DNA of 60,217 bases, filler included. It is 4 parts of 4 records of this genome, joined end to end, with 100 filler letters (N's around TTAATTAATTAA, not from the genome) between each part and the next. Parts side by side here need not be neighbours in the genome. Positions count along the whole stretch, not along the records: positions 44,233 to 60,217 come from SRR31156797_543; 3 more parts are not named here. One strand, 5' to 3'. Of this stretch, positions 1 through 60,217 are shown piece by piece (within the stretch, counting starts at the first letter, position 1; each line of letters opens with the position of its first letter). Made by a program: the position numbers and the translations under genes. Below the pieces are notes generated by a model. It did no database searches. It saw only the letters and a program-made list of their open reading frames with translations, and was not told the DNA's origin.

Positions 1-152
1 ACAAATCAATTTGTTAAGTTAATGACATTGCCTTGGATTCACAAAAAATGTAACTGCTGCAATAGAATCAGCTTGAGGAGCAAACGTATTGCAAGTAAAA
101 ACCGCGTTGACCTTTGATAGCGGTTGCAAATTTTAGCGAATAAGGAATTTGT

Positions 153-1292
153 GTGAAGAAAAGACAAACAATTCTCCATCTGGTAGGTTCTCTACAGATT
201 GGCGGGATGGAAATGCAATCTGTTCAATTGGTCAATCACATGGATATTTTCCAGTTTAGACCAATCTTATGCGTCTTTTCCGGGAAAAATGCAGGCCCAT
301 TGGAGCATTTGGTTGATAAAAACCGAGTTATGGTGCTCCGTTTGGGGTGGAGAATACGCCATTGGCCTTTAAATTTTCTTGAATTTTCTAAGATTCTTGT
401 AAAAGAAAATGTCCAAATTATTCACACACACGGCTTTGTCCCAGGGCTTTGGGGACGGTTTGCAGCTTGGTTTGTTCGTGTTCCGGTCGTTATAAGCCAT
501 GAACACGGAAAGACTCTATGGAAAAAACGACGGCACTATTTGTTCGAAAGAGTTGCGAATCGATTCACTGACATGCGTATAGCGGTCTCTGACGATATTT
601 TGCGACTGCGTGTTGCCCATGAGAAGGTTTCACCTGAAAAAATCATAACAATACCTAACGGCGTAGATCCTAGTAAATATGGACGTATCTGCGACAAACA
701 GGCTTTAAGACATGAGCTGAATTTGAATACACAACAATTTGTCATTGGCACGGTTGGCCGGCTCACAGCAGCCAAGGACTTCAATGTTTTGATCGATGCT
801 TTTCAAAAAATAGTAAAGGAAAGGAAAGAGGTTCGACTATTGCTTGTCGGCGATGGTGAATTAAGAGAGCAGCTTCAAAATTACAGCCTTTCCAAACTTA
901 AAGACCTCTCTTGTTTTGTCCGGTTCCTTGGCTCGCGCTCGGACATTCAAAATCTTTTACAAATTTTCGATATTTTTGTCATTTCTTCAAAACGGGAAGG
1001 CCTTCCCGTCGCATTGCTTGAGGCTATGGCCTCAGGAATTCCGGTTGTGGCTACAAGAGTCGGGGGAATCCCGGAAGTCATTCAGGATAATGTAAATGGT
1101 TTGCTTGTCCCACCTAATAACGCGGAAATTTTAGCCGAAAAGATTCTTTTTCTCTTGGAGCATAACAAGAAGCGGCAACAGCTAGGATGCAGAGCATATG
1201 AAACTATTATAGAAAAATATTCAATAAATCGTGTTTTAATAGAATTAAACCAATTATACTTAAAATTGCTAAATATAAAAAATATAGTGTGA
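153..1292 (+). CDS. Glycosyltransferase family 4 (GT-B, retaining)
   Basis: N-terminal GG(M)E motif, HTHG, and C-terminal EGLPVALLEAMASGIPVVAT GT4 signature; GTG start. Confidence 0.9.
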   Translation: MKKRQTILHLVGSLQIGGMEMQSVQLVNHMDIFQFRPILCVFSGKNAGPLEHLVDKNRVMVLRLGWRIRHWPLNFLEFSKILVKENVQIIHTHGFVPGLWGRFAAWFVRVPVVISHEHGKTLWKKRRHYLFERVANRFTDMRIAVSDDILRLRVAHEKVSPEKIITIPNGVDPSKYGRICDKQALRHELNLNTQQFVIGTVGRLTAAKDFNVLIDAFQKIVKERKEVRLLLVGDGELREQLQNYSLSKLKDLSCFVRFLGSRSDIQNLLQIFDIFVISSKREGLPVALLEAMASGIPVVATRVGGIPEVIQDNVNGLLVPPNNAEILAEKILFLLEHNKKRQQLGCRAYETIIEKYSINRVLIELNQLYLKLLNIKNIV

Positions 1293-1331
1293 CATCTTGT
1301 TAAATTCTACAAATAGCTCAGATAAAAACCA

Positions 1332-2516
1332 ATGAAAATACCTGTAATAATGTATCACAGTGTTGGAATGAATGAAACAGATTGGCTATGGTCACACATC
1401 AGTATGCCTGTAGCTCTTTTTGAAAATCAACTAAAGCTATTACACAGAAAAAGGTTTGAATCAATCGATCTATACGAATACTCCGCGCTTCAAGCTAAAA
1501 GGGAATATAAAAATCATAAAACTATTGTTCTCACGTTTGATGATGGATATCTGGACAATTGGGTTTTTGCATATCCTTTGCTTGAAAAATATGGTTTTAA
1601 AGCAACAATTTTTGTGAATCCTGAATTTGTTGATCCGGCTCAAAATGTCAGACCGAATCTAAAGGATGTATGGGAAGGACGATGCGATTATTCTGACCTT
1701 AAAATACCGGGGTTTCTCTCGTGGTCAGAACTGAAGATAATGAATGAAAGCGGTGTCATAGACATCCAATCTCACACAATGACGCACACATGGCACTTTT
1801 CTGGAAGCAAAATTCTTGATTTCCATCATCCTGGTGCGCAGAAAAAATATCCGTGGCTTTTCTGGAATGCCAGACCGGGTAGGAAGCACGCCTATTTGGT
1901 TGAAAATCAAGAATCGTTTATTCCCTATGGAACACCCATATATGAAAACCGAAGGGCACTCGGAGGTAAGCGGTATTTCCCCGATCAAGGGTTGGCAAAC
2001 GGTATTGTAACTTTAGCTGAACAGAGAGGGGGCGAGGAATTCTTTTGCAATGAAAGCTGGAGAGAAATTCTCTTCAATCAAGTTGAAAAATATAAAACAA
2101 ACAAAAACCTGCATGATCGATACGAGAAAAATGAAGAATTTAAACTAAGAACAATCGTCGAACTGAAGCAATGTAAGAGAATCCTGGAAAATAATTTAGG
2201 CAAAAAGATTGATTTTTTATGTTGGCCGGGAGGGGCGCTGACCGAGTATGCCGTGGAGATAGCAATTGAAGTTGGCTATAAGGGCGCTACATTGCCTTCT
2301 AGTAAGAACAACTGTGTAAGTTCAAAAAATCATTTCTGGATTGAAAGAATGGGTTGTGGGGGCCTGTTTGTGTGGAAAGGAAAAACTATTTGTGAAACAG
2401 GTTCCGGACTCTTTTTGCGGTCAATCGCCAATTTCCAGGGTAAACGTACGCCCTTGCTCCTCATGAGGTTAAAAAAATTGTACTATTTATTCAGATACTA
2501 TTTAGGTCCGAATTGA
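1332..2516 (+). CDS. Polysaccharide deacetylase (CE4/NodB family) with a long internal insertion
   Basis: IPVIMYH start, TFDDGY motif, QSHTMTH metal-binding motif, LCWPGG motif. Confidence 0.85.
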   Translation: MKIPVIMYHSVGMNETDWLWSHISMPVALFENQLKLLHRKRFESIDLYEYSALQAKREYKNHKTIVLTFDDGYLDNWVFAYPLLEKYGFKATIFVNPEFVDPAQNVRPNLKDVWEGRCDYSDLKIPGFLSWSELKIMNESGVIDIQSHTMTHTWHFSGSKILDFHHPGAQKKYPWLFWNARPGRKHAYLVENQESFIPYGTPIYENRRALGGKRYFPDQGLANGIVTLAEQRGGEEFFCNESWREILFNQVEKYKTNKNLHDRYEKNEEFKLRTIVELKQCKRILENNLGKKIDFLCWPGGALTEYAVEIAIEVGYKGATLPSSKNNCVSSKNHFWIERMGCGGLFVWKGKTICETGSGLFLRSIANFQGKRTPLLLMRLKKLYYLFRYYLGPN

Positions 2517-2566
2517 GTTAGTAAACGACGGCATTAAACACATTACGCGAAAAGAACAGTTTCGAT

Positions 2567-3937
2567 ATGACATTATTCAACGAAAAAATAGAGCTGAAAA
2601 CACTAAGAAAATATGCTTTTTCTACATACCATAACTTTATTCGTCGCGACGTATTGCACAATGCTTGGCATTCTCTTGAATTATCTCAATGGTGGGATGC
2701 TGGTCGGCTTGAGAAATATCAGCGCAAAAAATTAGCAAATCTTCTCCATCATGCATACGTCAACGTCCCCTACTATCAAAAGATATTTAGGGAGGCATGC
2801 GTATCGGAATCTGACTTGGAAAACCCTGAATCTCTAATTCGGTTGCCGCTTTTGGATAAAAGCATCATCCGAGAGAATTATACAAATTTATGCACTAAAA
2901 ATTTACACCAATATCAAACAAAAGAAAGTTCAACCAGCGGTTCCACTGGTGAAAGCCTTTTTTTCCTAGTTGACGAAACAAATAGTGCTTACAGGAGGGC
3001 TTCGACTTTTCGCAATTTCGGCTGGTGCGGTATAAGCCCTTTTGACCGTCAGGCATTATTATGGGGTGCACGGTTTGATGAACCACCAAAGAAAACCATT
3101 AACGACCGACTGAAAATGTGGGCGAGACCAGTTCTTTTCCTTTCATCATATGACCTCTCCGAAACAATGATGGCAGAGTACGTTACACAATTGCAAACCT
3201 TTTATCCGAAGTTGCTGATCAGTTATCCAAGTCCTATGGTACGTTTCGCCGAGTTTTGCATGGACCGAAAAATTCTTGTACCATCGCTCAATGCAATCAT
3301 ATGTTCGGCGGAACAGCTGTTTGACTATCAGCGAGAAACTATTGAGAATGCCTTTGGAGTGCCTGTTTTTAATCGTTATGGTTCTCGGGAGTTTGCAGAC
3401 GTTGCTCAGGAGTGTGAAAAACACAGTGGACAACATATCAATGCTGAGCACGTTTATATAGAGATTCTCGATGAAAATGGTAGGCATTGCCCCCCGGGCA
3501 AGCTTGGCGAGCTTGTGATTACAGACCTTGACAATTTTGCAATGCCCTTGATTCGATACCGGATCGGAGATATGGCTGCATGGGGTAATCGAAACTGTTC
3601 CTGTGGCAGAGGCCTCCCTTTGCTTGACAGAGTTGAAGGTCGCGCTTTTGATCTTATAAAGACTGAATCCGGAAAATATCTTTCGGGGACGTTCTGGACA
3701 TTATTGTTAAGGTTTATATCGCAAGATATTACGTCGTTTCAAGTAAGGCAGGAGAGTATTGACAGAATTGAAATTGTTTTACAAACAACATCTGAAAAAC
3801 TTCCTGAAGGGTCACATCGGAAACTTCTTCAAAAGATTGCAGAAAAAGCACCGGATCTTGAAGTTCATATCAAGTATGTAGATGAAATTGCATTGACAAG
3901 ATCGGGGAAGAGGAGATTTGTAATAAGTAACCTTTAG
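2567..3937 (+). CDS. Phenylacetate-CoA ligase family adenylate-forming enzyme (CapK-like, polysaccharide-associated)
   Basis: TSGSTG P-loop, YGSRE, RYRIGD, C-terminal SGKRR; located inside a polysaccharide operon. Confidence 0.85.
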   Translation: MTLFNEKIELKTLRKYAFSTYHNFIRRDVLHNAWHSLELSQWWDAGRLEKYQRKKLANLLHHAYVNVPYYQKIFREACVSESDLENPESLIRLPLLDKSIIRENYTNLCTKNLHQYQTKESSTSGSTGESLFFLVDETNSAYRRASTFRNFGWCGISPFDRQALLWGARFDEPPKKTINDRLKMWARPVLFLSSYDLSETMMAEYVTQLQTFYPKLLISYPSPMVRFAEFCMDRKILVPSLNAIICSAEQLFDYQRETIENAFGVPVFNRYGSREFADVAQECEKHSGQHINAEHVYIEILDENGRHCPPGKLGELVITDLDNFAMPLIRYRIGDMAAWGNRNCSCGRGLPLLDRVEGRAFDLIKTESGKYLSGTFWTLLLRFISQDITSFQVRQESIDRIEIVLQTTSEKLPEGSHRKLLQKIAEKAPDLEVHIKYVDEIALTRSGKRRFVISNL

Positions 3938-3991
3938 ATGTGGTTTTTGTGATTAGGTATTTTGATATATGCTAATATTAGGAGTCATTCC

Positions 3992-4750
3992 ATGGTAACC
4001 TTTTTTACACCTCAGAAAACTGATCAACCGAAATGCTCCCACCTAACAATGGGCAGGAAATACCTAAATCATCTGAAAAATATTGACCAACCTGGCCCCA
4101 AAAAATGCTTGAAACTAATACTCGATGGCCTATCACTTCCTATTAAAGGTAATGTGCTCGAAATCGGTCCAGGCTGCGGGAAATACGCTGTCGAATTGGC
4201 AATGAGAAGATACAAGTATTTAGGATTAGATGTGGTTCGAGAAAATGTAGAATTATGGAAAATATTAAAAAGTACCTACCAGATAAATGGTGATGTTCAA
4301 TTATTGGATGTTTGTGAAGTGGAGGACATTTATGATGAATACGATGGTATTTTAGCAGTGTCCACTTTTGAACATATTCACGATCGAAAGCACGCCTTAA
4401 AACAATGCTATAATATGCTTAAATTGGGAGGCCGCTTAGTTATTCTTGACGGAAATCTGTTAGACCCTCGTTTGTGGCTAGAAATGTTAATCAAAAGACC
4501 TATTTGCAGAAAGGATCCATTGTCTGCAATAAACTGGTTTTTAAACAGAGAACGTATCTATGGCGATTACGGAATGGGGTGGAAAGGTAAGGATGAGGCT
4601 GTAAAATCTGTTTTCTGGTGGCGTAGAAATTTGTCTGACTATGGTTTTCGTTTTATAAGCGCTACAACCACTGGTTATTATAATAAATGGCTGCGATGTT
4701 CGAACCTTTGGCCTGTTGTAGGAATGGTTTATGTCGTAGCTACAAAATAA
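3992..4750 (+). CDS. Class I SAM-dependent methyltransferase
   Basis: VLEIGPGCG SAM motif, FEHI, LKLGGRL. ATG 3992 is preferred over the ORF-track start 3962 because AGGAG lies just upstream. Confidence 0.8.
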   Translation: MVTFFTPQKTDQPKCSHLTMGRKYLNHLKNIDQPGPKKCLKLILDGLSLPIKGNVLEIGPGCGKYAVELAMRRYKYLGLDVVRENVELWKILKSTYQINGDVQLLDVCEVEDIYDEYDGILAVSTFEHIHDRKHALKQCYNMLKLGGRLVILDGNLLDPRLWLEMLIKRPICRKDPLSAINWFLNRERIYGDYGMGWKGKDEAVKSVFWWRRNLSDYGFRFISATTTGYYNKWLRCSNLWPVVGMVYVVATK

Positions 4751-4754
4751 AAAC

Positions 4755-5444
4755 ATGTCTAATAAAATCATATCTGAGGCCTTCAAAGTTATCAAATTTT
4801 TGCTAAAACCTCCAGCATCCACCAATAATTACTGGCAGAAAAAGCAGTTGCCAATTTTTCTTTCTTCACTAGAAGGCGTCACTGTGAATATTGGCTCAAA
4901 AAACAGAACATTGGGAAATGAAGTCCTTTATGCAGACATACAACATGCGAATAATCTTGACATTACATGTGATATCCATGTCCTGCCCTTCAAGGATAAT
5001 AGTGTAGGCGGAATTGTGTTGACGGCCGTACTTGAGCATGTACATAGCCCTTTACGGGCTGTTGCAGAGTGCTATAGAGTGTTAGCGCCCGGGGGGGGGA
5101 TGTATGTGTCTATCCCATTTATGCAGGGATACCATGCTGATCCCAATGATTTTCAGAGATATACACATAGAGGAATTGAAAAACTGTTTGAAAATTTTGA
5201 AATTGAAGATTTAGTGAAAACAAGAGGGGTAGGATCTTCAATGGCTGGGATGCTGAGGGAATTTTTTTCCATAGTATTCTCCTTTAACAATGAAACGCTG
5301 TACAAGTGCCTTAAACACGCATTCGGTTGGATGTTCTTTCCCTTAAAATATGTGGATTTTCTAACTGTCAACAACCGGTTTGAACATATCATTGCTTCGG
5401 GGTTCACCGTTATTGCGAGGAAGGGGCAGACTAGAGAAGCGTGA
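4755..5444 (+). CDS. Class I SAM-dependent methyltransferase (Methyltransf_11-like)
   Basis: VNIGS, DIHVLPFKDNS, VLEHV, RVLAPGG, HADPNDFQRYT motifs typical of polysaccharide-locus methyltransferases. Confidence 0.8.
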   Translation: MSNKIISEAFKVIKFLLKPPASTNNYWQKKQLPIFLSSLEGVTVNIGSKNRTLGNEVLYADIQHANNLDITCDIHVLPFKDNSVGGIVLTAVLEHVHSPLRAVAECYRVLAPGGGMYVSIPFMQGYHADPNDFQRYTHRGIEKLFENFEIEDLVKTRGVGSSMAGMLREFFSIVFSFNNETLYKCLKHAFGWMFFPLKYVDFLTVNNRFEHIIASGFTVIARKGQTREA

Positions 5445-5447
5445 TTT

Positions 5448-6548
5448 ATGAAAATCTGTTTCATTTCCAAAAATGTATATCCGGTCGCTTCAAACAGCCC
5501 TGCCAATTTTGCGGGGGGAGGCGAAATTCAGCTTTTAGCACTGGCTCATAAATTCAAAAATATGGGTAATACTGTTGAATTTATAACGGATGATTTTGGT
5601 CAAAGAGCTAGTGATAATATTGATGGAATTAAATACATAAAAGTTCCCTTTAGGTATATGAACGGTAGAAAATTTCACATACTGAGGGACTGGCTCATTT
5701 TGTATCACAAAATGAACAAAATACAGGCTGATGTTTACATCTTAAAAGGTCCGCGGTTTAATCTCTTCATTGTCGGTCTTTTCGGAATATTTTCGAAAAA
5801 AAGAATCGTTTTCATATCAACCATAGACACGGATAGCGATCCGGCAATCATGCGCGGAATTGACCATTTGCACAACCGTTTCCTTTATTGGCTGGGATTG
5901 CAAATGGTTCCGTTGGTAGTATCCCAATCAGATCAACAGCAAGTTAATTTTTTAAAGAATTTCCGAAAAAAGACGTCTATTATTAAAAATATTTATTCTA
6001 TAAATAAAGGTCGGTCCGAAATAAAACAATCAACGGCCCTATGGGTAGGAACCAACAAAAAAGTAAAACGCCCAGATCTTTTCCTGGAGTTTGCCAGAAA
6101 AACCCCTGAAATCAAATATAGAATGGCAATGGTACCTTCAAGGAATTCTTACACTCAATATAGATTGGAACAGGAAATAAAAAAAAATCGTAATATCGAA
6201 TATCTTGGGTTTGTGCCCGAAAATGAAATGGGGAAAATATACGCCCAATCTTCAGTACTGGTCAATGTTTCCGAATTGGAAGGTTTTCCCAATGTGTTTC
6301 TTCATGCCTGGGCACATAAGACCCCGGTTGTAAGTCTTAAAATCAATCCCGATGGTATAATCAATAAACACAAAATTGGATTTTGCTCCGGCACCATGAA
6401 ACAGATGATTAATGATGTGCGTTTACTTTTCCAAAATGATCAATTGCGAAAAGAGATGGGAAATAATGGATATAAATATGTCAAAAAAGAGCATGATCCT
6501 GATAAAATCGCTCAACAATATATCCGTCTTTTTAAAGAGGTGAATTAA
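5448..6548 (+). CDS. Glycosyltransferase family 4
   Basis: GGGE N-terminal motif; EGFPNVFLHAWAHKTPVV variant of the GT4 E-x7-E motif (second E replaced by H). Confidence 0.8.
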   Translation: MKICFISKNVYPVASNSPANFAGGGEIQLLALAHKFKNMGNTVEFITDDFGQRASDNIDGIKYIKVPFRYMNGRKFHILRDWLILYHKMNKIQADVYILKGPRFNLFIVGLFGIFSKKRIVFISTIDTDSDPAIMRGIDHLHNRFLYWLGLQMVPLVVSQSDQQQVNFLKNFRKKTSIIKNIYSINKGRSEIKQSTALWVGTNKKVKRPDLFLEFARKTPEIKYRMAMVPSRNSYTQYRLEQEIKKNRNIEYLGFVPENEMGKIYAQSSVLVNVSELEGFPNVFLHAWAHKTPVVSLKINPDGIINKHKIGFCSGTMKQMINDVRLLFQNDQLRKEMGNNGYKYVKKEHDPDKIAQQYIRLFKEVN

Positions 6549-7523
6549 ATGATTCTTGTGACCGGAGGTGCAGGTTATATCGGTTCTGTTTGTGTGGAGC
6601 AGTTGTTGGCGCAGGGCAACGAAGTCTTGGTTATCGACAACCTGATCGAGGGAAATCGGGACGCGGTATTACCTGAAGCGATTTTTGTTCAAGGTGATTT
6701 CGGGGACAAAAATATTTTGCATGAAATATTCACAAGGTATCCTGTGGATGCAGTTGTTCATTTTGCCGCTCACGCCAGCGTGCCCCTGTCCATGGCTGAT
6801 CCGGCAGGATTCTACCAGAACAACATCGTCAACGGAATCAACCTATTGGATGCGATGGTGCAACATGATTGTCAGAAGATGATATTTTCCTCCAGTGCTT
6901 CGACATTCGGAGAACCGCAATATACGCCCATTGATGAGAAACATCCTCAAGTGCCGATCAACCCCTATGGCGAAACCAAGTTGGCGTTTGAGAAAATGCT
7001 TTACTGGTATCATAAGGCATATGGGCTTAAAGTAAATTCATTTCGGTACTTCAATGCCTCCGGAGCATCGGAGGATTTGGGCGAGGCGCACAAGCATGAG
7101 AGTCATCTCATACCATTAATCATCCAGGCAGCGACGGGGAAACGAGAGAAACTCGAAGTTTATGGCAATGATTACAACACAAAGGATGGTACCTGCGTTA
7201 GGGACTATGTGCACGTCATCGATATCGCCGACGCCCATATTCGCTCAATTGACAATCTGGATAAATACCCTTTTGCCACCTATAATCTTGGAGGAAGCAA
7301 GGGATATACCGTTAATGAAGTAATCAATGCGGTGCAGGACGTAAACGGATTAAAAGTCCCGTTTGAATATGTCGGGCGGAGGGAAGGTGATCCTGCGGTT
7401 TTAGTCGCGAGCCACAGTCTAGCCCAAAAAGAATTAGGCTGGAACCCCTCTTATAATCTTCAGCAAATAGTGGAAAGCGCGTGGAATTGGCATGAGAACC
7501 ATCCCAAGGGCTACGGTAAATAG
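6549..7523 (+). CDS. galE: UDP-glucose 4-epimerase
   Basis: TGGAGYIGS Rossmann motif, YGETK (YxxxK), FRYFNA, DGTCVRDYVHV, RREGDP. Confidence 0.93.
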   Translation: MILVTGGAGYIGSVCVEQLLAQGNEVLVIDNLIEGNRDAVLPEAIFVQGDFGDKNILHEIFTRYPVDAVVHFAAHASVPLSMADPAGFYQNNIVNGINLLDAMVQHDCQKMIFSSSASTFGEPQYTPIDEKHPQVPINPYGETKLAFEKMLYWYHKAYGLKVNSFRYFNASGASEDLGEAHKHESHLIPLIIQAATGKREKLEVYGNDYNTKDGTCVRDYVHVIDIADAHIRSIDNLDKYPFATYNLGGSKGYTVNEVINAVQDVNGLKVPFEYVGRREGDPAVLVASHSLAQKELGWNPSYNLQQIVESAWNWHENHPKGYGK

Positions 7524-8658
7524 AGTGGCAGAGCTCTCAAATAGGAAAGTAAAACTCGTTATTTTCAGTGCGGTCTTTGTTGACCGTGGCGCCGAAAGGA
7601 TCATGCTGTGGCTGGAGAAACATTTGCCGAAGCGTGAATACGATATCAGGCTCGTTTGTCTCAGAAGTTTGGCCCCTTATGCAGAAAGGTTGAAAGGGAT
7701 GGGCGGCCCTGAAGTCCACGTTATGGGCATGCGCCACCCATTCGATGTTGTTGCGATTTTGCGCCTCTTTCTTTTTTTAAGGGGTTTCAAACCCGATATT
7801 TTGCATATTCACAGCTTTCGCTCGGCCGTAGTGGGAAGGCCTATTGCCCGATTGGCGGGTGTTCCTGTGATTATTTATTCCGTGCATAATCGGTGGGGGG
7901 GGCGAATACATTATGCGCTCGATAGATGGACAACCAGATTTAGTGACGCGACGATACCTTTTTCGTTAGCGGTAAAAAAGTTTTTGTTAGATGAAGAAAA
8001 ACTTGATGCCCGCAAAGTGAAAGATCCCGTTTATATCGGGATAGATATAGATAAATTCAGTGTAAAAGATACATCCGCGCTCGTTAAAATCAGAGAGGAA
8101 TTAGAGCTTAGCGAAGATAATGAAGTGATTGGATTTGTAGGCGCTTTATCAGCGCAGAAAGGGTTGTCCTACCTTATAGATGCAGTCAGCAACCTGCATC
8201 ACGATTTTCCGGATTTACGGTGTCTTTTGATTGGCGAGGGAGATCAGGCAGAGTATCTTAGGGCAAAAGTGGATGATTTGGGATTACAAAATCATGTTTT
8301 CTTTTTAGGCCAACGTTACGACATCCCTGTTCTTCTCAACTTGATGGATGTTTTTGTTCTGCCGTCGCTATGGGAAGGTCTCCCACAGGTTGTTTTGGAA
8401 GCTATGGCTGCAAAATGTGCTGTCCTTGCTACTGCAGTGGATGGCACTCCTGAAATCATCACTCATAACATCGATGGGTGTTTGGTAGCGCCTTGTGATA
8501 GCAATGCTTTAACAAATTCACTTAAGAATTTACTTAATAATGCTGAATTGAGATTACATTTAGCTAAAAATGGATATGAAACCGTTTGCGAACGCTTTTC
8601 AATGGCCCGAATGGTTTCAGACTTTGATAATATCTATAAGCGCTATTTATTTGCTTAA
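7492..8658 (+). CDS. Glycosyltransferase family 4
   Basis: EGLPQVVLEAMA signature; the true start may be the in-frame GTG at 7525, just after the galE stop. Confidence 0.88.
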   Translation: MRTIPRATVNRVAELSNRKVKLVIFSAVFVDRGAERIMLWLEKHLPKREYDIRLVCLRSLAPYAERLKGMGGPEVHVMGMRHPFDVVAILRLFLFLRGFKPDILHIHSFRSAVVGRPIARLAGVPVIIYSVHNRWGGRIHYALDRWTTRFSDATIPFSLAVKKFLLDEEKLDARKVKDPVYIGIDIDKFSVKDTSALVKIREELELSEDNEVIGFVGALSAQKGLSYLIDAVSNLHHDFPDLRCLLIGEGDQAEYLRAKVDDLGLQNHVFFLGQRYDIPVLLNLMDVFVLPSLWEGLPQVVLEAMAAKCAVLATAVDGTPEIITHNIDGCLVAPCDSNALTNSLKNLLNNAELRLHLAKNGYETVCERFSMARMVSDFDNIYKRYLFA

Positions 8659-8660
8659 CA

Positions 8661-8894
8661 GTGACTGAACTGTCGAACAAATATTTACCACTTCCTTCCT
8701 TCAAGAATCCATGGTTCCTTCTTCCCGTGGATGATCCTGGACCCTTTCGATATTATGTGCTTTATGTTTTGTCCTCACAATACAGATCTCGTCGACTTAT
8801 TATAAGGGTTTTGAGGTTATGTATCAGTTTGGGTGGACATCGCCTGTGGCCAGTTGCGGCAAAAGTGTTGTTGAAATTCGCCTCAAAGGAATGA
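8661..8894 (+). CDS. Small hypothetical protein (77 aa), possibly the detached N-terminal module of the downstream kinase
   Basis: Fills the gap between the GT4 stop and the kinase in operon orientation; no family recognised. Confidence 0.45.
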   Translation: MTELSNKYLPLPSFKNPWFLLPVDDPGPFRYYVLYVLSSQYRSRRLIIRVLRLCISLGGHRLWPVAAKVLLKFASKE

Positions 8895-8944
8895 ATTGCC
8901 CTGACAAACAACCAGGCCTGACGTAAGCAAGTATTTCATGGCGG

Positions 8945-9994
8945 GTGCAGACCCATGATAAAATTTTGTTTCTTGAATTAAAAGAAGTTATTCTCAAATC
9001 CTGGGAAAATTGGGGCCTGGGCCCAGTTCCAGTTGATATTTCCTTCATACGCCGGTCATCCACGTGGCTTGGCGATGCCGGCAAAGAAGTTTATTTTATA
9101 TTCCAAAAAGGCGATGTGTTGCCTTCCTTGTTTGCGAAAACTGTTGCATCGGCGGATTATGGGGCGACGATTAATAAGGAAGCGAATAACGTCCGTTATG
9201 TTCGGAACAGCATTTCACCAATTTGCAAGAATCACGTACCTCAACCGCTGGGAATCTTCGAGATCAATGATATCCCGATATACTTCGAAAAGGCAACGCC
9301 TGGGATCGTTTTCCCCGATAAAGTGAATTCTTGTTGGCTAGAAAGTTCAAAGAAGAAACTAATCGAACGAACAGTTTTTGAAATTTCAAAGTGGATAAGT
9401 GAATTTCAGAATGCTTTAGGGGGTAAACAAATTGTCGTGAATTCGGAATTCATTGAAGAACAATTTATCCAGCCAATATCTAAATTCAAAATCAAAAATA
9501 TTCTAAAGAAACAAGAACTCAAGTACTTACACCGCATCGAACATCTTGGAAATTCAATGGAAGGTGAGTCGTTGTTAATACCACCAGTGCATGGTGACTT
9601 GTGGGGCGGAAGCCTTTTATGGGGAATAGATAAAAAGTTGTATGTAATTGACTGGGAATTTTTTGAACCTGCAGGGCTTCCGCTTTATGATTTTCTATAC
9701 TTTGCTATTCATCCAGGTTTTGTCATAGCACACGGGCAGGGTATTGGATTGCTAAGTGAATTTATGAACCTTTTTTACAACAACTATTTTTCAAAGCTGA
9801 TTCGGGAGCATCTCATAAAAAACATTAAAACGGCAGGTATTGAATCATGGGAGGTTATTGAGTTGCTTCTCGCCACACTTTTAGTACGTTTGTCTTTAGA
9901 AAGGGATAATAGAAAAGATACAGGTGATTCGTGGAAAGGATTGTTGCAATATCTAATTGAAGATTTCTCATGTTTTGAGATATTGAAAATATGA
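8945..9994 (+). CDS. Aminoglycoside-phosphotransferase/choline-kinase-like kinase
   Basis: HGDLW catalytic loop, VIDWE metal-binding motif, FAK lysine; stop overlaps the next ATG. Confidence 0.75.
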   Translation: MQTHDKILFLELKEVILKSWENWGLGPVPVDISFIRRSSTWLGDAGKEVYFIFQKGDVLPSLFAKTVASADYGATINKEANNVRYVRNSISPICKNHVPQPLGIFEINDIPIYFEKATPGIVFPDKVNSCWLESSKKKLIERTVFEISKWISEFQNALGGKQIVVNSEFIEEQFIQPISKFKIKNILKKQELKYLHRIEHLGNSMEGESLLIPPVHGDLWGGSLLWGIDKKLYVIDWEFFEPAGLPLYDFLYFAIHPGFVIAHGQGIGLLSEFMNLFYNNYFSKLIREHLIKNIKTAGIESWEVIELLLATLLVRLSLERDNRKDTGDSWKGLLQYLIEDFSCFEILKI

Positions 9995-10710
9995 TCCAAA
10001 AGAAAATAACTGATAAGATTCCCCGCTTAATCTACTTTGCAGGAGTAGACGGTTCTGGTAAATCTACGTATGTGAACCTGCTCATCGAGGAGTTCGCTTC
10101 TCGAGGAGTGAAAGCTAAACGGGTTTGGCTCAGGTTTAACTATCTCCTGACTAAACCGGTTCTTTTATATTGCCGACTAACTGGTCTTACTCGGAGACAG
10201 ATCCGAGGAGGACGAAAAATCAGTGTGCATGATTTCTACAAATCTCTTTTTATCGGCAATATTGTCCAATATCTGCACTTTATTGATACCTGCTTGTATT
10301 ATTTCTTTCGAGTAGTCGTTCCTCTCAGGTTTACGAAAACGCAAATTATCTGTGATCGTTTCGTCTATGATATCCTGGCAGACTTCATGGTGGAAAACAG
10401 AGACCTGAAACTTCCGGAGAAATCGATTGCTAAATGGTTGCTGAATCTCATTCCAAAGAATGCAAAGGTACTGTATTTCAAGGTAGAAAAGCATGAAATT
10501 ATCAGGCGTAAACCCGAAGTGTTGGATGATGACGAAGATTACGATTTTAAGTATAGAGTGTACCAAGAACTTGAGAAAAGTTTTGATTTTGACACCATAT
10601 ACAACACCGGAAGCATTCAAAGTATTTTTGACCAAATCTTAAAACACGTGGAAGGGAATAATGAAAGCCAAGAAGCCCCCCAAAAAATTCGCATGGAACC
10701 CCAAGAATAA
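9991..10710 (+). CDS. Thymidylate-kinase-like P-loop kinase (polysaccharide-locus type)
   Basis: GVDGSGKST Walker A and ICDRFVYD (DR motif of the dTMP kinase fold). Confidence 0.75.
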   Translation: MIQKKITDKIPRLIYFAGVDGSGKSTYVNLLIEEFASRGVKAKRVWLRFNYLLTKPVLLYCRLTGLTRRQIRGGRKISVHDFYKSLFIGNIVQYLHFIDTCLYYFFRVVVPLRFTKTQIICDRFVYDILADFMVENRDLKLPEKSIAKWLLNLIPKNAKVLYFKVEKHEIIRRKPEVLDDDEDYDFKYRVYQELEKSFDFDTIYNTGSIQSIFDQILKHVEGNNESQEAPQKIRMEPQE

Positions 10711-11812
10711 GATCCTATATGGTTTAATGTCCAGTACACCAGGTGTTATTCTGATCAACTGGGTGTTTCAGGGTATGTTAGGAATGGACAAATCAGAACT
10801 CATTTTCCATGTTTTATTCGACTTGATCATAACTGCTGTATTTGTTGCTGTGTTGGCCAACATCATGCCCATCTTTACAGCGCTTGTAATTGCCTTTATA
10901 GCTAGCCATACCTTTAACTGGCTATTCAACAGCCATTTCTGGGTTATGGGTAGATATGTCGGAATATCTCAAGTCTCCGAGGAAGAGGTTTTCCGATATA
11001 TCTCAAAACTTCAAAGGAGTTTGTGTGCAAAAAAAAGCCTTCAAGGCGTTGTGGTTATAGGTAAGCTAACCAGAGGTGGTGGCATAAGCGCGACTTCAGA
11101 TTTGGATGTCCGACTGTTGAAACATAAAGGTTTAGGCAACGCTATCAATTCCAACCTTGTTTTACTGAATGAAAAAGCGGTTGCTTTTCTGAATAGATTC
11201 CCTCTTGATGTGTACCTTGATGCCAATGTAGGACAGTTGAGTAAATTACGGGAAAATGAGATCCCGATACTTCTGAAAGATGAGGGCGGAACCGTGAGGG
11301 ACTGGTACGAAAAACAACACCGGCAGGTTAGGAGTTGGAAAGCAAGAATTCCTGAAGAAAATACGCGTGAAAAGCCAAAGCTTTGTTTGGCATGTTCAGG
11401 GGGTGGTCACCTAACCGAGGTGAAACTGGCGACAATAACTCTCGATTATCCCAGGTACTATGTAACTTTTTATTCGCCGCATCATAAACACGATAAAGAA
11501 CGATATCATCATGTAATCAATCCTTATAGAAATCCCGCCCGCTTTCTGCTTAATTTGTTGCAATCTCTTTGGGTATTCCTCAAAGAAAGACCTGATATCA
11601 TCATAACGACTGGCGCAAGCGTGGTTATCTCAACATGTTTGATCGCAAAACTCTTCAGAAAGAAGGTCATTTTCGTTGAATCCAGTGGAAATCCGCTGAC
11701 GCCCTCAGCAACAGGACGGTTTTTGTACAGGATTGCTGATTTATTTTATGTGCAATGGCAAGAGCAACTGGCATATTTCCCAAAGGCCCGGCATGTTGGC
11801 AGCCTGATATGA
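10661..11812 (+). CDS. Fusion protein: N-terminal membrane segment + Pol-beta-type nucleotidyltransferase + C-terminal PssD/Cps14F (Alg14-like) glycosyltransferase subunit
   Basis: Hydrophobic helices at about aa 45-90; GKLTRGG..SDLDVR...PLDVY NTase pattern; C-terminal CLACSGGGHL, RPDIIITTGA, IFVES, YVQW PssD motifs. Confidence 0.7.
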   Translation: MKAKKPPKKFAWNPKNKILYGLMSSTPGVILINWVFQGMLGMDKSELIFHVLFDLIITAVFVAVLANIMPIFTALVIAFIASHTFNWLFNSHFWVMGRYVGISQVSEEEVFRYISKLQRSLCAKKSLQGVVVIGKLTRGGGISATSDLDVRLLKHKGLGNAINSNLVLLNEKAVAFLNRFPLDVYLDANVGQLSKLRENEIPILLKDEGGTVRDWYEKQHRQVRSWKARIPEENTREKPKLCLACSGGGHLTEVKLATITLDYPRYYVTFYSPHHKHDKERYHHVINPYRNPARFLLNLLQSLWVFLKERPDIIITTGASVVISTCLIAKLFRKKVIFVESSGNPLTPSATGRFLYRIADLFYVQWQEQLAYFPKARHVGSLI

Positions 11813-12294
11813 TATTCGTTACTGTTGGCATCTCCCAGCCGTTTGATAGGCTTATCAAAGCGATAGACAAAATCTCAAGACACATCCAGCAAGATTTTTT
11901 TTCCCAGATCGGAAGAACCCGGTATGAGCCAATAAATATGCCTTTCAAACGGTTCTTGTGTCCGCAAGAGTTCGAGAATGCTGTAGAAAAAGCTGACTTG
12001 GTGGTAACACATGGCGGATTTGGAAGCATATTCAACGTCTTAGCAAGAAACAAACCCCTTATTGCCATCCCAAAAACATTTGACCTGGACCATACGGATA
12101 ACGACCAAACAGATATAGTCAGGCTTTTGGAAAGTAAAGAAAGGCTTGTCGGCGTTTACGATATAGCTGATCTGGAGAGAGCAATAGTGAATTTCAATTT
12201 TGTTCCCCAAAAATATATCGAGAAGTCGGACATTTCAGAAGATATAAATATGCAAATCAAAAAATGGTTTTGGTGTAATCGCAATGAGAAATGA
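11809..12294 (+). CDS. PssE/Cps14G (Alg13-like, GT28 C-terminal) glycosyltransferase subunit
   Basis: MIFVTVG..QPFDRL, VVTHGGFGS, DHTDNDQ; ATG 11809 overlaps the upstream TGA (ATGA). Confidence 0.85.
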   Translation: MIFVTVGISQPFDRLIKAIDKISRHIQQDFFSQIGRTRYEPINMPFKRFLCPQEFENAVEKADLVVTHGGFGSIFNVLARNKPLIAIPKTFDLDHTDNDQTDIVRLLESKERLVGVYDIADLERAIVNFNFVPQKYIEKSDISEDINMQIKKWFWCNRNEK

Positions 12295-13549
12295 GAATAT
12301 GAGATTTCTGATTCAGGCTGAAGACAAGAATGATTTGAAAAACGGATTGGACAGCCTGATCACACGTGAATACAGCAATGTGTTTCCTAGTGAGAAAGGG
12401 GCTGCAATACTGCTCAAGCCCAATCTTAACAGCAATATGAATGCCCTCACCGGGAATACAACGGACCTGCGGTTACTTGCTGCAATCACTGAGATTTTGA
12501 AAGACCGAGGGTACACGGATATAACCGTCGGAGAGGGGACAAACAGTGGCTTTTTCCGGGCTGGAGTGAATGTCATCAGTCGGCTCAGAGTAGATGAATT
12601 GGTCACCTATTATGGCGTCAAGTTAATCGATTTCAATTATTCTGATTTTCGAACGATTGAGCTGGAAAATGGCATAAAGGCAAACATCGCAAGGCAGTGC
12701 CTTGAATCTGAGTTGTTCATCAACATCCCTAAACTGAAAACCCATTTTGAAACTCAAATGACAGTCTGCCTAAAGAGCCTCATCGGTTGCCTGGTTGGCC
12801 GGGAGAACAAAAAAAAAATGCACAGCAGCCTGGTCAAGAACATCTTGAAACTTAATGAGGCGATCAAACCTGATTTGCATATCGTGGATGGTTTGATTGC
12901 TATGGAAGGCACCGGGCCATCATTGGGAGAACCAAAAAAAATTGATACAGTTTTGATTGGAACAAATCCTTATCTTGTGGATATGATTGCTTCAAGAATT
13001 GCAGGTTATGAGGATTTCACTGAAATACCTGTGCTGAAAGAGGCACTTGCTCAAGGAAAAATTGGTGAAGCGTTAATCAAGGAATATGAGAAGGCGGATG
13101 TTAAATCCTATGATTTCAAGCGTCCGGACGTGAGTTTTCTGGTGAGGATGACTATCAACCCAAAGATTCAAAGATACCTCATAAAAATTCGATATGCACC
13201 GCTAATTAATAGGACGTTCACTTGGGAGTTGACACGAAAACTTCTTTTCAGCTTGGGAATTTCACAGGATTTTATTGTATTTCAGGAAACAGATGTCTCT
13301 TATCCTTATATGAGGAACCCTGATTCCTGTAACGACGGCTGCACTGTGTGCCGGGATGTGTGTCCATTGGGAAATGATTTGCCTGCACTCCTCAATTCGG
13401 GAGCCGGTCGCGAATGCTTGAAGTGTCTCTATTGCTATTCCGTGTGTCCGGAAAGCAAGATCGAAGTCGACGGGGATCTTGGTTTTTTTCAACAGCAACT
13501 CAAACAGTATGATGAATCCATACGAAAGGTTTTTGGCAGAAAAAAATGA
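12284..13549 (+). CDS. DUF362 domain protein with C-terminal 2x[4Fe-4S] ferredoxin domain
   Basis: ILLKPNL, VGEG, INIPKLKTH, IVDGLIAMEGTGP (DUF362); CNDGCTVCRDVCP and CLKCLYCYSVCP clusters. Confidence 0.8.
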   Translation: MRNENMRFLIQAEDKNDLKNGLDSLITREYSNVFPSEKGAAILLKPNLNSNMNALTGNTTDLRLLAAITEILKDRGYTDITVGEGTNSGFFRAGVNVISRLRVDELVTYYGVKLIDFNYSDFRTIELENGIKANIARQCLESELFINIPKLKTHFETQMTVCLKSLIGCLVGRENKKKMHSSLVKNILKLNEAIKPDLHIVDGLIAMEGTGPSLGEPKKIDTVLIGTNPYLVDMIASRIAGYEDFTEIPVLKEALAQGKIGEALIKEYEKADVKSYDFKRPDVSFLVRMTINPKIQRYLIKIRYAPLINRTFTWELTRKLLFSLGISQDFIVFQETDVSYPYMRNPDSCNDGCTVCRDVCPLGNDLPALLNSGAGRECLKCLYCYSVCPESKIEVDGDLGFFQQQLKQYDESIRKVFGRKK

Positions 13550-15063
13550 AAATATTAGTGCTTAACCCCCCCTATTTTAAGAAATTTTCCCGCGCCCAGC
13601 GGAGCCCGGCGGTAACCAAGAGCGGGTGCATTTACTACCCCATGTGGCTGGCTTACGCAACAGGCGTTATGGAAAAGGCCGGATACGAAGTGAAGCTGAT
13701 TGATGCACCTGGAGACGGTTTTGATTTGAACTACGTTTTAAATGCTGTCAAGGAATTTCAACCTGAACTCACGGTATTGGACACCTCCACTCCAAGCATT
13801 CATAATGACATAGAGGTGGCTGGCGCCATCAAAAAAAAATCCGGTGCCTTCGTGTGTTTAGTGGGCACCCATGTATCCGCCCTGCCCCAAGAGACATTGG
13901 AAATGAGCGAGATTATCGATGCCGTTGCGAGACGGGAGTACGATTATACGCTTCTTGAGCTAGCGGGGGAGATCAGAGATCGGAAGTCAGAAGTCGGCGG
14001 GCAGGAGACTGAGGGCAGCGGGAAGAGAGATTTTGATTTATCGGGTATTAAGGGATTGTCGTACCAGCAAAATGGAAAAATACATCACAATGAAGCCCGG
14101 CCGTTGATTGATGACCTGGATGAAATCCCGTTTGTAAGTAGCGTCTATAAAAAACATCTACAGATCAAGAATTACTTTTATGGTGGGAATCTGCATCCAG
14201 TAGTTACAATTGTCTCAGGAAGGGGTTGTCCGAATCGGTGCATTTATTGTTTGTATCCGCAAACCATGACAGGCCGGAAGTACCGGAACCGCAGCATCAG
14301 TAATGTGGTGGATGAGTTGGAATACATCAAAGAGACGTATCCGGAAATGAAAGAAGTTTTCCTGGAAGACGATACATTAACCGTAAATAAGATCCGATGT
14401 TTAGAGTTCGCTGACGAGATTTTAGCCCGTGGGTTAAAGATTACCTGGTCCACCAATTCCAGGGCAGATGCTGAATACGAGACTTTAAAGGCAATAAAAA
14501 AAGCTGGATGCCGCTATTTGTGCGTAGGGTTTGAAAGTGCACAGCAAGAGATCCTGAACAATATGAAGAAGAACCTGAAGGTGTCCCAGATATACCAGTT
14601 TATGAAGGATACAAAAAAAGCGGGATTGTTGGTTCATGGCTGTTTTCTGGTAGGGAATCCGGGCGAGACCAAGAAGACGCTGGCAAAGACACTGGCTATG
14701 GCCAAACGCATCAACCCCGATTCTGCACAGTTTTTCCCCATTATGGTTTACCCGGGTACGGATGCCTACGAGTGGGCGAAGCAAAATAAATATCTGACCA
14801 CCCATGACTACCGCCAATGGCTAACTCCGGACGGGCTCCATAATTGCGTGGTCAGCCGGCCGGGCTTAAGCGCCCGTGAACTGGTGCAGTTTTGTGATCA
14901 CGCGAGAGCATCCTTTTATTTAAGACCACAATACATCATCCGAAAAGGCCTGCAGTCATTGGTCAGCTTCAATGAGGCCAAACGGAATATAATGGCAGGC
15001 CTGACTTCTTTCAAATATCTCCTCAAAGGTTCCTTTCCTGATAAGGGCTATTCCAATAAATAG
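13546..15063 (+). CDS. Cobalamin-binding radical SAM enzyme (HpnJ-like / class B subgroup)
   Basis: N-terminal B12-binding domain (LNPP...YYPMWLAY, VGTHVS); SGRGCPNRCIYC (CxxxCxxC); EDD, GFES, GNPGET. Confidence 0.88.
   Translation: MKILVLNPPYFKKFSRAQRSPAVTKSGCIYYPMWLAYATGVMEKAGYEVKLIDAPGDGFDLNYVLNAVKEFQPELTVLDTSTPSIHNDIEVAGAIKKKSGAFVCLVGTHVSALPQETLEMSEIIDAVARREYDYTLLELAGEIRDRKSEVGGQETEGSGKRDFDLSGIKGLSYQQNGKIHHNEARPLIDDLDEIPFVSSVYKKHLQIKNYFYGGNLHPVVTIVSGRGCPNRCIYCLYPQTMTGRKYRNRSISNVVDELEYIKETYPEMKEVFLEDDTLTVNKIRCLEFADEILARGLKITWSTNSRADAEYETLKAIKKAGCRYLCVGFESAQQEILNNMKKNLKVSQIYQFMKDTKKAGLLVHGCFLVGNPGETKKTLAKTLAMAKRINPDSAQFFPIMVYPGTDAYEWAKQNKYLTTHDYRQWLTPDGLHNCVVSRPGLSARELVQFCDHARASFYLRPQYIIRKGLQSLVSFNEAKRNIMAGLTSFKYLLKGSFPDKGYSNK
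13970..14025 (+). repeat. Degenerate 7-nt tandem repeat (8 units) inside the radical SAM CDS
   Basis: AGATCAG AGATCGG AAGTCAG AAGTCGG CGGGCAG GAGACTG AGGGCAG CGGGAAG; every unit ends in G. Confidence 0.6.
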
Positions 15064-15167
15064 GCTGGTGGCAATTGGCTAAGGGCTCATAGTTCCTGCA
15101 AAGGTTTTGGCAGGGAATTCATGCAGTCTCTTACGAAAATGTTGAATAAGGATCACTCGGTGAAAGC

Positions 15168-16145
15168 ATGAAATATTCTGTGGTTATTCCGGTTTATAAT
15201 GGTGAAAGGACCTTGGAAGTATGCTTTGCGGCCCTAAAAGTACAGACTGTTAGCAGAGGGAATTACGAGATTATCGTGGTGGATGACGGGTCTACTGACG
15301 GTAGTGCCGCAATGGCAAAATCAGCTGCCGACCTGTATCTGTATCAGGAAAACCAGGGCCCGGCGGCAGCGAGGAATGCAGGAGCATTTAAAGCCAGAGG
15401 GGATATTATTCTCTTTACGGATTCCGACTGTGAGCCGACCGAAAACTGGATTGAGGAGATGGTCCGGCCCTTTCGAGAAAATTCAGCCATTGTTGGTGTC
15501 AAGGGGGCGTATCTGACCAAACAAAAAGAAATGATGGCACGCTTTGTACAGATGGAATACGAAAGCCGGTATGAATTCATGAAACAATTTCAATATATCG
15601 ATTTCATAGACACTTACGCAGCGGCTTACAAAAAGAAGATGTTCGTTGAATTCGGAGGTTTTGATTCGGATTTTCCCATAGCAATGACCGAGGATACTGA
15701 ATTGTCCTATCGCATCGCTGCCGGTGGTTACAAAATGCTGTTTAACCCAAAGGCAATCGTATACCACCATCACCCCACCTCTTTTCTTTATTATCTCAAA
15801 AGGAAATACCGAGCCGCTTATTGGCGGATGCTGGCGGTAGGGAAGAACAGGGAAAAGATCAAAGGTGATACACATACCCCCGGTGACATAAAATATCAGA
15901 TTCTTGCTTTGTTTGCGTGTCTTTCAGCTTTGGGACTGACTGTGGGTACCGGCAATGTGCTATACTTGGTCGTAGGCATGCTGGTATTTGTTTTGAGTTG
16001 CTGGAATTTTGTCCGGATAGGGATTAAGAAAGATGCATTAATAGCGCTTCTTAGCCCTTTTATTATTGGCTTCCGTACCTTTGTTTATATAGGTGGCTTG
16101 AGTTTGGGCGTTTGGCGATTTCTGTTGAAAAACATTGATAAATAA
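15168..16145 (+). CDS. Glycosyltransferase family 2 with C-terminal membrane helices
   Basis: SVVIPVYN, VVDDGSTD, GPAAARN, FTDSD (DxD), ED catalytic motif, hydrophobic C-terminus. Confidence 0.9.
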   Translation: MKYSVVIPVYNGERTLEVCFAALKVQTVSRGNYEIIVVDDGSTDGSAAMAKSAADLYLYQENQGPAAARNAGAFKARGDIILFTDSDCEPTENWIEEMVRPFRENSAIVGVKGAYLTKQKEMMARFVQMEYESRYEFMKQFQYIDFIDTYAAAYKKKMFVEFGGFDSDFPIAMTEDTELSYRIAAGGYKMLFNPKAIVYHHHPTSFLYYLKRKYRAAYWRMLAVGKNREKIKGDTHTPGDIKYQILALFACLSALGLTVGTGNVLYLVVGMLVFVLSCWNFVRIGIKKDALIALLSPFIIGFRTFVYIGGLSLGVWRFLLKNIDK

Positions 16146-17563
16146 TGGTCACTAACCGGCCAAAACTAACCAGGCTTTTTGTCTCCACGCTGGACATGCT
16201 GGTGACGATCCTCTCCTTTATTGCCGCTTCCTACCTCAGGAACGCAGTCCTTGAGTGGCATCCTTTCGGGACCGCGGTCAGGTGGCAGGACCACCTGGAT
16301 ATCCTGCTGATCATCGTCATTGCCTGGCGTGCGCTTTTCGGTTTTCAAGAGGCATATAGAGGGCAGAGGTTCACCTCACTTAAAAGCGACATATGGATTG
16401 TGTTCAAGACGATTTTTTTTGGAAGTCTCATCGTTCTCACCGTCGCTTTTTTGATAAAATCAAGCGTGCCCAGGACCCTCATTGCCTTCTTTGCCGTGGT
16501 CAACTTTTTTCTCTTGCTGGAAGAGAAGATCCATCTCTACCAGTTTATCGGTTATATGCGGGAAAAGGACAAGAACATCAAGAAAGTATTCGTTCTGGGA
16601 ACAGGAGATATAGCGAAGTCATTCCTCTCGTCGGTCAGACGATACAGGGACTGGGGCATTAAGGTTTTAGGGCTGATCGGAAAAGATAAGGAAAACGTGG
16701 GAAAACAGGAGCTTGGATATGAGATCCTCGGGTATTCCGATGACCTCAGACAATTGTTGCACCGAAACCCCATCGATGAACTGATCATCGCCCTGCCTGC
16801 AAAGCATCTCGGCACCATCCAGAATGTCATGTCCATCTGCGACGAAGAGGGGGTGACGGTGCGGATTATATCACCGTTTTTTCGAAATCTCATCGGAAAG
16901 GCAAAGACCGATCTGATCCATGGGATTCCTATCATAAAGTTTTCATCGGTGGATTACGACGACGTTGCTATCACCTTTAAAAGGACAATAGACATTTGCG
17001 CTTCTCTTGTTTTGCTGGTCTTATTGAGCCCGCTGCTTGCAGCCATTGCCGTTCTCGTCAAACTGGATTCAAAAGGACCGGTCTTTTACCGTTGGAAAGT
17101 CCTGGGCCTCAACAAAAAACCTGTAACAAGTTACAAATTCCGCACCATGGTTGAAAACGCCGATGACCTCAAAAAACAACTCATGTTAAACAATGAGATG
17201 ACAGGCCCGGCATTTAAGATGGCAAACGATCCCCGGATTACAAAGGTGGGGAAATGGCTGAGGAAATTCAGTCTGGATGAACTGCCCCAAATCTGGAGCG
17301 TGCTGAAAGGCGATCTGTCACTTGTCGGTCCGCGGCCTCCGCTTGTAGACGAAGTGGAAAAATTTGAAGGGTGGCACCGCAGGAAGCTGGCCGTGAAACC
17401 CGGCATGACCTGCCTCTGGCAGGCGGGTGGGCGAAACGAGATCGATGATTTCGATGAGTGGATGCGGCTGGATATGAAATACATTGATGAGTGGAGTCTT
17501 TGGCTGGATTTTAAGATTTTGTTTATGACGGTTTGGGCGGTTTTGAGGGGGACGGGGCGGTAG
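16145..17563 (+). CDS. Priming polyprenyl-phosphate hexose-1-phosphate transferase (WcaJ/CpsE-type sugar transferase)
   Basis: N-terminal TM helices, CoA-binding-like middle domain, KFRTM, DPRIT, SLDELPQ, LSLVGPRP, KPGMT. Confidence 0.92.
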   Translation: MVTNRPKLTRLFVSTLDMLVTILSFIAASYLRNAVLEWHPFGTAVRWQDHLDILLIIVIAWRALFGFQEAYRGQRFTSLKSDIWIVFKTIFFGSLIVLTVAFLIKSSVPRTLIAFFAVVNFFLLLEEKIHLYQFIGYMREKDKNIKKVFVLGTGDIAKSFLSSVRRYRDWGIKVLGLIGKDKENVGKQELGYEILGYSDDLRQLLHRNPIDELIIALPAKHLGTIQNVMSICDEEGVTVRIISPFFRNLIGKAKTDLIHGIPIIKFSSVDYDDVAITFKRTIDICASLVLLVLLSPLLAAIAVLVKLDSKGPVFYRWKVLGLNKKPVTSYKFRTMVENADDLKKQLMLNNEMTGPAFKMANDPRITKVGKWLRKFSLDELPQIWSVLKGDLSLVGPRPPLVDEVEKFEGWHRRKLAVKPGMTCLWQAGGRNEIDDFDEWMRLDMKYIDEWSLWLDFKILFMTVWAVLRGTGR

Positions 17564-17645
17564 CTGGTGAAGTTTTGAAGTTATTATTGAGGAAATTGTT
17601 GTGAACGGCTTAATCAATCGTAGGCCGTATCATGATCAGGGTGCA

Positions 17646-17745
17646 NNNNNNNNNNNNNNNNNNNNNNNNNNNNNNNNNNNNNNNNNNNNTTAATTAATTA
17701 ANNNNNNNNNNNNNNNNNNNNNNNNNNNNNNNNNNNNNNNNNNNN
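17646..17745. other. Artificial contig-joining spacer
   Basis: 44 N + TTAATTAATTAA (stops in all six frames) + 44 N; composition changes abruptly across it. Confidence 0.97.
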
Positions 17746-18231
17746 ATGCATTAATCCATTTAGAAAAGTACCATTCGTTAGAATTAAAGATTTACATTTA
17801 AATTCAACTCCTAATTGTGTTATAACAGATTTTACTGCACCATTTTCAAAGTTAATATCTATAACAGTATCTTGCCAAAAAGATAAATTATCAGTTTGCT
17901 CTAAAAGAGAACGCCATTGAGCAGAAAAAACCATTCTGTCACATTGGGCTCGTGGACTCCACATTGCAGGTCCCTTAGATCTATTTAATAGTCTGAATTG
18001 AATTGAAGATCGATCAGTAACAATACCAGCATATCCACCTAATGCATCAATTTCTCGTACAATCTGTCCTTTTGCTATACCTCCTATTGCAGGATTACAA
18101 CTCATTTGAGCAATTTTGTTCATATCCATTGTAATTAACAATGTTTTTGAACCCAAATTAGCAGAAGCGGCAGCAGCCTCACACCCTGCATGACCAGCAC
18201 CTACAACTATAATATCGTAATTAAAATCCAT
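17746..18231 (-). CDS. mnmG: tRNA uridine-5-carboxymethylaminomethyl modification enzyme MnmG/GidA, N-terminal part (truncated by contig end)
   Basis: YDIIVVGAGHAGCEAA, MSCNPAIGGIAKGQIVREIDALGG, LNRSKGPAMWSPRAQCDR. Confidence 0.95.
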
Positions 18232-18250
18232 ATAATTATTAATAAGGATA

Positions 18251-18258
18251 CAAAAGTA
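18251..18258 (-). promoter_or_regulatory. Bacteroidota housekeeping promoter -7 element upstream of mnmG
   Basis: Minus strand TACTTTTG matches TAnnTTTG, about 20 nt before the ATG. Confidence 0.55.
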
Positions 18259-18294
18259 AAGTATCCAATTAATTACACTAAAAAAACACTAATT

Positions 18295-18717
18295 TTATGA
18301 AATTGTTTTAAGAATATTTAATGCATCATCTTCTAATTGATGCATATTTTCATTTTCTTTTTCAGTTTTATCCTTAAAACCTAGTAAATGTAGTATACCA
18401 TGTATAATTACACGGTTTAATTCGTTTTCGAATGTAGTATTGTATTCTTTAGAATTGGAAAGTACAGTTTCTAAACTAATAATAATATCACCACTAACTA
18501 TCTTATTATTACAATAATCAAAAGTAATTATATCAGTATAATAATTGTGGTTAAGGAATTCATTGTTAATCTTTAAAATATATTCATCAGAACTAAAAAC
18601 GTAAACAATCTCTCCTTCAATTTTACCAAACTTTTTTATAACAGCGGAAATCCAGTTCGATAACAAAGCAGTATCTAATTTTATCTCAGATACATCCTCA
18701 TAGTTGAAATCAATCAC
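18295..18717 (-). CDS. ybeY: rRNA maturation endoribonuclease YbeY
   Basis: TDIITF, GDIIIS, HGILHLLGFKD zinc motif (last H replaced, as often in Bacteroidota). Confidence 0.9.
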   Translation of the reverse strand: MIDFNYEDVSEIKLDTALLSNWISAVIKKFGKIEGEIVYVFSSDEYILKINNEFLNHNYYTDIITFDYCNNKIVSGDIIISLETVLSNSKEYNTTFENELNRVIIHGILHLLGFKDKTEKENENMHQLEDDALNILKTIS

Positions 18718-19121
18718 AAGATATTAAATATTAACTTTACTTTACTACCATCATTTTCAAAATCAATATCGTCTGCAAGATGATTCATTAAAAAAATCCC
18801 TCTACCATGTGTCTTTTCAACATTTTCAGGTAAAGTTGGATCAGGAATGTCTGTAAAGTCAAAACCAGGTCCTTCATCAGTAATAATTACTTCAACCTCC
18901 TTTTCACTTACCTGATACTCTAATTCAACATTTTTAGATGAATCTAACTTATTACCATGTACAATAGCATTATTAACTCCCTCAACTACAGCTAACAACA
19001 ACTTTCCATACACATCAGAATGTAATTTATATTGACTAGAAATATCATCAATTAATTTTTCAACAAGACTGATATTTTTAATATCTGAACTTATTACGAA
19101 TTTTTCCACTGTTAAACCCAT
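18714..19121 (-). CDS. RsbW-like anti-sigma factor / HATPase_c ATP-binding protein
   Basis: EGVNNAIVHGN (N box), DEGPGFD (G1), GRGIFLM (G2). Confidence 0.85.
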   Translation of the reverse strand: MGLTVEKFVISSDIKNISLVEKLIDDISSQYKLHSDVYGKLLLAVVEGVNNAIVHGNKLDSSKNVELEYQVSEKEVEVIITDEGPGFDFTDIPDPTLPENVEKTHGRGIFLMNHLADDIDFENDGSKVKLIFNIL

Positions 19122-19207
19122 TTATCGCTTAGTAATTATAACTACACTTTATACTGATTATAAAGATAAATGTTTCTTTATAACAAAAAAAACTTGGTGA
19201 ATATAAC

Positions 19208-20371
19208 TTATTTAATCAACCAATCTACAGGATTTATTTTTTTATTCTCTTCCCAAATTTCAAAATGTAATATACCATTCTTATTATTGTCATCAGCGAA
19301 AATTTGACCAATACTTTGATTACTGCTAATATCTTGTCCGTTTTTTACATTAACGGATGCTAGATTTGCATAAACTGTTAAGAATTTACCATGCCTTATA
19401 ATAACAGCTTTATTGTAACCTGGAATAGCAATGACGCGGCTTACAGTACCTTCATATACACATTTAACTTCGTTTTCCTTAGCAGTTGTTATATCAATAC
19501 CATTGTTCTTTATTTTTACGCCCTTTAAAACGGCGTGATTATGTTCACCAAAATAATTTGTTATTACACCATTTCGAACAGGCCAATTTAATTTACCCTT
19601 TGCCTTAGAGAAATTACTAAATCCAAAATTCTTATTTTCCTTAGCTGCTTCAGCAATTAATTTTTCAATTTGTAATTGAAGCTTTTTAGAATTTGTTTCT
19701 TTATTTTTTATTTCTTTTTTTAACCAACGTTCATCATTTTTTAATTTTTGAACGTAATTATTTTTTTCACTAATTGACTTTTTTAAATTGTCAATTTCAG
19801 TTTTTAAAACTTTATATTTTTCTTGCTTATCCTTAAGAATGATTTTATTGTAAGAAATAATACTATCATGCTTTAATTTTGTCTCTACTAAAATAATTCC
19901 TTGTCTTTTTCTATAAGAGCTATATTGTTTTAACAATTGAAATCTACGATAAGCTTCTGAAAAAGAATTTGAACTAAATAACAGCATAAATTCATTATAA
20001 TTTGAATTTACATTCTTATTTGCCTCTATTATTAATTGTTTATAACCCTCTTTTATACTTCCGATATCTTTGTTTAGTTTACTAACTAAATTTTGATTAA
20101 TTAGAATTTGAGAATTTATATCATTAATTTCCTCTTCATAGATTGAAATAAGCTCATTTTGAGCATTTATTTGTGCGTTTAATACTTTTACTTGATTAAG
20201 ATAAGATATTCTGGTTTTACCCTTCTTTGTAAGTAAATTTTTAGCTCTACTTATTTCCTTAAGGTATCTTTCTTGCTTAAGTTTTAAATCTGAAACACTA
20301 GCATTTTGAGCATAAAATATGCTATTAAATAAAAGTAAAAAGATAATGATATTAAATATCCTTAATTTCAT
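19208..20371 (-). CDS. EnvC-like murein hydrolase activator (coiled coil + M23 domain)
   Basis: Signal peptide, long coiled coil, KGKLNWPV, NNGIDI, LHFEIW; ATG at 20371 preferred. Confidence 0.85.
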   Translation of the reverse strand: MKLRIFNIIIFLLLFNSIFYAQNASVSDLKLKQERYLKEISRAKNLLTKKGKTRISYLNQVKVLNAQINAQNELISIYEEEINDINSQILINQNLVSKLNKDIGSIKEGYKQLIIEANKNVNSNYNEFMLLFSSNSFSEAYRRFQLLKQYSSYRKRQGIILVETKLKHDSIISYNKIILKDKQEKYKVLKTEIDNLKKSISEKNNYVQKLKNDERWLKKEIKNKETNSKKLQLQIEKLIAEAAKENKNFGFSNFSKAKGKLNWPVRNGVITNYFGEHNHAVLKGVKIKNNGIDITTAKENEVKCVYEGTVSRVIAIPGYNKAVIIRHGKFLTVYANLASVNVKNGQDISSNQSIGQIFADDNNKNGILHFEIWEENKKINPVDWLIK

Positions 20372-21188
20372 AAGCACTTGGTATTTTAAAATGTAAACTA
20401 CCTCCGTCGTTAACTTCTAGATAATTAATCTTCATATCTACTATTAGTTTAGAATTAGCTTTTTCACCATTAATTTTAATCTTACCAGGAAATAAAACAC
20501 CACTTTTAGAACTGAAATCTGAATACTCCACTTTTAGAGACTGATTATTAGAAAAATCTTTAATATATACATTGAAAATTTTATAAATATCTGGATGAAT
20601 ACATATTTCATGTATAATTATATCATTTCTACTTCTTTTACTTAGTCTATCTAATCTTTTATCTTTAAGAGACTTAAATGAATAGCCTTGATTTTCAATA
20701 TGATGCTTATACTTTTTTAAATCATCATAATATTCGTTTTCTGAAGGATAAATAAATAAACTATTAGTAATCAAGGCTTGAATTATTCTAAAATCAAGGT
20801 CAATTCCATATTTTTTACTAAAAAAATTATAATTTGTTTTTAAGACAATTTTATTATGCTTGTCAATAATTATAACTTCATTATTAGTTAATTGAGCTCT
20901 AATGAGTTCAATACCCATTAAAGCATATATTGAAACAATAATTTGTGAATCCTTTTGAACAACAAAACTACCTTTAAAGGATCTTTCATCTTTACCATCA
21001 TTAAAAGAAAATTGTACCTTCTTTAAATAAAGCTTTTCATATTTAATTTCGTTTTCATTTAGTAGCGATCTTAATTTTGCATCTGTAATATTAGATACAT
21101 TACCTATATTTACTAATTCTATACTTTTACATGAAAACGAAATGAAGGTTAATAACACTAACCACCATACTAAATTATTCTTCAACAT
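20352..21188 (-). CDS. DUF4292 family lipoprotein
   Basis: Lipobox FSC; sits between the TPR and EnvC genes in the typical Bacteroidota dut-TPR-DUF4292-EnvC order; C-terminal FKIPSAY; ATG at 21188 preferred. Confidence 0.7.
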   Translation of the reverse strand: MLKNNLVWWLVLLTFISFSCKSIELVNIGNVSNITDAKLRSLLNENEIKYEKLYLKKVQFSFNDGKDERSFKGSFVVQKDSQIIVSIYALMGIELIRAQLTNNEVIIIDKHNKIVLKTNYNFFSKKYGIDLDFRIIQALITNSLFIYPSENEYYDDLKKYKHHIENQGYSFKSLKDKRLDRLSKRSRNDIIIHEICIHPDIYKIFNVYIKDFSNNQSLKVEYSDFSSKSGVLFPGKIKINGEKANSKLIVDMKINYLEVNDGGSLHFKIPSAYEIKDI

Positions 21189-22917
21189 ACCTTTTTTGCT
21201 CAATTTTTAGAGGTAAAGTTTCTGATTTATTACCCATTTCTAATGACAGTTTCCACTGTTTTACAGCACCATCTATATCATTGTTTTTAAATAGTATATC
21301 TCCATAATGTTCTACAATAACATCACTCTCAGATCCACCACTATCAATTGCTCTTTCTATAATATACTTAGCTTCAAAATAACGACCTCTTTTAAATAAT
21401 ACCCATGCATAAGTATCCAAATAAGTATAATTATCTGATTCAAGTTCAATACATTTAGATATCATCTTTTCAGCCTTTTCAAGGTTTACATTTTGTAGAG
21501 ACAGATAATAACTATAATTATTTAATACTATAACATTATTCTCATTCAAACTTAAAGCGTTATCATAACTTTTAAAGGATTCATTATATTTATTTAAGGA
21601 GTAATAAACATCACCTAAATAAGCATAAAACTGACCTTTTAAATTATTATTTTCTTTAACAAACTTTATACCATGCTCTAAGGAAGAAACTGCTTTATTA
21701 GGTTTATTTAATTGCATTGCGGCCATGCCATTAAAGAGATTAACCAAAGGTTCATCGGGGAAAATAATAAGTGCATCTTTGCTATCAGTATATAATTCTT
21801 CAAATTTTGATAATTCAATTTGTAAGAAAAACATATCTTGCCAGTAGCTAATATTTTCATTATCAATGGCAATAGCATTTTTATAACTTTCTAATGCTTC
21901 TGCCTTTTTATTCTTATTTTTTAAGAAATTTGCATAATAAATATGACTTCTGGCATCGTCATTATGTGTAACGGTACAAGTTTTAAAAAAATCAATTATT
22001 TCAGCTTCGTGACTACCATTTTTAAACTCCCTACCCATTAAAAAAGGCATCAAGCGTTGTAACTTTATATCTATCGCTAAATTACTATCCTCAATACCCT
22101 TTTTGAAGTAATTAATAAAATTGGCAGTATCTTTTTGCTTAATACTTAAATTAGCAAGTGAAAAATATCCGAGACCATTTTTACTATCTATTTCTAAGAT
22201 CTTTTTATAAGATTCTTCTGCCTTTTTAAAATCTTTATTATATAAATAAAGATCGCCTAAAAATCCATAATATCTTGGTTCATAGGGATTATCCTCTATT
22301 AAATTATTAATTTCCTTTATAGCGAGTGATTCTTTACCTAATTCTAAAAGAATACGCTCTTTTTCTAGAGTAATTACCTCATTTAAACCGATATTAGCTT
22401 CTAATTTATTATACGTTTCAATTGCTTTATCAAACTCCTTATTTTGAGTATATAATTGAGCCAAAACATAAATAAACTCGTCACTATCAGGAAAATTTTT
22501 AACTAAATTATTATAAGTATATATAGCTTTATCAATTTCTTTATTTTGCTGATATAGATCGCCAAGTAAAATTTGATACCATTTATTATTAGGAGATATT
22601 CTTACTGAATTAGCCAATAAGTCTTGTGCACCTTGATAATTTTGAGCGGCTATAGCAATATTAGCTAATTCGAAATATGATACAGCACTTAAAGAATCAA
22701 TTTTTAAACATTCAATAAAATAGTTTTTAGCTTTTCCTAAATTACCGTTCATTTTAAAACGTTGTCCTTCGTAGAAAAAATAATCAAACTTTCTTTTATC
22801 TTGAGAGCTTAAAACTGGTATTGTTCGGTTTAATCTGCTATCAACATCATTAACGATTTTTGCAGACTTACAACTAAACAAAAAAACTACTAAAACAAAT
22901 ATATATAGATACTTCAT
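21175..22917 (-). CDS. Tetratricopeptide-repeat lipoprotein
   Basis: Lipobox LFSC, many TPR-like helices, LNNYSYYL and YLDTYAWVLF C-terminal motifs. Confidence 0.85.
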   Translation of the reverse strand: MKYLYIFVLVVFLFSCKSAKIVNDVDSRLNRTIPVLSSQDKRKFDYFFYEGQRFKMNGNLGKAKNYFIECLKIDSLSAVSYFELANIAIAAQNYQGAQDLLANSVRISPNNKWYQILLGDLYQQNKEIDKAIYTYNNLVKNFPDSDEFIYVLAQLYTQNKEFDKAIETYNKLEANIGLNEVITLEKERILLELGKESLAIKEINNLIEDNPYEPRYYGFLGDLYLYNKDFKKAEESYKKILEIDSKNGLGYFSLANLSIKQKDTANFINYFKKGIEDSNLAIDIKLQRLMPFLMGREFKNGSHEAEIIDFFKTCTVTHNDDARSHIYYANFLKNKNKKAEALESYKNAIAIDNENISYWQDMFFLQIELSKFEELYTDSKDALIIFPDEPLVNLFNGMAAMQLNKPNKAVSSLEHGIKFVKENNNLKGQFYAYLGDVYYSLNKYNESFKSYDNALSLNENNVIVLNNYSYYLSLQNVNLEKAEKMISKCIELESDNYTYLDTYAWVLFKRGRYFEAKYIIERAIDSGGSESDVIVEHYGDILFKNNDIDGAVKQWKLSLEMGNKSETLPLKIEQKRYVEE

Positions 22918-22935
22918 TATTTTAAATATTTAACA

Positions 22936-23376
22936 CTAATGTTTACCAGTATGACCAAATCCCCCATCGCCTCTAGCTGTTTCATCTAAACTATCAACTA
23001 AAGTAAATTCTGCAGTTTCATGCTTAGCAATTACCATTTGACACACTCTCTCACCATGCTTAATAACAAAATCATCGTTAGATAAATTAACCAGAATAAC
23101 CTTAATTTCACCACGATAATCAGCATCAATCGTACCTGGACTATTTAAAACAGAAATACCATGTTTATAGGCTAAACCACTACGAGGTCTGATTTGAGCC
23201 TCATAACCAGATGGCAATTCAATATATAAACCAGTAGGAATTAAAACTCTTTGTAATGGTTTAAGAATAATTTCGTCCATTAAATTAGCTCTTAGATCCA
23301 AACCAGCTGATAATGCTGTGCTATATTGAGGTAATTCATTAGTACTCTTATTTATGATTTTAATATTAACTGACAT
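22936..23376 (-). CDS. dut: dUTP diphosphatase
   Basis: [32 protein letters not shown]. Confidence 0.96.
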
Positions 23377-24847
23377 TTCTTAATAAATTAATTTTTACTT
23401 CTTTAGAATATACGATTGCTAAAAATACGATTATTAATATTAACCTTAGAATATATAGCACAACATTACCAACTAAGTTAGTAGGTGCAATAAATTTTGG
23501 TAATAAATAAATTCCGGTAAAATAGATAATTAGGGCTATTCCAGAATAATATAGAATCTTGCTCCAATTATAGTAAATCTTATAATGTTTATTTCCTAAA
23601 TAAATACTTATTAGAACCATAACTGAAAAGCAAACTAAACCACTTATAGCCGTTCCTAAAATGCCCAAATAAGGGTATAAAATAAAATTTAAAACAATTG
23701 TAATTAAACTACCTATTATTCCCATATAGGCACCATATTTAGTTTTATCAGAAATTTTATACCATACAGATAAAGTAAAATATATACCACTAAATAGCTG
23801 TGCTAATAAAACAATAGGTATAATCACATTTCCTCTTTTATAGGATTCTGTTAAGAATAAATTTATGATATCCATAGAGAAAGTAACACCTATAAAAATC
23901 AGCAAGCCAAATAAAATAAAATAAAGCAATATTTTATTATAAATACTTGTATCACTGGTATTATGATGATGTTTAAAGAAAAATGGTTCGAATGCATACC
24001 TAAATGATTGAGTAAACATTGCCATCAATACACCAATTTTAAAATTAGCACTATAAATTGCATTTTCAGTAAATCCTTCTGAACTTAAATAAGGTATCAA
24101 TATTTTATCAAGATTAATATTAATCATACCTGTTATACCTACAATAAGAATTGGGTATGAATACTTTAACATTTGCTTTAAAGTAGAAAAGCTATATGAA
24201 GAAATGGAATTAAATAATTCAGGGATTAATAAAATTAGTATACTAAACGATGCTATAAGATTCGAAAAGAAAACATAACTAGATTCATCTCTTAAAAACA
24301 ATAAAATATCAATTTCTCTAAAGAAATAAATTGATGTATAATTCGGAATCCAGTATAAAAAATAAAGATTGAAAAAAATTAAAATAAGAACGTTTAATAG
24401 CTTTAATAGACCAAATTTAATACTTTTACCTTCTAGTCGAAGCTTAGCGAAAATAATAGACGAAATAGCATCAATAAATAGTATAAAAGCAACATAAACA
24501 AGCAAACTTGTATTTTGTATTTTTGTAATTACTGATATCTCATGTTTAAATGCCAATATAGATACTACAAATAAAAAACCTGTTGAAAATATACTAACTA
24601 TAGAAGTAGTAAAAACTACAGGTAAACTTTTGTTTTTGGCAAATCTGAAAAAAGCTGTTTCCAGACCATAAGTTAGAATAACTAAGAATACTCCAATATA
24701 ACTATAAACCTGACTTACTACACCATATTCCATCTCGCTCATAGTACGGATGTAATACGGCATTAGTAACCAATTCAATAACCTTACGAGAATATTACTA
24801 CCACCGTAAATAATGGTGTCACTAGCAAGAGATTTAAAATTTGCCAA
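23366..24847 (-). CDS. Oligosaccharide flippase / polysaccharide biosynthesis membrane protein (MOP superfamily)
   Basis: About 12-14 TM helices, [22 protein letters not shown]. Confidence 0.8.
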
Positions 24848-24857
24848 ATCAATAAAA

Positions 24858-25883
24858 TTAAAATAAAGAAAATTGTTCTGAAGTTAATCCATCTTTACCT
24901 AAATGATCATAAGCTAAAGCTGTTGCCATACGACCTCTTGGAGTACGTTTAATAAATCCCTCCTTAATTAAAAAAGGTTCATAAACCTCTTCAATAGTAC
25001 CACTATCTTCTCCAATTGCTGTAGCAATAGTAGTTATACCAACAGGTCCGCCCTGAAATTTATCAATTAAGGTATTTAGAATCTTATGATCCATTTCATC
25101 TAAACCATGCTGGTCAATATTTAAAGCTTCCAAGGAGAACTTAGAAATTTTTAAATCAATATTACCATCACCCTTTACCTGTGCAAAATCACGTACTCTT
25201 CTCAATAAAGCGTTAGCAATTCTAGGAGTACCACGACTTCTTCCGGCAATTTCAAGACAAGCATCTTTTTCTATGAACGTATCCAGAATACCGGCGGAAC
25301 GATGAACTATACCAGATAAAACAGTATTATCATAATACTCAAGATGACAATTTATACCAAACCTAGCCCTTAAAGGACTAGTTAATAAACCACTTCTGGT
25401 TGTAGCACCAACAAGTGTAAAAGGATTTAAATCAATTTGAATACTTCTTGCACCGGGACCTTTATCAATAACAATATCGATTCTAAAATCTTCCATTGCA
25501 GAATAAAGATATTCTTCAACAACAGGGCTTAATCGATGAATTTCATCTATAAATAAAACATCATTTGGCTCAAGGCTAGTAAGAATTCCAGCCAAATCAC
25601 CAGGTTTATCCAGAACAGGTCCACTTGTTAATTTAAAACCAACATTAAGTTCATTAGCAATAATATTTGAAAGTGTGGTTTTTCCAAGCCCTGGTGGGCC
25701 ATGCAATAAAACATGATCCAAAGCTTCCTCGCGCATTGAAGCTGCCTGAACAAATATTTTAAGATTCTCTACAATCTTATCTTGTCCTTGAAAATCAGAA
25801 AAGTTTAATGGTCTTAATTTATTATCTACTTCTCTTTCAATATTTTGGTATCCTTCTTCACGTATATCAAAATTATCTTCCAT
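24858..25883 (-). CDS. ruvB: Holliday junction branch migration helicase RuvB
   Basis: [36 protein letters not shown]. Confidence 0.97.
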
Positions 25884-26273
25884 CTAATTTAATACCCCTA
25901 ACTTTTTAATAATTGAAAGAAATAAATCTAATTCGAATGGTTTAGCCATATACTCATCCATACCATGAGCTAAACATTTTTCTCTATCCGCATCTAAAGT
26001 ATTTGCGGTTAAACCAATAATCGGTGTAGAATAGCGTAATTTTTCCTCTAATCTTCTGATTTCAAGAGTAGCTTCCAAACCATCCATAACAGGCATCATA
26101 AGATCCATAATTATTAAATTATATCTCTTATTTTTTACCATATCTACAGCTTCCTTACCATTATTCGCAATATCAATTTTATATCCAAATTTTGATAAAT
26201 TAAGAAATATAAGTTTCTGGTTAAGAACATTATCTTCTACAAGTAATACTGAAACTGAATTAGAGTTTTCCAT
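25884..26273 (-). CDS. Single-domain response regulator (CheY-like receiver)
   Basis: LLVEDN, MDLMMPVMDG (phospho-Asp), LTA, KP. Confidence 0.9.
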   Translation of the reverse strand: MENSNSVSVLLVEDNVLNQKLIFLNLSKFGYKIDIANNGKEAVDMVKNKRYNLIIMDLMMPVMDGLEATLEIRRLEEKLRYSTPIIGLTANTLDADREKCLAHGMDEYMAKPFELDLFLSIIKKLGVLN

Positions 26274-26356
26274 TAATTAAATCCTATAAAAACCAATTAT
26301 CTACAAAAAAAGTAAATTAAAACTATAAATCTAAATTATTTATCAAGTCAATACGA

Positions 26357-27352
26357 TTATAGACCTAAATCTTTAGATACTTTAAGCATTCTTTCAATTG
26401 GTTTTACAGCCTTAATTCGAATCTCTTCATCTACTTCTATAGCAGGCCAATTATATTTTAGAGCATTAAATAATTTTTGAATTGTATTTAAACGCATAAA
26501 TTCGCAATCATTACATGCACAAGTAGAATCATTAGGCGGAGCAGGAATAAAGGTCTTATTTGGGCTTTTAAGCTGCATTTGATGTATAATTCCAGACTCG
26601 GTAGCAACAATATATTTTAAATTCTTGTTTGAAACGGTATAATTCAATAATGAAGCTGTAGAACCAATATGATCAGCAACCATCAATAATTGTTTCTTGC
26701 ATTCAGGATGAGCAAGTATTTCAGCTTCAGGATTTTCATCTTTAATTTTGAGTATTTTTTCTAATGAAAACTTTTCATGAACATGACAAGCACCATTCCA
26801 TAAAACCATATTTCTACCGGTAATACTATTGATATAGTTACCTAAATTTCTATCTGGTCCAAAAATTAATTTTTCTTCTTTATCGAAACTATCAACGATT
26901 GCTTTAGCATTGGTAGATGTAACTACAATATCAGATAAAGCTTTAATCTGAGCACTAGTATTTACATAAGTAACTACTTTATGATCTGGATATTGCTTTA
27001 TAAATTTTTCAAACTCATCAGGTGGACAACTATCAGCTAAACTACATCCTGCGTTTAAATCAGGAACTAAAACTGTCTTATCCGGAGATAAAATTTTGGC
27101 ACTTTCACCCATAAAGTGAACGCCTGCAACTATAATAATTTCAGCATCTGTTTTAGCAGCAAATTGTGCCAAAGCTAAACTATCACCAACAAAATCGGCC
27201 ATATCCTGGATGGCATCTTCCTGGTAATAGTGGGCCATCAAAACAGCATTCTTTTTCTTTTTTAATTGTTGAAACTCTTCGACTATATTTTTATCACCTC
27301 CAATAGGCTCGTCAATAAAACCTTTTTTTAACCAGTCTGCTTTTAAATCCAT
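26357..27352 (-). CDS. nadA: Quinolinate synthase A
   Basis: AHYYQ, GDSL, GVHFMGE, AGCSLA, YVNTS, CHVHE, AHPEC, CNDCEFM. Confidence 0.96.
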   Translation of the reverse strand: MDLKADWLKKGFIDEPIGGDKNIVEEFQQLKKKKNAVLMAHYYQEDAIQDMADFVGDSLALAQFAAKTDAEIIIVAGVHFMGESAKILSPDKTVLVPDLNAGCSLADSCPPDEFEKFIKQYPDHKVVTYVNTSAQIKALSDIVVTSTNAKAIVDSFDKEEKLIFGPDRNLGNYINSITGRNMVLWNGACHVHEKFSLEKILKIKDENPEAEILAHPECKKQLLMVADHIGSTASLLNYTVSNKNLKYIVATESGIIHQMQLKSPNKTFIPAPPNDSTCACNDCEFMRLNTIQKLFNALKYNWPAIEVDEEIRIKAVKPIERMLKVSKDLGL

Positions 27353-27968
27353 TATTATATATATAAAAGAAAGAAATTTAAAGAATTAATGATAATGATA
27401 ATATCCTGTTAATATCGTTTATAAAATTGTTAGAAAAAGCTTGTTTAATTATTAATTCAACGTTTAGATGTTGGTTATTAATATTGAATTAACAAGTTTA
27501 ATCTGTTTTTAGTTGCTTGAAATCAGAAAAATAACTGACTTTATTAACAAGTTGTTAATAGTCGGCAAATTTAATAAGATTATCTGTTGAAAGTAAATAA
27601 GAGCTGTTAAAATAGTGTTTGAAATTGGCTTTAAAATTCATCATTTATAATTTGACTCGTATTACTTGATGATTGCATAATTGAATATGCTTAATGCGCA
27701 AATAATTTTTATAATTTTTCTTTCTGCGAAATTCACAATTTATTAACATGTTATTCTGAGTTATTCACATGTTTTTAAAGAAGTATGTAAAAGGTTAATT
27801 ATGAATACGTAAATGAATAAGAAAGGTTCTATTACTTAATTCACAAGTAATCGTATGTCTATTTACTATATCTTTGAACATTATTAATAGGTAATAACTT
27901 AAATTGTATATTCAGTTTAGGTTTAATCTGTGATATAGAATGGTAAGTTTTAAAATAATCTATATAAA
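27353..27968. other. Putative chromosomal replication origin (oriC)
   Basis: 616-nt ORF-free AT-rich gap. DnaA-box-like 9-mers: TTATTCACA 27761-27769, TTATTAACA 27541 and 27740, TAATTCACA 27837, AAATTCACA 27729, reverse TGTTAATAT 27407 and TGTTAATAG 27553. Trinucleotide tract AATGATAATGATAAT at 27388-27402 next to a TA-rich stretch. Genes diverge on both sides. Confidence 0.7.
27869..27876 (+). promoter_or_regulatory. Bacteroidota -7 promoter element upstream of rpiB
   Basis: TATCTTTG matches TAnnTTTG. Confidence 0.45.
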
Positions 27969-28397
27969 ATGAAAATAGGATTAGCAGCAGATCATGCAGG
28001 TTTTGAATTAAAGGAAAAACTAATTAAATATTTAAAGGAAAAAGGTATTGACTGTTCCAATTTCGGTACTGATTCTAATGAAAGTTGTGATTATGCTGAT
28101 TTTGCCCATCCTATGGCATCAGCTGTTGAAAATAAGGAAGTAGATTTTGGAATTTCTGTTTGTGGAAGTGGTAATGGTATTAATATGACTGTTAATAAAC
28201 ATCAGGGAATTAGAGCGGCTTTATGTTGGAATACCGAAATTTCAACTTTAGCCAGATCTCATAATGATGCGAATATTTGTTCATTACCGGCCAGGTTTAT
28301 TTCAGAGAATTTAGCATTTGAAATAGTTGATGCTTTTTTAGATACAGAATTTGAAGGAGGTCGTCATCAGCGCAGAATTAATAAAATACCTTGTTAA
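27969..28397 (+). CDS. rpiB: Ribose-5-phosphate isomerase B
   Basis: ADHAG, CGSGNG, RSHNDAN, FEGGRHQRR. Confidence 0.95.
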   Translation: MKIGLAADHAGFELKEKLIKYLKEKGIDCSNFGTDSNESCDYADFAHPMASAVENKEVDFGISVCGSGNGINMTVNKHQGIRAALCWNTEISTLARSHNDANICSLPARFISENLAFEIVDAFLDTEFEGGRHQRRINKIPC

Positions 28398-28409
28398 TAT
28401 TTTAATATT

Positions 28410-29786
28410 GTGAGTAAGGAGTCGAAGATTTTTTTAAATAAAGCAGAAGATATTGTATTTGATTTAAAGCATAGAGATAAAATCAAATTTAATATTTCGC
28501 GATATGATGCTGCTGTTAAAAAAGGAGAATTAAGGTATGCTAATATAGATTTAGCAAGAAAAAGAGCCGGATTTAAAAAACGTGAAGTACTCAAAGATTT
28601 GCCTTATTATCTTGAAGAGTTTGAAAAAAAGGCAATTCAAAATAATATAGATATTCTATGGGCTGATACAGCAAATGATGCTATTTCTTTTGTTATTAAT
28701 ATTTTAAAAGAAAACAATTGTAAGATGGTGGTTAAAAGTAAATCAATGACCACTGAAGAGATAGAATTTAATCATTATGTAGAACAGCAAAATATTAAGT
28801 CAGTTGAAACGGATTTAGGTGAATATATTGTTCAGGTTGCTGGCGAAAAGCCTTATCATATTGTTACACCTGCCATGCATAAATCTAAAGAAGATATTGC
28901 AGCGTTGTTTCACGATAAGTTTAAAACACCCATTGATAGTTCTCCTGAATTTTTAACTAATTATGTAAGAGAAAATTTAAGACAGAATTTTCAGGATGCT
29001 GAAGTTGGTGTTACCGGAGCAAATTTTTTATTAGCTGATATTGGTGCCATTGCAGTTACCGAAAATGAAGGTAATGCAATTATGTCAGCTTCTTTTCCAA
29101 AGGTACATATAGCTATTGCCGGTATTGAAAAGTTAATTCCATCTTATAAAGATTTAGGATTATTTTGGTCCTTATTGTCTGCTCATGGAACAGGTCAGCA
29201 AATGACTGTTTATAATACCATTTATTCAGGACCTAAAAAGAATAGTGAAACAGATGGACCTGAAAAAATGTACGTTATACTTTTAGATAATGGCAGGTCA
29301 GATTTATATCAACAAAAAGTACAGGCTGAATCTTTAGCTTGTATTAGATGTGGAGCATGTTTAAATGCTTGTCCCATTTATAAAAATATTGGTGGATATA
29401 CGTATAATTCAACATATAGTGGACCTATTGGTAGTGTTATAACTCCTCATTTTAAGGATTTTAATCAATTTAAACATTTGAGTTTTGCTTGTTCACTTTG
29501 TGGTAAATGTGAAGAAGTATGTCCCGTTAAAATTCCTCTACCAAAGCTGTTGTTATGTAATCGAAAAGATAGTGTAGATTTTAAAAAGGGAGTACATACA
29601 GAAACATTATTAACAAGTGGTTTTTCATTTGTATTAAGTCATCGAAGGCAAATGGATTTTCTTTCAGGTTCAATTAAGAACTATGGTTTACAACTTATTC
29701 AAAATCGAATTATAGGATCTAAAAGGAAATTACCATCTATTGCCAGTCAGTCATTTAGTAAACAATGGAAGAATAAAAGATGTTAG
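28410..29786 (+). CDS. lutB: Lactate utilization protein B (LutB/YkgF Fe-S protein)
   Basis: KSKSMTTEEI, ETDLGEYI, HIVTPAMH, NEGN, CIRCGACLNACP, CSLCGKCEEVCP. Confidence 0.88.
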   Translation: MSKESKIFLNKAEDIVFDLKHRDKIKFNISRYDAAVKKGELRYANIDLARKRAGFKKREVLKDLPYYLEEFEKKAIQNNIDILWADTANDAISFVINILKENNCKMVVKSKSMTTEEIEFNHYVEQQNIKSVETDLGEYIVQVAGEKPYHIVTPAMHKSKEDIAALFHDKFKTPIDSSPEFLTNYVRENLRQNFQDAEVGVTGANFLLADIGAIAVTENEGNAIMSASFPKVHIAIAGIEKLIPSYKDLGLFWSLLSAHGTGQQMTVYNTIYSGPKKNSETDGPEKMYVILLDNGRSDLYQQKVQAESLACIRCGACLNACPIYKNIGGYTYNSTYSGPIGSVITPHFKDFNQFKHLSFACSLCGKCEEVCPVKIPLPKLLLCNRKDSVDFKKGVHTETLLTSGFSFVLSHRRQMDFLSGSIKNYGLQLIQNRIIGSKRKLPSIASQSFSKQWKNKRC

Positions 29787-29840
29787 AATATTCTAATATT
29801 TATCTTATTTCTGTAAATTAGCATTTGAAAATCTTTATTT

Positions 29841-30284
29841 ATGCTTTCAAATACATGTAAATACGCTGTACGTTCAGTTATATATTTAGCTTTAAATCAA
29901 GAAGAAGGAAAGAAAATTGGAATCAAACAGATTTCAACGGATTTAGAAATACCTACTCCATTTCTTGGTAAAATTCTTCAAACGTTGGCTAAACAAAAAA
30001 TGTTATTGTCTACTAAAGGTCCTCATGGTGGTTTTGCTTTAGCAGATGATGCAGATGAAATTAGTTTACTGGATATTGTAAAAATTATAGACGGTTTAGA
30101 TGTTTTTGAAACTTGTATGATAGGAATGAATACATGTAAATCTACACATGAAGCTGGCAGACCATGTCCTGTTCATGATCAGTTTTGTAAACTAAGAAAA
30201 GACTTATTTAATCTGTACAAAGATGAAACAATTGGAAAAATTGTGGAAAGAATTGAAAGTAAAGAGGATTACTATTTATTATAA
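29841..30284 (+). CDS. Rrf2 family transcriptional regulator
   Basis: MLSNTCKYA, FLGKILQ, STKGPHGGF, three C-terminal Cys (CMIG..C..CPVH). Confidence 0.9.
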   Translation: MLSNTCKYAVRSVIYLALNQEEGKKIGIKQISTDLEIPTPFLGKILQTLAKQKMLLSTKGPHGGFALADDADEISLLDIVKIIDGLDVFETCMIGMNTCKSTHEAGRPCPVHDQFCKLRKDLFNLYKDETIGKIVERIESKEDYYLL

Positions 30285-30679
30285 GCCTTTTTAAAAAGTA
30301 ATATGTAATAAATAAACTTTTTATCTCTCAAATATAAGTAAAGAATACTTCCGGCTATAACGCCAATTGTATTAAAAATTGCATCGTAAATATTACCTGT
30401 TCTATTCTGAGTAAAAATCATTTGAATAAATTCGAGTATAATACCTAATAAAATTGTATCTACAATTATCCATCTTTTTCTTAGAGGTTTAATACTATTA
30501 TAATTCTCAATAAAAAAGATAAAACTTAGGGTAAAATACATTATAAAATGAACAAACTTATCGAAGTGTTTATAGAAATGAATATTGTCAGGCATTACCT
30601 TGTTTACATTCATTAAACTTAAAAATACAATTACTAAAAAAATAAAAATAGTTCTCCAGTATAATTTTAATGTATTCAT
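30272..30679 (-). CDS. VanZ family membrane protein
   Basis: DKFVHFIMY, EFIQ..FTQNRTG..YDAIFNTIG. Confidence 0.82.
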   Translation of the reverse strand: MNTLKLYWRTIFIFLVIVFLSLMNVNKVMPDNIHFYKHFDKFVHFIMYFTLSFIFFIENYNSIKPLRKRWIIVDTILLGIILEFIQMIFTQNRTGNIYDAIFNTIGVIAGSILYLYLRDKKFIYYILLFKKAYNK

Positions 30680-30705
30680 AATGAATAGTTTGTGATTTTA
30701 TATTT

Positions 30706-30754
30706 TTATTAACAATGAAAATTGAGTTATTAACAATTATACTACAATAATAAT
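30706..30754. promoter_or_regulatory. Second DnaA-box-like pair followed by a trinucleotide tract
   Basis: TTATTAACA at 30706-30714 and 30727-30735, followed by TACTACAATAATAAT. Confidence 0.4.
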
Positions 30755-30762
30755 GAAAACAA

Positions 30763-30778
30763 TGTTTCACGTGAAACG
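30763..30778. promoter_or_regulatory. parS centromere-like ParB-binding site
   Basis: TGTTTCACGTGAAACG, a 15/16 match to the palindromic parS TGTTTCACGTGAAACA; intergenic, about 3 kb from the oriC candidate. Confidence 0.8.
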
Positions 30779-30809
30779 TTTATTGTTAAGAGAAATTAAA
30801 TAAAAAAAG

Positions 30810-31934
30810 ATGGCCGGAATATACATTCACATTCCCTTTTGTAAGATGAAATGCGGGTACTGTGATTTCTATAGTATTATTAATTTACGATATAAAGAAA
30901 ATTTTATAAAATCATTATTAAATGAAATAAGCCTTAGAAAAGATGAATTAAAAAATGTTCCTATTAAAACGCTTTATTTTGGTGGAGGAACTCCAAGTTT
31001 ATTATCAATATCCGATTTTAAATTAATCTTCGAAGCGATACATTCGAATTATGATGCTGATAATATAGAAGAAATTACAATAGAAACGAATCCGGATGAT
31101 GTCAAGAAAGAATTCTTTATTGAACTAAAAGCCATAGGATTTAATCGGGTTAGTATGGGAATTCAAAGTTTTAATATTAAAATTTTGGCTTTTATGAATC
31201 GAAGACATAGTGCTCAGCAAGCTATAAGTGCCGTTGACACGATAAAGAATACCGGATTTACAAATATGAGTATCGATCTTATTTATGGAGTTCCTGATAT
31301 GAGTATGGAAGTATGGAATGATAGTATTCAAAAAGCTATCAATTTAGATGTTCAGCATATTTCTGCCTACCATTTAACTTTCGAACCAAATACAGAATTT
31401 TATAAAAAATTACAGAATAATGAATTAAATGAAATAGATGAAAATGATAGTTTGGAACAGCATAAAGTGTTAGTTAAGCAACTTAATAATGCTGGATTTG
31501 ATGACTATGAAATTTCAAATTTTTCAAAACCTTCATTTGAGTCAAAGCATAATTCAAATTATTGGAGTGGACTACCCTATATTGGTTTCGGACCTTCTGC
31601 GCATAGTTTTATAAATAATAAGCGCCGATGGAATGACTCTAACTTACTTAAATACATAAATAATTTAGGTGTAAATAACACTTATTTTAGTGAAGAAAAT
31701 TTAAGTGAAGTTGATATATATAATGAAACGATTATGTTAGGTTTACGTACAAAAAAAGGAGTTCAGATATCTAAGTTGGATAGTTTTGATACACATATAC
31801 GAACAGCTTTTTTAAAGGGAAAAGCACCAATGTTAAAATCCGAATTATTATTTGAAGAAGACGGATATCTAAAAGTAGAGAATAAACACAGATTTTTAAC
31901 CGATAAATTAATTGCAGATTTATTTATTGTTTAA
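30810..31934 (+). CDS. hemW: Radical SAM heme chaperone HemW (HemN-like)
   Basis: YIHIPFCKMKCGYCDF, YFGGGTPS, YEISNF, HNSNYW (HemW-type HNxxYW). Confidence 0.9.
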   Translation: MAGIYIHIPFCKMKCGYCDFYSIINLRYKENFIKSLLNEISLRKDELKNVPIKTLYFGGGTPSLLSISDFKLIFEAIHSNYDADNIEEITIETNPDDVKKEFFIELKAIGFNRVSMGIQSFNIKILAFMNRRHSAQQAISAVDTIKNTGFTNMSIDLIYGVPDMSMEVWNDSIQKAINLDVQHISAYHLTFEPNTEFYKKLQNNELNEIDENDSLEQHKVLVKQLNNAGFDDYEISNFSKPSFESKHNSNYWSGLPYIGFGPSAHSFINNKRRWNDSNLLKYINNLGVNNTYFSEENLSEVDIYNETIMLGLRTKKGVQISKLDSFDTHIRTAFLKGKAPMLKSELLFEEDGYLKVENKHRFLTDKLIADLFIV

Positions 31935-31994
31935 TTTTTCATAAATAATTAATGTTTCTATAACCTTTAAATAATTCTACAAATACATCTCTTT

Positions 31995-32411
31995 ATGAGT
32001 ATATTCTGCAAACAAATTAAACTAATATTTCTTGGATTTTTATTTTTATTTCTATTAGTCAATATAACTAATGGTCAGGAAAATATTCATATTTTAAAGC
32101 CTGATCAATTGTATTTAATGATTCAAAAAAATCAAAACTTACATCTATTCGATATAAGAACTAAAGAATTATATTCTAAAGAAAGAATTCAAAATGCTAT
32201 TTGTGTTGATAATAAAAACAGATTTAAGATATACTTAAAAGAATTAGATATTAATGATTCGATTTTTATTTATTGTGAAATGGGTAAAAGAACCAAAGAA
32301 TGTTCTAATTGGTTAAAATCAATAGGTTTTAAAAAAGTGTTTGAATTAGAAGGTGGATTTAAAGAATGGAAAAAGTGTGGTTTACCATCCGATTCATCTA
32401 AATTAAAGTAA
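31995..32411 (+). CDS. Rhodanese-like domain protein, exported
   Basis: N-terminal hydrophobic signal, DIRT, IYCEMGKR, LEGGFKEW. Confidence 0.8.
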   Translation: MSIFCKQIKLIFLGFLFLFLLVNITNGQENIHILKPDQLYLMIQKNQNLHLFDIRTKELYSKERIQNAICVDNKNRFKIYLKELDINDSIFIYCEMGKRTKECSNWLKSIGFKKVFELEGGFKEWKKCGLPSDSSKLK

Positions 32412-32415
32412 AAAA

Positions 32416-33279
32416 ATGAACAAAACTCCTTATAAACTTGGCCTAATAGCATCCTGGTCATCTATATTTTTGAATATAGCTTTGTTTGTTATCAAACTAT
32501 GGGTAGGAATATTATTTAATTCGGTAGCATTAGTTGCTGATGCCTGGCATACATTAACCGATTCTATATCATCTTTTGCTGTATTAATTGGGATTAAAGT
32601 AGCATCAAAACCTGCTGATGATGAACATCCATTTGGTCATGGACGTGCTGAATTAATTGCTACTATTTTTGTTGGTATTCTTTTGGCTTTGGTAGGAACT
32701 AATTTCACCTATGAATCTATTATAAAGCTTCGTTCTCACGAAGTGGTTAGCTATGGAAATCTTGCCATTATTGTTACTGTGATTTCTATTGTAGTTAAAG
32801 AGATAATGGCGCAGTATTCTATTAGAATAGGTAAAAAGTCAAAATCCAATTCTCTTGTAGCTGATGGTTGGCATCATAGAAGCGATGCGATTTCTAGTGT
32901 GGTTATTTTAATAGGTATTTTTGCAGGGAAATATTATTGGTGGGTAGATGGTGTTCTGGGATTAATAGTTTCGTTGCTTATTTTCTATACCACATTTAAA
33001 ATTTTAAAAGAAGCTTTATCTGTTTTTCTAGGTGAAAAAATAGATGAAGATTTAAAAGATAGTATTTTAGAAATTGGTCAGGAACTTTTCAATAGAGAGC
33101 TCGATCCTCATTATTTTTTAATACATAGATATGGGCATCATTCAGAATTAACCTTTCATATTACACTTCCTGGTAAAATGAGTTTAACGGATGCGCATAA
33201 AATTGCCACTGACTACGAAACAGAGATAGAAAACAGGTTTCAAATTGGTGTTAATATCCATATTGATTCACTCGATTAA
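32416..33279 (+). CDS. Cation diffusion facilitator (FieF-like) transporter
   Basis: ADAWHTLTD, HPFGHGRAE, ADGWHHRSD, C-terminal HID. Confidence 0.9.
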   Translation: MNKTPYKLGLIASWSSIFLNIALFVIKLWVGILFNSVALVADAWHTLTDSISSFAVLIGIKVASKPADDEHPFGHGRAELIATIFVGILLALVGTNFTYESIIKLRSHEVVSYGNLAIIVTVISIVVKEIMAQYSIRIGKKSKSNSLVADGWHHRSDAISSVVILIGIFAGKYYWWVDGVLGLIVSLLIFYTTFKILKEALSVFLGEKIDEDLKDSILEIGQELFNRELDPHYFLIHRYGHHSELTFHITLPGKMSLTDAHKIATDYETEIENRFQIGVNIHIDSLD

Positions 33280-33380
33280 TATTACTTATTTAATCAGTTA
33301 TCAACTATTTTATACTTCATATGTAAAAAAAGCTCATATCTCTTCATTTCAGCTTTATATTGGATATTTAGCACATTGGA

Positions 33381-34184
33381 ATGAAGTATTATCTGCTCAG
33401 TATATTTATAGTCGTAATTAATTCATGTACATTAAAAAATGACAACAGAATTTCTGTGTCAACTTTTAATTTTGGATGCACAGAACTGGATTCTATATCT
33501 GAAATTAATATTGATAGTGAAAAGTTTGATAGCTTAAGCCTATTTATCTCCAGAAAAAAGCCAGATTTAATAAGATTTAAAAGTGCATTTTTATCATCTG
33601 ATTGTATTTCAAAAATAGAACAGAAAGGATATGAATTTTTACCTTTATTTATTTCAGGAAATAAAGTTACAACTAGTGCCTCTTCAGTTATTATTAAAAA
33701 GAACTCATTTGAATTATTAACTTCCTCTGTGATTACTTATGAACCATCGTTTAAAGATACTAAACAAATTGTGGTTTCCTGGTTTAAATTAAAAAGTAAA
33801 GAAAGTGGGTACATTTTTTACTTATTCAATGTGATAATTAATTCAAAATTAGAAGAAGATAAGGCTGAATTAATTGGTGAAAATATTCTTCAAAGAATGG
33901 ATGAAATAAGCTCAGGTCTACCTGTTATTGTAGTAGGGAATTTTAATGATCATAACGATTTACTCAAAGAAATAATTATTTCTAAATCGGAGGAAATTTA
34001 TCCTTTGTATTCTATAAAAATGAATAATGGACGTAATTCTGACTTTATTATTAATGATTACTTAAAAATTACGAATACTTATATATCCGATCATTTTAGC
34101 TCTGATAGTGTTGTTAATAACGAAGTTTTAAGATTTAGTATTCAAACTAAAAAAGTAACGGGAAATAAAAACGTAATACAGTAA
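33381..34184 (+). CDS. Putative lipoprotein with a degenerate endonuclease/exonuclease/phosphatase-like fold
   Basis: Lipobox INSC; TFN, PVIVVGNFND and SDH resemble EEP motifs, but key residues are altered. Confidence 0.5.
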   Translation: MKYYLLSIFIVVINSCTLKNDNRISVSTFNFGCTELDSISEINIDSEKFDSLSLFISRKKPDLIRFKSAFLSSDCISKIEQKGYEFLPLFISGNKVTTSASSVIIKKNSFELLTSSVITYEPSFKDTKQIVVSWFKLKSKESGYIFYLFNVIINSKLEEDKAELIGENILQRMDEISSGLPVIVVGNFNDHNDLLKEIIISKSEEIYPLYSIKMNNGRNSDFIINDYLKITNTYISDHFSSDSVVNNEVLRFSIQTKKVTGNKNVIQ

Positions 34185-34195
34185 AATAATTGAGC

Positions 34196-34993
34196 TTATT
34201 CATACTGTAATTCCACAAGGTATCCGGAATGTTTTCTAATGTTTATCACATTCATGTTATCCAAAATTAAATACTGACCTTTTATGGCTGTTAAAGTACC
34301 CTCTACCCTATCTGTTTTATCAAAGCTTAAACTTTTTATTTTATCAGGATTGCTATCGACCGGAAAATTAATTTGAGTTACATCATTATTTTCCAAAATA
34401 TACTGTTGAAGTTCTTGTGGCAGATATTCCTTTGCCTGTTTTTTCTCTTTTACCAAATCAATTTCATGCTGCGTACCTTTTAACATGGCTTGCCAGCTTG
34501 TTTTATCTGAATAATATTGCATCAAATATTTTTCGATTATACCGGCAATATGTCGGTTTGGTGTTTTAGCTAAAATTATAGCTGATGTTGCGCCCTGATC
34601 AATCCATCTGGTTGGAACTTGTGTTTCTCTTGTTATACCCACTTTTAAATTGGAAGAAACGGCCAGATATACAATATGTGTGGTCAAACAATGATTATCA
34701 GACCATTTTTGATCTCTTGTAATTCCTAAATGAGCCTGGCATTTATCAGGATGTAATACGCATTCACTTGCCTCTGGAGCACTCACAAAACAATTATAGC
34801 AAAAACCCTGACCAAAGGTTTTATTCGTTTTTTTACCACATGAAATACAGTTGATCTGATTTAAGTAATTCAGAACTATTTTTTTACCTATCAAATTATT
34901 TAGTGATACTAAGTCGTTTCCTATAGGTAAAGCATATGCTACCACTTCTGATAGCTCGCTTTTCATTTTAACAATATTACCTTTGTATGTCAT
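34196..34993 (-). CDS. DUF2797 domain protein
   Basis: CISCGKK..QGFCYNC, HIVYLA, KVGIT, RWIDQGA, IKGQYL. Confidence 0.8.
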   Translation of the reverse strand: MTYKGNIVKMKSELSEVVAYALPIGNDLVSLNNLIGKKIVLNYLNQINCISCGKKTNKTFGQGFCYNCFVSAPEASECVLHPDKCQAHLGITRDQKWSDNHCLTTHIVYLAVSSNLKVGITRETQVPTRWIDQGATSAIILAKTPNRHIAGIIEKYLMQYYSDKTSWQAMLKGTQHEIDLVKEKKQAKEYLPQELQQYILENNDVTQINFPVDSNPDKIKSLSFDKTDRVEGTLTAIKGQYLILDNMNVINIRKHSGYLVELQYE

Positions 34994-34999
34994 GTAATT

Positions 35000-36256
35000 T
35001 TATTGATTTAAGGATGAATGTGCATCAACGAGTTTATATAATTTATCCGATCGACGAATTTTTTCTGTTACAGGTATTGAAAATTTATCCCCTTTTACAG
35101 TTTCTTCCACAGGATTTAAATCAACTCTAATTTCGGGAACTTTCATTTTTACAACACCTGTTGTAGGACCTGTAATCAATATTTCATCTCCTACTTTAAG
35201 GTTTTGCGTTTCCATAACAAATTCTGCAACACCAATTTTTGGAAAATAATTGGTTCCTTTTCCTATATAAACTTTGCGCTTGGTAGCTCTATTGCCATAA
35301 TTATGACTCCATTCTCCAAGTTTTTGACCTAGATAATAACCATCCCAAAATCCGCGGTTAAAAACAGTCGATAATTCAGCATTCCATTGGTTTATTTTAT
35401 CCTTATTAAAACTTCCATCCAAAATAGCATTTAAAGCTTTATTGTAGGTTTGAACAACAGTATGAACATATTCCGGACCTCTAGCTCTTCCTTCAATTTT
35501 AAAAACACGCACACCTGCATCAACCATTTTATTTAAAAAATGAATGGTTTTTAAATCTTTAGGTGACATGATATATTCGTTATCTACTTCTAATTCCTGT
35601 CCTGTTTCTTTATCCTGCACAATATAACTTCTTCTACAGGTTTGAAGGCATGCTCCTCTGTTGGCAGAAGCTGTAGTATTATGTAGGCTTAAGTAACATT
35701 TTCCGGAAACGGCCATACAAAGTGCACCATGGCTAAACATTTCTATTTGCACCAATTTACCATTAGGACCTTTAATTTGCTGTAATTCAATCTGACGATA
35801 TATTTGTGCTACCTGATCTAAATCTAACTCTCGTGCCAGAACTACAACATCGGCAAATTGAGCATAGAATTTTAGTGCTTCAATATTTGAAATATTTAAT
35901 TGAGTGCTTAAATGAACCTCAATGTCAATTTCTCTGGCATAAGCTATTGCAGCCATATCTGATGCTATTACAGCAGAAAGGTTAGCTTCTTTGGCAGCAC
36001 TAATTACTTTCCGCATCAAATTTAAATCCTGATCGTAAAGAACCGTATTGACAGTTAAATAAGTTTTAACGTGATTCTTTTTTGCAATACGAACTATTTC
36101 ATGTAAGTCGTCTACCGTAAAATTATTTGAAGATCTGGAACGCATGTTTAGCCCCTCAATTCCAAAATATACCGAATTAGCACCGGCCTGTATTGCTGCT
36201 CTTAATGATTCATAAGATCCGACAGGCGCCATAATTTCAAACTGCTCTCTCTTCAT
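35000..36256 (-). CDS. Peptidase U32 family protein (TrhP/PrtC-like, probable Fe-S tRNA hydroxylase)
   Basis: EIMAPVG, HLSTQ, HGALCMAVSGKC, NRGACLQTCRR, KIEGRAR; ATG 36256 preferred because a TAnnTTTG promoter lies upstream. Confidence 0.88.
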   Translation of the reverse strand: MKREQFEIMAPVGSYESLRAAIQAGANSVYFGIEGLNMRSRSSNNFTVDDLHEIVRIAKKNHVKTYLTVNTVLYDQDLNLMRKVISAAKEANLSAVIASDMAAIAYAREIDIEVHLSTQLNISNIEALKFYAQFADVVVLARELDLDQVAQIYRQIELQQIKGPNGKLVQIEMFSHGALCMAVSGKCYLSLHNTTASANRGACLQTCRRSYIVQDKETGQELEVDNEYIMSPKDLKTIHFLNKMVDAGVRVFKIEGRARGPEYVHTVVQTYNKALNAILDGSFNKDKINQWNAELSTVFNRGFWDGYYLGQKLGEWSHNYGNRATKRKVYIGKGTNYFPKIGVAEFVMETQNLKVGDEILITGPTTGVVKMKVPEIRVDLNPVEETVKGDKFSIPVTEKIRRSDKLYKLVDAHSSLNQ

Positions 36257-36285
36257 TAATTTTTTTGATGTTGTTAATTTCGGTG

Positions 36286-36293
36286 CAAAGTTA
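36286..36293 (-). promoter_or_regulatory. Bacteroidota -7 promoter element for the U32 gene
   Basis: Minus strand TAACTTTG matches TAnnTTTG, 30 nt upstream of ATG 36256. Confidence 0.55.
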
Positions 36294-36502
36294 CTTAAAT
36301 TATGATAGAGCAAAAACCTATTCTTTATCAGAAGAGAATGATAATTTGGATATTAATATTTATACTAATTATTTTATGTAAATAACATTAAATCAGTTGA
36401 ATATTGTATATCTTAATAAGATAATATATACTTTTATTATTCGATCATTTTGTATTTCTTTGCGAGATATACAGAATTTAAGTGAAATTTATTATTATTT
36501 AA

Positions 36503-37465
36503 GTGAAAGATAGCATAAGAAAATTTAAATCATTTCGCCATAAGAAAATTAAGATATTGTATTATTTATCAAATGGTTTAAGATATATAGTTCCAAGAGG
36601 ATTCTTTAGATTACTAAGTAAATTCTATTTGAATAAACAAGTTAGAAATAACGAATATATTAAAGAAAGAGTTAGTTATTATAATAAATTAAGAAATAGT
36701 TATACACTTTCAAATGGTGTGGTTTTAAAGAATTTTAAGTTAGGAGAAAAAGATTCAACTTACTTTTTTGATTTATATCAAGATATCAAATATTTACCTG
36801 TTTCTAACCAGATATCATATCAATTTGGAGATGTAACAACTATTCCTGATCAACCTAAAGTTGTAAAAAGTCGACCTATTGAAGGATCAAATGAAAATTC
36901 GGTTCTACTAAAATTAAATAAAGTTAGACATTTCAATTTTTTGAACGATTTTAATAATTATAAAAAGAAGAAAGATCAATTAGTATGGCGAGGGCACATT
37001 GATGAAAGAACTCCTAAACGCATCGATTTTTTTAATACGCATTTTAATTCTCGTTTTTGCGATATTGCTGCAACTCCTCACTCAAGATGTAATACGAATT
37101 GGAAAAAGCCCAAACTTACAATAGAGGAGCAATTAAAATATAAGTTTATTCTATCTATTGAAGGAATTGATGTAGCAACAAATTTAAAATGGGTGATGTC
37201 CTCAAATTCTATTGCTGTAATGCCAGAACCCGAGTTTGAGACCTGGTTTATGGAAGGTAAACTAATCCCTGATTATCATTATATCAGTATAAAAAAGGAT
37301 TTTACTGATTTAGAGGAGAAGTTAAATTATTTTATTAATAATCCTGATAAAGCACAAACAATTATAAAAAATGCTCATGATTATATCAGGCAGTTTAAAA
37401 ACAAGAAAAGAGAAAGAGCTATATCTTTACTTGTTTTGGAGAAATATTTTGAGTTACAGCAATAA
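36503..37465 (+). CDS. Glycosyltransferase family 90 / LpsA-like protein, copy 1
   Basis: KSRPI, NSVLLKLNKVRH, YKFILSIEGIDVATNLKW, ETWFMEG; GTG start. Confidence 0.82.
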   Translation: MKDSIRKFKSFRHKKIKILYYLSNGLRYIVPRGFFRLLSKFYLNKQVRNNEYIKERVSYYNKLRNSYTLSNGVVLKNFKLGEKDSTYFFDLYQDIKYLPVSNQISYQFGDVTTIPDQPKVVKSRPIEGSNENSVLLKLNKVRHFNFLNDFNNYKKKKDQLVWRGHIDERTPKRIDFFNTHFNSRFCDIAATPHSRCNTNWKKPKLTIEEQLKYKFILSIEGIDVATNLKWVMSSNSIAVMPEPEFETWFMEGKLIPDYHYISIKKDFTDLEEKLNYFINNPDKAQTIIKNAHDYIRQFKNKKRERAISLLVLEKYFELQQ

Positions 37466-38469
37466 TGGATTATAATAAAAAACGCATGATTACTAAAGAT
37501 AAGATAAAGGATACTTTTAAAAATATATTATCGGTACAAGCCAGTACTTCAAAAGAATTGTTTTATCTATTTAATTTTCTTCGTTACACGATTCCTCAAG
37601 GATTATATAAAAAAAGACTTAATAAATTACTAAATATTAGTAATGCCAAGGAAAGAAACTATTTAATTGAGAGGGTTAATTACTATAATAAGCTTCAGGA
37701 AAAAGTTGAATTAACTAATGCAACAGCGATAAAAGATTTTAAATTCAGACATGAATTTTCAACCTATTATTTTGATACGTATGAGTTGACAAGATATTTT
37801 CCATTAGATCTAAAATTTCGATATGAATTTGGTGATATTGTTGATATTCCTGAACAACCTGCATTTTTAAAAAGTAGACCGATACATGGTAATAATGAGA
37901 ATTCTGTACTTCTTAAATTAAATAAAGTACGCCATTATGGGTATGTAAACGATGGGTTAAAATATGAGGATAAAAAAGACTTGTTGGTTTGGAGAGGGAA
38001 TGTTACAGATAATAAAACAAAAAGAGTTAGGTTTTTTGAAGCTCATTTCAATAACCCTTTGTGCGATATTGGTGTTACCTGGCGAAAATACCGAATAAAA
38101 GAATGGCTAAAGGAAAAAATGACCTTGAGACAGCAATTGGAGTATAAGTTTATTTTAAGTTTAGAAGGACATGATGTGGCTACAAATTTAAAATGGGTTA
38201 TGTCTTCCAATTCTGTGGCAGTAATGCCAGAACCTGAATTTGAAACATGGTTTATGGAAGGTCGTTTAATCCCAGATTTTCATTATATCTGTATTAAACA
38301 TGATTATTCTGATTTAAATGAAAAGATAAATTATTACTTAAATAATAAAGAAGAAGCATTGAAGATCATAAAAAATGCTAATGAATATGTTAATCAATTT
38401 AAGAATAAAAAAAGGGAGAAAATAATCTCCCTAATGGTATTAAAAAAGTATTTTGATTTTACCTATTAA
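37465..38469 (+). CDS. Glycosyltransferase family 90 / LpsA-like protein, copy 2
   Basis: Same motifs as copy 1 (YKFILSLEGHDVATNLKW, ETWFMEG); TAATG stop/start overlap. Confidence 0.82.
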   Translation: MDYNKKRMITKDKIKDTFKNILSVQASTSKELFYLFNFLRYTIPQGLYKKRLNKLLNISNAKERNYLIERVNYYNKLQEKVELTNATAIKDFKFRHEFSTYYFDTYELTRYFPLDLKFRYEFGDIVDIPEQPAFLKSRPIHGNNENSVLLKLNKVRHYGYVNDGLKYEDKKDLLVWRGNVTDNKTKRVRFFEAHFNNPLCDIGVTWRKYRIKEWLKEKMTLRQQLEYKFILSLEGHDVATNLKWVMSSNSVAVMPEPEFETWFMEGRLIPDFHYICIKHDYSDLNEKINYYLNNKEEALKIIKNANEYVNQFKNKKREKIISLMVLKKYFDFTY

Positions 38470-38492
38470 CCTGAGTTCGATTCTTAATGAAA
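38469..38492. mobile_element. Possible IS terminal inverted repeat (IS982-like) at the contig end
   Basis: ACCTGAGTTCGATT immediately before the assembly break resembles IS982-type ends as I recall them; no transposase is visible. Confidence 0.35.
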
Positions 38493-38592
38493 NNNNNNNN
38501 NNNNNNNNNNNNNNNNNNNNNNNNNNNNNNNNNNNNTTAATTAATTAANNNNNNNNNNNNNNNNNNNNNNNNNNNNNNNNNNNNNNNNNNNN
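38493..38592. other. Artificial contig-joining spacer
   Basis: 44 N + TTAATTAATTAA + 44 N. Confidence 0.97.
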
Positions 38593-38593
38593 G

Positions 38594-40891
38594 AAACCAA
38601 GTGTTGCCAAAGAAATTGCCCATGTAATTGGTGCAAATCAGCGAAGGGACGGCTATTTTGAGGGAAATGGTTACCAGGTTACCTGGACTTTTGGTCATTT
38701 TTGTACGCTCTGGCCTCCTGAAGATTACAATCCGAATTGGAAACGTTGGGATTTAGCCACGCTTCCCATGCTTCCCGAACGATTTGAAACAAAAGTAATT
38801 TCAGGCGACAGTGGGGTTAAAAAGCAGTTCAATATCATTAAAAATTTATTCAGTAAAGCTACCCTTGTTATAAACTGCGGTGATGCGGGGCAGGAGGGAG
38901 AACTTATACAAAGATGGGTGATAAAACAAGCGGGTTATTCAGGAGAAGTAAAACGGCTCTGGATTTCGTCGTTAACAACCGAAGCAATTCGTGAAGGATT
39001 TACAAAATTAAAACCAGCCTCTGCGTTTGATAATTTATTTTTTGCAGGCAGCTCGCGCGCAATTGGTGACTGGCTCCTGGGAATGAACGCCACCCGGCTT
39101 TACACGCTTAAATTTGGTGGATATAAACAGGTGCTTTCCATTGGTCGTGTGCAAACGCCAACCCTGGCAATGCTTGTAACAAGGCATTACGAAATTAAAA
39201 ATTTTATCCCACAACCGTATTGGGAATTACAAACCGTTTACCGCGAAATTATTTTTAATAATACAGAAGGAAGATTTTTTACAAAAGAGGATGGTGAAAA
39301 GTTATTGAACCTTGTAAAAGATAAAGATTTAGTCATTACCGGAATAGAGAAAAAGGAAGGGAAAGAGTACGCTCCGAAATTATTCGATTTAACCAGTTTG
39401 CAGGTATATTGTAATAATAAATTTGGTTTTTCTGCCGACGAAACGTTGAAAACAATTCAGCGACTGTACGAAATGAAAACAGTGACTTATCCGCGTGTAG
39501 ACACCACTTTTTTACCCAACGATGTTTATCCAAAAATTCCGGCCATTCTGAAAGGACTGAAGGAGTATGAAAATTTCACGGCGCTCTTGTTGAAGAAAAA
39601 AATCAGAAAACCAACAAAGGTTTTTAACGATAAAAAAGTAACCGACCACCACGCAATTATTCCAACCGGCGAAGAGAAATTACTTGGTGGAAACGAGAAG
39701 CTTGTTTATGATAGTATAGTTCGAAGATTTTTGGCTGTTTTTTACCCCGATTGCAAAGTAGCTAAAACGCAGGTAAATGCTATCGTTGAAACTGTAAAGT
39801 TTGTTGCCAGTGGAAAAGAAATTCTTGAAGCGGGTTGGCGGATTCTTTTTCAAAAAGAGAGTAAAGAGGAAAGTGACGATAAAACCGAAGTTGAAGAGGG
39901 TATTTTGCCTTCATTTGAAAAGGGGGAACACGGTTCTCATGAACCAAAATTTACGGAGAAAACCACCAAACCACCTAATTATTATACCGAAGCTTCTTTG
40001 TTACGTGCAATGGAAACGGCAGGCAAACAAGTGGAAGACGAGGAACTGCGCGATTTAATGAAAGCCAACGGAATTGGCCGTCCGTCTACCCGCGCCGCTA
40101 TAATCGAAACTTTGTTCCGTAGAAAATATACACAACGCAGAAAAAAACAGGTGCTGCCCACCGAAATGGGAATTCAGTTAATTGACACCATTCAAAATGA
40201 GTTGCTAAAATCTGCTGAATTGACTGGTCAATGGGAAAAACAATTACGCGATATTGAATCGGGGGATTACAATGCCAAAACTTTTATTCTGGAGATGAAA
40301 CGAATGGTGTACGATTTGGTTGTTGAAGTGCTAAAAGAAAAAAACACAGTGCGGCTGGCAGCTCCGCAAACAGAAACAAAAAAATCTCCTGTAAAAAAAG
40401 CAAAATCACAACCGGCCAAAGCGGGCGATTCATTGGCAGTTTGTCCGAAATGTTTAAAAGGAAAAATCCTAAAAGGAAAAAATGCGTACGGTTGTAGTAA
40501 CTGGAAAGATGGATGCGATTTTCGCCTGCCTTTTGTTTTTATGGGAAAAAAAATCAGCGAAAATCAAATCAAAAGGTTGCTTGAAAAAAAATCTACAACA
40601 AAGTTAAAAGGTTTTGTAGTTGGTGATGAAAAAGTAGAAGGAATTTTAAAACTAACCGAAACTTTGAATATTGAATTTGAAAACCTGAATCCGGTTTCGC
40701 AAAAGAAAGATAGCGGAATGCCCACTTGCCCGAAATGCGGAAAAGGGACGCTTATAAAAGGAAAATCAGCTTACGGTTGCAGTCGCTGGAAAGCAGGTTG
40801 CGATTTTCGGTTTTCTTTTGAGGCTATTCGTAAAAAAGCAAACGGGAAACCACTAACCCGGGAGTTGGTAATGAAGATTTTGAGTTCTTAA
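38594..40891 (+). CDS. topB: DNA topoisomerase III (type IA); first few codons cut off by the contig start
   Basis: Frame open from the contig edge (KPSVAKEIA..TWTFGH); DAGQEGE, GRVQTP, catalytic TYPRVD, HHAIIPT, GIGRPSTRA; two C-terminal CPKC...YGCS.WK.GCDF zinc-ribbon repeats. Confidence 0.93.
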   Translation, partial: KPSVAKEIAHVIGANQRRDGYFEGNGYQVTWTFGHFCTLWPPEDYNPNWKRWDLATLPMLPERFETKVISGDSGVKKQFNIIKNLFSKATLVINCGDAGQEGELIQRWVIKQAGYSGEVKRLWISSLTTEAIREGFTKLKPASAFDNLFFAGSSRAIGDWLLGMNATRLYTLKFGGYKQVLSIGRVQTPTLAMLVTRHYEIKNFIPQPYWELQTVYREIIFNNTEGRFFTKEDGEKLLNLVKDKDLVITGIEKKEGKEYAPKLFDLTSLQVYCNNKFGFSADETLKTIQRLYEMKTVTYPRVDTTFLPNDVYPKIPAILKGLKEYENFTALLLKKKIRKPTKVFNDKKVTDHHAIIPTGEEKLLGGNEKLVYDSIVRRFLAVFYPDCKVAKTQVNAIVETVKFVASGKEILEAGWRILFQKESKEESDDKTEVEEGILPSFEKGEHGSHEPKFTEKTTKPPNYYTEASLLRAMETAGKQVEDEELRDLMKANGIGRPSTRAAIIETLFRRKYTQRRKKQVLPTEMGIQLIDTIQNELLKSAELTGQWEKQLRDIESGDYNAKTFILEMKRMVYDLVVEVLKEKNTVRLAAPQTETKKSPVKKAKSQPAKAGDSLAVCPKCLKGKILKGKNAYGCSNWKDGCDFRLPFVFMGKKISENQIKRLLEKKSTTKLKGFVVGDEKVEGILKLTETLNIEFENLNPVSQKKDSGMPTCPKCGKGTLIKGKSAYGCSRWKAGCDFRFSFEAIRKKANGKPLTRELVMKILSS

Positions 40892-41015
40892 TTTGGATAT
40901 GAAAAGTATAATAATTTTTATTTGAGTTATTTTTTTTGTGGATGCTCAACTGGGCTTTCAATATTTTATTTTTAAACTTTCAGTATATTCGGAAATAATA
41001 TAAAAATCCTTTTAA

Positions 41016-42338
41016 ATGATATTTAAATTGAATTTAATTCTTTTAGCAATGACCATTCAAATAACTGCATTTTCACAAATTCAAAATAAAATAGAGGCAG
41101 AAGCACAAAAACAAACCGGGTATGCATTAAAACTGTGTAAACAATTGCACCAGAATCCGGAGCTTTCTTTTCATGAATTTGAAACCTCTAAAAAAATGGC
41201 CAATGAATTGGAAAAAGCCGGATTTGAAGTTACCCGTAATTTTGGCGGTAACAATGTAGTAGGTATATTTAAAAATGGTGATGGCCCCGTTGTAATGTTA
41301 CGAACCGATATGGATGCATTACCGGTTGAGGAGATAACAAACTTTGAATTTGCAAGCACAAAAACAGCTGAAAACACAAATGGCGATGAAGTTCCGGTAA
41401 TGCACGCCTGTGGACACGATATTCATATGTCGGTGTGGGCTGGCACAATTCATACATTAGTTGCTTTAAAAGACCAATGGAAAGGAACTTTAATGGTAAT
41501 TGCCCAGCAGGCAGAAGAATTTAGCGGTGGTGCCGGGCTGGCCATTGAAACCGGGTTATTTGAAAAATTCCCTGTACCCGATTATGCAATGGCATATCAT
41601 ATAAATCCGGAATTGGAATCGGGGAAAATTGGTTTAGTTGGAGGACCAGTTTTTGCTGGCGTTAAAACGGTTGAAATTTCAGTATATGGAAAAGGAGGAC
41701 ATGGTGCTTATCCTGAAAAATGTATCGACCCAATTGTAATTGCATCACGAATTGTATTAGACCTGCAAACCATTGTAAGCAGAGAAATTAGCCCGTTGGA
41801 ACCGGTGGTTATTACCGTTGGGTCTATTCATGGAGGTACACGTCCGAATATTATTCCCGATGAAGTTAAAATGGAACTTACGTTGAGGTACTATTCCGAC
41901 GAAGCCATTGAAAAAGTAATCTCTGCTATCGAAAGAATCAGTAAATCGGCTGCCGTAATGGCGGGAATGCCCAATGACGAATTGCCAATGGTAAATGTTT
42001 CTCCTGCCGATACTCCACCGGTTTTAAATAATACCGGGTTAAGCAATAAAATTAATGAATTTGCTTCTGAAATAATTTCGACTGAAAATATTGTAGAAGT
42101 TTCTCCGGCAATGGTGGGTGAAGATTTTGGGAAATATGGCCGTACTCCCGAAAATGTGCCAATTTGTTTAATCTGGCTGGGAAGTACCAATTCTGAGGTA
42201 ATGAAAGAACTGCTGGCAAAAGGCCAACAACCTGCGCCACTTCATTCTCCGCTTTTAAATCCCGATTATGAAAAAACCATAGAAACAGGAATAAAAGTAA
42301 TGACCGGAAATGTAATTGGTTTGTTAGGAGTAAATTAA
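41016..42338 (+). CDS. M20D family amidohydrolase with signal peptide
   Basis: HQNPELSFHE, RTDMDALP, MHACGHD, AEE, GGHGAYP, GEDFG, LHSP. Confidence 0.9.
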   Translation: MIFKLNLILLAMTIQITAFSQIQNKIEAEAQKQTGYALKLCKQLHQNPELSFHEFETSKKMANELEKAGFEVTRNFGGNNVVGIFKNGDGPVVMLRTDMDALPVEEITNFEFASTKTAENTNGDEVPVMHACGHDIHMSVWAGTIHTLVALKDQWKGTLMVIAQQAEEFSGGAGLAIETGLFEKFPVPDYAMAYHINPELESGKIGLVGGPVFAGVKTVEISVYGKGGHGAYPEKCIDPIVIASRIVLDLQTIVSREISPLEPVVITVGSIHGGTRPNIIPDEVKMELTLRYYSDEAIEKVISAIERISKSAAVMAGMPNDELPMVNVSPADTPPVLNNTGLSNKINEFASEIISTENIVEVSPAMVGEDFGKYGRTPENVPICLIWLGSTNSEVMKELLAKGQQPAPLHSPLLNPDYEKTIETGIKVMTGNVIGLLGVN

Positions 42339-42389
42339 TATTTCTGTAAATTCAACATTTACTGATTCAGTATTTTAAAAAAGTAAGAA

Positions 42390-43661
42390 ATGAAAAAAAT
42401 AGCCTTTTTAGTATTTTTTGTAATGGCAATTCAGGTGGTTTGGTCGCAAAAGGAACCCAATTACGATGAAAGTAAGATGCCGGTTTTTGATTTACCCAAT
42501 CCTTTAAAAACATTTAATGGCAAAAAAATTAGAAATTCAAAAAAGTGGATAAATAAAGGCCGGCCGGAATTATTACAGTTTTTTGAAAAGAATGTTTACG
42601 GTGAAGTTCCGGGCGAATTAGGAATTTATTCAGCTGAAATTGTTGAACAAAGAAATAATGCTTTTAACGGAAAAGCTAAACGCCGACAAGTAGAACTTAC
42701 TTTTCAAAAAGATGGAAAAACGCTTGGGGTTTTTATGCTAATTTATTTGCCCGTAAATGTTGAAAAGGCACCCCTGTTTTTAGGTTATAATTTTTATGGA
42801 AATCATACCATAACAAACGATGTTGACGTATTAATTTCGGAAGCCTGGGCAATGGATAATCCATCATTCGGTATTGTTCATAATCAATTAACGGAACAAT
42901 CGAGAGGGGTAAGTACCGATAATTGGGCAGTAGAAAAAATGCTGAATTCAGGTATCGGATTGGCGACCATTTATTATGGTGAAATAGATCCCGATAAAAA
43001 TAATTTTTCTGATGGTGTTCATCCGTTTTTTTATGTAGATAGTCAACAACAACCGGCTTCGTCGGAGTGGGGTAGTATTGCTGCATGGGCATGGGGATTA
43101 AGCAGAGCAATGGATTATCTCGAAACTTCAGATGAAATTAATGCCGAACAAGTAATTGTTTTTGGCCATTCGCGCTTGGGAAAAACGGCATTGTGGGCAG
43201 GTGCTACCGATGAACGTTTTGCAGGCGTAATTTCGAATAATTCGGGCTGTGGGGGTGCAGCTCTTTTAAAACGAAAAATTGGGGAAACAGTGCAAACAAT
43301 GAATAATTATTTTCCGCATTGGTTTTGTAAAAACTTCAGGTATTATAATAATAACGAAAAAGCTTTACCAGTCGATCAACATGAATTGCTTGCCTTAATT
43401 GCACCACGCCCATTGTATGTAGCAAGCGCTGAAGAAGATAAGTGGGCCGATCCAAAAGGCGAATTTTTATCGGCTTTTTATGCTTCTTCTGTTTATAAAC
43501 TTTTTGGTTTACAGGGAATTCAATCTGAGAATATGCCTGAAATAAATGTACCGGTTCAGAATACTGTGGCTTATCACATTCGTTCAGGAAAACATGATAT
43601 TACCGATTTCGATTGGGAACAATATATAAAGTGGGCCAAAGAACAGGTTTTAAAGGATTAG
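42390..43661 (+). CDS. CE15-like (glucuronoyl/acetylxylan) esterase, secreted
   Basis: Signal peptide, AWAWG.SRAMDYL, GHSRLGK nucleophile elbow, DQHELLALIAPRP, WADPKGE, GKHD. Confidence 0.82.
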   Translation: MKKIAFLVFFVMAIQVVWSQKEPNYDESKMPVFDLPNPLKTFNGKKIRNSKKWINKGRPELLQFFEKNVYGEVPGELGIYSAEIVEQRNNAFNGKAKRRQVELTFQKDGKTLGVFMLIYLPVNVEKAPLFLGYNFYGNHTITNDVDVLISEAWAMDNPSFGIVHNQLTEQSRGVSTDNWAVEKMLNSGIGLATIYYGEIDPDKNNFSDGVHPFFYVDSQQQPASSEWGSIAAWAWGLSRAMDYLETSDEINAEQVIVFGHSRLGKTALWAGATDERFAGVISNNSGCGGAALLKRKIGETVQTMNNYFPHWFCKNFRYYNNNEKALPVDQHELLALIAPRPLYVASAEEDKWADPKGEFLSAFYASSVYKLFGLQGIQSENMPEINVPVQNTVAYHIRSGKHDITDFDWEQYIKWAKEQVLKD

Positions 43662-43673
43662 TATAAAGATTTA

Positions 43674-43701
43674 TTTTTCATCCTTTATCCTTTTCCCTTT
43701 A
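43674..43701 (+). repeat. Short pyrimidine-rich 7-nt degenerate repeat
   Basis: TTTTTCA TCCTTTA TCCTTTT CCCTTTA in an intergenic gap. Confidence 0.3.
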
Positions 43702-43783
43702 CTGCTATCTTTTCTCCATTTATTTGAATCCTCATTCATTTGTGTTAATTTAGAAACCGATTAAACCATTAATTACGAATGCA

Positions 43784-44132
43784 ATGAAACTGTATTGTTT
43801 TCTGATTGTATTATTTTTTATTGTCTCCTGTAAAAACACTGAACATAAAACAAAATCACTTTTTAATGGATCGGATTTAACCGGTTGGCATATCGATGTT
43901 CCGGCAATGGATGAAACCCCGGATACTATAAATCCATTTATTGTAAGGAATGGATTATTGGTAAGTTTAGGAACTCCCGGAGGTCATTTGATTACCGATT
44001 CTGTTTATCAGAATTATCGTTTGGATGTAGAATACAGGTTTGCAGGTGAACCTGGAAATTGTGGGATTTTGGTTCATGCATCAACTCCTCGTGCATTATA
44101 TAAAATGTTTCCAAAATCGTTGGAAGTTCAGG
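43784..44132 (+). CDS. DUF1080 (3-keto-disaccharide hydrolase) lipoprotein, truncated by contig end
   Basis: Lipobox VSC, LFNGSDLTGW, L.VEYRF...GNCG, EVQ. Confidence 0.82.
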
Positions 44133-44232
44133 NNNNNNNNNNNNNNNNNNNNNNNNNNNNNNNNNNNNNNNNNNNNTTAATTAATTAANNNNNNNNNNNN
44201 NNNNNNNNNNNNNNNNNNNNNNNNNNNNNNNN
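44133..44232. other. Artificial contig-joining spacer
   Basis: 44 N + TTAATTAATTAA + 44 N. Confidence 0.97.
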
Positions 44233-44325
44233 GAATTCATGGGTGGCCTCATCCAGTCCCAGTTTCTCCGCTGCATTATCCAGTTGTTTTTGGGCAATAT
44301 GGAAAGGGTTCAGGCTTTCTTTCAT
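44233..44325 (-). CDS. Glu/Leu/Phe/Val (glutamate) dehydrogenase, first 31 codons only (not in the ORF track)
   Basis: Translates MKESLNPFHIAQKQLDNAAEKLGLDEATHEF, a typical GDH N-terminus; ATG overlaps the GATase TGA. Confidence 0.65.
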
Positions 44326-45041
44326 TCTTTGCTCCTGTTTTTGAATTCTTGGTCCATATTGTCAAGGATTGTCGCCATCAACCAGTATGTATCCGGGATT
44401 TTCTGGGTCTGATCGAGGACGGTTTCCTTGCCCGAAACAAACTTTCCCTTTATCCACCGGTGACCGTATTTCCTGGCAAAAAAGTCGGCCATTTCACGGG
44501 TAATTTCGGGATGAAACTGCAGGCCCGCCAAAGGACGATCTTTGCAGATAAAGGCCTGGTTTGAAGTCGGTTCGCTTTGGGCCAGGCGGGTGCAGCAGGG
44601 GGGCAGGGAGAAATGATCGCCGTGCCAGTGAAAAGTGAGAAACTTTTTTGGAATATTCTTGAAAAGGAACGATTTTTCCCCTTCAGGCGTTAAAGAAACG
44701 TCGAACCATCCGATTTCCGGTTCCTTGTTGCGGAAAACCTCCCCACCCAGGGCTTCGGCCATGAGTTGAGTTCCGAAACAGATGCCCAGGATAATCTTTT
44801 CCCGCTCCAGCGACTCGGCGATGAATGCCTTTTCGGGAACGAGCCACGGGTGTTTTTTCTCATCCCATGCATGCTGGGAGCCGCCCATGATGATCAGCCA
44901 GTCAAAATCATCGCATGAGGGGAGCTTTTCGTTGTTGCAGAGATATGTTTCAGCGATCTCATACCCTTTTTCCTGGGACCAGATGGCGATGTTATCCGGT
45001 GAAAAATCGACTGGATCGTGTTGTAACAGATGGATTTTCAT
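44322..45041 (-). CDS. Class I glutamine amidotransferase-like hydrolase, copy 1
   Basis: MGG, GICFG (Cys nucleophile), EIGW, WHGD, QFHPE (His-Glu). Confidence 0.9.
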   Translation of the reverse strand: MKIHLLQHDPVDFSPDNIAIWSQEKGYEIAETYLCNNEKLPSCDDFDWLIIMGGSQHAWDEKKHPWLVPEKAFIAESLEREKIILGICFGTQLMAEALGGEVFRNKEPEIGWFDVSLTPEGEKSFLFKNIPKKFLTFHWHGDHFSLPPCCTRLAQSEPTSNQAFICKDRPLAGLQFHPEITREMADFFARKYGHRWIKGKFVSGKETVLDQTQKIPDTYWLMATILDNMDQEFKNRSKE

Positions 45042-45130
45042 GAATACTCATGGTTGTGCGCCGCCTGGTTCAAGCCCGGTAAGCAGGTGGCGTGAGGATA
45101 AGAAAAATGAGCCATACAAAGATTATATCA

Positions 45131-45313
45131 TCACGATCGATTTTTGCAAAGCAGAACGGATTCGGACAAAAAAAACCCATAACAATCATCCTGCTTAAGG
45201 CCTGTCAGGGAGTATCCGGATATGGTCCTGAGGGCCGTGGTTGCACCGGTGCCATTGCCCACTATAATGGTCGCAATTTCCCCGTTTTCCACATTTGCTT
45301 GTGTCGTCATCAT
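45131..45313 (-). pseudogene. Probable 5' remnant of an FAD/NAD-dependent oxidoreductase
   Basis: IATIIVGNGTGATTALRTI resembles a decayed IIGNGxAG.TA..TI Rossmann start; coherence is lost after about 40 codons. Confidence 0.3.
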
Positions 45314-45374
45314 GTCACCTTTTTTTATTGGCCGATGCTGTCAAAAATGCCCGTATTTCTTTTGTGAGGGAGAC

Positions 45375-46277
45375 CTAACAGATCGGGCAGGGAAACTGTC
45401 CGTATTCAATCAGGTAGGCGCTCAGAGTGACGGCCACCAGATCAGCTGAGCCGCCGGGGCTTAGACCTTGTGAAATCATGTTCCGATCCAGTTGTTTCAA
45501 TTTGCTCCGTCCCGCCTGCGTGAAAAGGCTCCCCGCCTTGATGATATCCAGGGAAGCCCTCTGAGTTTCCCGCAGTTTTGCCATGTTTGATCGCCAAACA
45601 ATGGTTGAATCCTCTGATCCGGCCATTATGGATATCAAGGTGTGAAGCAGACATTCGTTCAGCGCCAAACCCCGTTCCAAGGATTCCATAAGGGCCGGCA
45701 TTCCGAATTCCGAGACGGTTTGAAATCCGGATTCCACCTCCCCCCGAATGCCGGTTATGCCGTATTTCAGAAACAATTGCTCCCCGGCGGTCAATTTGGG
45801 TTTATCAACCTGCAGATGTTTTAACTCCCTCTCCACCAACCCTTCCGTGATACGCCTCACCTGCCTGAAAATGGCGTGTACGACCCGACTTTTTGCTTTG
45901 CGCGAAACCACGCCCGCGGCAGCGCAAAGAACGGCGCCTGAAAAGAGCAGCCCTCTCTGTGTGTTGATGTTTTTGGTGGAGTGTAACAATTCTTTTTCAA
46001 ATTCAACGCCTATTTTTCTCAAGGTGTTGAGTAGTTGTTTGATCTCGCCTTGATGGTTTCTGCCCGCCTGGGCTGAAATGTAGAAAGCCGGTGCGATAGC
46101 AGCCGAACTTGCCATGAACGTCATAATACTCATGTCCCCATGGGCGCCGGGTGAATCATGGCAAACCAGCCCGGGCTTATTAGCGGCGGCGGCTTCCAGG
46201 AGAACCCCTTTGAGGACAGCACCGCCGATTTCCCATGATCCGGGGTCGATTTCAAGGTCTTCTATTGTTTTTGGCAT
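45375..46277 (-). CDS. mdcB: Triphosphoribosyl-dephospho-CoA synthase (MdcB/CitG)
   Basis: KPGLV, GAHGDM, NTQRGLLF, TAGE, GIRGE, LSPGGSADL. Confidence 0.92.
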   Translation of the reverse strand: MPKTIEDLEIDPGSWEIGGAVLKGVLLEAAAANKPGLVCHDSPGAHGDMSIMTFMASSAAIAPAFYISAQAGRNHQGEIKQLLNTLRKIGVEFEKELLHSTKNINTQRGLLFSGAVLCAAAGVVSRKAKSRVVHAIFRQVRRITEGLVERELKHLQVDKPKLTAGEQLFLKYGITGIRGEVESGFQTVSEFGMPALMESLERGLALNECLLHTLISIMAGSEDSTIVWRSNMAKLRETQRASLDIIKAGSLFTQAGRSKLKQLDRNMISQGLSPGGSADLVAVTLSAYLIEYGQFPCPIC

Positions 46278-46987
46278 AAGGCCACCACTTCCGTTCTCGG
46301 GATCAATCGGACGGTTTTCAACCCTTTCCCAAGAATGAGGGCGTTGCCGTTCATTATTTCTTTGATGCTCACACCAAATCCGGAGGGGAGATCGATTTCA
46401 ATATCAACACGTAACCGATGACACTCTCCTATTGCCAATACCGATTTGGTAAAATCGAATAGGGTTGCCAAACGGGTTGCCTTTATCACGATATCCAGAT
46501 CGGAGCCTTCATGGGTATAGGGTTGGCCGGTATGGATTTCCAGCGCGGCCGATCCCCATACGCCCACTTCAAGACCCGCTTTTTGTCCGAAATCTTTAAT
46601 TGCGTGCAAAGCGGCCAGGCAGCCGGTTCTAACGCTTTTGTGGGATTTCAGTACCTGGTAGGGAGAGGTTACCGTTTCGATCTCCTTTTCGTGAATAAAC
46701 GTGGCCCCCCGCAGACGTCTACCCTTTTTGATGAAAGGGGATGAGAATCCTATCGGAACAAGGCCGTCACGTGTTTTACCTTCTTGGCGGCGAATGATCC
46801 CCGGCAACCAGGCGCCCCCGTATTTTTGAGCGATGAGTGTCGTCATAACCGGTGCTTCCGGTGCGTCTCCAAACCTGTCGAGATAAGATTTTACAGCCCC
46901 ATAACGGCCGGTTTTCGTTATCTCCACGAGATCGTGCCGTTTCAGTAACCGGAGATTTATGGCTGTTTGAGTTTCCATCCATACCAT
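46262..46987 (-). CDS. mdcG: Malonate decarboxylase holo-ACP synthase (phosphoribosyl-dephospho-CoA transferase)
   Basis: RHDL, PGIIRR, GVWGSAALE, SDLD, RVDIE; located in the mdc cluster. Confidence 0.88.
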   Translation of the reverse strand: MVWMETQTAINLRLLKRHDLVEITKTGRYGAVKSYLDRFGDAPEAPVMTTLIAQKYGGAWLPGIIRRQEGKTRDGLVPIGFSSPFIKKGRRLRGATFIHEKEIETVTSPYQVLKSHKSVRTGCLAALHAIKDFGQKAGLEVGVWGSAALEIHTGQPYTHEGSDLDIVIKATRLATLFDFTKSVLAIGECHRLRVDIEIDLPSGFGVSIKEIMNGNALILGKGLKTVRLIPRTEVVALCQKQ

Positions 46988-47022
46988 CAGGCCCCCAATT
47001 CTAAGGGCAAAAAAGGCGTTGG

Positions 47023-47910
47023 TTAGATGTAACGGGAGGCGATGGCCTCAAACTCTTTGTCCATACCATCGATTATTTCCGCGCGTATTTGACGCCCACC
47101 CCGTTTTTGACCGAGCAGGCCGCGGCCCCAGGGCCCCAGTTCATCCGTCCGGCCTTCGGCTTTGGCGGCTCTGATTGCATTTATATTTTCCAGCACGGCC
47201 CGGCGAAGATGATCAATATCCTCCACGATTTCTTCGACACCGCCCAACCGGTAAAAGAAATCCACACCTGCCGCAAAAACCGGATTGTCTTTGGCCAAAA
47301 TTTCGAGATTGTCCATGGGGATCTTGGTGATTCTGGAAATGCTGGTGAGCGGCATGACGTGAATCATGGTGTTGAATTTTTTTGAAAGGGAAATGATGCG
47401 GTCCGCCTGCAATCCGTGACACAGAAAACCACCACTGATGGCGCGTCCGATGATGACGGCCAGAACGGGATGGCCTATTTTTCTGGCTTTTGCAAGTGCC
47501 AACTGATATTCTCCGGTGGCTTTATGGATGCCGAGTATCTCCTCTTTTTTGCCGGCGCCGTTTCCCGGGGTGTCTACCAAGGCCACGATAGGCCGTTTTT
47601 CGGAAGGGGGTTTGTCCGCATCGGATTCAATGGTCCAATAAACCGCAATGGCCATTTTGTAAGCTTCCTCCAATCCGATCAATCCTGCAAACACCACCTT
47701 GAAACGAGGATTGACGACCCTTGCATCATTAGCAATCAGGGTTGCTTTTTGTTCTTCTAAAGTCCCTGTGCCGATGACCGCACAGGGGCCGATGTCCGGT
47801 TCGAACCGATGCCCCTGGATGACGTTCTCCTCGAAAGAATCGGCGTCTGCAATTAACGCCATGGCTTTCCTTCCCATACCTATCAAACTGTTACGGCTCA
47901 CGGGCATCAA
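47023..47910 (-). CDS. mdcE: Biotin-independent malonate decarboxylase gamma subunit
   Basis: RPIVALVDTPG, EE.LG, GHPV, GRAISGGFLCHGLQA, HVM. Confidence 0.88.
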   Translation of the reverse strand: MMPVSRNSLIGMGRKAMALIADADSFEENVIQGHRFEPDIGPCAVIGTGTLEEQKATLIANDARVVNPRFKVVFAGLIGLEEAYKMAIAVYWTIESDADKPPSEKRPIVALVDTPGNGAGKKEEILGIHKATGEYQLALAKARKIGHPVLAVIIGRAISGGFLCHGLQADRIISLSKKFNTMIHVMPLTSISRITKIPMDNLEILAKDNPVFAAGVDFFYRLGGVEEIVEDIDHLRRAVLENINAIRAAKAEGRTDELGPWGRGLLGQKRGGRQIRAEIIDGMDKEFEAIASRYI

Positions 47911-49213
47911 CTCCTTTCTTTTCTTCCTTTTTGCGCCTTTTGGCAGAGGCCATAAACCGTGTCAGGTCCATTTCGGGCAGGTCCAGCGGTGCTTTGTTGC
48001 CAAAATGGTTCCACAGGTCTTTCGCATCACTGATGCCGATTTCCGTTGCGGTCTTGACCAGGGCCAACTGTTCACGGGCCAGATCCAGGGTTCCGATGGC
48101 GCGTAGCGTTGCGAATTGGTCGCGCGGCAAATCCAGGATTTTTAAAATCCGGGATCGAAAAGCTGAGATTTTGTCGCTAACCAGAAAATTGCCGTCATTT
48201 AGAATATATCTGTGTTTACCTCCCGTGGTCCGGTAAATCAGTGCCCGATCGCTGGCGTCAAGCTCTTGTTTTCCGATTTCCTGCTCTATCACTTCCGGAC
48301 CTGTCAGACCGAGACGTCCCAAGGGGTTCATGATCACCGCATCAGCGGAGGCTGCCACAAATCCCATTCCGCCGAAACATCCCACTTTGCCCCCTATGAG
48401 CGCCAGGACCGTAACTTTTCCCCGGGCGTCCTGAAGCAGATCCATCATTTCCGCGTGAGCCAGCAGGCCGGCGTTGGCTTCATGGAGCCTTACGCCGCCG
48501 GTGTCAAAGGAAATGATGATCGCAGGGCGGCGGGATTCAAGAGAAGCCGGATGTTTTGACGCCAATCGGTCATAGCTTTTCAAAGCCAGCTTCATGGCGG
48601 CAACCATTTTGGCGCCCCCCACTTCACCCACTGCGCCACCGATAAACCGGGATTCTTGAGATATGACAAAAACGGGCCTTTTCACCATCAGTCCGATGCC
48701 CGTGACCATTCCATCGTCAAAAGAGACCGCTTCTCCCAGAACCGGCAGGTGGGGGCTGATGGAACGGCTTTTAGGCCCCAGCAATTCAGTGAAGCTCCCT
48801 TCATCAACCAGACCGATGGCTCTCTCCCGTGCGGTAGTCTCGGAAAATATTTCTTTTTGAAGTTCTTCCCATGTGCGGTCGCCTGTAAGCGCTTGATCCA
48901 ATCGCTTAAGATCTTCGAAAGCCTGCCAAAGTCGGGTTCTGACAACCAGCGGCGTGGCGTAATTGTCATTTATTTCCACCAGAACGTTGCCCAGTTTGCT
49001 TTTCTGGAAAAATTGCTGCAGCACAATGAACCAGAGTTTTTCATAACCTTCCGCGGGTGTTTTGACGATGGCCTTTGCATTGCCTTTGAAGTTTCTTTTT
49101 TCTACAAAAATCTCCATATCACCGGAACCGACAACCCCCACATGGGTCGCTGTCTTTGCGGGTTCTTGTGATTCCTTTATTTCAAAATCGAACCGATATT
49201 CTTGAAGCGCCAT
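47891..49213 (-). CDS. mdcCD: Fused malonate decarboxylase acyl-carrier (delta, MdcC) + beta subunit (MdcD)
   Basis: aa ~1-105 carry GVVGSGDME (ACP Ser) and INDNYATP.VV..RL.QA; then ARERA..LVDEGSF.ELLGP, DDG, GGAVGEVGGAK, GGVRLHEAN, GCFGG, GLTGPEVIE. Confidence 0.88.
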   Translation of the reverse strand: MALQEYRFDFEIKESQEPAKTATHVGVVGSGDMEIFVEKRNFKGNAKAIVKTPAEGYEKLWFIVLQQFFQKSKLGNVLVEINDNYATPLVVRTRLWQAFEDLKRLDQALTGDRTWEELQKEIFSETTARERAIGLVDEGSFTELLGPKSRSISPHLPVLGEAVSFDDGMVTGIGLMVKRPVFVISQESRFIGGAVGEVGGAKMVAAMKLALKSYDRLASKHPASLESRRPAIIISFDTGGVRLHEANAGLLAHAEMMDLLQDARGKVTVLALIGGKVGCFGGMGFVAASADAVIMNPLGRLGLTGPEVIEQEIGKQELDASDRALIYRTTGGKHRYILNDGNFLVSDKISAFRSRILKILDLPRDQFATLRAIGTLDLAREQLALVKTATEIGISDAKDLWNHFGNKAPLDLPEMDLTRFMASAKRRKKEEKKGVDAREP

Positions 49214-49225
49214 CTTTTCTCCCCA

Positions 49226-50896
49226 CTACCAGTTGCGAAACCTCGTTGGCGGATGGTACAAACCCTTTGACCAGTTGACCAGATCCTTGACGCTTTTGGC
49301 TGCAAGCAGCGACTTATTGGCCCGGGTATAATCTATATCCAGATCTTCCGGCGTCCGAACCATGCCCCTTCTTCTAAGCTCATGGGTTACCCGGGGATCG
49401 GCTTGGAGACCTGCCTCCGTGTATCCGGCCACGGCTCTTACGGCGGCCGTTCGTTCTTCACTGCTGGTGCATTTGTGCAGATAGGCAATTCCCTCTTCCG
49501 TCACGACATGGGTTAAGTCATCGGCGTAAATCATGACAGGGGGAATGTTAAGGCCTGATTGGCGGGCGAGTTCCCATGCGTCCAGATCTTCAACAAATCC
49601 TGGAGTGAGTTTCTCCCTGAAGGTGTCCTGCAGCTGAACAACCAGTTTTTTCCCACGCGGAATGCCTCCCGTGAGTTCATCGTTCATAGCGTATTCCGTT
49701 CCGCATTTATGCCAGGCGCTTGAATGATGCCGACGTCCTTTTGCATCGCAACCCATGTTGGGAGCACCGCCGAAACCGGTGATTCTGTCTGCGGTGGCCG
49801 TGCTGCTGTTTCCGTGCCGATCAATCTGCAATGTGCCTCCGATGAACATGTCGGTTGCATAATGGCCCGCCATCTGAGCAAACGCCCGATTTGATCGCAA
49901 TGAGCCGTCGGGACCGATGAAAAATATATCAGGGCGCGCCATAACGTATTCTTCCATGCCCAACTCCCCCCCGAAGCAGACGATGGATTCAACCCACCCC
50001 GATTCAATAGCCGGGATAAGGGTGGGATGGGGGTTCAGTGCAAAATGGGTGCAGATTTTTCCCTTGAGTCCCAATTCTTCACCATAGGTCGGTAGAAGCA
50101 GCTCGATTGCCGCAGTGTCGAAACCGATTCCGTGATTGAGACTTTTCACCCCGTATTCGGCGTAAATACCTTTGATGGCCAACATGGCCCTCAGTATCTG
50201 AGCATCGGAAATAAGGGCGGGATCGCGGGTAAACAGCGGTTCCATGTAAAACGGGAAAGGGGACTGGACCACAAAGTCCACCCATTCACCCGGAATATCA
50301 ACACGTTGTACCTTATCAACGATTTCATTGACTTGTGCAACCACAATGCCGTTTTTGAATTTGGTCGCTTCAACGATAACCGGAGTATCCTCCGTGTTGA
50401 AACCGGTGTAAAGATTTCCATGCCTGTCGGCCTGGTAGGCGGCCACCAGGGCTACGCGCGGCGTCAGGTCGACGAATAGCCGGCCGAATAACTCCAGGTA
50501 GGTGTGAATGGCCCCCAATTCTATCTTGCCTTCTTTAACAAAAGTCGCCAGTTTCTCCGCTTGAGGTCCGGCAAAAGCGAAATCCACCTTTTTAGCAATC
50601 CCTTTTTCAAATATCTCCATGTGGCTCGGCAATGCGAGAACCGACTGAATCATGTGAAGATCGGAAACCTTTCGTGCATCGAGCTTGCACAGAGATTCCG
50701 AAAGAAAATCGGCCTGTTTCTGGTTATTTCCTTCAATGGTAATTCTATCTCCAGAATGTACCACCGATTCCAACAGTTCGACCACATTGTCCGGTGAGAC
50801 AATCTTCCCGTTTTCAAGCAGGGACTCGGATGAGGCCAATCTGCGGTCCCTGTCTTTTTTCAGGGAATCCCAGCAGTCTGAATTGTCGTTGCGCAT
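49226..50896 (-). CDS. mdcA: Malonate decarboxylase alpha subunit (malonate/acetyl-ACP transferase)
   Basis: EGNNQKQADFL, IHTYLEL, NTEDTP, LNHGIGFDTAAIELLLPTYGE, GFGGAPNMG, C-terminal PPTRFRNW. Confidence 0.95.
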   Translation of the reverse strand: MRNDNSDCWDSLKKDRDRRLASSESLLENGKIVSPDNVVELLESVVHSGDRITIEGNNQKQADFLSESLCKLDARKVSDLHMIQSVLALPSHMEIFEKGIAKKVDFAFAGPQAEKLATFVKEGKIELGAIHTYLELFGRLFVDLTPRVALVAAYQADRHGNLYTGFNTEDTPVIVEATKFKNGIVVAQVNEIVDKVQRVDIPGEWVDFVVQSPFPFYMEPLFTRDPALISDAQILRAMLAIKGIYAEYGVKSLNHGIGFDTAAIELLLPTYGEELGLKGKICTHFALNPHPTLIPAIESGWVESIVCFGGELGMEEYVMARPDIFFIGPDGSLRSNRAFAQMAGHYATDMFIGGTLQIDRHGNSSTATADRITGFGGAPNMGCDAKGRRHHSSAWHKCGTEYAMNDELTGGIPRGKKLVVQLQDTFREKLTPGFVEDLDAWELARQSGLNIPPVMIYADDLTHVVTEEGIAYLHKCTSSEERTAAVRAVAGYTEAGLQADPRVTHELRRRGMVRTPEDLDIDYTRANKSLLAAKSVKDLVNWSKGLYHPPTRFRNW

Positions 50897-50999
50897 CTAA
50901 AAAAAACCTCAATTGTGGTCGCTATTCACCATTGTGGTATGGCGGTTTTCCTGACGCATCGCGGATTTTCCCGAAGCTCAAAAGTTCCTGCAACCCCGA

Positions 51000-51035
51000 A
51001 ATTTTGACAGCGGCTTTCAAACCGCTGTCAAAATT
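51000..51035 (-). terminator. Probable intrinsic terminator / stem-loop between dctP and mdcA
   Basis: Perfect 14-bp inverted repeat AATTTTGACAGCGG-N8-CCGCTGTCAAAATT, 60 nt downstream of the dctP stop; the U-tract is short. Confidence 0.65.
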
Positions 51036-51094
51036 AAGGTTTTCAATCAATGAACTTCTTGTTTTTTATGACGGAAAACCAGGCGATAAGGTCC

Positions 51095-52186
51095 CTATAG
51101 GAAATATTTTTTGAAATATTTTGAACGTTCGGCATAAAGTCGACTTTCGTATAATTCCCTATAGCCCGACGCTTTTTTGGAGAAGGCAAAGAAGCTGTCC
51201 TGTACTTTAGCAACCGTCTTGCTCTTCGCCCGCGCTTCATCCATCACTTCTTTACTTGCCTTGCGCAAAGCATCCCAGACGGAATCGGGATATTCACCAA
51301 TGGTGACTGTTTTCACCGATCTAATTTTTTCCAATGCTATTACGCTGGCATACAGGTTATCGGCATGGAGGAGATCGGTTTCCGCTCCGGCAGCAACCTC
51401 AATGATGAGTTGAAGGTGTTTATCCAAGCTGTCCCAGGCCTTTTTATTGATGCCAAATTCGATTCCACCGTGGATGTCCGAGAAAGAAGGCGTGTACATA
51501 TGGGTCATGACTTTTTGGAAACCGAAAGCCAAATCCTGAGCAGGACCAACCCATTCAGCTGCATCCAGCGCACCACTTTGCAGGGACGGGAATATTTCAC
51601 TGGGTGGCATAGAGACAGGGTTCACACCGATTTTTTTCATGACTTGAGCCCCAAACCCGGTGATACGGAAGTTCAGACCCTGCATGTCTGAGAGGGATTT
51701 GATTTCTTTCTTAAACCAACCGCCGGTTTGAACACCCGTACCGCCTCCTGTGAAGACTTTAAGACCACGGGGCAGGGTGAAGTCATCCCATAGTTTTTGG
51801 CCGCCACCATGGCGGAGCCAGGCGTTAAACTCAGTATAATCCAGACCGAACGGTACAACGGAGAAAAAACTATGGGCGGGGTCACGTCCGGCGAACCATG
51901 AGCCGGAACCGTGATAGATTTCCGCAATACCGTTTTCCACGGCTTCCTGCGTGGCGAAGGGTGGAACCAACTCCCCACCGCCGAACACTTTGATTTTCAG
52001 TTGTCCTCCGGACATTTCGGTGACGCGTTTAGCAAATCGCTCTGCCGAGACGCCTGGTCCCGGTAGCCCTTTGGGCAGGGAGGTCACAAGTTTCCATTTT
52101 TTTGTACCGGCAAGAACGGTTGACGGTGCGATAAGAGCGGCTGCCCCCGCAACTGCGGTACCTTTGATAAAGTCGCGTCTTTTCAT
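51095..52186 (-). CDS. dctP: TRAP transporter substrate-binding protein (DctP, TakP-like) with Tat signal
   Basis: MKRRDFIKG twin-arginine signal, GGELVP, GGWFKKEI.S..D..GL.FR, LDAAEWVGP..D. Confidence 0.9.
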   Translation of the reverse strand: MKRRDFIKGTAVAGAAALIAPSTVLAGTKKWKLVTSLPKGLPGPGVSAERFAKRVTEMSGGQLKIKVFGGGELVPPFATQEAVENGIAEIYHGSGSWFAGRDPAHSFFSVVPFGLDYTEFNAWLRHGGGQKLWDDFTLPRGLKVFTGGGTGVQTGGWFKKEIKSLSDMQGLNFRITGFGAQVMKKIGVNPVSMPPSEIFPSLQSGALDAAEWVGPAQDLAFGFQKVMTHMYTPSFSDIHGGIEFGINKKAWDSLDKHLQLIIEVAAGAETDLLHADNLYASVIALEKIRSVKTVTIGEYPDSVWDALRKASKEVMDEARAKSKTVAKVQDSFFAFSKKASGYRELYESRLYAERSKYFKKYFL

Positions 52187-52232
52187 GATGTCTCCTTTCT
52201 AAATTGGGTTAATATTTCACCTGCCAAATACA

Positions 52233-53807
52233 CTACTTGTAAATTACTCCCGGCAACCAGGTTGCGATTCCTGGAAAAACGGCCACCAACCCAAGCGCTA
52301 ACAATTGAATGATGACAAAAGGGATGATCCCCTTATAAATATCCAAAGTTGTCAGGTTTGGCGGCGCCACTGAACGTAGATAAAACAATGAATATCCGAA
52401 AGGCGGTGTCATAAAGGACATTTGCAGATTCAAGCTGATCAGGATTGCGAACCAGACAGGGTCGATGCCCGCTGCCATGAGCGGTGGTCCCGCTATGGGG
52501 ATAACGATAAAGATAATTTCGATATATTCCAGAATAAAACCGAGGAAAAAAATGACGACCATTACGGCCAACAGGGCGGTTGGGGCGCCTCCCGGCAGGG
52601 ATGTTAAAATGTCGGAAACAATGTCGTCTCCCCCCAGACCGCGAAACACCAGGGACAGCATAAAGGCACCGATAACGATCATAAGAATAGATGCCACCAT
52701 GGTTGCCGTCATTTTAGCCACCAGGAATAGATCACCGTTACGAAGTTCCTGGTACACGGCAACTAAAAATCCACAGATCAAAACCAAAAAAGCACCGCTT
52801 CCGACGATCAGCCTTATGTTTACACCGCTATGCATCGGTATTGTACCCGTCAAACGCAGGAGCAGCAGCGCCAAAGCCGAAACCCACACGGCAATATAGG
52901 ATCGACGAATCCATTTGGATATGTCCTGTCGATTCAATCCGACCAATAACAACGCGCCTCCGGCACCCAATGCTGCCGATTCCGTGGGTGTTGCCACCCC
53001 TCCCAATATGGACCCCAGCACCAATACGATCAGCATCAAGGGCGCAAGCAGCGCTTGTACAATGTTCTTGAATGTAAGCGTATCCCCCATTCCTTCAATC
53101 TGCGCCACCTTGATCGGAGGACAGCTTTTCGGGCGCAGGTGGGAGATGATGAAAGTGTAGAGCAGATAGAGCCCTACGAGCAGCAATCCCGGCAGCATGG
53201 CGCCGGCGAAAAGATCGCCGACAGATACCGGATCCGCTGCCCATTCGCCCGCGGCGCGGCGGCCGCTTTGATAAGCCGTAGAGACCTGATCCGTCAGCAA
53301 AATCAAAAGAATGGATGGCGGAATGATTTGACCCAGCGAGCCGGAGGCGCATATCACCCCCGCTGATAAACGATTTGAGTAATTGCCTTTCATCATGGCG
53401 GGCAAAACGATCAATCCCATCATAAAAACCGTTGCGGCTATTAAACCGGTTGAGGCCGCCAGAAGAGCACCGACGATAATCACGGCATAAGCCATGCCGC
53501 CGTGTCTATTGCCAAACAAAGCCCCGGCTGTAAGCATCATCTTTTTGGCGATTTGCGACTTTTCCAATAATGCGCCCATAAGGACAAAAAGGGGTACGGA
53601 AATAATGACCGGGTTTGTCAGGATTCCAAAAACTCGCGAGGGGAACGCAGCCAGGAAAGCAATATCGAAAACATCGAAGATCGCTCCGATCACAGCCAAC
53701 AAAAAGGGAACCGCCATCAGCACAAAGGAAACCGGAAGGCCTGAGAGAATACCGCCCAGAAGGGTGATGGTAAGGACAATTAGCATAACCTCATGAACGC
53801 TCATCAT
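52233..53807 (-). CDS. dctM: TRAP transporter large permease
   Basis: PLFVLMG, ASGSLGQIIPPS, ATPTESAA, TPPFG.SLFYL; many TM helices. Confidence 0.92.
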   Translation of the reverse strand: MMSVHEVMLIVLTITLLGGILSGLPVSFVLMAVPFLLAVIGAIFDVFDIAFLAAFPSRVFGILTNPVIISVPLFVLMGALLEKSQIAKKMMLTAGALFGNRHGGMAYAVIIVGALLAASTGLIAATVFMMGLIVLPAMMKGNYSNRLSAGVICASGSLGQIIPPSILLILLTDQVSTAYQSGRRAAGEWAADPVSVGDLFAGAMLPGLLLVGLYLLYTFIISHLRPKSCPPIKVAQIEGMGDTLTFKNIVQALLAPLMLIVLVLGSILGGVATPTESAALGAGGALLLVGLNRQDISKWIRRSYIAVWVSALALLLLRLTGTIPMHSGVNIRLIVGSGAFLVLICGFLVAVYQELRNGDLFLVAKMTATMVASILMIVIGAFMLSLVFRGLGGDDIVSDILTSLPGGAPTALLAVMVVIFFLGFILEYIEIIFIVIPIAGPPLMAAGIDPVWFAILISLNLQMSFMTPPFGYSLFYLRSVAPPNLTTLDIYKGIIPFVIIQLLALGLVAVFPGIATWLPGVIYK

Positions 53808-54319
53808 ACCTCCTCATCCGATTTATTCTGGTAAATCCAAGGCTGCTTTTTCAGCGCAAGAACCAACGAAATCAGGGACATGCCGGAAAAGCACAAGAAA
53901 AGAATGGTTTTAAGCAAGAAATAACCCGGCAGACCATCAAGGGTCGGAGATGATTCAAGCAGGCGCCAGGAATTAAGCATGGGGCCCCAGGTAACATAGG
54001 CCGCATAGCCGGCTGAGGGAAAAAGCAAAAATGCGAGTCCGAATCGATCTAAAACCGTCTTCTTTTCAGGGCTGTAGCCATGGTAAAACACGTCAACCCG
54101 CACATTATGGTTTTCCAAAATTACCAAGGGGAGCGGCAAGAGCGATCCAACCAGAAACAGATAGACCAAAAGGTCGAGTCCCCAGGATACCCCATAGGAA
54201 AATATATAACGAAGAATCACTATTACGACCTGAATAACGCCAAGCGCAATGATCGCTGCACCCGCAACGGATAAGGCGCCGTTGGCTATCCTGCTTAACA
54301 CTCCATTTTGCTCTGTCAT
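53804..54319 (-). CDS. dctQ: TRAP transporter small permease
   Basis: Four TM helices, V.LRY.F, HNVRVDVFY; ATGA-type overlap with dctM. Confidence 0.85.
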   Translation of the reverse strand: MTEQNGVLSRIANGALSVAGAAIIALGVIQVVIVILRYIFSYGVSWGLDLLVYLFLVGSLLPLPLVILENHNVRVDVFYHGYSPEKKTVLDRFGLAFLLFPSAGYAAYVTWGPMLNSWRLLESSPTLDGLPGYFLLKTILFLCFSGMSLISLVLALKKQPWIYQNKSDEEV

Positions 54320-54343
54320 GAAGGCTCCTTATGAGATTCATAT

Positions 54344-54457
54344 TCAACCGTTGGTTCCTGTTTGCTTCTCGACCATGGCAGGAACATCATTTATGTTGAT
54401 CACCTCCTTCCCCATGCTATTCATCACCGCATCTACCGTTTTTAATGTTTTATTCAT
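54344..54457 (-). pseudogene. Short ORF, probable internal remnant of a 3-hydroxyacyl-CoA dehydrogenase
   Basis: MNKTLKTVDAVMNSMGKEVININDVP.. resembles the conserved T...V..+...+GK..+.+.D.PGF segment of that family. Confidence 0.35.
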
Positions 54458-54475
54458 ATTCCCCACCCCAACTTA

Positions 54476-55978
54476 TTAAGACAAGGGAGGGACTCTCTTC
54501 GTCAACTCAGATACCTGTTCATAAGCGTTGGCAAGCTGCAGAACTTTCAAATCCTTTGTCGCGGGACCCATTATCTGCATGCCCATGGGCAATCCTATGC
54601 TATTGAATCCCACCGGAACCGTTATGATAGGGCAGCCCGAAAGTGTTCCCGGTATGGTGATTTCCATCCAACGATGGTAGGTATCCATGGTTTTCCCCGC
54701 CACCTCTTTCGGCCAATGAATATTAGCATCAAAGGGGAAAACCTGGGCTGCTGGGAGCAGCAGATAATCGTATCGGGTAAAGAGACCGGCAACCGTTTGG
54801 TACCATTCTGAACGATCAACCGATGCATGATATGCATCAGAGGCATTCAGGGCGAGTCCTCCCTCAATTTCCCATATGGCCTCCGGTTTCATTTTATCGC
54901 GGTTTTCTATTTTGGCATACAATGGTCCGGCGATACCGGCAATTAGCCAGTGACGTAGGGTAAGCCAGGTCCGCCATAATTTTTCCATCGGATAATCAAC
55001 TGTCAAGGACTCCACCATGCAACCCAGGCGTTCAAAGTGTTTAAGTGAGCTTTGACACATCTCAAGGATACCCGGTTCCATCGGTAGATAGCCGTTGAAA
55101 TCACCTAGCCAGGCAATTTTTTTGCCTTTCATATCAACCTGTAAGTTGCCTGCAAACTGCCGTGGATCTTCACTGATTGACAAGGGTATGCGAGAATCAA
55201 AACCTGCCATGGTTGACAAGAGCATGGCAGTATCTCTCACGGTGCGTCCCATGGGCCCTTCATAGCCCAATTGCTGCGAGAAAATTTCTGTTGTAGGCCC
55301 AAAAGGAACGCGACCAAAGGAGGGCCGAAAACCGATGATGTTGTTATAAGCGGCCGGGTTTCTAAGGGAACCCATCATATCGCTGCCGTCCGCCACGGGA
55401 AGCATCCTTGTTGCAAGGGCAACAGAGGCGCCGCCACTGCTGCCGCCCGCACACAATTTAGGATCATAGGCGTTATAGGTGGTTCCAAATACATTGTTGT
55501 AGGTTTGTGAACCCAATCCGAATTCAGGCGTATTGGTTTTACCAATAATAATAGCACCGGCTTTTTTTAATCGCTCAACAAAGATGGCATCATGCTTTGT
55601 GATCTCATTTGCCAATAGCGGCGACCCCATGGTTGTGGGGATGCCTTTAGTCGCTGCGAGGTCTTTTACGGCATGGGGAAAGCCGTGCATCCAGCCATGA
55701 TAAATATCTTTAGCGAGTTCTGAATCTTTTTGAACAGCTTCGGAAAGCAGCTCATCACGATTACGCAGAGATATGATTGCATTAAATGTCGGATTAACCT
55801 TGTCAATTTGGGCAAGATAGGATTTCATTACATCCAAACATGACACGGCCTTGTTTTTGATGGCATCCGATAATTCCACAGCGTTGAGATCGACGATATC
55901 CGATAGGGTCCCTTCACCGGCACCTGCGGAAAAAGGGTGGTCCTTGTTAATGCTCTCCGGATCTTTTTGATTATTCAA
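54476..55978 (-). CDS. Amidase-signature family amidase
   Basis: AVKDL (Lys), GKTNTPEFG, GGSSGG (cis-Ser), GSDMMGSLRNPA (Ser nucleophile); TTG start with AAGGAG upstream. Confidence 0.92.
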   Translation of the reverse strand: MNNQKDPESINKDHPFSAGAGEGTLSDIVDLNAVELSDAIKNKAVSCLDVMKSYLAQIDKVNPTFNAIISLRNRDELLSEAVQKDSELAKDIYHGWMHGFPHAVKDLAATKGIPTTMGSPLLANEITKHDAIFVERLKKAGAIIIGKTNTPEFGLGSQTYNNVFGTTYNAYDPKLCAGGSSGGASVALATRMLPVADGSDMMGSLRNPAAYNNIIGFRPSFGRVPFGPTTEIFSQQLGYEGPMGRTVRDTAMLLSTMAGFDSRIPLSISEDPRQFAGNLQVDMKGKKIAWLGDFNGYLPMEPGILEMCQSSLKHFERLGCMVESLTVDYPMEKLWRTWLTLRHWLIAGIAGPLYAKIENRDKMKPEAIWEIEGGLALNASDAYHASVDRSEWYQTVAGLFTRYDYLLLPAAQVFPFDANIHWPKEVAGKTMDTYHRWMEITIPGTLSGCPIITVPVGFNSIGLPMGMQIMGPATKDLKVLQLANAYEQVSELTKRVPPLS

Positions 55979-56001
55979 AACCTTAGGCTCCTTAATCCGG
56001 A

Positions 56002-57720
56002 TCAGTCAAATGCACCGCCGCTTTCGTCAAAGACGATCTCGCCGCCGACAAGGGTCATCAGTACCGGGATTTCACCGATTTTGTGAGCATCAACGGAAAG
56101 AATATCATCTCCGATAATACAAAAATCAGCGAATTTACCCACCTCTATGGACCCCTTTGCTTCTTCCATATGGTCTTGCCAGGCGCCGTTTATGGTATAG
56201 GTGCGGATGGCCTCTTCCACGGTAATGCACTCTTCCGGACCACTCACCTTTCCGGAAACCAAACCTTCTCTCAAAACCGCGGCCTGAACGCCCAACCGCC
56301 AATTGGGGTAGGTGACCGGAGCGTCGGAGTTGCTTGTGAGGTTAATGCCGGCATCCAGCACCGTCCGTGTGGGCCACTCGTAGGCTGCTCGTTCTTCTCC
56401 GATTACGGCAGGTTCAAAGTCGGCGATCATGGCACTGATGAAAGGCTGCATGGCGATTCCGCAGTCCAATTTGGCCATGAGTTCGGCTTTTTCCGGACTT
56501 ATAAGGTCTCCATGGATGACATAGTGACGAGGATCATCTCGGGGCATTTCCTTAATGGCTTCCGCAAAACCGTCCAGTGCGGTGTCAATAGCCCTGTCTC
56601 CCGTGGCGTGAATGCCGATCTGAAAATCATGCCGGTGCACCAGTTTGATCATTGCAACGAGATTATCGTATTGCTCCTGGTCAGTATCTCCGGGGATGAC
56701 CGATCTGCCGTGACCCGCGTCTCCGCTCACATAATCCTCGTTCATCCATGAGGTGTAGGTCAGCGGGATGCCGTCGGCGAAAATCTTAACGCCCGGAAAC
56801 TGAAGCCGGGCTTTGTCCAGGTTCGTCGGGACCTTAAAGGTCTCAAGGCCGTTTTTGAGATCCTCATAAGTCAGGGAACCATAATCTCCCAGGAGTAACA
56901 AAGCGGTGACACGGGCCGTCAGTTTCCCCTCTTTCAGCAGTTCCTGGTAAAGATCGACGAAATCGGCACTCATGACGCCATATAGGAATGTCTCGCCCCC
57001 GGGGCCGATGGCAGCGTCCGTGAAACTTGTCACCCCATTGGCATTGAGGTGGGTCAGAGCTGTCAGCAGCGCCGTTTTCTTCTCCTCCCGGGTCAATAGG
57101 GGCACATACGCTGACACGAGCGCCTGGGCCCCGGGCTCTTTGAAAATGCCGGTTGGCTCTCCGTTTTCATCCCTTTCCATCTCGCCTGACGGCGGGTCGG
57201 GCGTGTCCTTGGTGATTCCGGCTATCTCGAGCGCCTTGCTGTTGACCAGCAAGGTATGGACCGAAAAATCCGTAAAGGCGACCGGGTGGTCCGGCGACAC
57301 GGCATCCAGATCCCACTTCCTGGGCAGCATGGAGGGATCATTTTTGCATTCTTCAAGGGAACCCTGGTCCCAACCGAAGCCGCGAATCCAGTCGCCTGGT
57401 TTGGCCTTTTCCACTTCACTTCCAAGCGTATCCACCAACTCCGGGATCGACTTAACCGCCGGATAGGTTAGATCAAGGGCGAGGGGCGGTCTGGTAGCTC
57501 CGAAAAAGGGCGCATGCATGTGTGACTCGTTGATGCCGGGAAGAATTGTTTTTCCCTTGAGATCCAGGATTTTGGTGTCGGACCCTATGAATGCCTTTAT
57601 TTCGTCATTTGCGCCGACAAACAAAATTTTACCATCCTGAACAGCCACCGCCTGCTTGATACTAAAGTCTTTGTCTACAGTGATGACTTTGCCGTTGGTG
57701 ATAACTAAATCAGCTTCCAT
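56002..57720 (-). CDS. YtcJ-like metal-dependent amidohydrolase (Amidohydro_3)
   Basis: PGINESHMH, GFGWD, KIFADG, HATGDRA, VIHG, NSDAPV, YTINGA, GSIEVGKFADF; ATG 57720 with GGAGGG ribosome-binding site. Confidence 0.9.
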   Translation of the reverse strand: MEADLVITNGKVITVDKDFSIKQAVAVQDGKILFVGANDEIKAFIGSDTKILDLKGKTILPGINESHMHAPFFGATRPPLALDLTYPAVKSIPELVDTLGSEVEKAKPGDWIRGFGWDQGSLEECKNDPSMLPRKWDLDAVSPDHPVAFTDFSVHTLLVNSKALEIAGITKDTPDPPSGEMERDENGEPTGIFKEPGAQALVSAYVPLLTREEKKTALLTALTHLNANGVTSFTDAAIGPGGETFLYGVMSADFVDLYQELLKEGKLTARVTALLLLGDYGSLTYEDLKNGLETFKVPTNLDKARLQFPGVKIFADGIPLTYTSWMNEDYVSGDAGHGRSVIPGDTDQEQYDNLVAMIKLVHRHDFQIGIHATGDRAIDTALDGFAEAIKEMPRDDPRHYVIHGDLISPEKAELMAKLDCGIAMQPFISAMIADFEPAVIGEERAAYEWPTRTVLDAGINLTSNSDAPVTYPNWRLGVQAAVLREGLVSGKVSGPEECITVEEAIRTYTINGAWQDHMEEAKGSIEVGKFADFCIIGDDILSVDAHKIGEIPVLMTLVGGEIVFDESGGAFD

Positions 57721-57821
57721 GTTGTTCCCTCCCTTCAATTTGGTTTGATTAATGAGTCATGCTTCCACCTTTCGGGGCAGATCATGTGTTAAAATGGCCT
57801 GCATTATTATTTGGACTCCAT

Positions 57822-58005
57822 TGAACCCGGCCGCCCTCTTGGGTCACGGCATCGGCTTTAAGACCATGGATGAGATTGTCATTGTATATCCCGAGCTGTC
57901 GCGGTGTGGCCTGACTGTCTGGAAGAACGCACAGGTGGCGGAACGGATGAAACGGTTGGGGAGTTCCAGGTCTTTTATTCTTGTAGTTTGGAATAGCTTG
58001 GGCAT
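57822..58005 (-). pseudogene. Decayed NADH:flavin oxidoreductase (Old Yellow Enzyme family) 5' remnant
   Basis: Minus strand from ATG 58005 reads MPKLFQTTRIKDLELPNRFIRSAT; after a frameshifting internal deletion it continues VLPDSQATPRQLGIYNDNLIHGLK-ADAVTQEGGRV; both pieces match the OYE N-terminus. Confidence 0.7.
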
Positions 58006-58108
58006 TTACTTATCTTATTTTTCTCCAACATGATATCTGAACAGAATTCCGGTGCGCTTGGCATTATATTACCTTGAGGATCCTTCCCCCAGGTGAATAT
58101 AGGCTATT

Positions 58109-58813
58109 TTAACCGAATTCCTTAAGTGTGTTCTCAAGCAAAGTTTCCATAAGCGGATAGGTATCCGGAATCTGTTCGGTCCGCGCCAGCACACCCTCTT
58201 TACCGTCGACAAACGGACCCTGTTTCCATTCATGTCCATATTCCATTGCGAAAAAGGCGACCAGTTCCCGGGTGTACTCAGGATGAAACTGTACCCCAAC
58301 CACCGGGCGGCCGTCGCAAATAAAAGCCTGATTGGCGGTGGGTTCGCTAAAGGCCAGCCGGGTGCACCCCGGGGGCAATGAAAAGTGGTCGCTGTGCCAG
58401 TGAAAGGTCACAAATGTTTCCGGAACATTTTTAAAAAGGCATGATTCTTTGCCCTCCGGGGTCAGAAAGACCTTGTTCCAGCCGATCTCTTCATGTTTGT
58501 TGGGAGAGACCTTGGCTCCCAGGGCTTCCGCCACGAGTTGGGCCCCAAAGCAGATCCCAAGGATGATTTTCCCCTCGGCGAGAACGTCGGCGATAAATTT
58601 CTTTTCTCCCGGCAGCCATGGTTTGGTCTCTTCTTCCCAGACATGCTGGGACCCCCCCATGACCATCAGCCAGTCGAAGTTATCTATTTGGGGCGGATCT
58701 TCCATTTTGAAAACATCCGTCTTAGAAACTTTATAACCTTTTTTCTCCGCCCAAATGGCGATATTGGAGCGTGAGAAATCAATGGGATCATGCTCTAACA
58801 GGTGCAGTTTCAT
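58109..58813 (-). CDS. Class I glutamine amidotransferase-like hydrolase, copy 2
   Basis: GICFG, QFHPE; collinear paralog of 44322-45041; start ATG 58813 follows the RidA stop by 1 nt. Confidence 0.9.
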   Translation of the reverse strand: MKLHLLEHDPIDFSRSNIAIWAEKKGYKVSKTDVFKMEDPPQIDNFDWLMVMGGSQHVWEEETKPWLPGEKKFIADVLAEGKIILGICFGAQLVAEALGAKVSPNKHEEIGWNKVFLTPEGKESCLFKNVPETFVTFHWHSDHFSLPPGCTRLAFSEPTANQAFICDGRPVVGVQFHPEYTRELVAFFAMEYGHEWKQGPFVDGKEGVLARTEQIPDTYPLMETLLENTLKEFG

Positions 58814-58814
58814 A

Positions 58815-59231
58815 TTAATTCCTATGGACCATGTATGAGCCGATAATCGCGTCGGCCTCAATCTCCACCAAATGGGCCGGCCTTGCCAGGGCCTTCACTT
58901 CGGCCAACATGGTCACCGGTTTGATCTCTTTGAAAAACTCGGAATAGGCCCTCATGTACTCCTGAGTCTTCTGGATGTCGGTTACATATATGCGGACCCG
59001 GTACACTTCGGACAGCTTTGCCCCAGCCTTGGATAAGGCCTGCTCAATCTTTTGCAGGATGATCTTGGCCTGGAGGTAGGCGTTGTTTTCGCCCTCCACC
59101 ACTCCTTCGGGACTGGTGGACGTGGTTCCGCCCACAAAAACAAAATTTCCCACTTTGACCGCCCGGCTGTACCCTACCTTATCCTCCAGGGGCGCCCCGG
59201 ACGAAAAGTTCTCCCTCCTCAATAAATCCAT
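58815..59231 (-). CDS. RidA/YjgF family protein
   Basis: GYSRAV, VFVGGTT, RVRIYVTD, LVEIEADA. Confidence 0.88.
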   Translation of the reverse strand: MDLLRRENFSSGAPLEDKVGYSRAVKVGNFVFVGGTTSTSPEGVVEGENNAYLQAKIILQKIEQALSKAGAKLSEVYRVRIYVTDIQKTQEYMRAYSEFFKEIKPVTMLAEVKALARPAHLVEIEADAIIGSYMVHRN

Positions 59232-59594
59232 TTTTTATTTCTCCCCACTGTGAATTATGACTTCGCTTTGCCGCCGGACAAGGACGGGGCGCAACCAGAA
59301 GAGGTATACACTCGATCCACTTGCCTAAAGCCTTGGCCTTTAGCCGTTCAATTTCTTCAGCCTTTTAACCACTCCTAATGAATTGGCTTATTGATCGTGC
59401 TGCCCCCCCGATGTTTGAAGGCCCGTCTGTTTGATGTGTCGTAAAATTACCGCAACAAGCGACTTGATTGTTGAGAAGGGTAAGAAGCTGCAGGACAGTG
59501 GGAGTTTCTGCTGCCCTGCAATCATCTATTCTATTTGCGCTTGTATTTCCTATTTAGGCATGGTTTTTTTTCAGCGACTCCAATCGATAGAGGT

Positions 59595-60217
59595 CTATAA
59601 ACGCCAAAATTCCGATTGCAGCTTAATATTCTTAGCCAACCAAGCCTTTTCGGACTCAGACGCCTCTGTCGGTAGAACGGGGATCCCCGCGAAGGGGTTC
59701 GGCACCCCGGAATCCTGGCCGCTCAATGCTTCAATGATCCTCAGGGTGCAAAAAGGCACATAGGCAGGGGAATAACCGCCCTCCTGAAGAGCTACCAAGC
59801 GTCCGTTGCAGTTGCGCTCGGCAATACCTTTCACCACAGAGGCAAATTTACCAAACCCTGATGGGGTCACCTGCATCCGCGCCAACGCGTCGAACAGGTT
59901 GGGATCCTGCCCCGCCGATATCAGCACCAGCTCAGGCTTGAATTGGTCGGCAATGGGAACCACTATTTTCTCCATGGCATAAACATATGCCGCATCTCCA
60001 CCGCCGGCAAGCATGGGGATGTTGACATTAAAACCACGCCCTTTATCTTTTCCGATATCCTTGATCATTCCCCGGTTCGGCGGGTAGTAGTTGTTCTGAT
60101 GGAGTGAAATGAACAGGGTGTTGGGGTCAGCGTAAAAAGCGTCTTCGGTCCCGTTCCCATGGTGAACGTCCCAATCCAGAATCATGATGCGTTTCAGCCC
60201 GTATTTCTGTCGAGCAT
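59595..60217 (-). CDS. Histone-deacetylase family (class II-like) deacylase/amidohydrolase; 5' end outside the window
   Basis: Frame open to the window edge (ARQKYGLKRIMILDWDVHHGNGT); SLHQ, NIPM, SAGQD, QEGGY. Confidence 0.9.
   Translation of the reverse strand, partial: ARQKYGLKRIMILDWDVHHGNGTEDAFYADPNTLFISLHQNNYYPPNRGMIKDIGKDKGRGFNVNIPMLAGGGDAAYVYAMEKIVVPIADQFKPELVLISAGQDPNLFDALARMQVTPSGFGKFASVVKGIAERNCNGRLVALQEGGYSPAYVPFCTLRIIEALSGQDSGVPNPFAGIPVLPTEASESEKAWLAKNIKLQSEFWRL

Follow-up and report, generated by a model that had tools for sequence, protein, structure and literature searches.

A composite catabolic island in a Desulfobacterales-like bacterium points to a possible route from malonyl amides to acetate

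Genes and signals of the contig

The window, a stretch of 60,217 nucleotides, consists of four contigs. The contig studied here occupies positions 44234-60217 and is bounded by N-spacers at 44133-44176 and 44189-44232. Its GC content is 0.47-0.53, compared with 0.25-0.46 in the window's other contigs, and its host is a Desulfobacterales-like bacterium. The ORF map placed 15 of 15 genes, all large ORFs included, on the minus strand in the co-directional order proposed by a first-pass annotation, and family scans confirmed the gene calls:

59595-60217, minus: HDAC-family deacylase (arginase/deacetylase fold), C-terminal 206 residues; 5' end cut by the contig end
58815-59231, minus: RidA/YjgF-family imine/enamine deaminase (Pfam Ribonuc_L-PSP, E 3.7e-25)
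58109-58861, minus: GAT1, stand-alone class-I glutamine-amidotransferase-like protein (Pfam GATase, E 1.3e-23)
56002-57738, minus: YtcJ-like metal-dependent amidohydrolase, Amidohydro_3 (Pfam PF07969, E 1.2e-89)
54476-55978, minus: amidase-signature (AS) amidase, NF005686 (PRK07486) subfamily (767 bits, cut-off 465)
53804-54319, minus: DctQ, TRAP small permease (Pfam DctQ, E 1.4e-11)
52233-53807, minus: DctM, TRAP large permease, 524-aa long form (TIGR00786, 271.9 bits, cut-off 268)
51095-52186, minus: DctP, TRAP solute-binding protein, TakP-like clade (Pfam DctP, E 1.5e-45, and TAT_signal)
51000-51035, no strand: hairpin in the dctP-mdcA spacer, perfect 14-bp inverted repeat
49226-50896, minus: MdcA/MadA, malonate decarboxylase alpha, acetyl-ACP:malonate ACP transferase (TIGR01110, 950 bits, cut-off 789)
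47891-49213, minus: ACP (delta)-carboxyltransferase beta fusion (TIGR03130, 90.7 bits; NF005530, 354 bits)
47023-47910, minus: malonate decarboxylase gamma (TIGR03134, 279 bits, cut-off 237)
46262-46987, minus: MdcG, holo-ACP synthase, phosphoribosyl-dephospho-CoA transferase (TIGR03135, 119.7 bits, cut-off 99.7)
45375-46277, minus: MdcB/CitG-type triphosphoribosyl-dephospho-CoA synthase (TIGR03125, 245 bits; TIGR03132, 238 bits)
44322-45041, minus: GAT2, second class-I GATase-like protein (NF005458, 135.7 bits, below cut-off)
44234-44325, minus: Glu/Leu/Phe/Val-family dehydrogenase (GDH), first 30 codons; cut by the contig end

A Logan contig of 28,397 bases, assembled independently from one run, spanned the whole stretch with 0 differences, therefore a mis-join by one assembler is unlikely. 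This run is the only one holding this DNA and is possibly its source, hence the agreement does not provide independent sample support.

Genes of the core are tightly spaced, one of the points in favour of a single route: 23 bp separate the YtcJ and amidase genes and 46 bp dctM and dctP, dctQ and dctM overlap by 4 bp, and the mdc genes lie 12-35 bp apart or overlap. Wider gaps are found between the amidase gene and dctQ (156 bp) and between dctP and mdcA (198 bp), and elsewhere (333, 363 and 370 bp). The predicted hairpin between dctP and mdcA held up: besides its inverted repeat, the 198-nt spacer RNA folds with an MFE of -66.9 kcal/mol (z -4.7, a stability reached by none of 200 shuffles). 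The lack of a following T-run kept it from being called an intrinsic terminator. Together, the wide gaps and this strong hairpin possibly allow separate transcription, which argues against the core as one unit. The 333-bp gap before GAT2 contains a promoter-like TTGCAA-16-TATAAT, a kind of match that is no more frequent in the contig than expected by chance. The contig carries no regulator gene.

Malonate decarboxylase and its neighbours in other genomes

MdcA (Pfam PF16957, E 6.8e-282) is 70-78% identical to its closest relatives. The 440-aa fusion ORF holds the ACP delta domain at residues 6-101 and carboxyltransferase beta at 114-427, a single-frame arrangement also present in loci L001, L005, L011, L014, L022 and L048, and the MdcB/CitG-type synthase scores below both family cut-offs (272-282). 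The decarboxylase is assigned to the Na+-pump (Mad) lineage: it is most closely related to clusters that include MadB, a membrane Na+ pump. The window's mdc genes are accompanied by neither madB, nor madLM, nor the 363-aa gene that goes with them; we assume that the enzyme is active without MadB, a point that weighs against the proposed route. The madL/madM genes are found with 22 of the 80 related mdc loci, and the window's TRAP genes occupy the place where malonate carriers usually stand.

In 80 genome loci and 15 metagenome loci, no homologue of the AS amidase, YtcJ or RidA was found within 10 kb of mdcA, and the linkage of amidase, TRAP and YtcJ to mdc appears to be unique so far. The suggestion that amidases belong to the genes feeding mdc thus found no parallel in any of the 80 other genomes. 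The TRAP importer had also been considered unusual in such clusters, a view that needs correcting: in 24 of 80 loci the gene immediately upstream of mdcA encodes a TRAP permease from a different clade, and a malonate TRAP system, MatPQM, encoded beside matAB, has been published (Chen et al. 2010, as cited in PMC5237526 and PMC13134296). TRAP genes near malonate genes are therefore not unusual in themselves.

Importer-amidase pairs beside malonate enzymes

Of the 39 stretches returned by a clade-specific motif scan for the importer, 32 hold true orthologues (DctP 49-89% identical; DctM 55-70% in Alphaproteobacteria). An AS amidase gene follows dctP in the same orientation, no more than 1.5 kb downstream, in 17 of these 32 loci; among the 19 loci with at least 1.5 kb in view, the number is 13. 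The TRAP-linked amidases form two lineages with 33-37% mutual identity: that of the window accompanies TRAP in the Desulfobacula MAG G001 (dctQ 69%, dctM 80%, dctP 86%, amidase 74%), and the other accompanies it in Alphaproteobacteria, even at a DctP identity of 75% (L212).

Four of the 32 loci (L249, L250, L251 and L253) contain a dctQMP-amidase-matA-matB operon, adjoined by a GntR-family homologue in L250 and L253. Their matA product is a malonyl-CoA decarboxylase (Pfam MCD, 324.6 bits), and their matB product a malonyl-CoA synthetase (NF005702, 790-807 bits, cut-off 558). On plasmid NC_023136 of Leisingera methylohalidivorans, an amidohydrolase gene stands next to a MarR-TAXI-TRAP-amidase-malonyl-CoA decarboxylase-malonyl-CoA synthase series; its TAXI-TRAP importer is non-homologous to that of the window, while the amidohydrolase is 28% identical to the window's YtcJ over its full length (E 8e-53). 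An Amidohydro_3 gene likewise adjoins the importer-amidase-matAB operon of Leisingera sp. JC11, so that full-length YtcJ relatives, 27-28% identical, lie beside such operons in two Leisingera loci. The importer and amidase, in places with YtcJ, thus recur beside unrelated malonate consumers, which supports a route from amide to malonate; judging by these gene sets, the YtcJ-like enzyme probably shares a functional link with the amidase, the importer and a malonate-consuming enzyme. The expected recurrence was accordingly found in part: in the 80 genome and 15 metagenome loci mdcA was not accompanied by the amidase, whereas the importer-amidase pair does recur with matA-matB.

In G001, a divergent acyl-CoA ligase gene adjoins the TRAP-amidase operon. 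Its best NCBIfam model is malonyl-CoA synthase (440 bits, cut-off 558) and among solved structures it matches MatB 4fuq best (E 1.8e-96; next kind 7e-74). On weak evidence, it is a candidate malonate ligase, since its score is below the cut-off and the same model gives generic ligases of G002-G004 scores of 373-399 bits.

The AS amidase itself (Pfam Amidase, E 2.3e-88; GGSSGG motif) has relatives up to 89% identical. Malonamidase E2, offered earlier as its precedent, turned out to be a distant relative only (71.8 bits, roughly 40th among 56 PDB matches). The 80 loci examined around the amidase's remoter relatives (54-64% identical) contain no TRAP or mdc genes. Close relatives in G002, G003 and G004 have no TRAP or malonate genes alongside, and those in G002, G003 and G005 adjoin either a PPDK_N-type protein or an ORF of matching size. 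No mdcA turned up in any of the 5 Desulfobacterota genomes with close amidase relatives, or in G006, G022 and G035; all are MAGs of unknown completeness, in which its absence is unproven. Such amidases apparently standing apart from mdcA, TRAP and malonate genes count against the core as one route.

A rival reading sees independent neighbouring modules on the contig: TRAP and amidase would serve a small acid amide unrelated to malonate, mdc would receive malonate through a carrier encoded elsewhere, and RidA, GAT, YtcJ and GDH would form a third module. The hairpin and 198-bp spacer between dctP and mdcA fit this explanation, as do the mdcA loci devoid of the amidase, the 28 of 32 TRAP-orthologue loci without adjacent matAB, the recurrence of RidA, YtcJ and GAT without malonate genes, and G006, where TRAP-amidase is present and neither mdcA nor MatB was found; in one operon type, a TauE-like permease takes the place of matAB. 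Nevertheless, orthologous TRAP and amidase genes share one operon with matA-matB in four diverse genomes, a fifth genome joins a different importer to amidase-matAB, and the window's mdc genes have lost their relatives' madLM carriers and have TRAP in their place. We consider this explanation unlikely, if the strongest competitor.

Less probable still is that TRAP takes up malonate itself for the decarboxylase, just as Sinorhizobium meliloti MatPQM takes up malonate, with the amidase accessory or unrelated. The published system and the mdc-linked permeases speak for it, as does the pSymA malonate locus (GntR, then dctP-dctQ-(gap)-matA-matB), which has no amidase; the good cation chelation by malonate would also suit the cation site kept in DctP. 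Yet DctP shares only 24% identity with the pSymA binding protein and DctM only 27-31% with the mdc-linked permeases, and the window's clade, unlike both, keeps an AS amidase in over half of its loci in two lineages, which is hard to explain without an amide.

Proposed route and the flanking nitrogen genes

From these results, the contig may be read as a composite catabolic island in which the YtcJ-like amidohydrolase, AS amidase, TakP-like TRAP and malonate decarboxylase form one route, a reading that we place at even odds (probability about 0.5). The matching gene sets elsewhere point to a so far undescribed conversion of an imported malonyl amide to malonate and on to acetate; we infer the substrate class, the order of steps and co-regulation of the core. 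TRAP would take up a small anionic malonyl amide, such as malonamate, its ureido- or N-substituted forms, or a ring compound that has been opened to give one, and one or two hydrolytic steps would yield malonate and ammonia or an amine. MdcA would then load malonate on the acyl carrier protein, whose prosthetic group MdcB and MdcG would build, and the carrier-bound malonate would be decarboxylated to acetate and CO2. Of the malonyl-amide system originally proposed, the link between amidase, TRAP and malonate enzyme is retained, and the role of the flanking genes as malonate feeders is not.

These flanking genes (RidA, the two GATase-like genes, the HDAC-like deacylase and GDH) have the look of a distinct module for nitrogen compounds, found in Desulfobacterota also without malonate genes; its probable task here would be to process the nitrogen-containing portion, or else some related substrate. 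Two Desulfobacterota genomes, G002 and G005, carry RidA, YtcJ and a GATase-like gene together; the amidase and GDH join the cluster in one, and the amidase lies about 22 kb off in the other. Neither mdcA nor a malonyl-CoA synthetase above cut-off was found in the two genomes, and the importers near their clusters differ from the window's TRAP. RidA (TIGR00004, 61.9 bits, below cut-off) has orthologues 69-74% identical, each the first gene of its cluster, and YtcJ, whose closest solved structures are the uncharacterised hydrolases 3icj/3igh, has orthologues 79-80% identical. GAT2 is 77% identical to its orthologue in G002 and 59% to that in G005. GAT1, 63% identical to GAT2 (146/233), has a GICFG Cys and an HPE motif and a weak Pfam match to Peptidase_C26; its likely start is an ATG lying 16 codons into the listed ORF, one base past the RidA stop. 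The 30 codons of GDH are too short for a family match, and its annotation is upheld by identity at 23 of 30 residues with the N-terminus of the G005 cluster's ELFV dehydrogenase, assigned by Pfam. The HDAC-family fragment covers profile positions 136-297 of 298 (Pfam Hist_deacetyl, E 3.8e-52) and has no NCBIfam match.

The first-pass annotation had all five C-N-cleaving genes and GDH feeding malonate decarboxylase. In its fullest form, a single 15-gene pathway for one nitrogen-rich malonyl compound, the HDAC-like, GATase-like, YtcJ and amidase proteins would remove one group each and GDH would take the released glutamate. The shared gene direction, the GAT paralogues on both sides of the block and the translational coupling of GAT2 and GDH (stop and start overlap in ATGA) agree with it; we regard it as very improbable given the RidA-YtcJ-GAT(-GDH) clusters with other importers where malonate enzymes were not found, the HDAC-like gene, which recurs in none of the loci examined, the related G002/G005 clusters among them, and the 333-370 bp between sub-blocks.

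The best solved relatives of DctP are 4yzz/4yic and the alpha-keto-acid binder TakP (2hzk), with E of 1e-62 to 1e-64, and include 7ug8, a chain deposited as 'Ketoacid-binding protein'. The least probable alternative, in which TRAP imports 2-oxoglutaramate or 2-oxosuccinamate, the amidase, as an omega-amidase, forms 2-oxoglutarate or oxaloacetate, GDH and RidA lead to glutamate and mdc is unrelated, draws on these relatives, on the conserved cation and carboxylate ligands and on GDH and RidA in the cluster, and is opposed by the modest identity to TakP-type proteins, an altered pocket loop, orthologous operons ending in matA-matB rather than keto-acid enzymes, and the whole mdc block between GDH and TRAP. 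Relative to the ligand-binding residues described for TakP (PMC1839085), Arg177, Gln156, Glu214 and Trp215, involved in cation/carboxylate binding, are kept in DctP and Glu240 is Asp, whereas Tyr100, Tyr99 and Val97 are replaced by Trp, Ser and Ser in a loop that carries the clade signature motif YHGSGSWF. In line with malonyl-amide import, such a pocket would suit a ligand that combines a carboxylate with a carbonyl and exceeds an alkyl keto acid in polarity.

Gene order, assembly and origin of the contig

All large ORFs at 44234-60217 were placed on the minus strand by family scans and ORF calls, and the co-directional gene order stated in the first-pass annotation was confirmed.

Genes at 44234-60217 in the direction of transcription
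HDAC-family deacylase, first in the transcription direction, minus strand; 5'-truncated, family scan
RidA-family protein, after the HDAC gene, minus strand; family scan
GAT1, stand-alone class-I GATase-like protein, after RidA, minus strand; family scan
YtcJ-like Amidohydro_3 hydrolase, 578 aa, after GAT1, minus strand; family scan
Amidase-signature (AS) amidase, after YtcJ, minus strand; NCBIfam NF005686 767 bits (cut-off 465), Pfam PF01425 E 2.3e-88
dctQ, dctM (524 aa) and dctP (TAT signal) of a TRAP importer, after the amidase, minus strand; family scan
mdcA, alpha subunit (acetyl-ACP:malonate ACP transferase), after dctP, minus strand; TIGR01110 950 bits (cut-off 789)
47891-49213, minus strand, ACP-beta fusion, 440 aa; TIGR03130 90.7 (cut-off 84) and NF005530 354 (cut-off 228)
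Gamma subunit, after ACP-beta, minus strand; TIGR03134 279 (cut-off 237)
mdcG, after the gamma gene, minus strand; TIGR03135 119.7 (cut-off 99.7)
MdcB/CitG-type synthase, after mdcG, minus strand; models at 238-245 bits, just under their cut-offs of 272-282
GAT2, after the MdcB/CitG-type gene, minus strand; 63% identical to GAT1
GDH fragment (first 30 codons), overlapping the GAT2 stop (ATGA), minus strand; 23/30 identical to the N-terminus of the Glu/Leu/Phe/Val (ELFV) dehydrogenase in a related cluster

The genes form tight sub-blocks (RidA-GAT1, YtcJ-amidase, dctQMP, mdcA to MdcB, GAT2-GDH), which are separated by gaps of 363, 370, 156, 198 and 333 bp. Promoter and terminator scans gave matches not above the shuffled expectation (13 vs 14.6 and 27 vs 20.7), and a repeat search found no operator-like motif common to the intergenic gaps. 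At 51000-51035, where a hairpin had been pointed out earlier, a perfect 14-bp inverted repeat is indeed present. The RNA of the dctP-mdcA spacer contains a very stable hairpin with no T-run, which may make the upstream message more stable, act as the binding site of a regulator or limit read-through.

N runs at 17646-17745, 38493-38592 and 44133-44232, containing stop codons in every frame, divide the window into four contigs with GC of ~0.38-0.46 (1-17645), 0.25-0.33 (17746-38492), 0.35-0.39 (38593-44132) and 0.47-0.53 (44234-60217); such strong differences suggest that the bin is a mix of organisms. The last contig lies entirely inside a 28.4-kb Logan contig, which runs on for 12.4 kb past the HDAC end, with zero differences (an independent assembly of a single public run, possibly the source sample), hence a mis-join is unlikely; the even GC along the contig and the Desulfobacterota-like genes on both sides of the mdc block also speak against a chimeric assembly. 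The amidase (up to 88-89% identical), DctP (85-92%), YtcJ (79-80%) and RidA (69-74%) have their nearest relatives in metagenomes and in MAGs titled Desulfobacterales, Desulfobacula, Desulfatiglandales or 'delta proteobacterium', and because of these relatives the contig is assigned to a Desulfobacterales-like organism.

Type and neighbourhood of the malonate decarboxylase

The window encodes the subunits A, ACP, beta and gamma, as well as MdcB and MdcG for the prosthetic group (phosphoribosyl-dephospho-CoA). The same set is found in the biotin-independent Mdc systems of Klebsiella, Pseudomonas and Acinetobacter (mdcABCDEGH), whose four-subunit holoenzyme is described in PMC5534430. However, the 35 bp that separate the gamma gene from mdcG hold no mdcH ORF, and none lies on the rest of the contig; the ACP is fused to beta, and a TRAP system is found where MdcLM or MdcF would be expected. 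Among 80 loci around MdcA relatives, the nearest relatives of the alpha (66-73% identical), beta (54-62%) and gamma (56-61%) subunits belong to the 23 that have MadB beside madA. Median identity in the loci without MadB is 43% for beta and 36% for gamma, and against proteobacterial Mdc loci the ranges are 37-47% and 32-39%, with the same medians.

MadB belongs to the Na+-translocating biotin-dependent Mad system of the Malonomonas rubra type, encoded by mad genes. It was recognised next to madA in one of these loci, L003 (TIGR03136, 693 bits), and tblastn with this protein gave at least 60% identity in 23 of the 80 loci; L003 also matches TIGR00807 and TIGR00808 (MadL/MadM), with homologues in 22 of the 80. 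The in-frame, single-ORF fusion of ACP to beta recurs in L001, L005, L011, L014, L022 and L048 and is shared with five MadB loci, the two genes being separate in L003. In the 60-kb window, no MadB was detected by tblastn, nor were MadL, MadM or the 363-aa and 150-aa companion genes found. The NCBIfam 'biotin-independent' models for beta and gamma are matched above cut-off by the MadB-containing L003 as well, so that the name is not discriminating; by identity, both subunits of the window group with the MadB-linked loci. Given these nearest relatives, and the lack of MadB, MadLM, the companion genes and mdcH, the enzyme appears to be of the Mad lineage, pared down to A, ACP-beta, gamma, G and B. 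It may work with no biotin carrier and pump, or with ones encoded elsewhere in the genome. The TRAP system occupies the usual place of the malonate carrier genes. Clusters of the MadB type (L003 8152-18144 and another 22 loci) are frequent among gut and anaerobic Bacillota, Negativicutes and Desulfovibrionaceae and occur in some Alphaproteobacteria.

Linkage of mdcA with TRAP, amidase and YtcJ genes in other genomes, the check suggested in the first-pass annotation, was not observed. Homologues of the AS amidase, YtcJ or RidA were found in none of the 80 loci within ±10 kb of species-representative MdcA relatives (62-73% identical), and none of 15 metagenome mdcA loci (58-77%) carried TRAP, AS amidase, YtcJ or RidA. 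The metagenome scan used a degenerate pattern aimed at the four closest MdcA relatives (77-78%), whose own contigs fall outside the 15 loci; close relatives of the amidase, MdcA and DctP were all sought with clade-specific patterns of this kind. TRAP or mdc genes were likewise found in 0 of 80 loci around more distant amidase relatives (54-64% identical, among the matches listed), and no mdcA scored above cut-off in five Desulfobacterota genomes with close amidase relatives (74-83%), these being MAGs in which absence is not proof. By the neighbourhoods of mdcA and the amidase alone, the earlier idea would fail. In 24 of the 80 mdcA loci, most of them from Oxalobacteraceae (Herbaspirillum, Massilia and Duganella, for example), the strand of mdcA also carries a TRAP permease gene of DctM type but of another clade (27-31% identical), whose end is less than 3 kb upstream of mdcA; this is likely a malonate importer, apparently an uncharacterised one.

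The importer, its amidases and malonate enzymes

A degenerate pattern on a second motif of the DctP clade retrieved 39 stretches from the genome collection, of which 32 were true orthologues (DctP 49-89% identical), hosted mostly by Rhodobacterales and Hyphomicrobiales and by some Desulfobacterales. In 17 of the 32 loci, dctP is followed on its own strand, at a distance of at most 1.5 kb, by an AS amidase gene. Among the 19 loci with sufficient sequence beyond dctP, 13 show this arrangement, and of the remaining six, two carry an AS amidase elsewhere within the 8-kb stretch. In a Desulfobacula MAG (G001), orthologues of dctQ (69%), dctM (80%) and dctP (86%) are directly followed by an orthologous amidase (74%). 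The amidases of the alphaproteobacterial operons are only 29-37% identical to that of the window, even in the locus L212, where DctP is 75% identical. Two amidase lineages thus seem to be paired with one importer clade, which argues that the compound carried by this clade would need an amidase. A plasmid search with DctP returned only relatives of other clades, at no more than 45% identity.

In several Rhodobacterales and in Hoeflea, dctP and the amidase are separated by ~915-1,010 nt (L234, also L213, L215, L221, L225, L228 and L241, the last with a 917-nt gap). In the Hoeflea locus L234, the gap (3873-4727) encodes a 284-aa anion permease of the TauE/SafE family. Such loci appear to represent a second operon type without adjacent matAB, and the permease may export the acid product.

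Genes for malonyl-CoA decarboxylase (matA) and malonyl-CoA synthetase (matB) complete a dctQMP-amidase-matA-matB operon in four genomes, namely an alphaproteobacterial MAG (L249), a Thalassospiraceae MAG (L250), a MAG titled Blastopirellula (L251) and Leisingera sp. JC11 (L253). MatA scores 324.6 bits on Pfam MCD and MatB 790-807 bits on NF005702 (cut-off 558); a GntR-family homologue is found beside the operon in L250 and L253, and in Leisingera sp. JC11 an Amidohydro_3 gene adjoins the GntR gene. The Leisingera methylohalidivorans plasmid NC_023136 is annotated with an amidohydrolase gene beside the series MarR, TAXI-type TRAP, amidase, malonyl-CoA decarboxylase and malonyl-CoA synthase. Its importer is non-homologous to that of the window, and its amidohydrolase belongs to Amidohydro_3 and matches the YtcJ of the window over its full length (28%, E 8e-53). 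In G001, the TRAP-amidase operon is flanked by a divergently transcribed acyl-CoA ligase gene and a GntR/FCD regulator. The ligase has malonyl-CoA synthase as its best family match (440 bits, below the cut-off of 558) and MatB 4fuq as its best solved relative (E 1.8e-96; next kind 7e-74); with scores of 373-399 bits for generic ligases of sister genomes on the same model, it is weak evidence of a malonate link on its own. Across the MatAB operons and the Mdc of the window, an importer and an AS amidase, with or without an Amidohydro_3 hydrolase, thus recur beside two unrelated kinds of malonate consumer.

In mat loci, the importer is next to the malonate-consuming enzymes, often under a GntR-type regulator (PMC5237526, PMC13134296). 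The window resembles the rhizobial mat genes (matRABC of Rhizobium leguminosarum; matPQMAB of Sinorhizobium meliloti, with the MatPQM TRAP) in this adjacency, and orthologues of its TRAP occur in operons with matA and matB. It differs in having a malonate decarboxylase in place of MatB/MatA, in the TRAP gene order (Q-M-P instead of P-Q-M) and in its amidase, which the characterised mat loci viewed do not have. Among these classical loci, S. meliloti pSymA has a GntR gene beside dctP-dctQ-(gap)-matA-matB; the Paracoccus locus contains an SLC13 carrier, and in Pseudosulfitobacter matAB adjoins a divergent ABC system and a gamma-glutamyltransferase gene. The amidase-bearing malonate operon thus looks like a distinct variant, and no description of an importer-amidase-malonate-enzyme operon was found in the open-access literature searched. 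On the L. methylohalidivorans plasmid, which is mobilizable, two IS110 transposase genes follow the TAXI-amidase-matA-matB operon (L255 11216-16024), a hint that the importer-amidase-malonate module moves as a unit.

The best solved relatives of DctP are 4yzz/4yic and TakP (E 1e-62 to 1e-64; TakP E 1.6e-62). No usable account of the 4yic/4yzz ligand was found in the literature. TakP, the alpha-keto-acid TRAP binding protein of Rhodobacter sphaeroides, belongs to the same clade of long TAT-exported DctP proteins, whereas the genomic partners of the window's DctP clade are amidases and malonate enzymes. According to PMC1839085, Arg177 of TakP forms a salt bridge, Gln156, Glu214, the Trp215 carbonyl and Glu240 make up the cation site, and the Arg, Gln, Glu and Trp are residues of the sodium-pyruvate site. 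These four are kept in DctP as R174, Q153, E211 and W212, and D237 is a conservative change from Glu240. However, the pocket differs (Tyr100 to W97, Tyr99 to S96, Val97 to S94, Phe40 to L37, Ile47 to P44, V245 to I242, P243 to G240), and the Tyr100 hydrogen bond and the hydrophobic pocket are not conserved; the loop with the first three of these changes is the clade signature motif, not present in the next clade. A ligand with a carboxylate and a nearby carbonyl oxygen, and of higher polarity than an alkyl keto acid, would suit such a site, and malonamate and malonate would both match this profile. DctP is not close to the malonate-TRAP binding protein of S. meliloti pSymA (24% identity, E 1e-8), and Sinorhizobium plasmids gave no DctP match at E <= 1e-60.

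Flanking genes and the proposed route

Five hydrolases and GDH had all been proposed to feed the malonate decarboxylase. This is not supported, as the flanking genes recur in two Desulfobacterota genomes, G002 and G005, neither of which has mdcA or MatB above cut-off. In G005, a co-directional cluster comprises RidA (69%), a different TRAP, a response regulator, YtcJ (80%), a Liv-type ABC system, an ELFV dehydrogenase, a PPDK_N-type protein, an amidase (78%, split in two frames) and a GATase-like protein (60%). G002 contains RidA (74%), the same other TRAP, YtcJ (79%), a run of ABC-sized ORFs and a GAT2 orthologue (77%), with its amidase ~22 kb from the RidA-YtcJ cluster. Only in G005, and there loosely, does the GAT2-GDH pairing come back; in G002 the GAT2 orthologue is followed by an ORF that is not a GDH. 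The HDAC-like gene showed no recurrence in the loci examined. Since they recur without mdcA or MatB, the RidA, YtcJ, GATase-like and GDH genes look like a lineage-specific module that handles some nitrogen compound; in the window, this module appears with the TakP-like TRAP and the mdc block replacing the other importers. A link of the flanking genes to malonate is not supported by these comparisons. The G005 amidase orthologue (L195 10000-11507, two overlapping frames) is either a frameshifted gene or a long-read assembly error.

The window's amidase contains GGSSGG, and K105, S180/S181 and S204, which we take to be the AS catalytic triad, are invariant in 22 close relatives. Malonamidase E2 of Bradyrhizobium japonicum, also an AS enzyme, converts malonamate to malonate and NH3, the reaction proposed here for the last hydrolytic step; however, it is a distant relative (71.8 bits, E 4.9e-19, about rank 40 of 56 PDB matches), preceded by GatA and aryl acylamidase (186 bits). 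In the oxidative pyrimidine pathway, barbiturase and ureidomalonase yield malonate and urea, the only described natural two-hydrolase path to malonate (PMC3758960). Barbiturase has the AtzD/cyanuric-acid-hydrolase fold, whereas the window has Amidohydro_3, and no uracil dehydrogenase or urease is encoded on the contig.

In the proposed route, the TRAP importer would bring in an amide, the YtcJ-like enzyme would probably act on it before the amidase, the amidase would release malonate, and the adjacent decarboxylase would consume it. Independent comparative evidence supports, but does not prove, this sequence of steps, which is narrower than the original scheme. Malonamate is the simplest substrate candidate. 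We give a probability of only about 0.3 to the full reading, in which a widespread undescribed module of anion importer, Amidohydro_3 hydrolase and AS amidase would free malonate from an environmental malonyl amide (malonamate, ureidomalonate or another pyrimidine ring-opening product, or an N-malonyl amine). The module would feed, interchangeably, MatA/MatB in marine Alphaproteobacteria or a Mad-lineage decarboxylase in this anaerobe, where it would have been inserted into a nitrogen module that forms glutamate; a single nitrogen-rich malonyl compound would then provide carbon, nitrogen and possibly energy from decarboxylation.

Malonate catabolism (Mdc, Mad, MatAB) and a malonamidase activity are already known, but we know of no explanation so far for the origin of environmental malonate or for the amidases in some malonate operons. 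If true, a malonyl-amide route that ties the release of amide nitrogen to the decarboxylation of malonate would be defined by this cluster together with the dctQMP-amidase-matA-matB operons of marine bacteria, Leisingera among them. TakP-like TRAP binding proteins of a so far uncharacterised clade would thereby gain a ligand class, and members of two very large, mostly function-unknown families, the PRK07486-type amidases and the YtcJ-type amidohydrolases, would gain a function. Because cultured Leisingera strains carry an analogous operon, the hypothesis is directly testable.

Two further gene sets were seen near relatives of the amidase. Downstream of the TRAP-amidase operon of G001 (L191 1942-6912) are genes for a DoeA-like M24 hydrolase (at 470 bits under the cut-off for ectoine hydrolase), for an M20 amidohydrolase and for a GNAT acetyltransferase, as well as an aldehyde dehydrogenase gene, apparently another C-N hydrolase set beside the same amidase. 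In three Desulfobacterota genomes, a large ORF of 761-855 aa adjoins close amidase relatives (L192 11339-13891, L193 6887-9454, L195 11607-13892) and in G005 encodes the PPDK_N (PEP/pyruvate-binding domain) protein.
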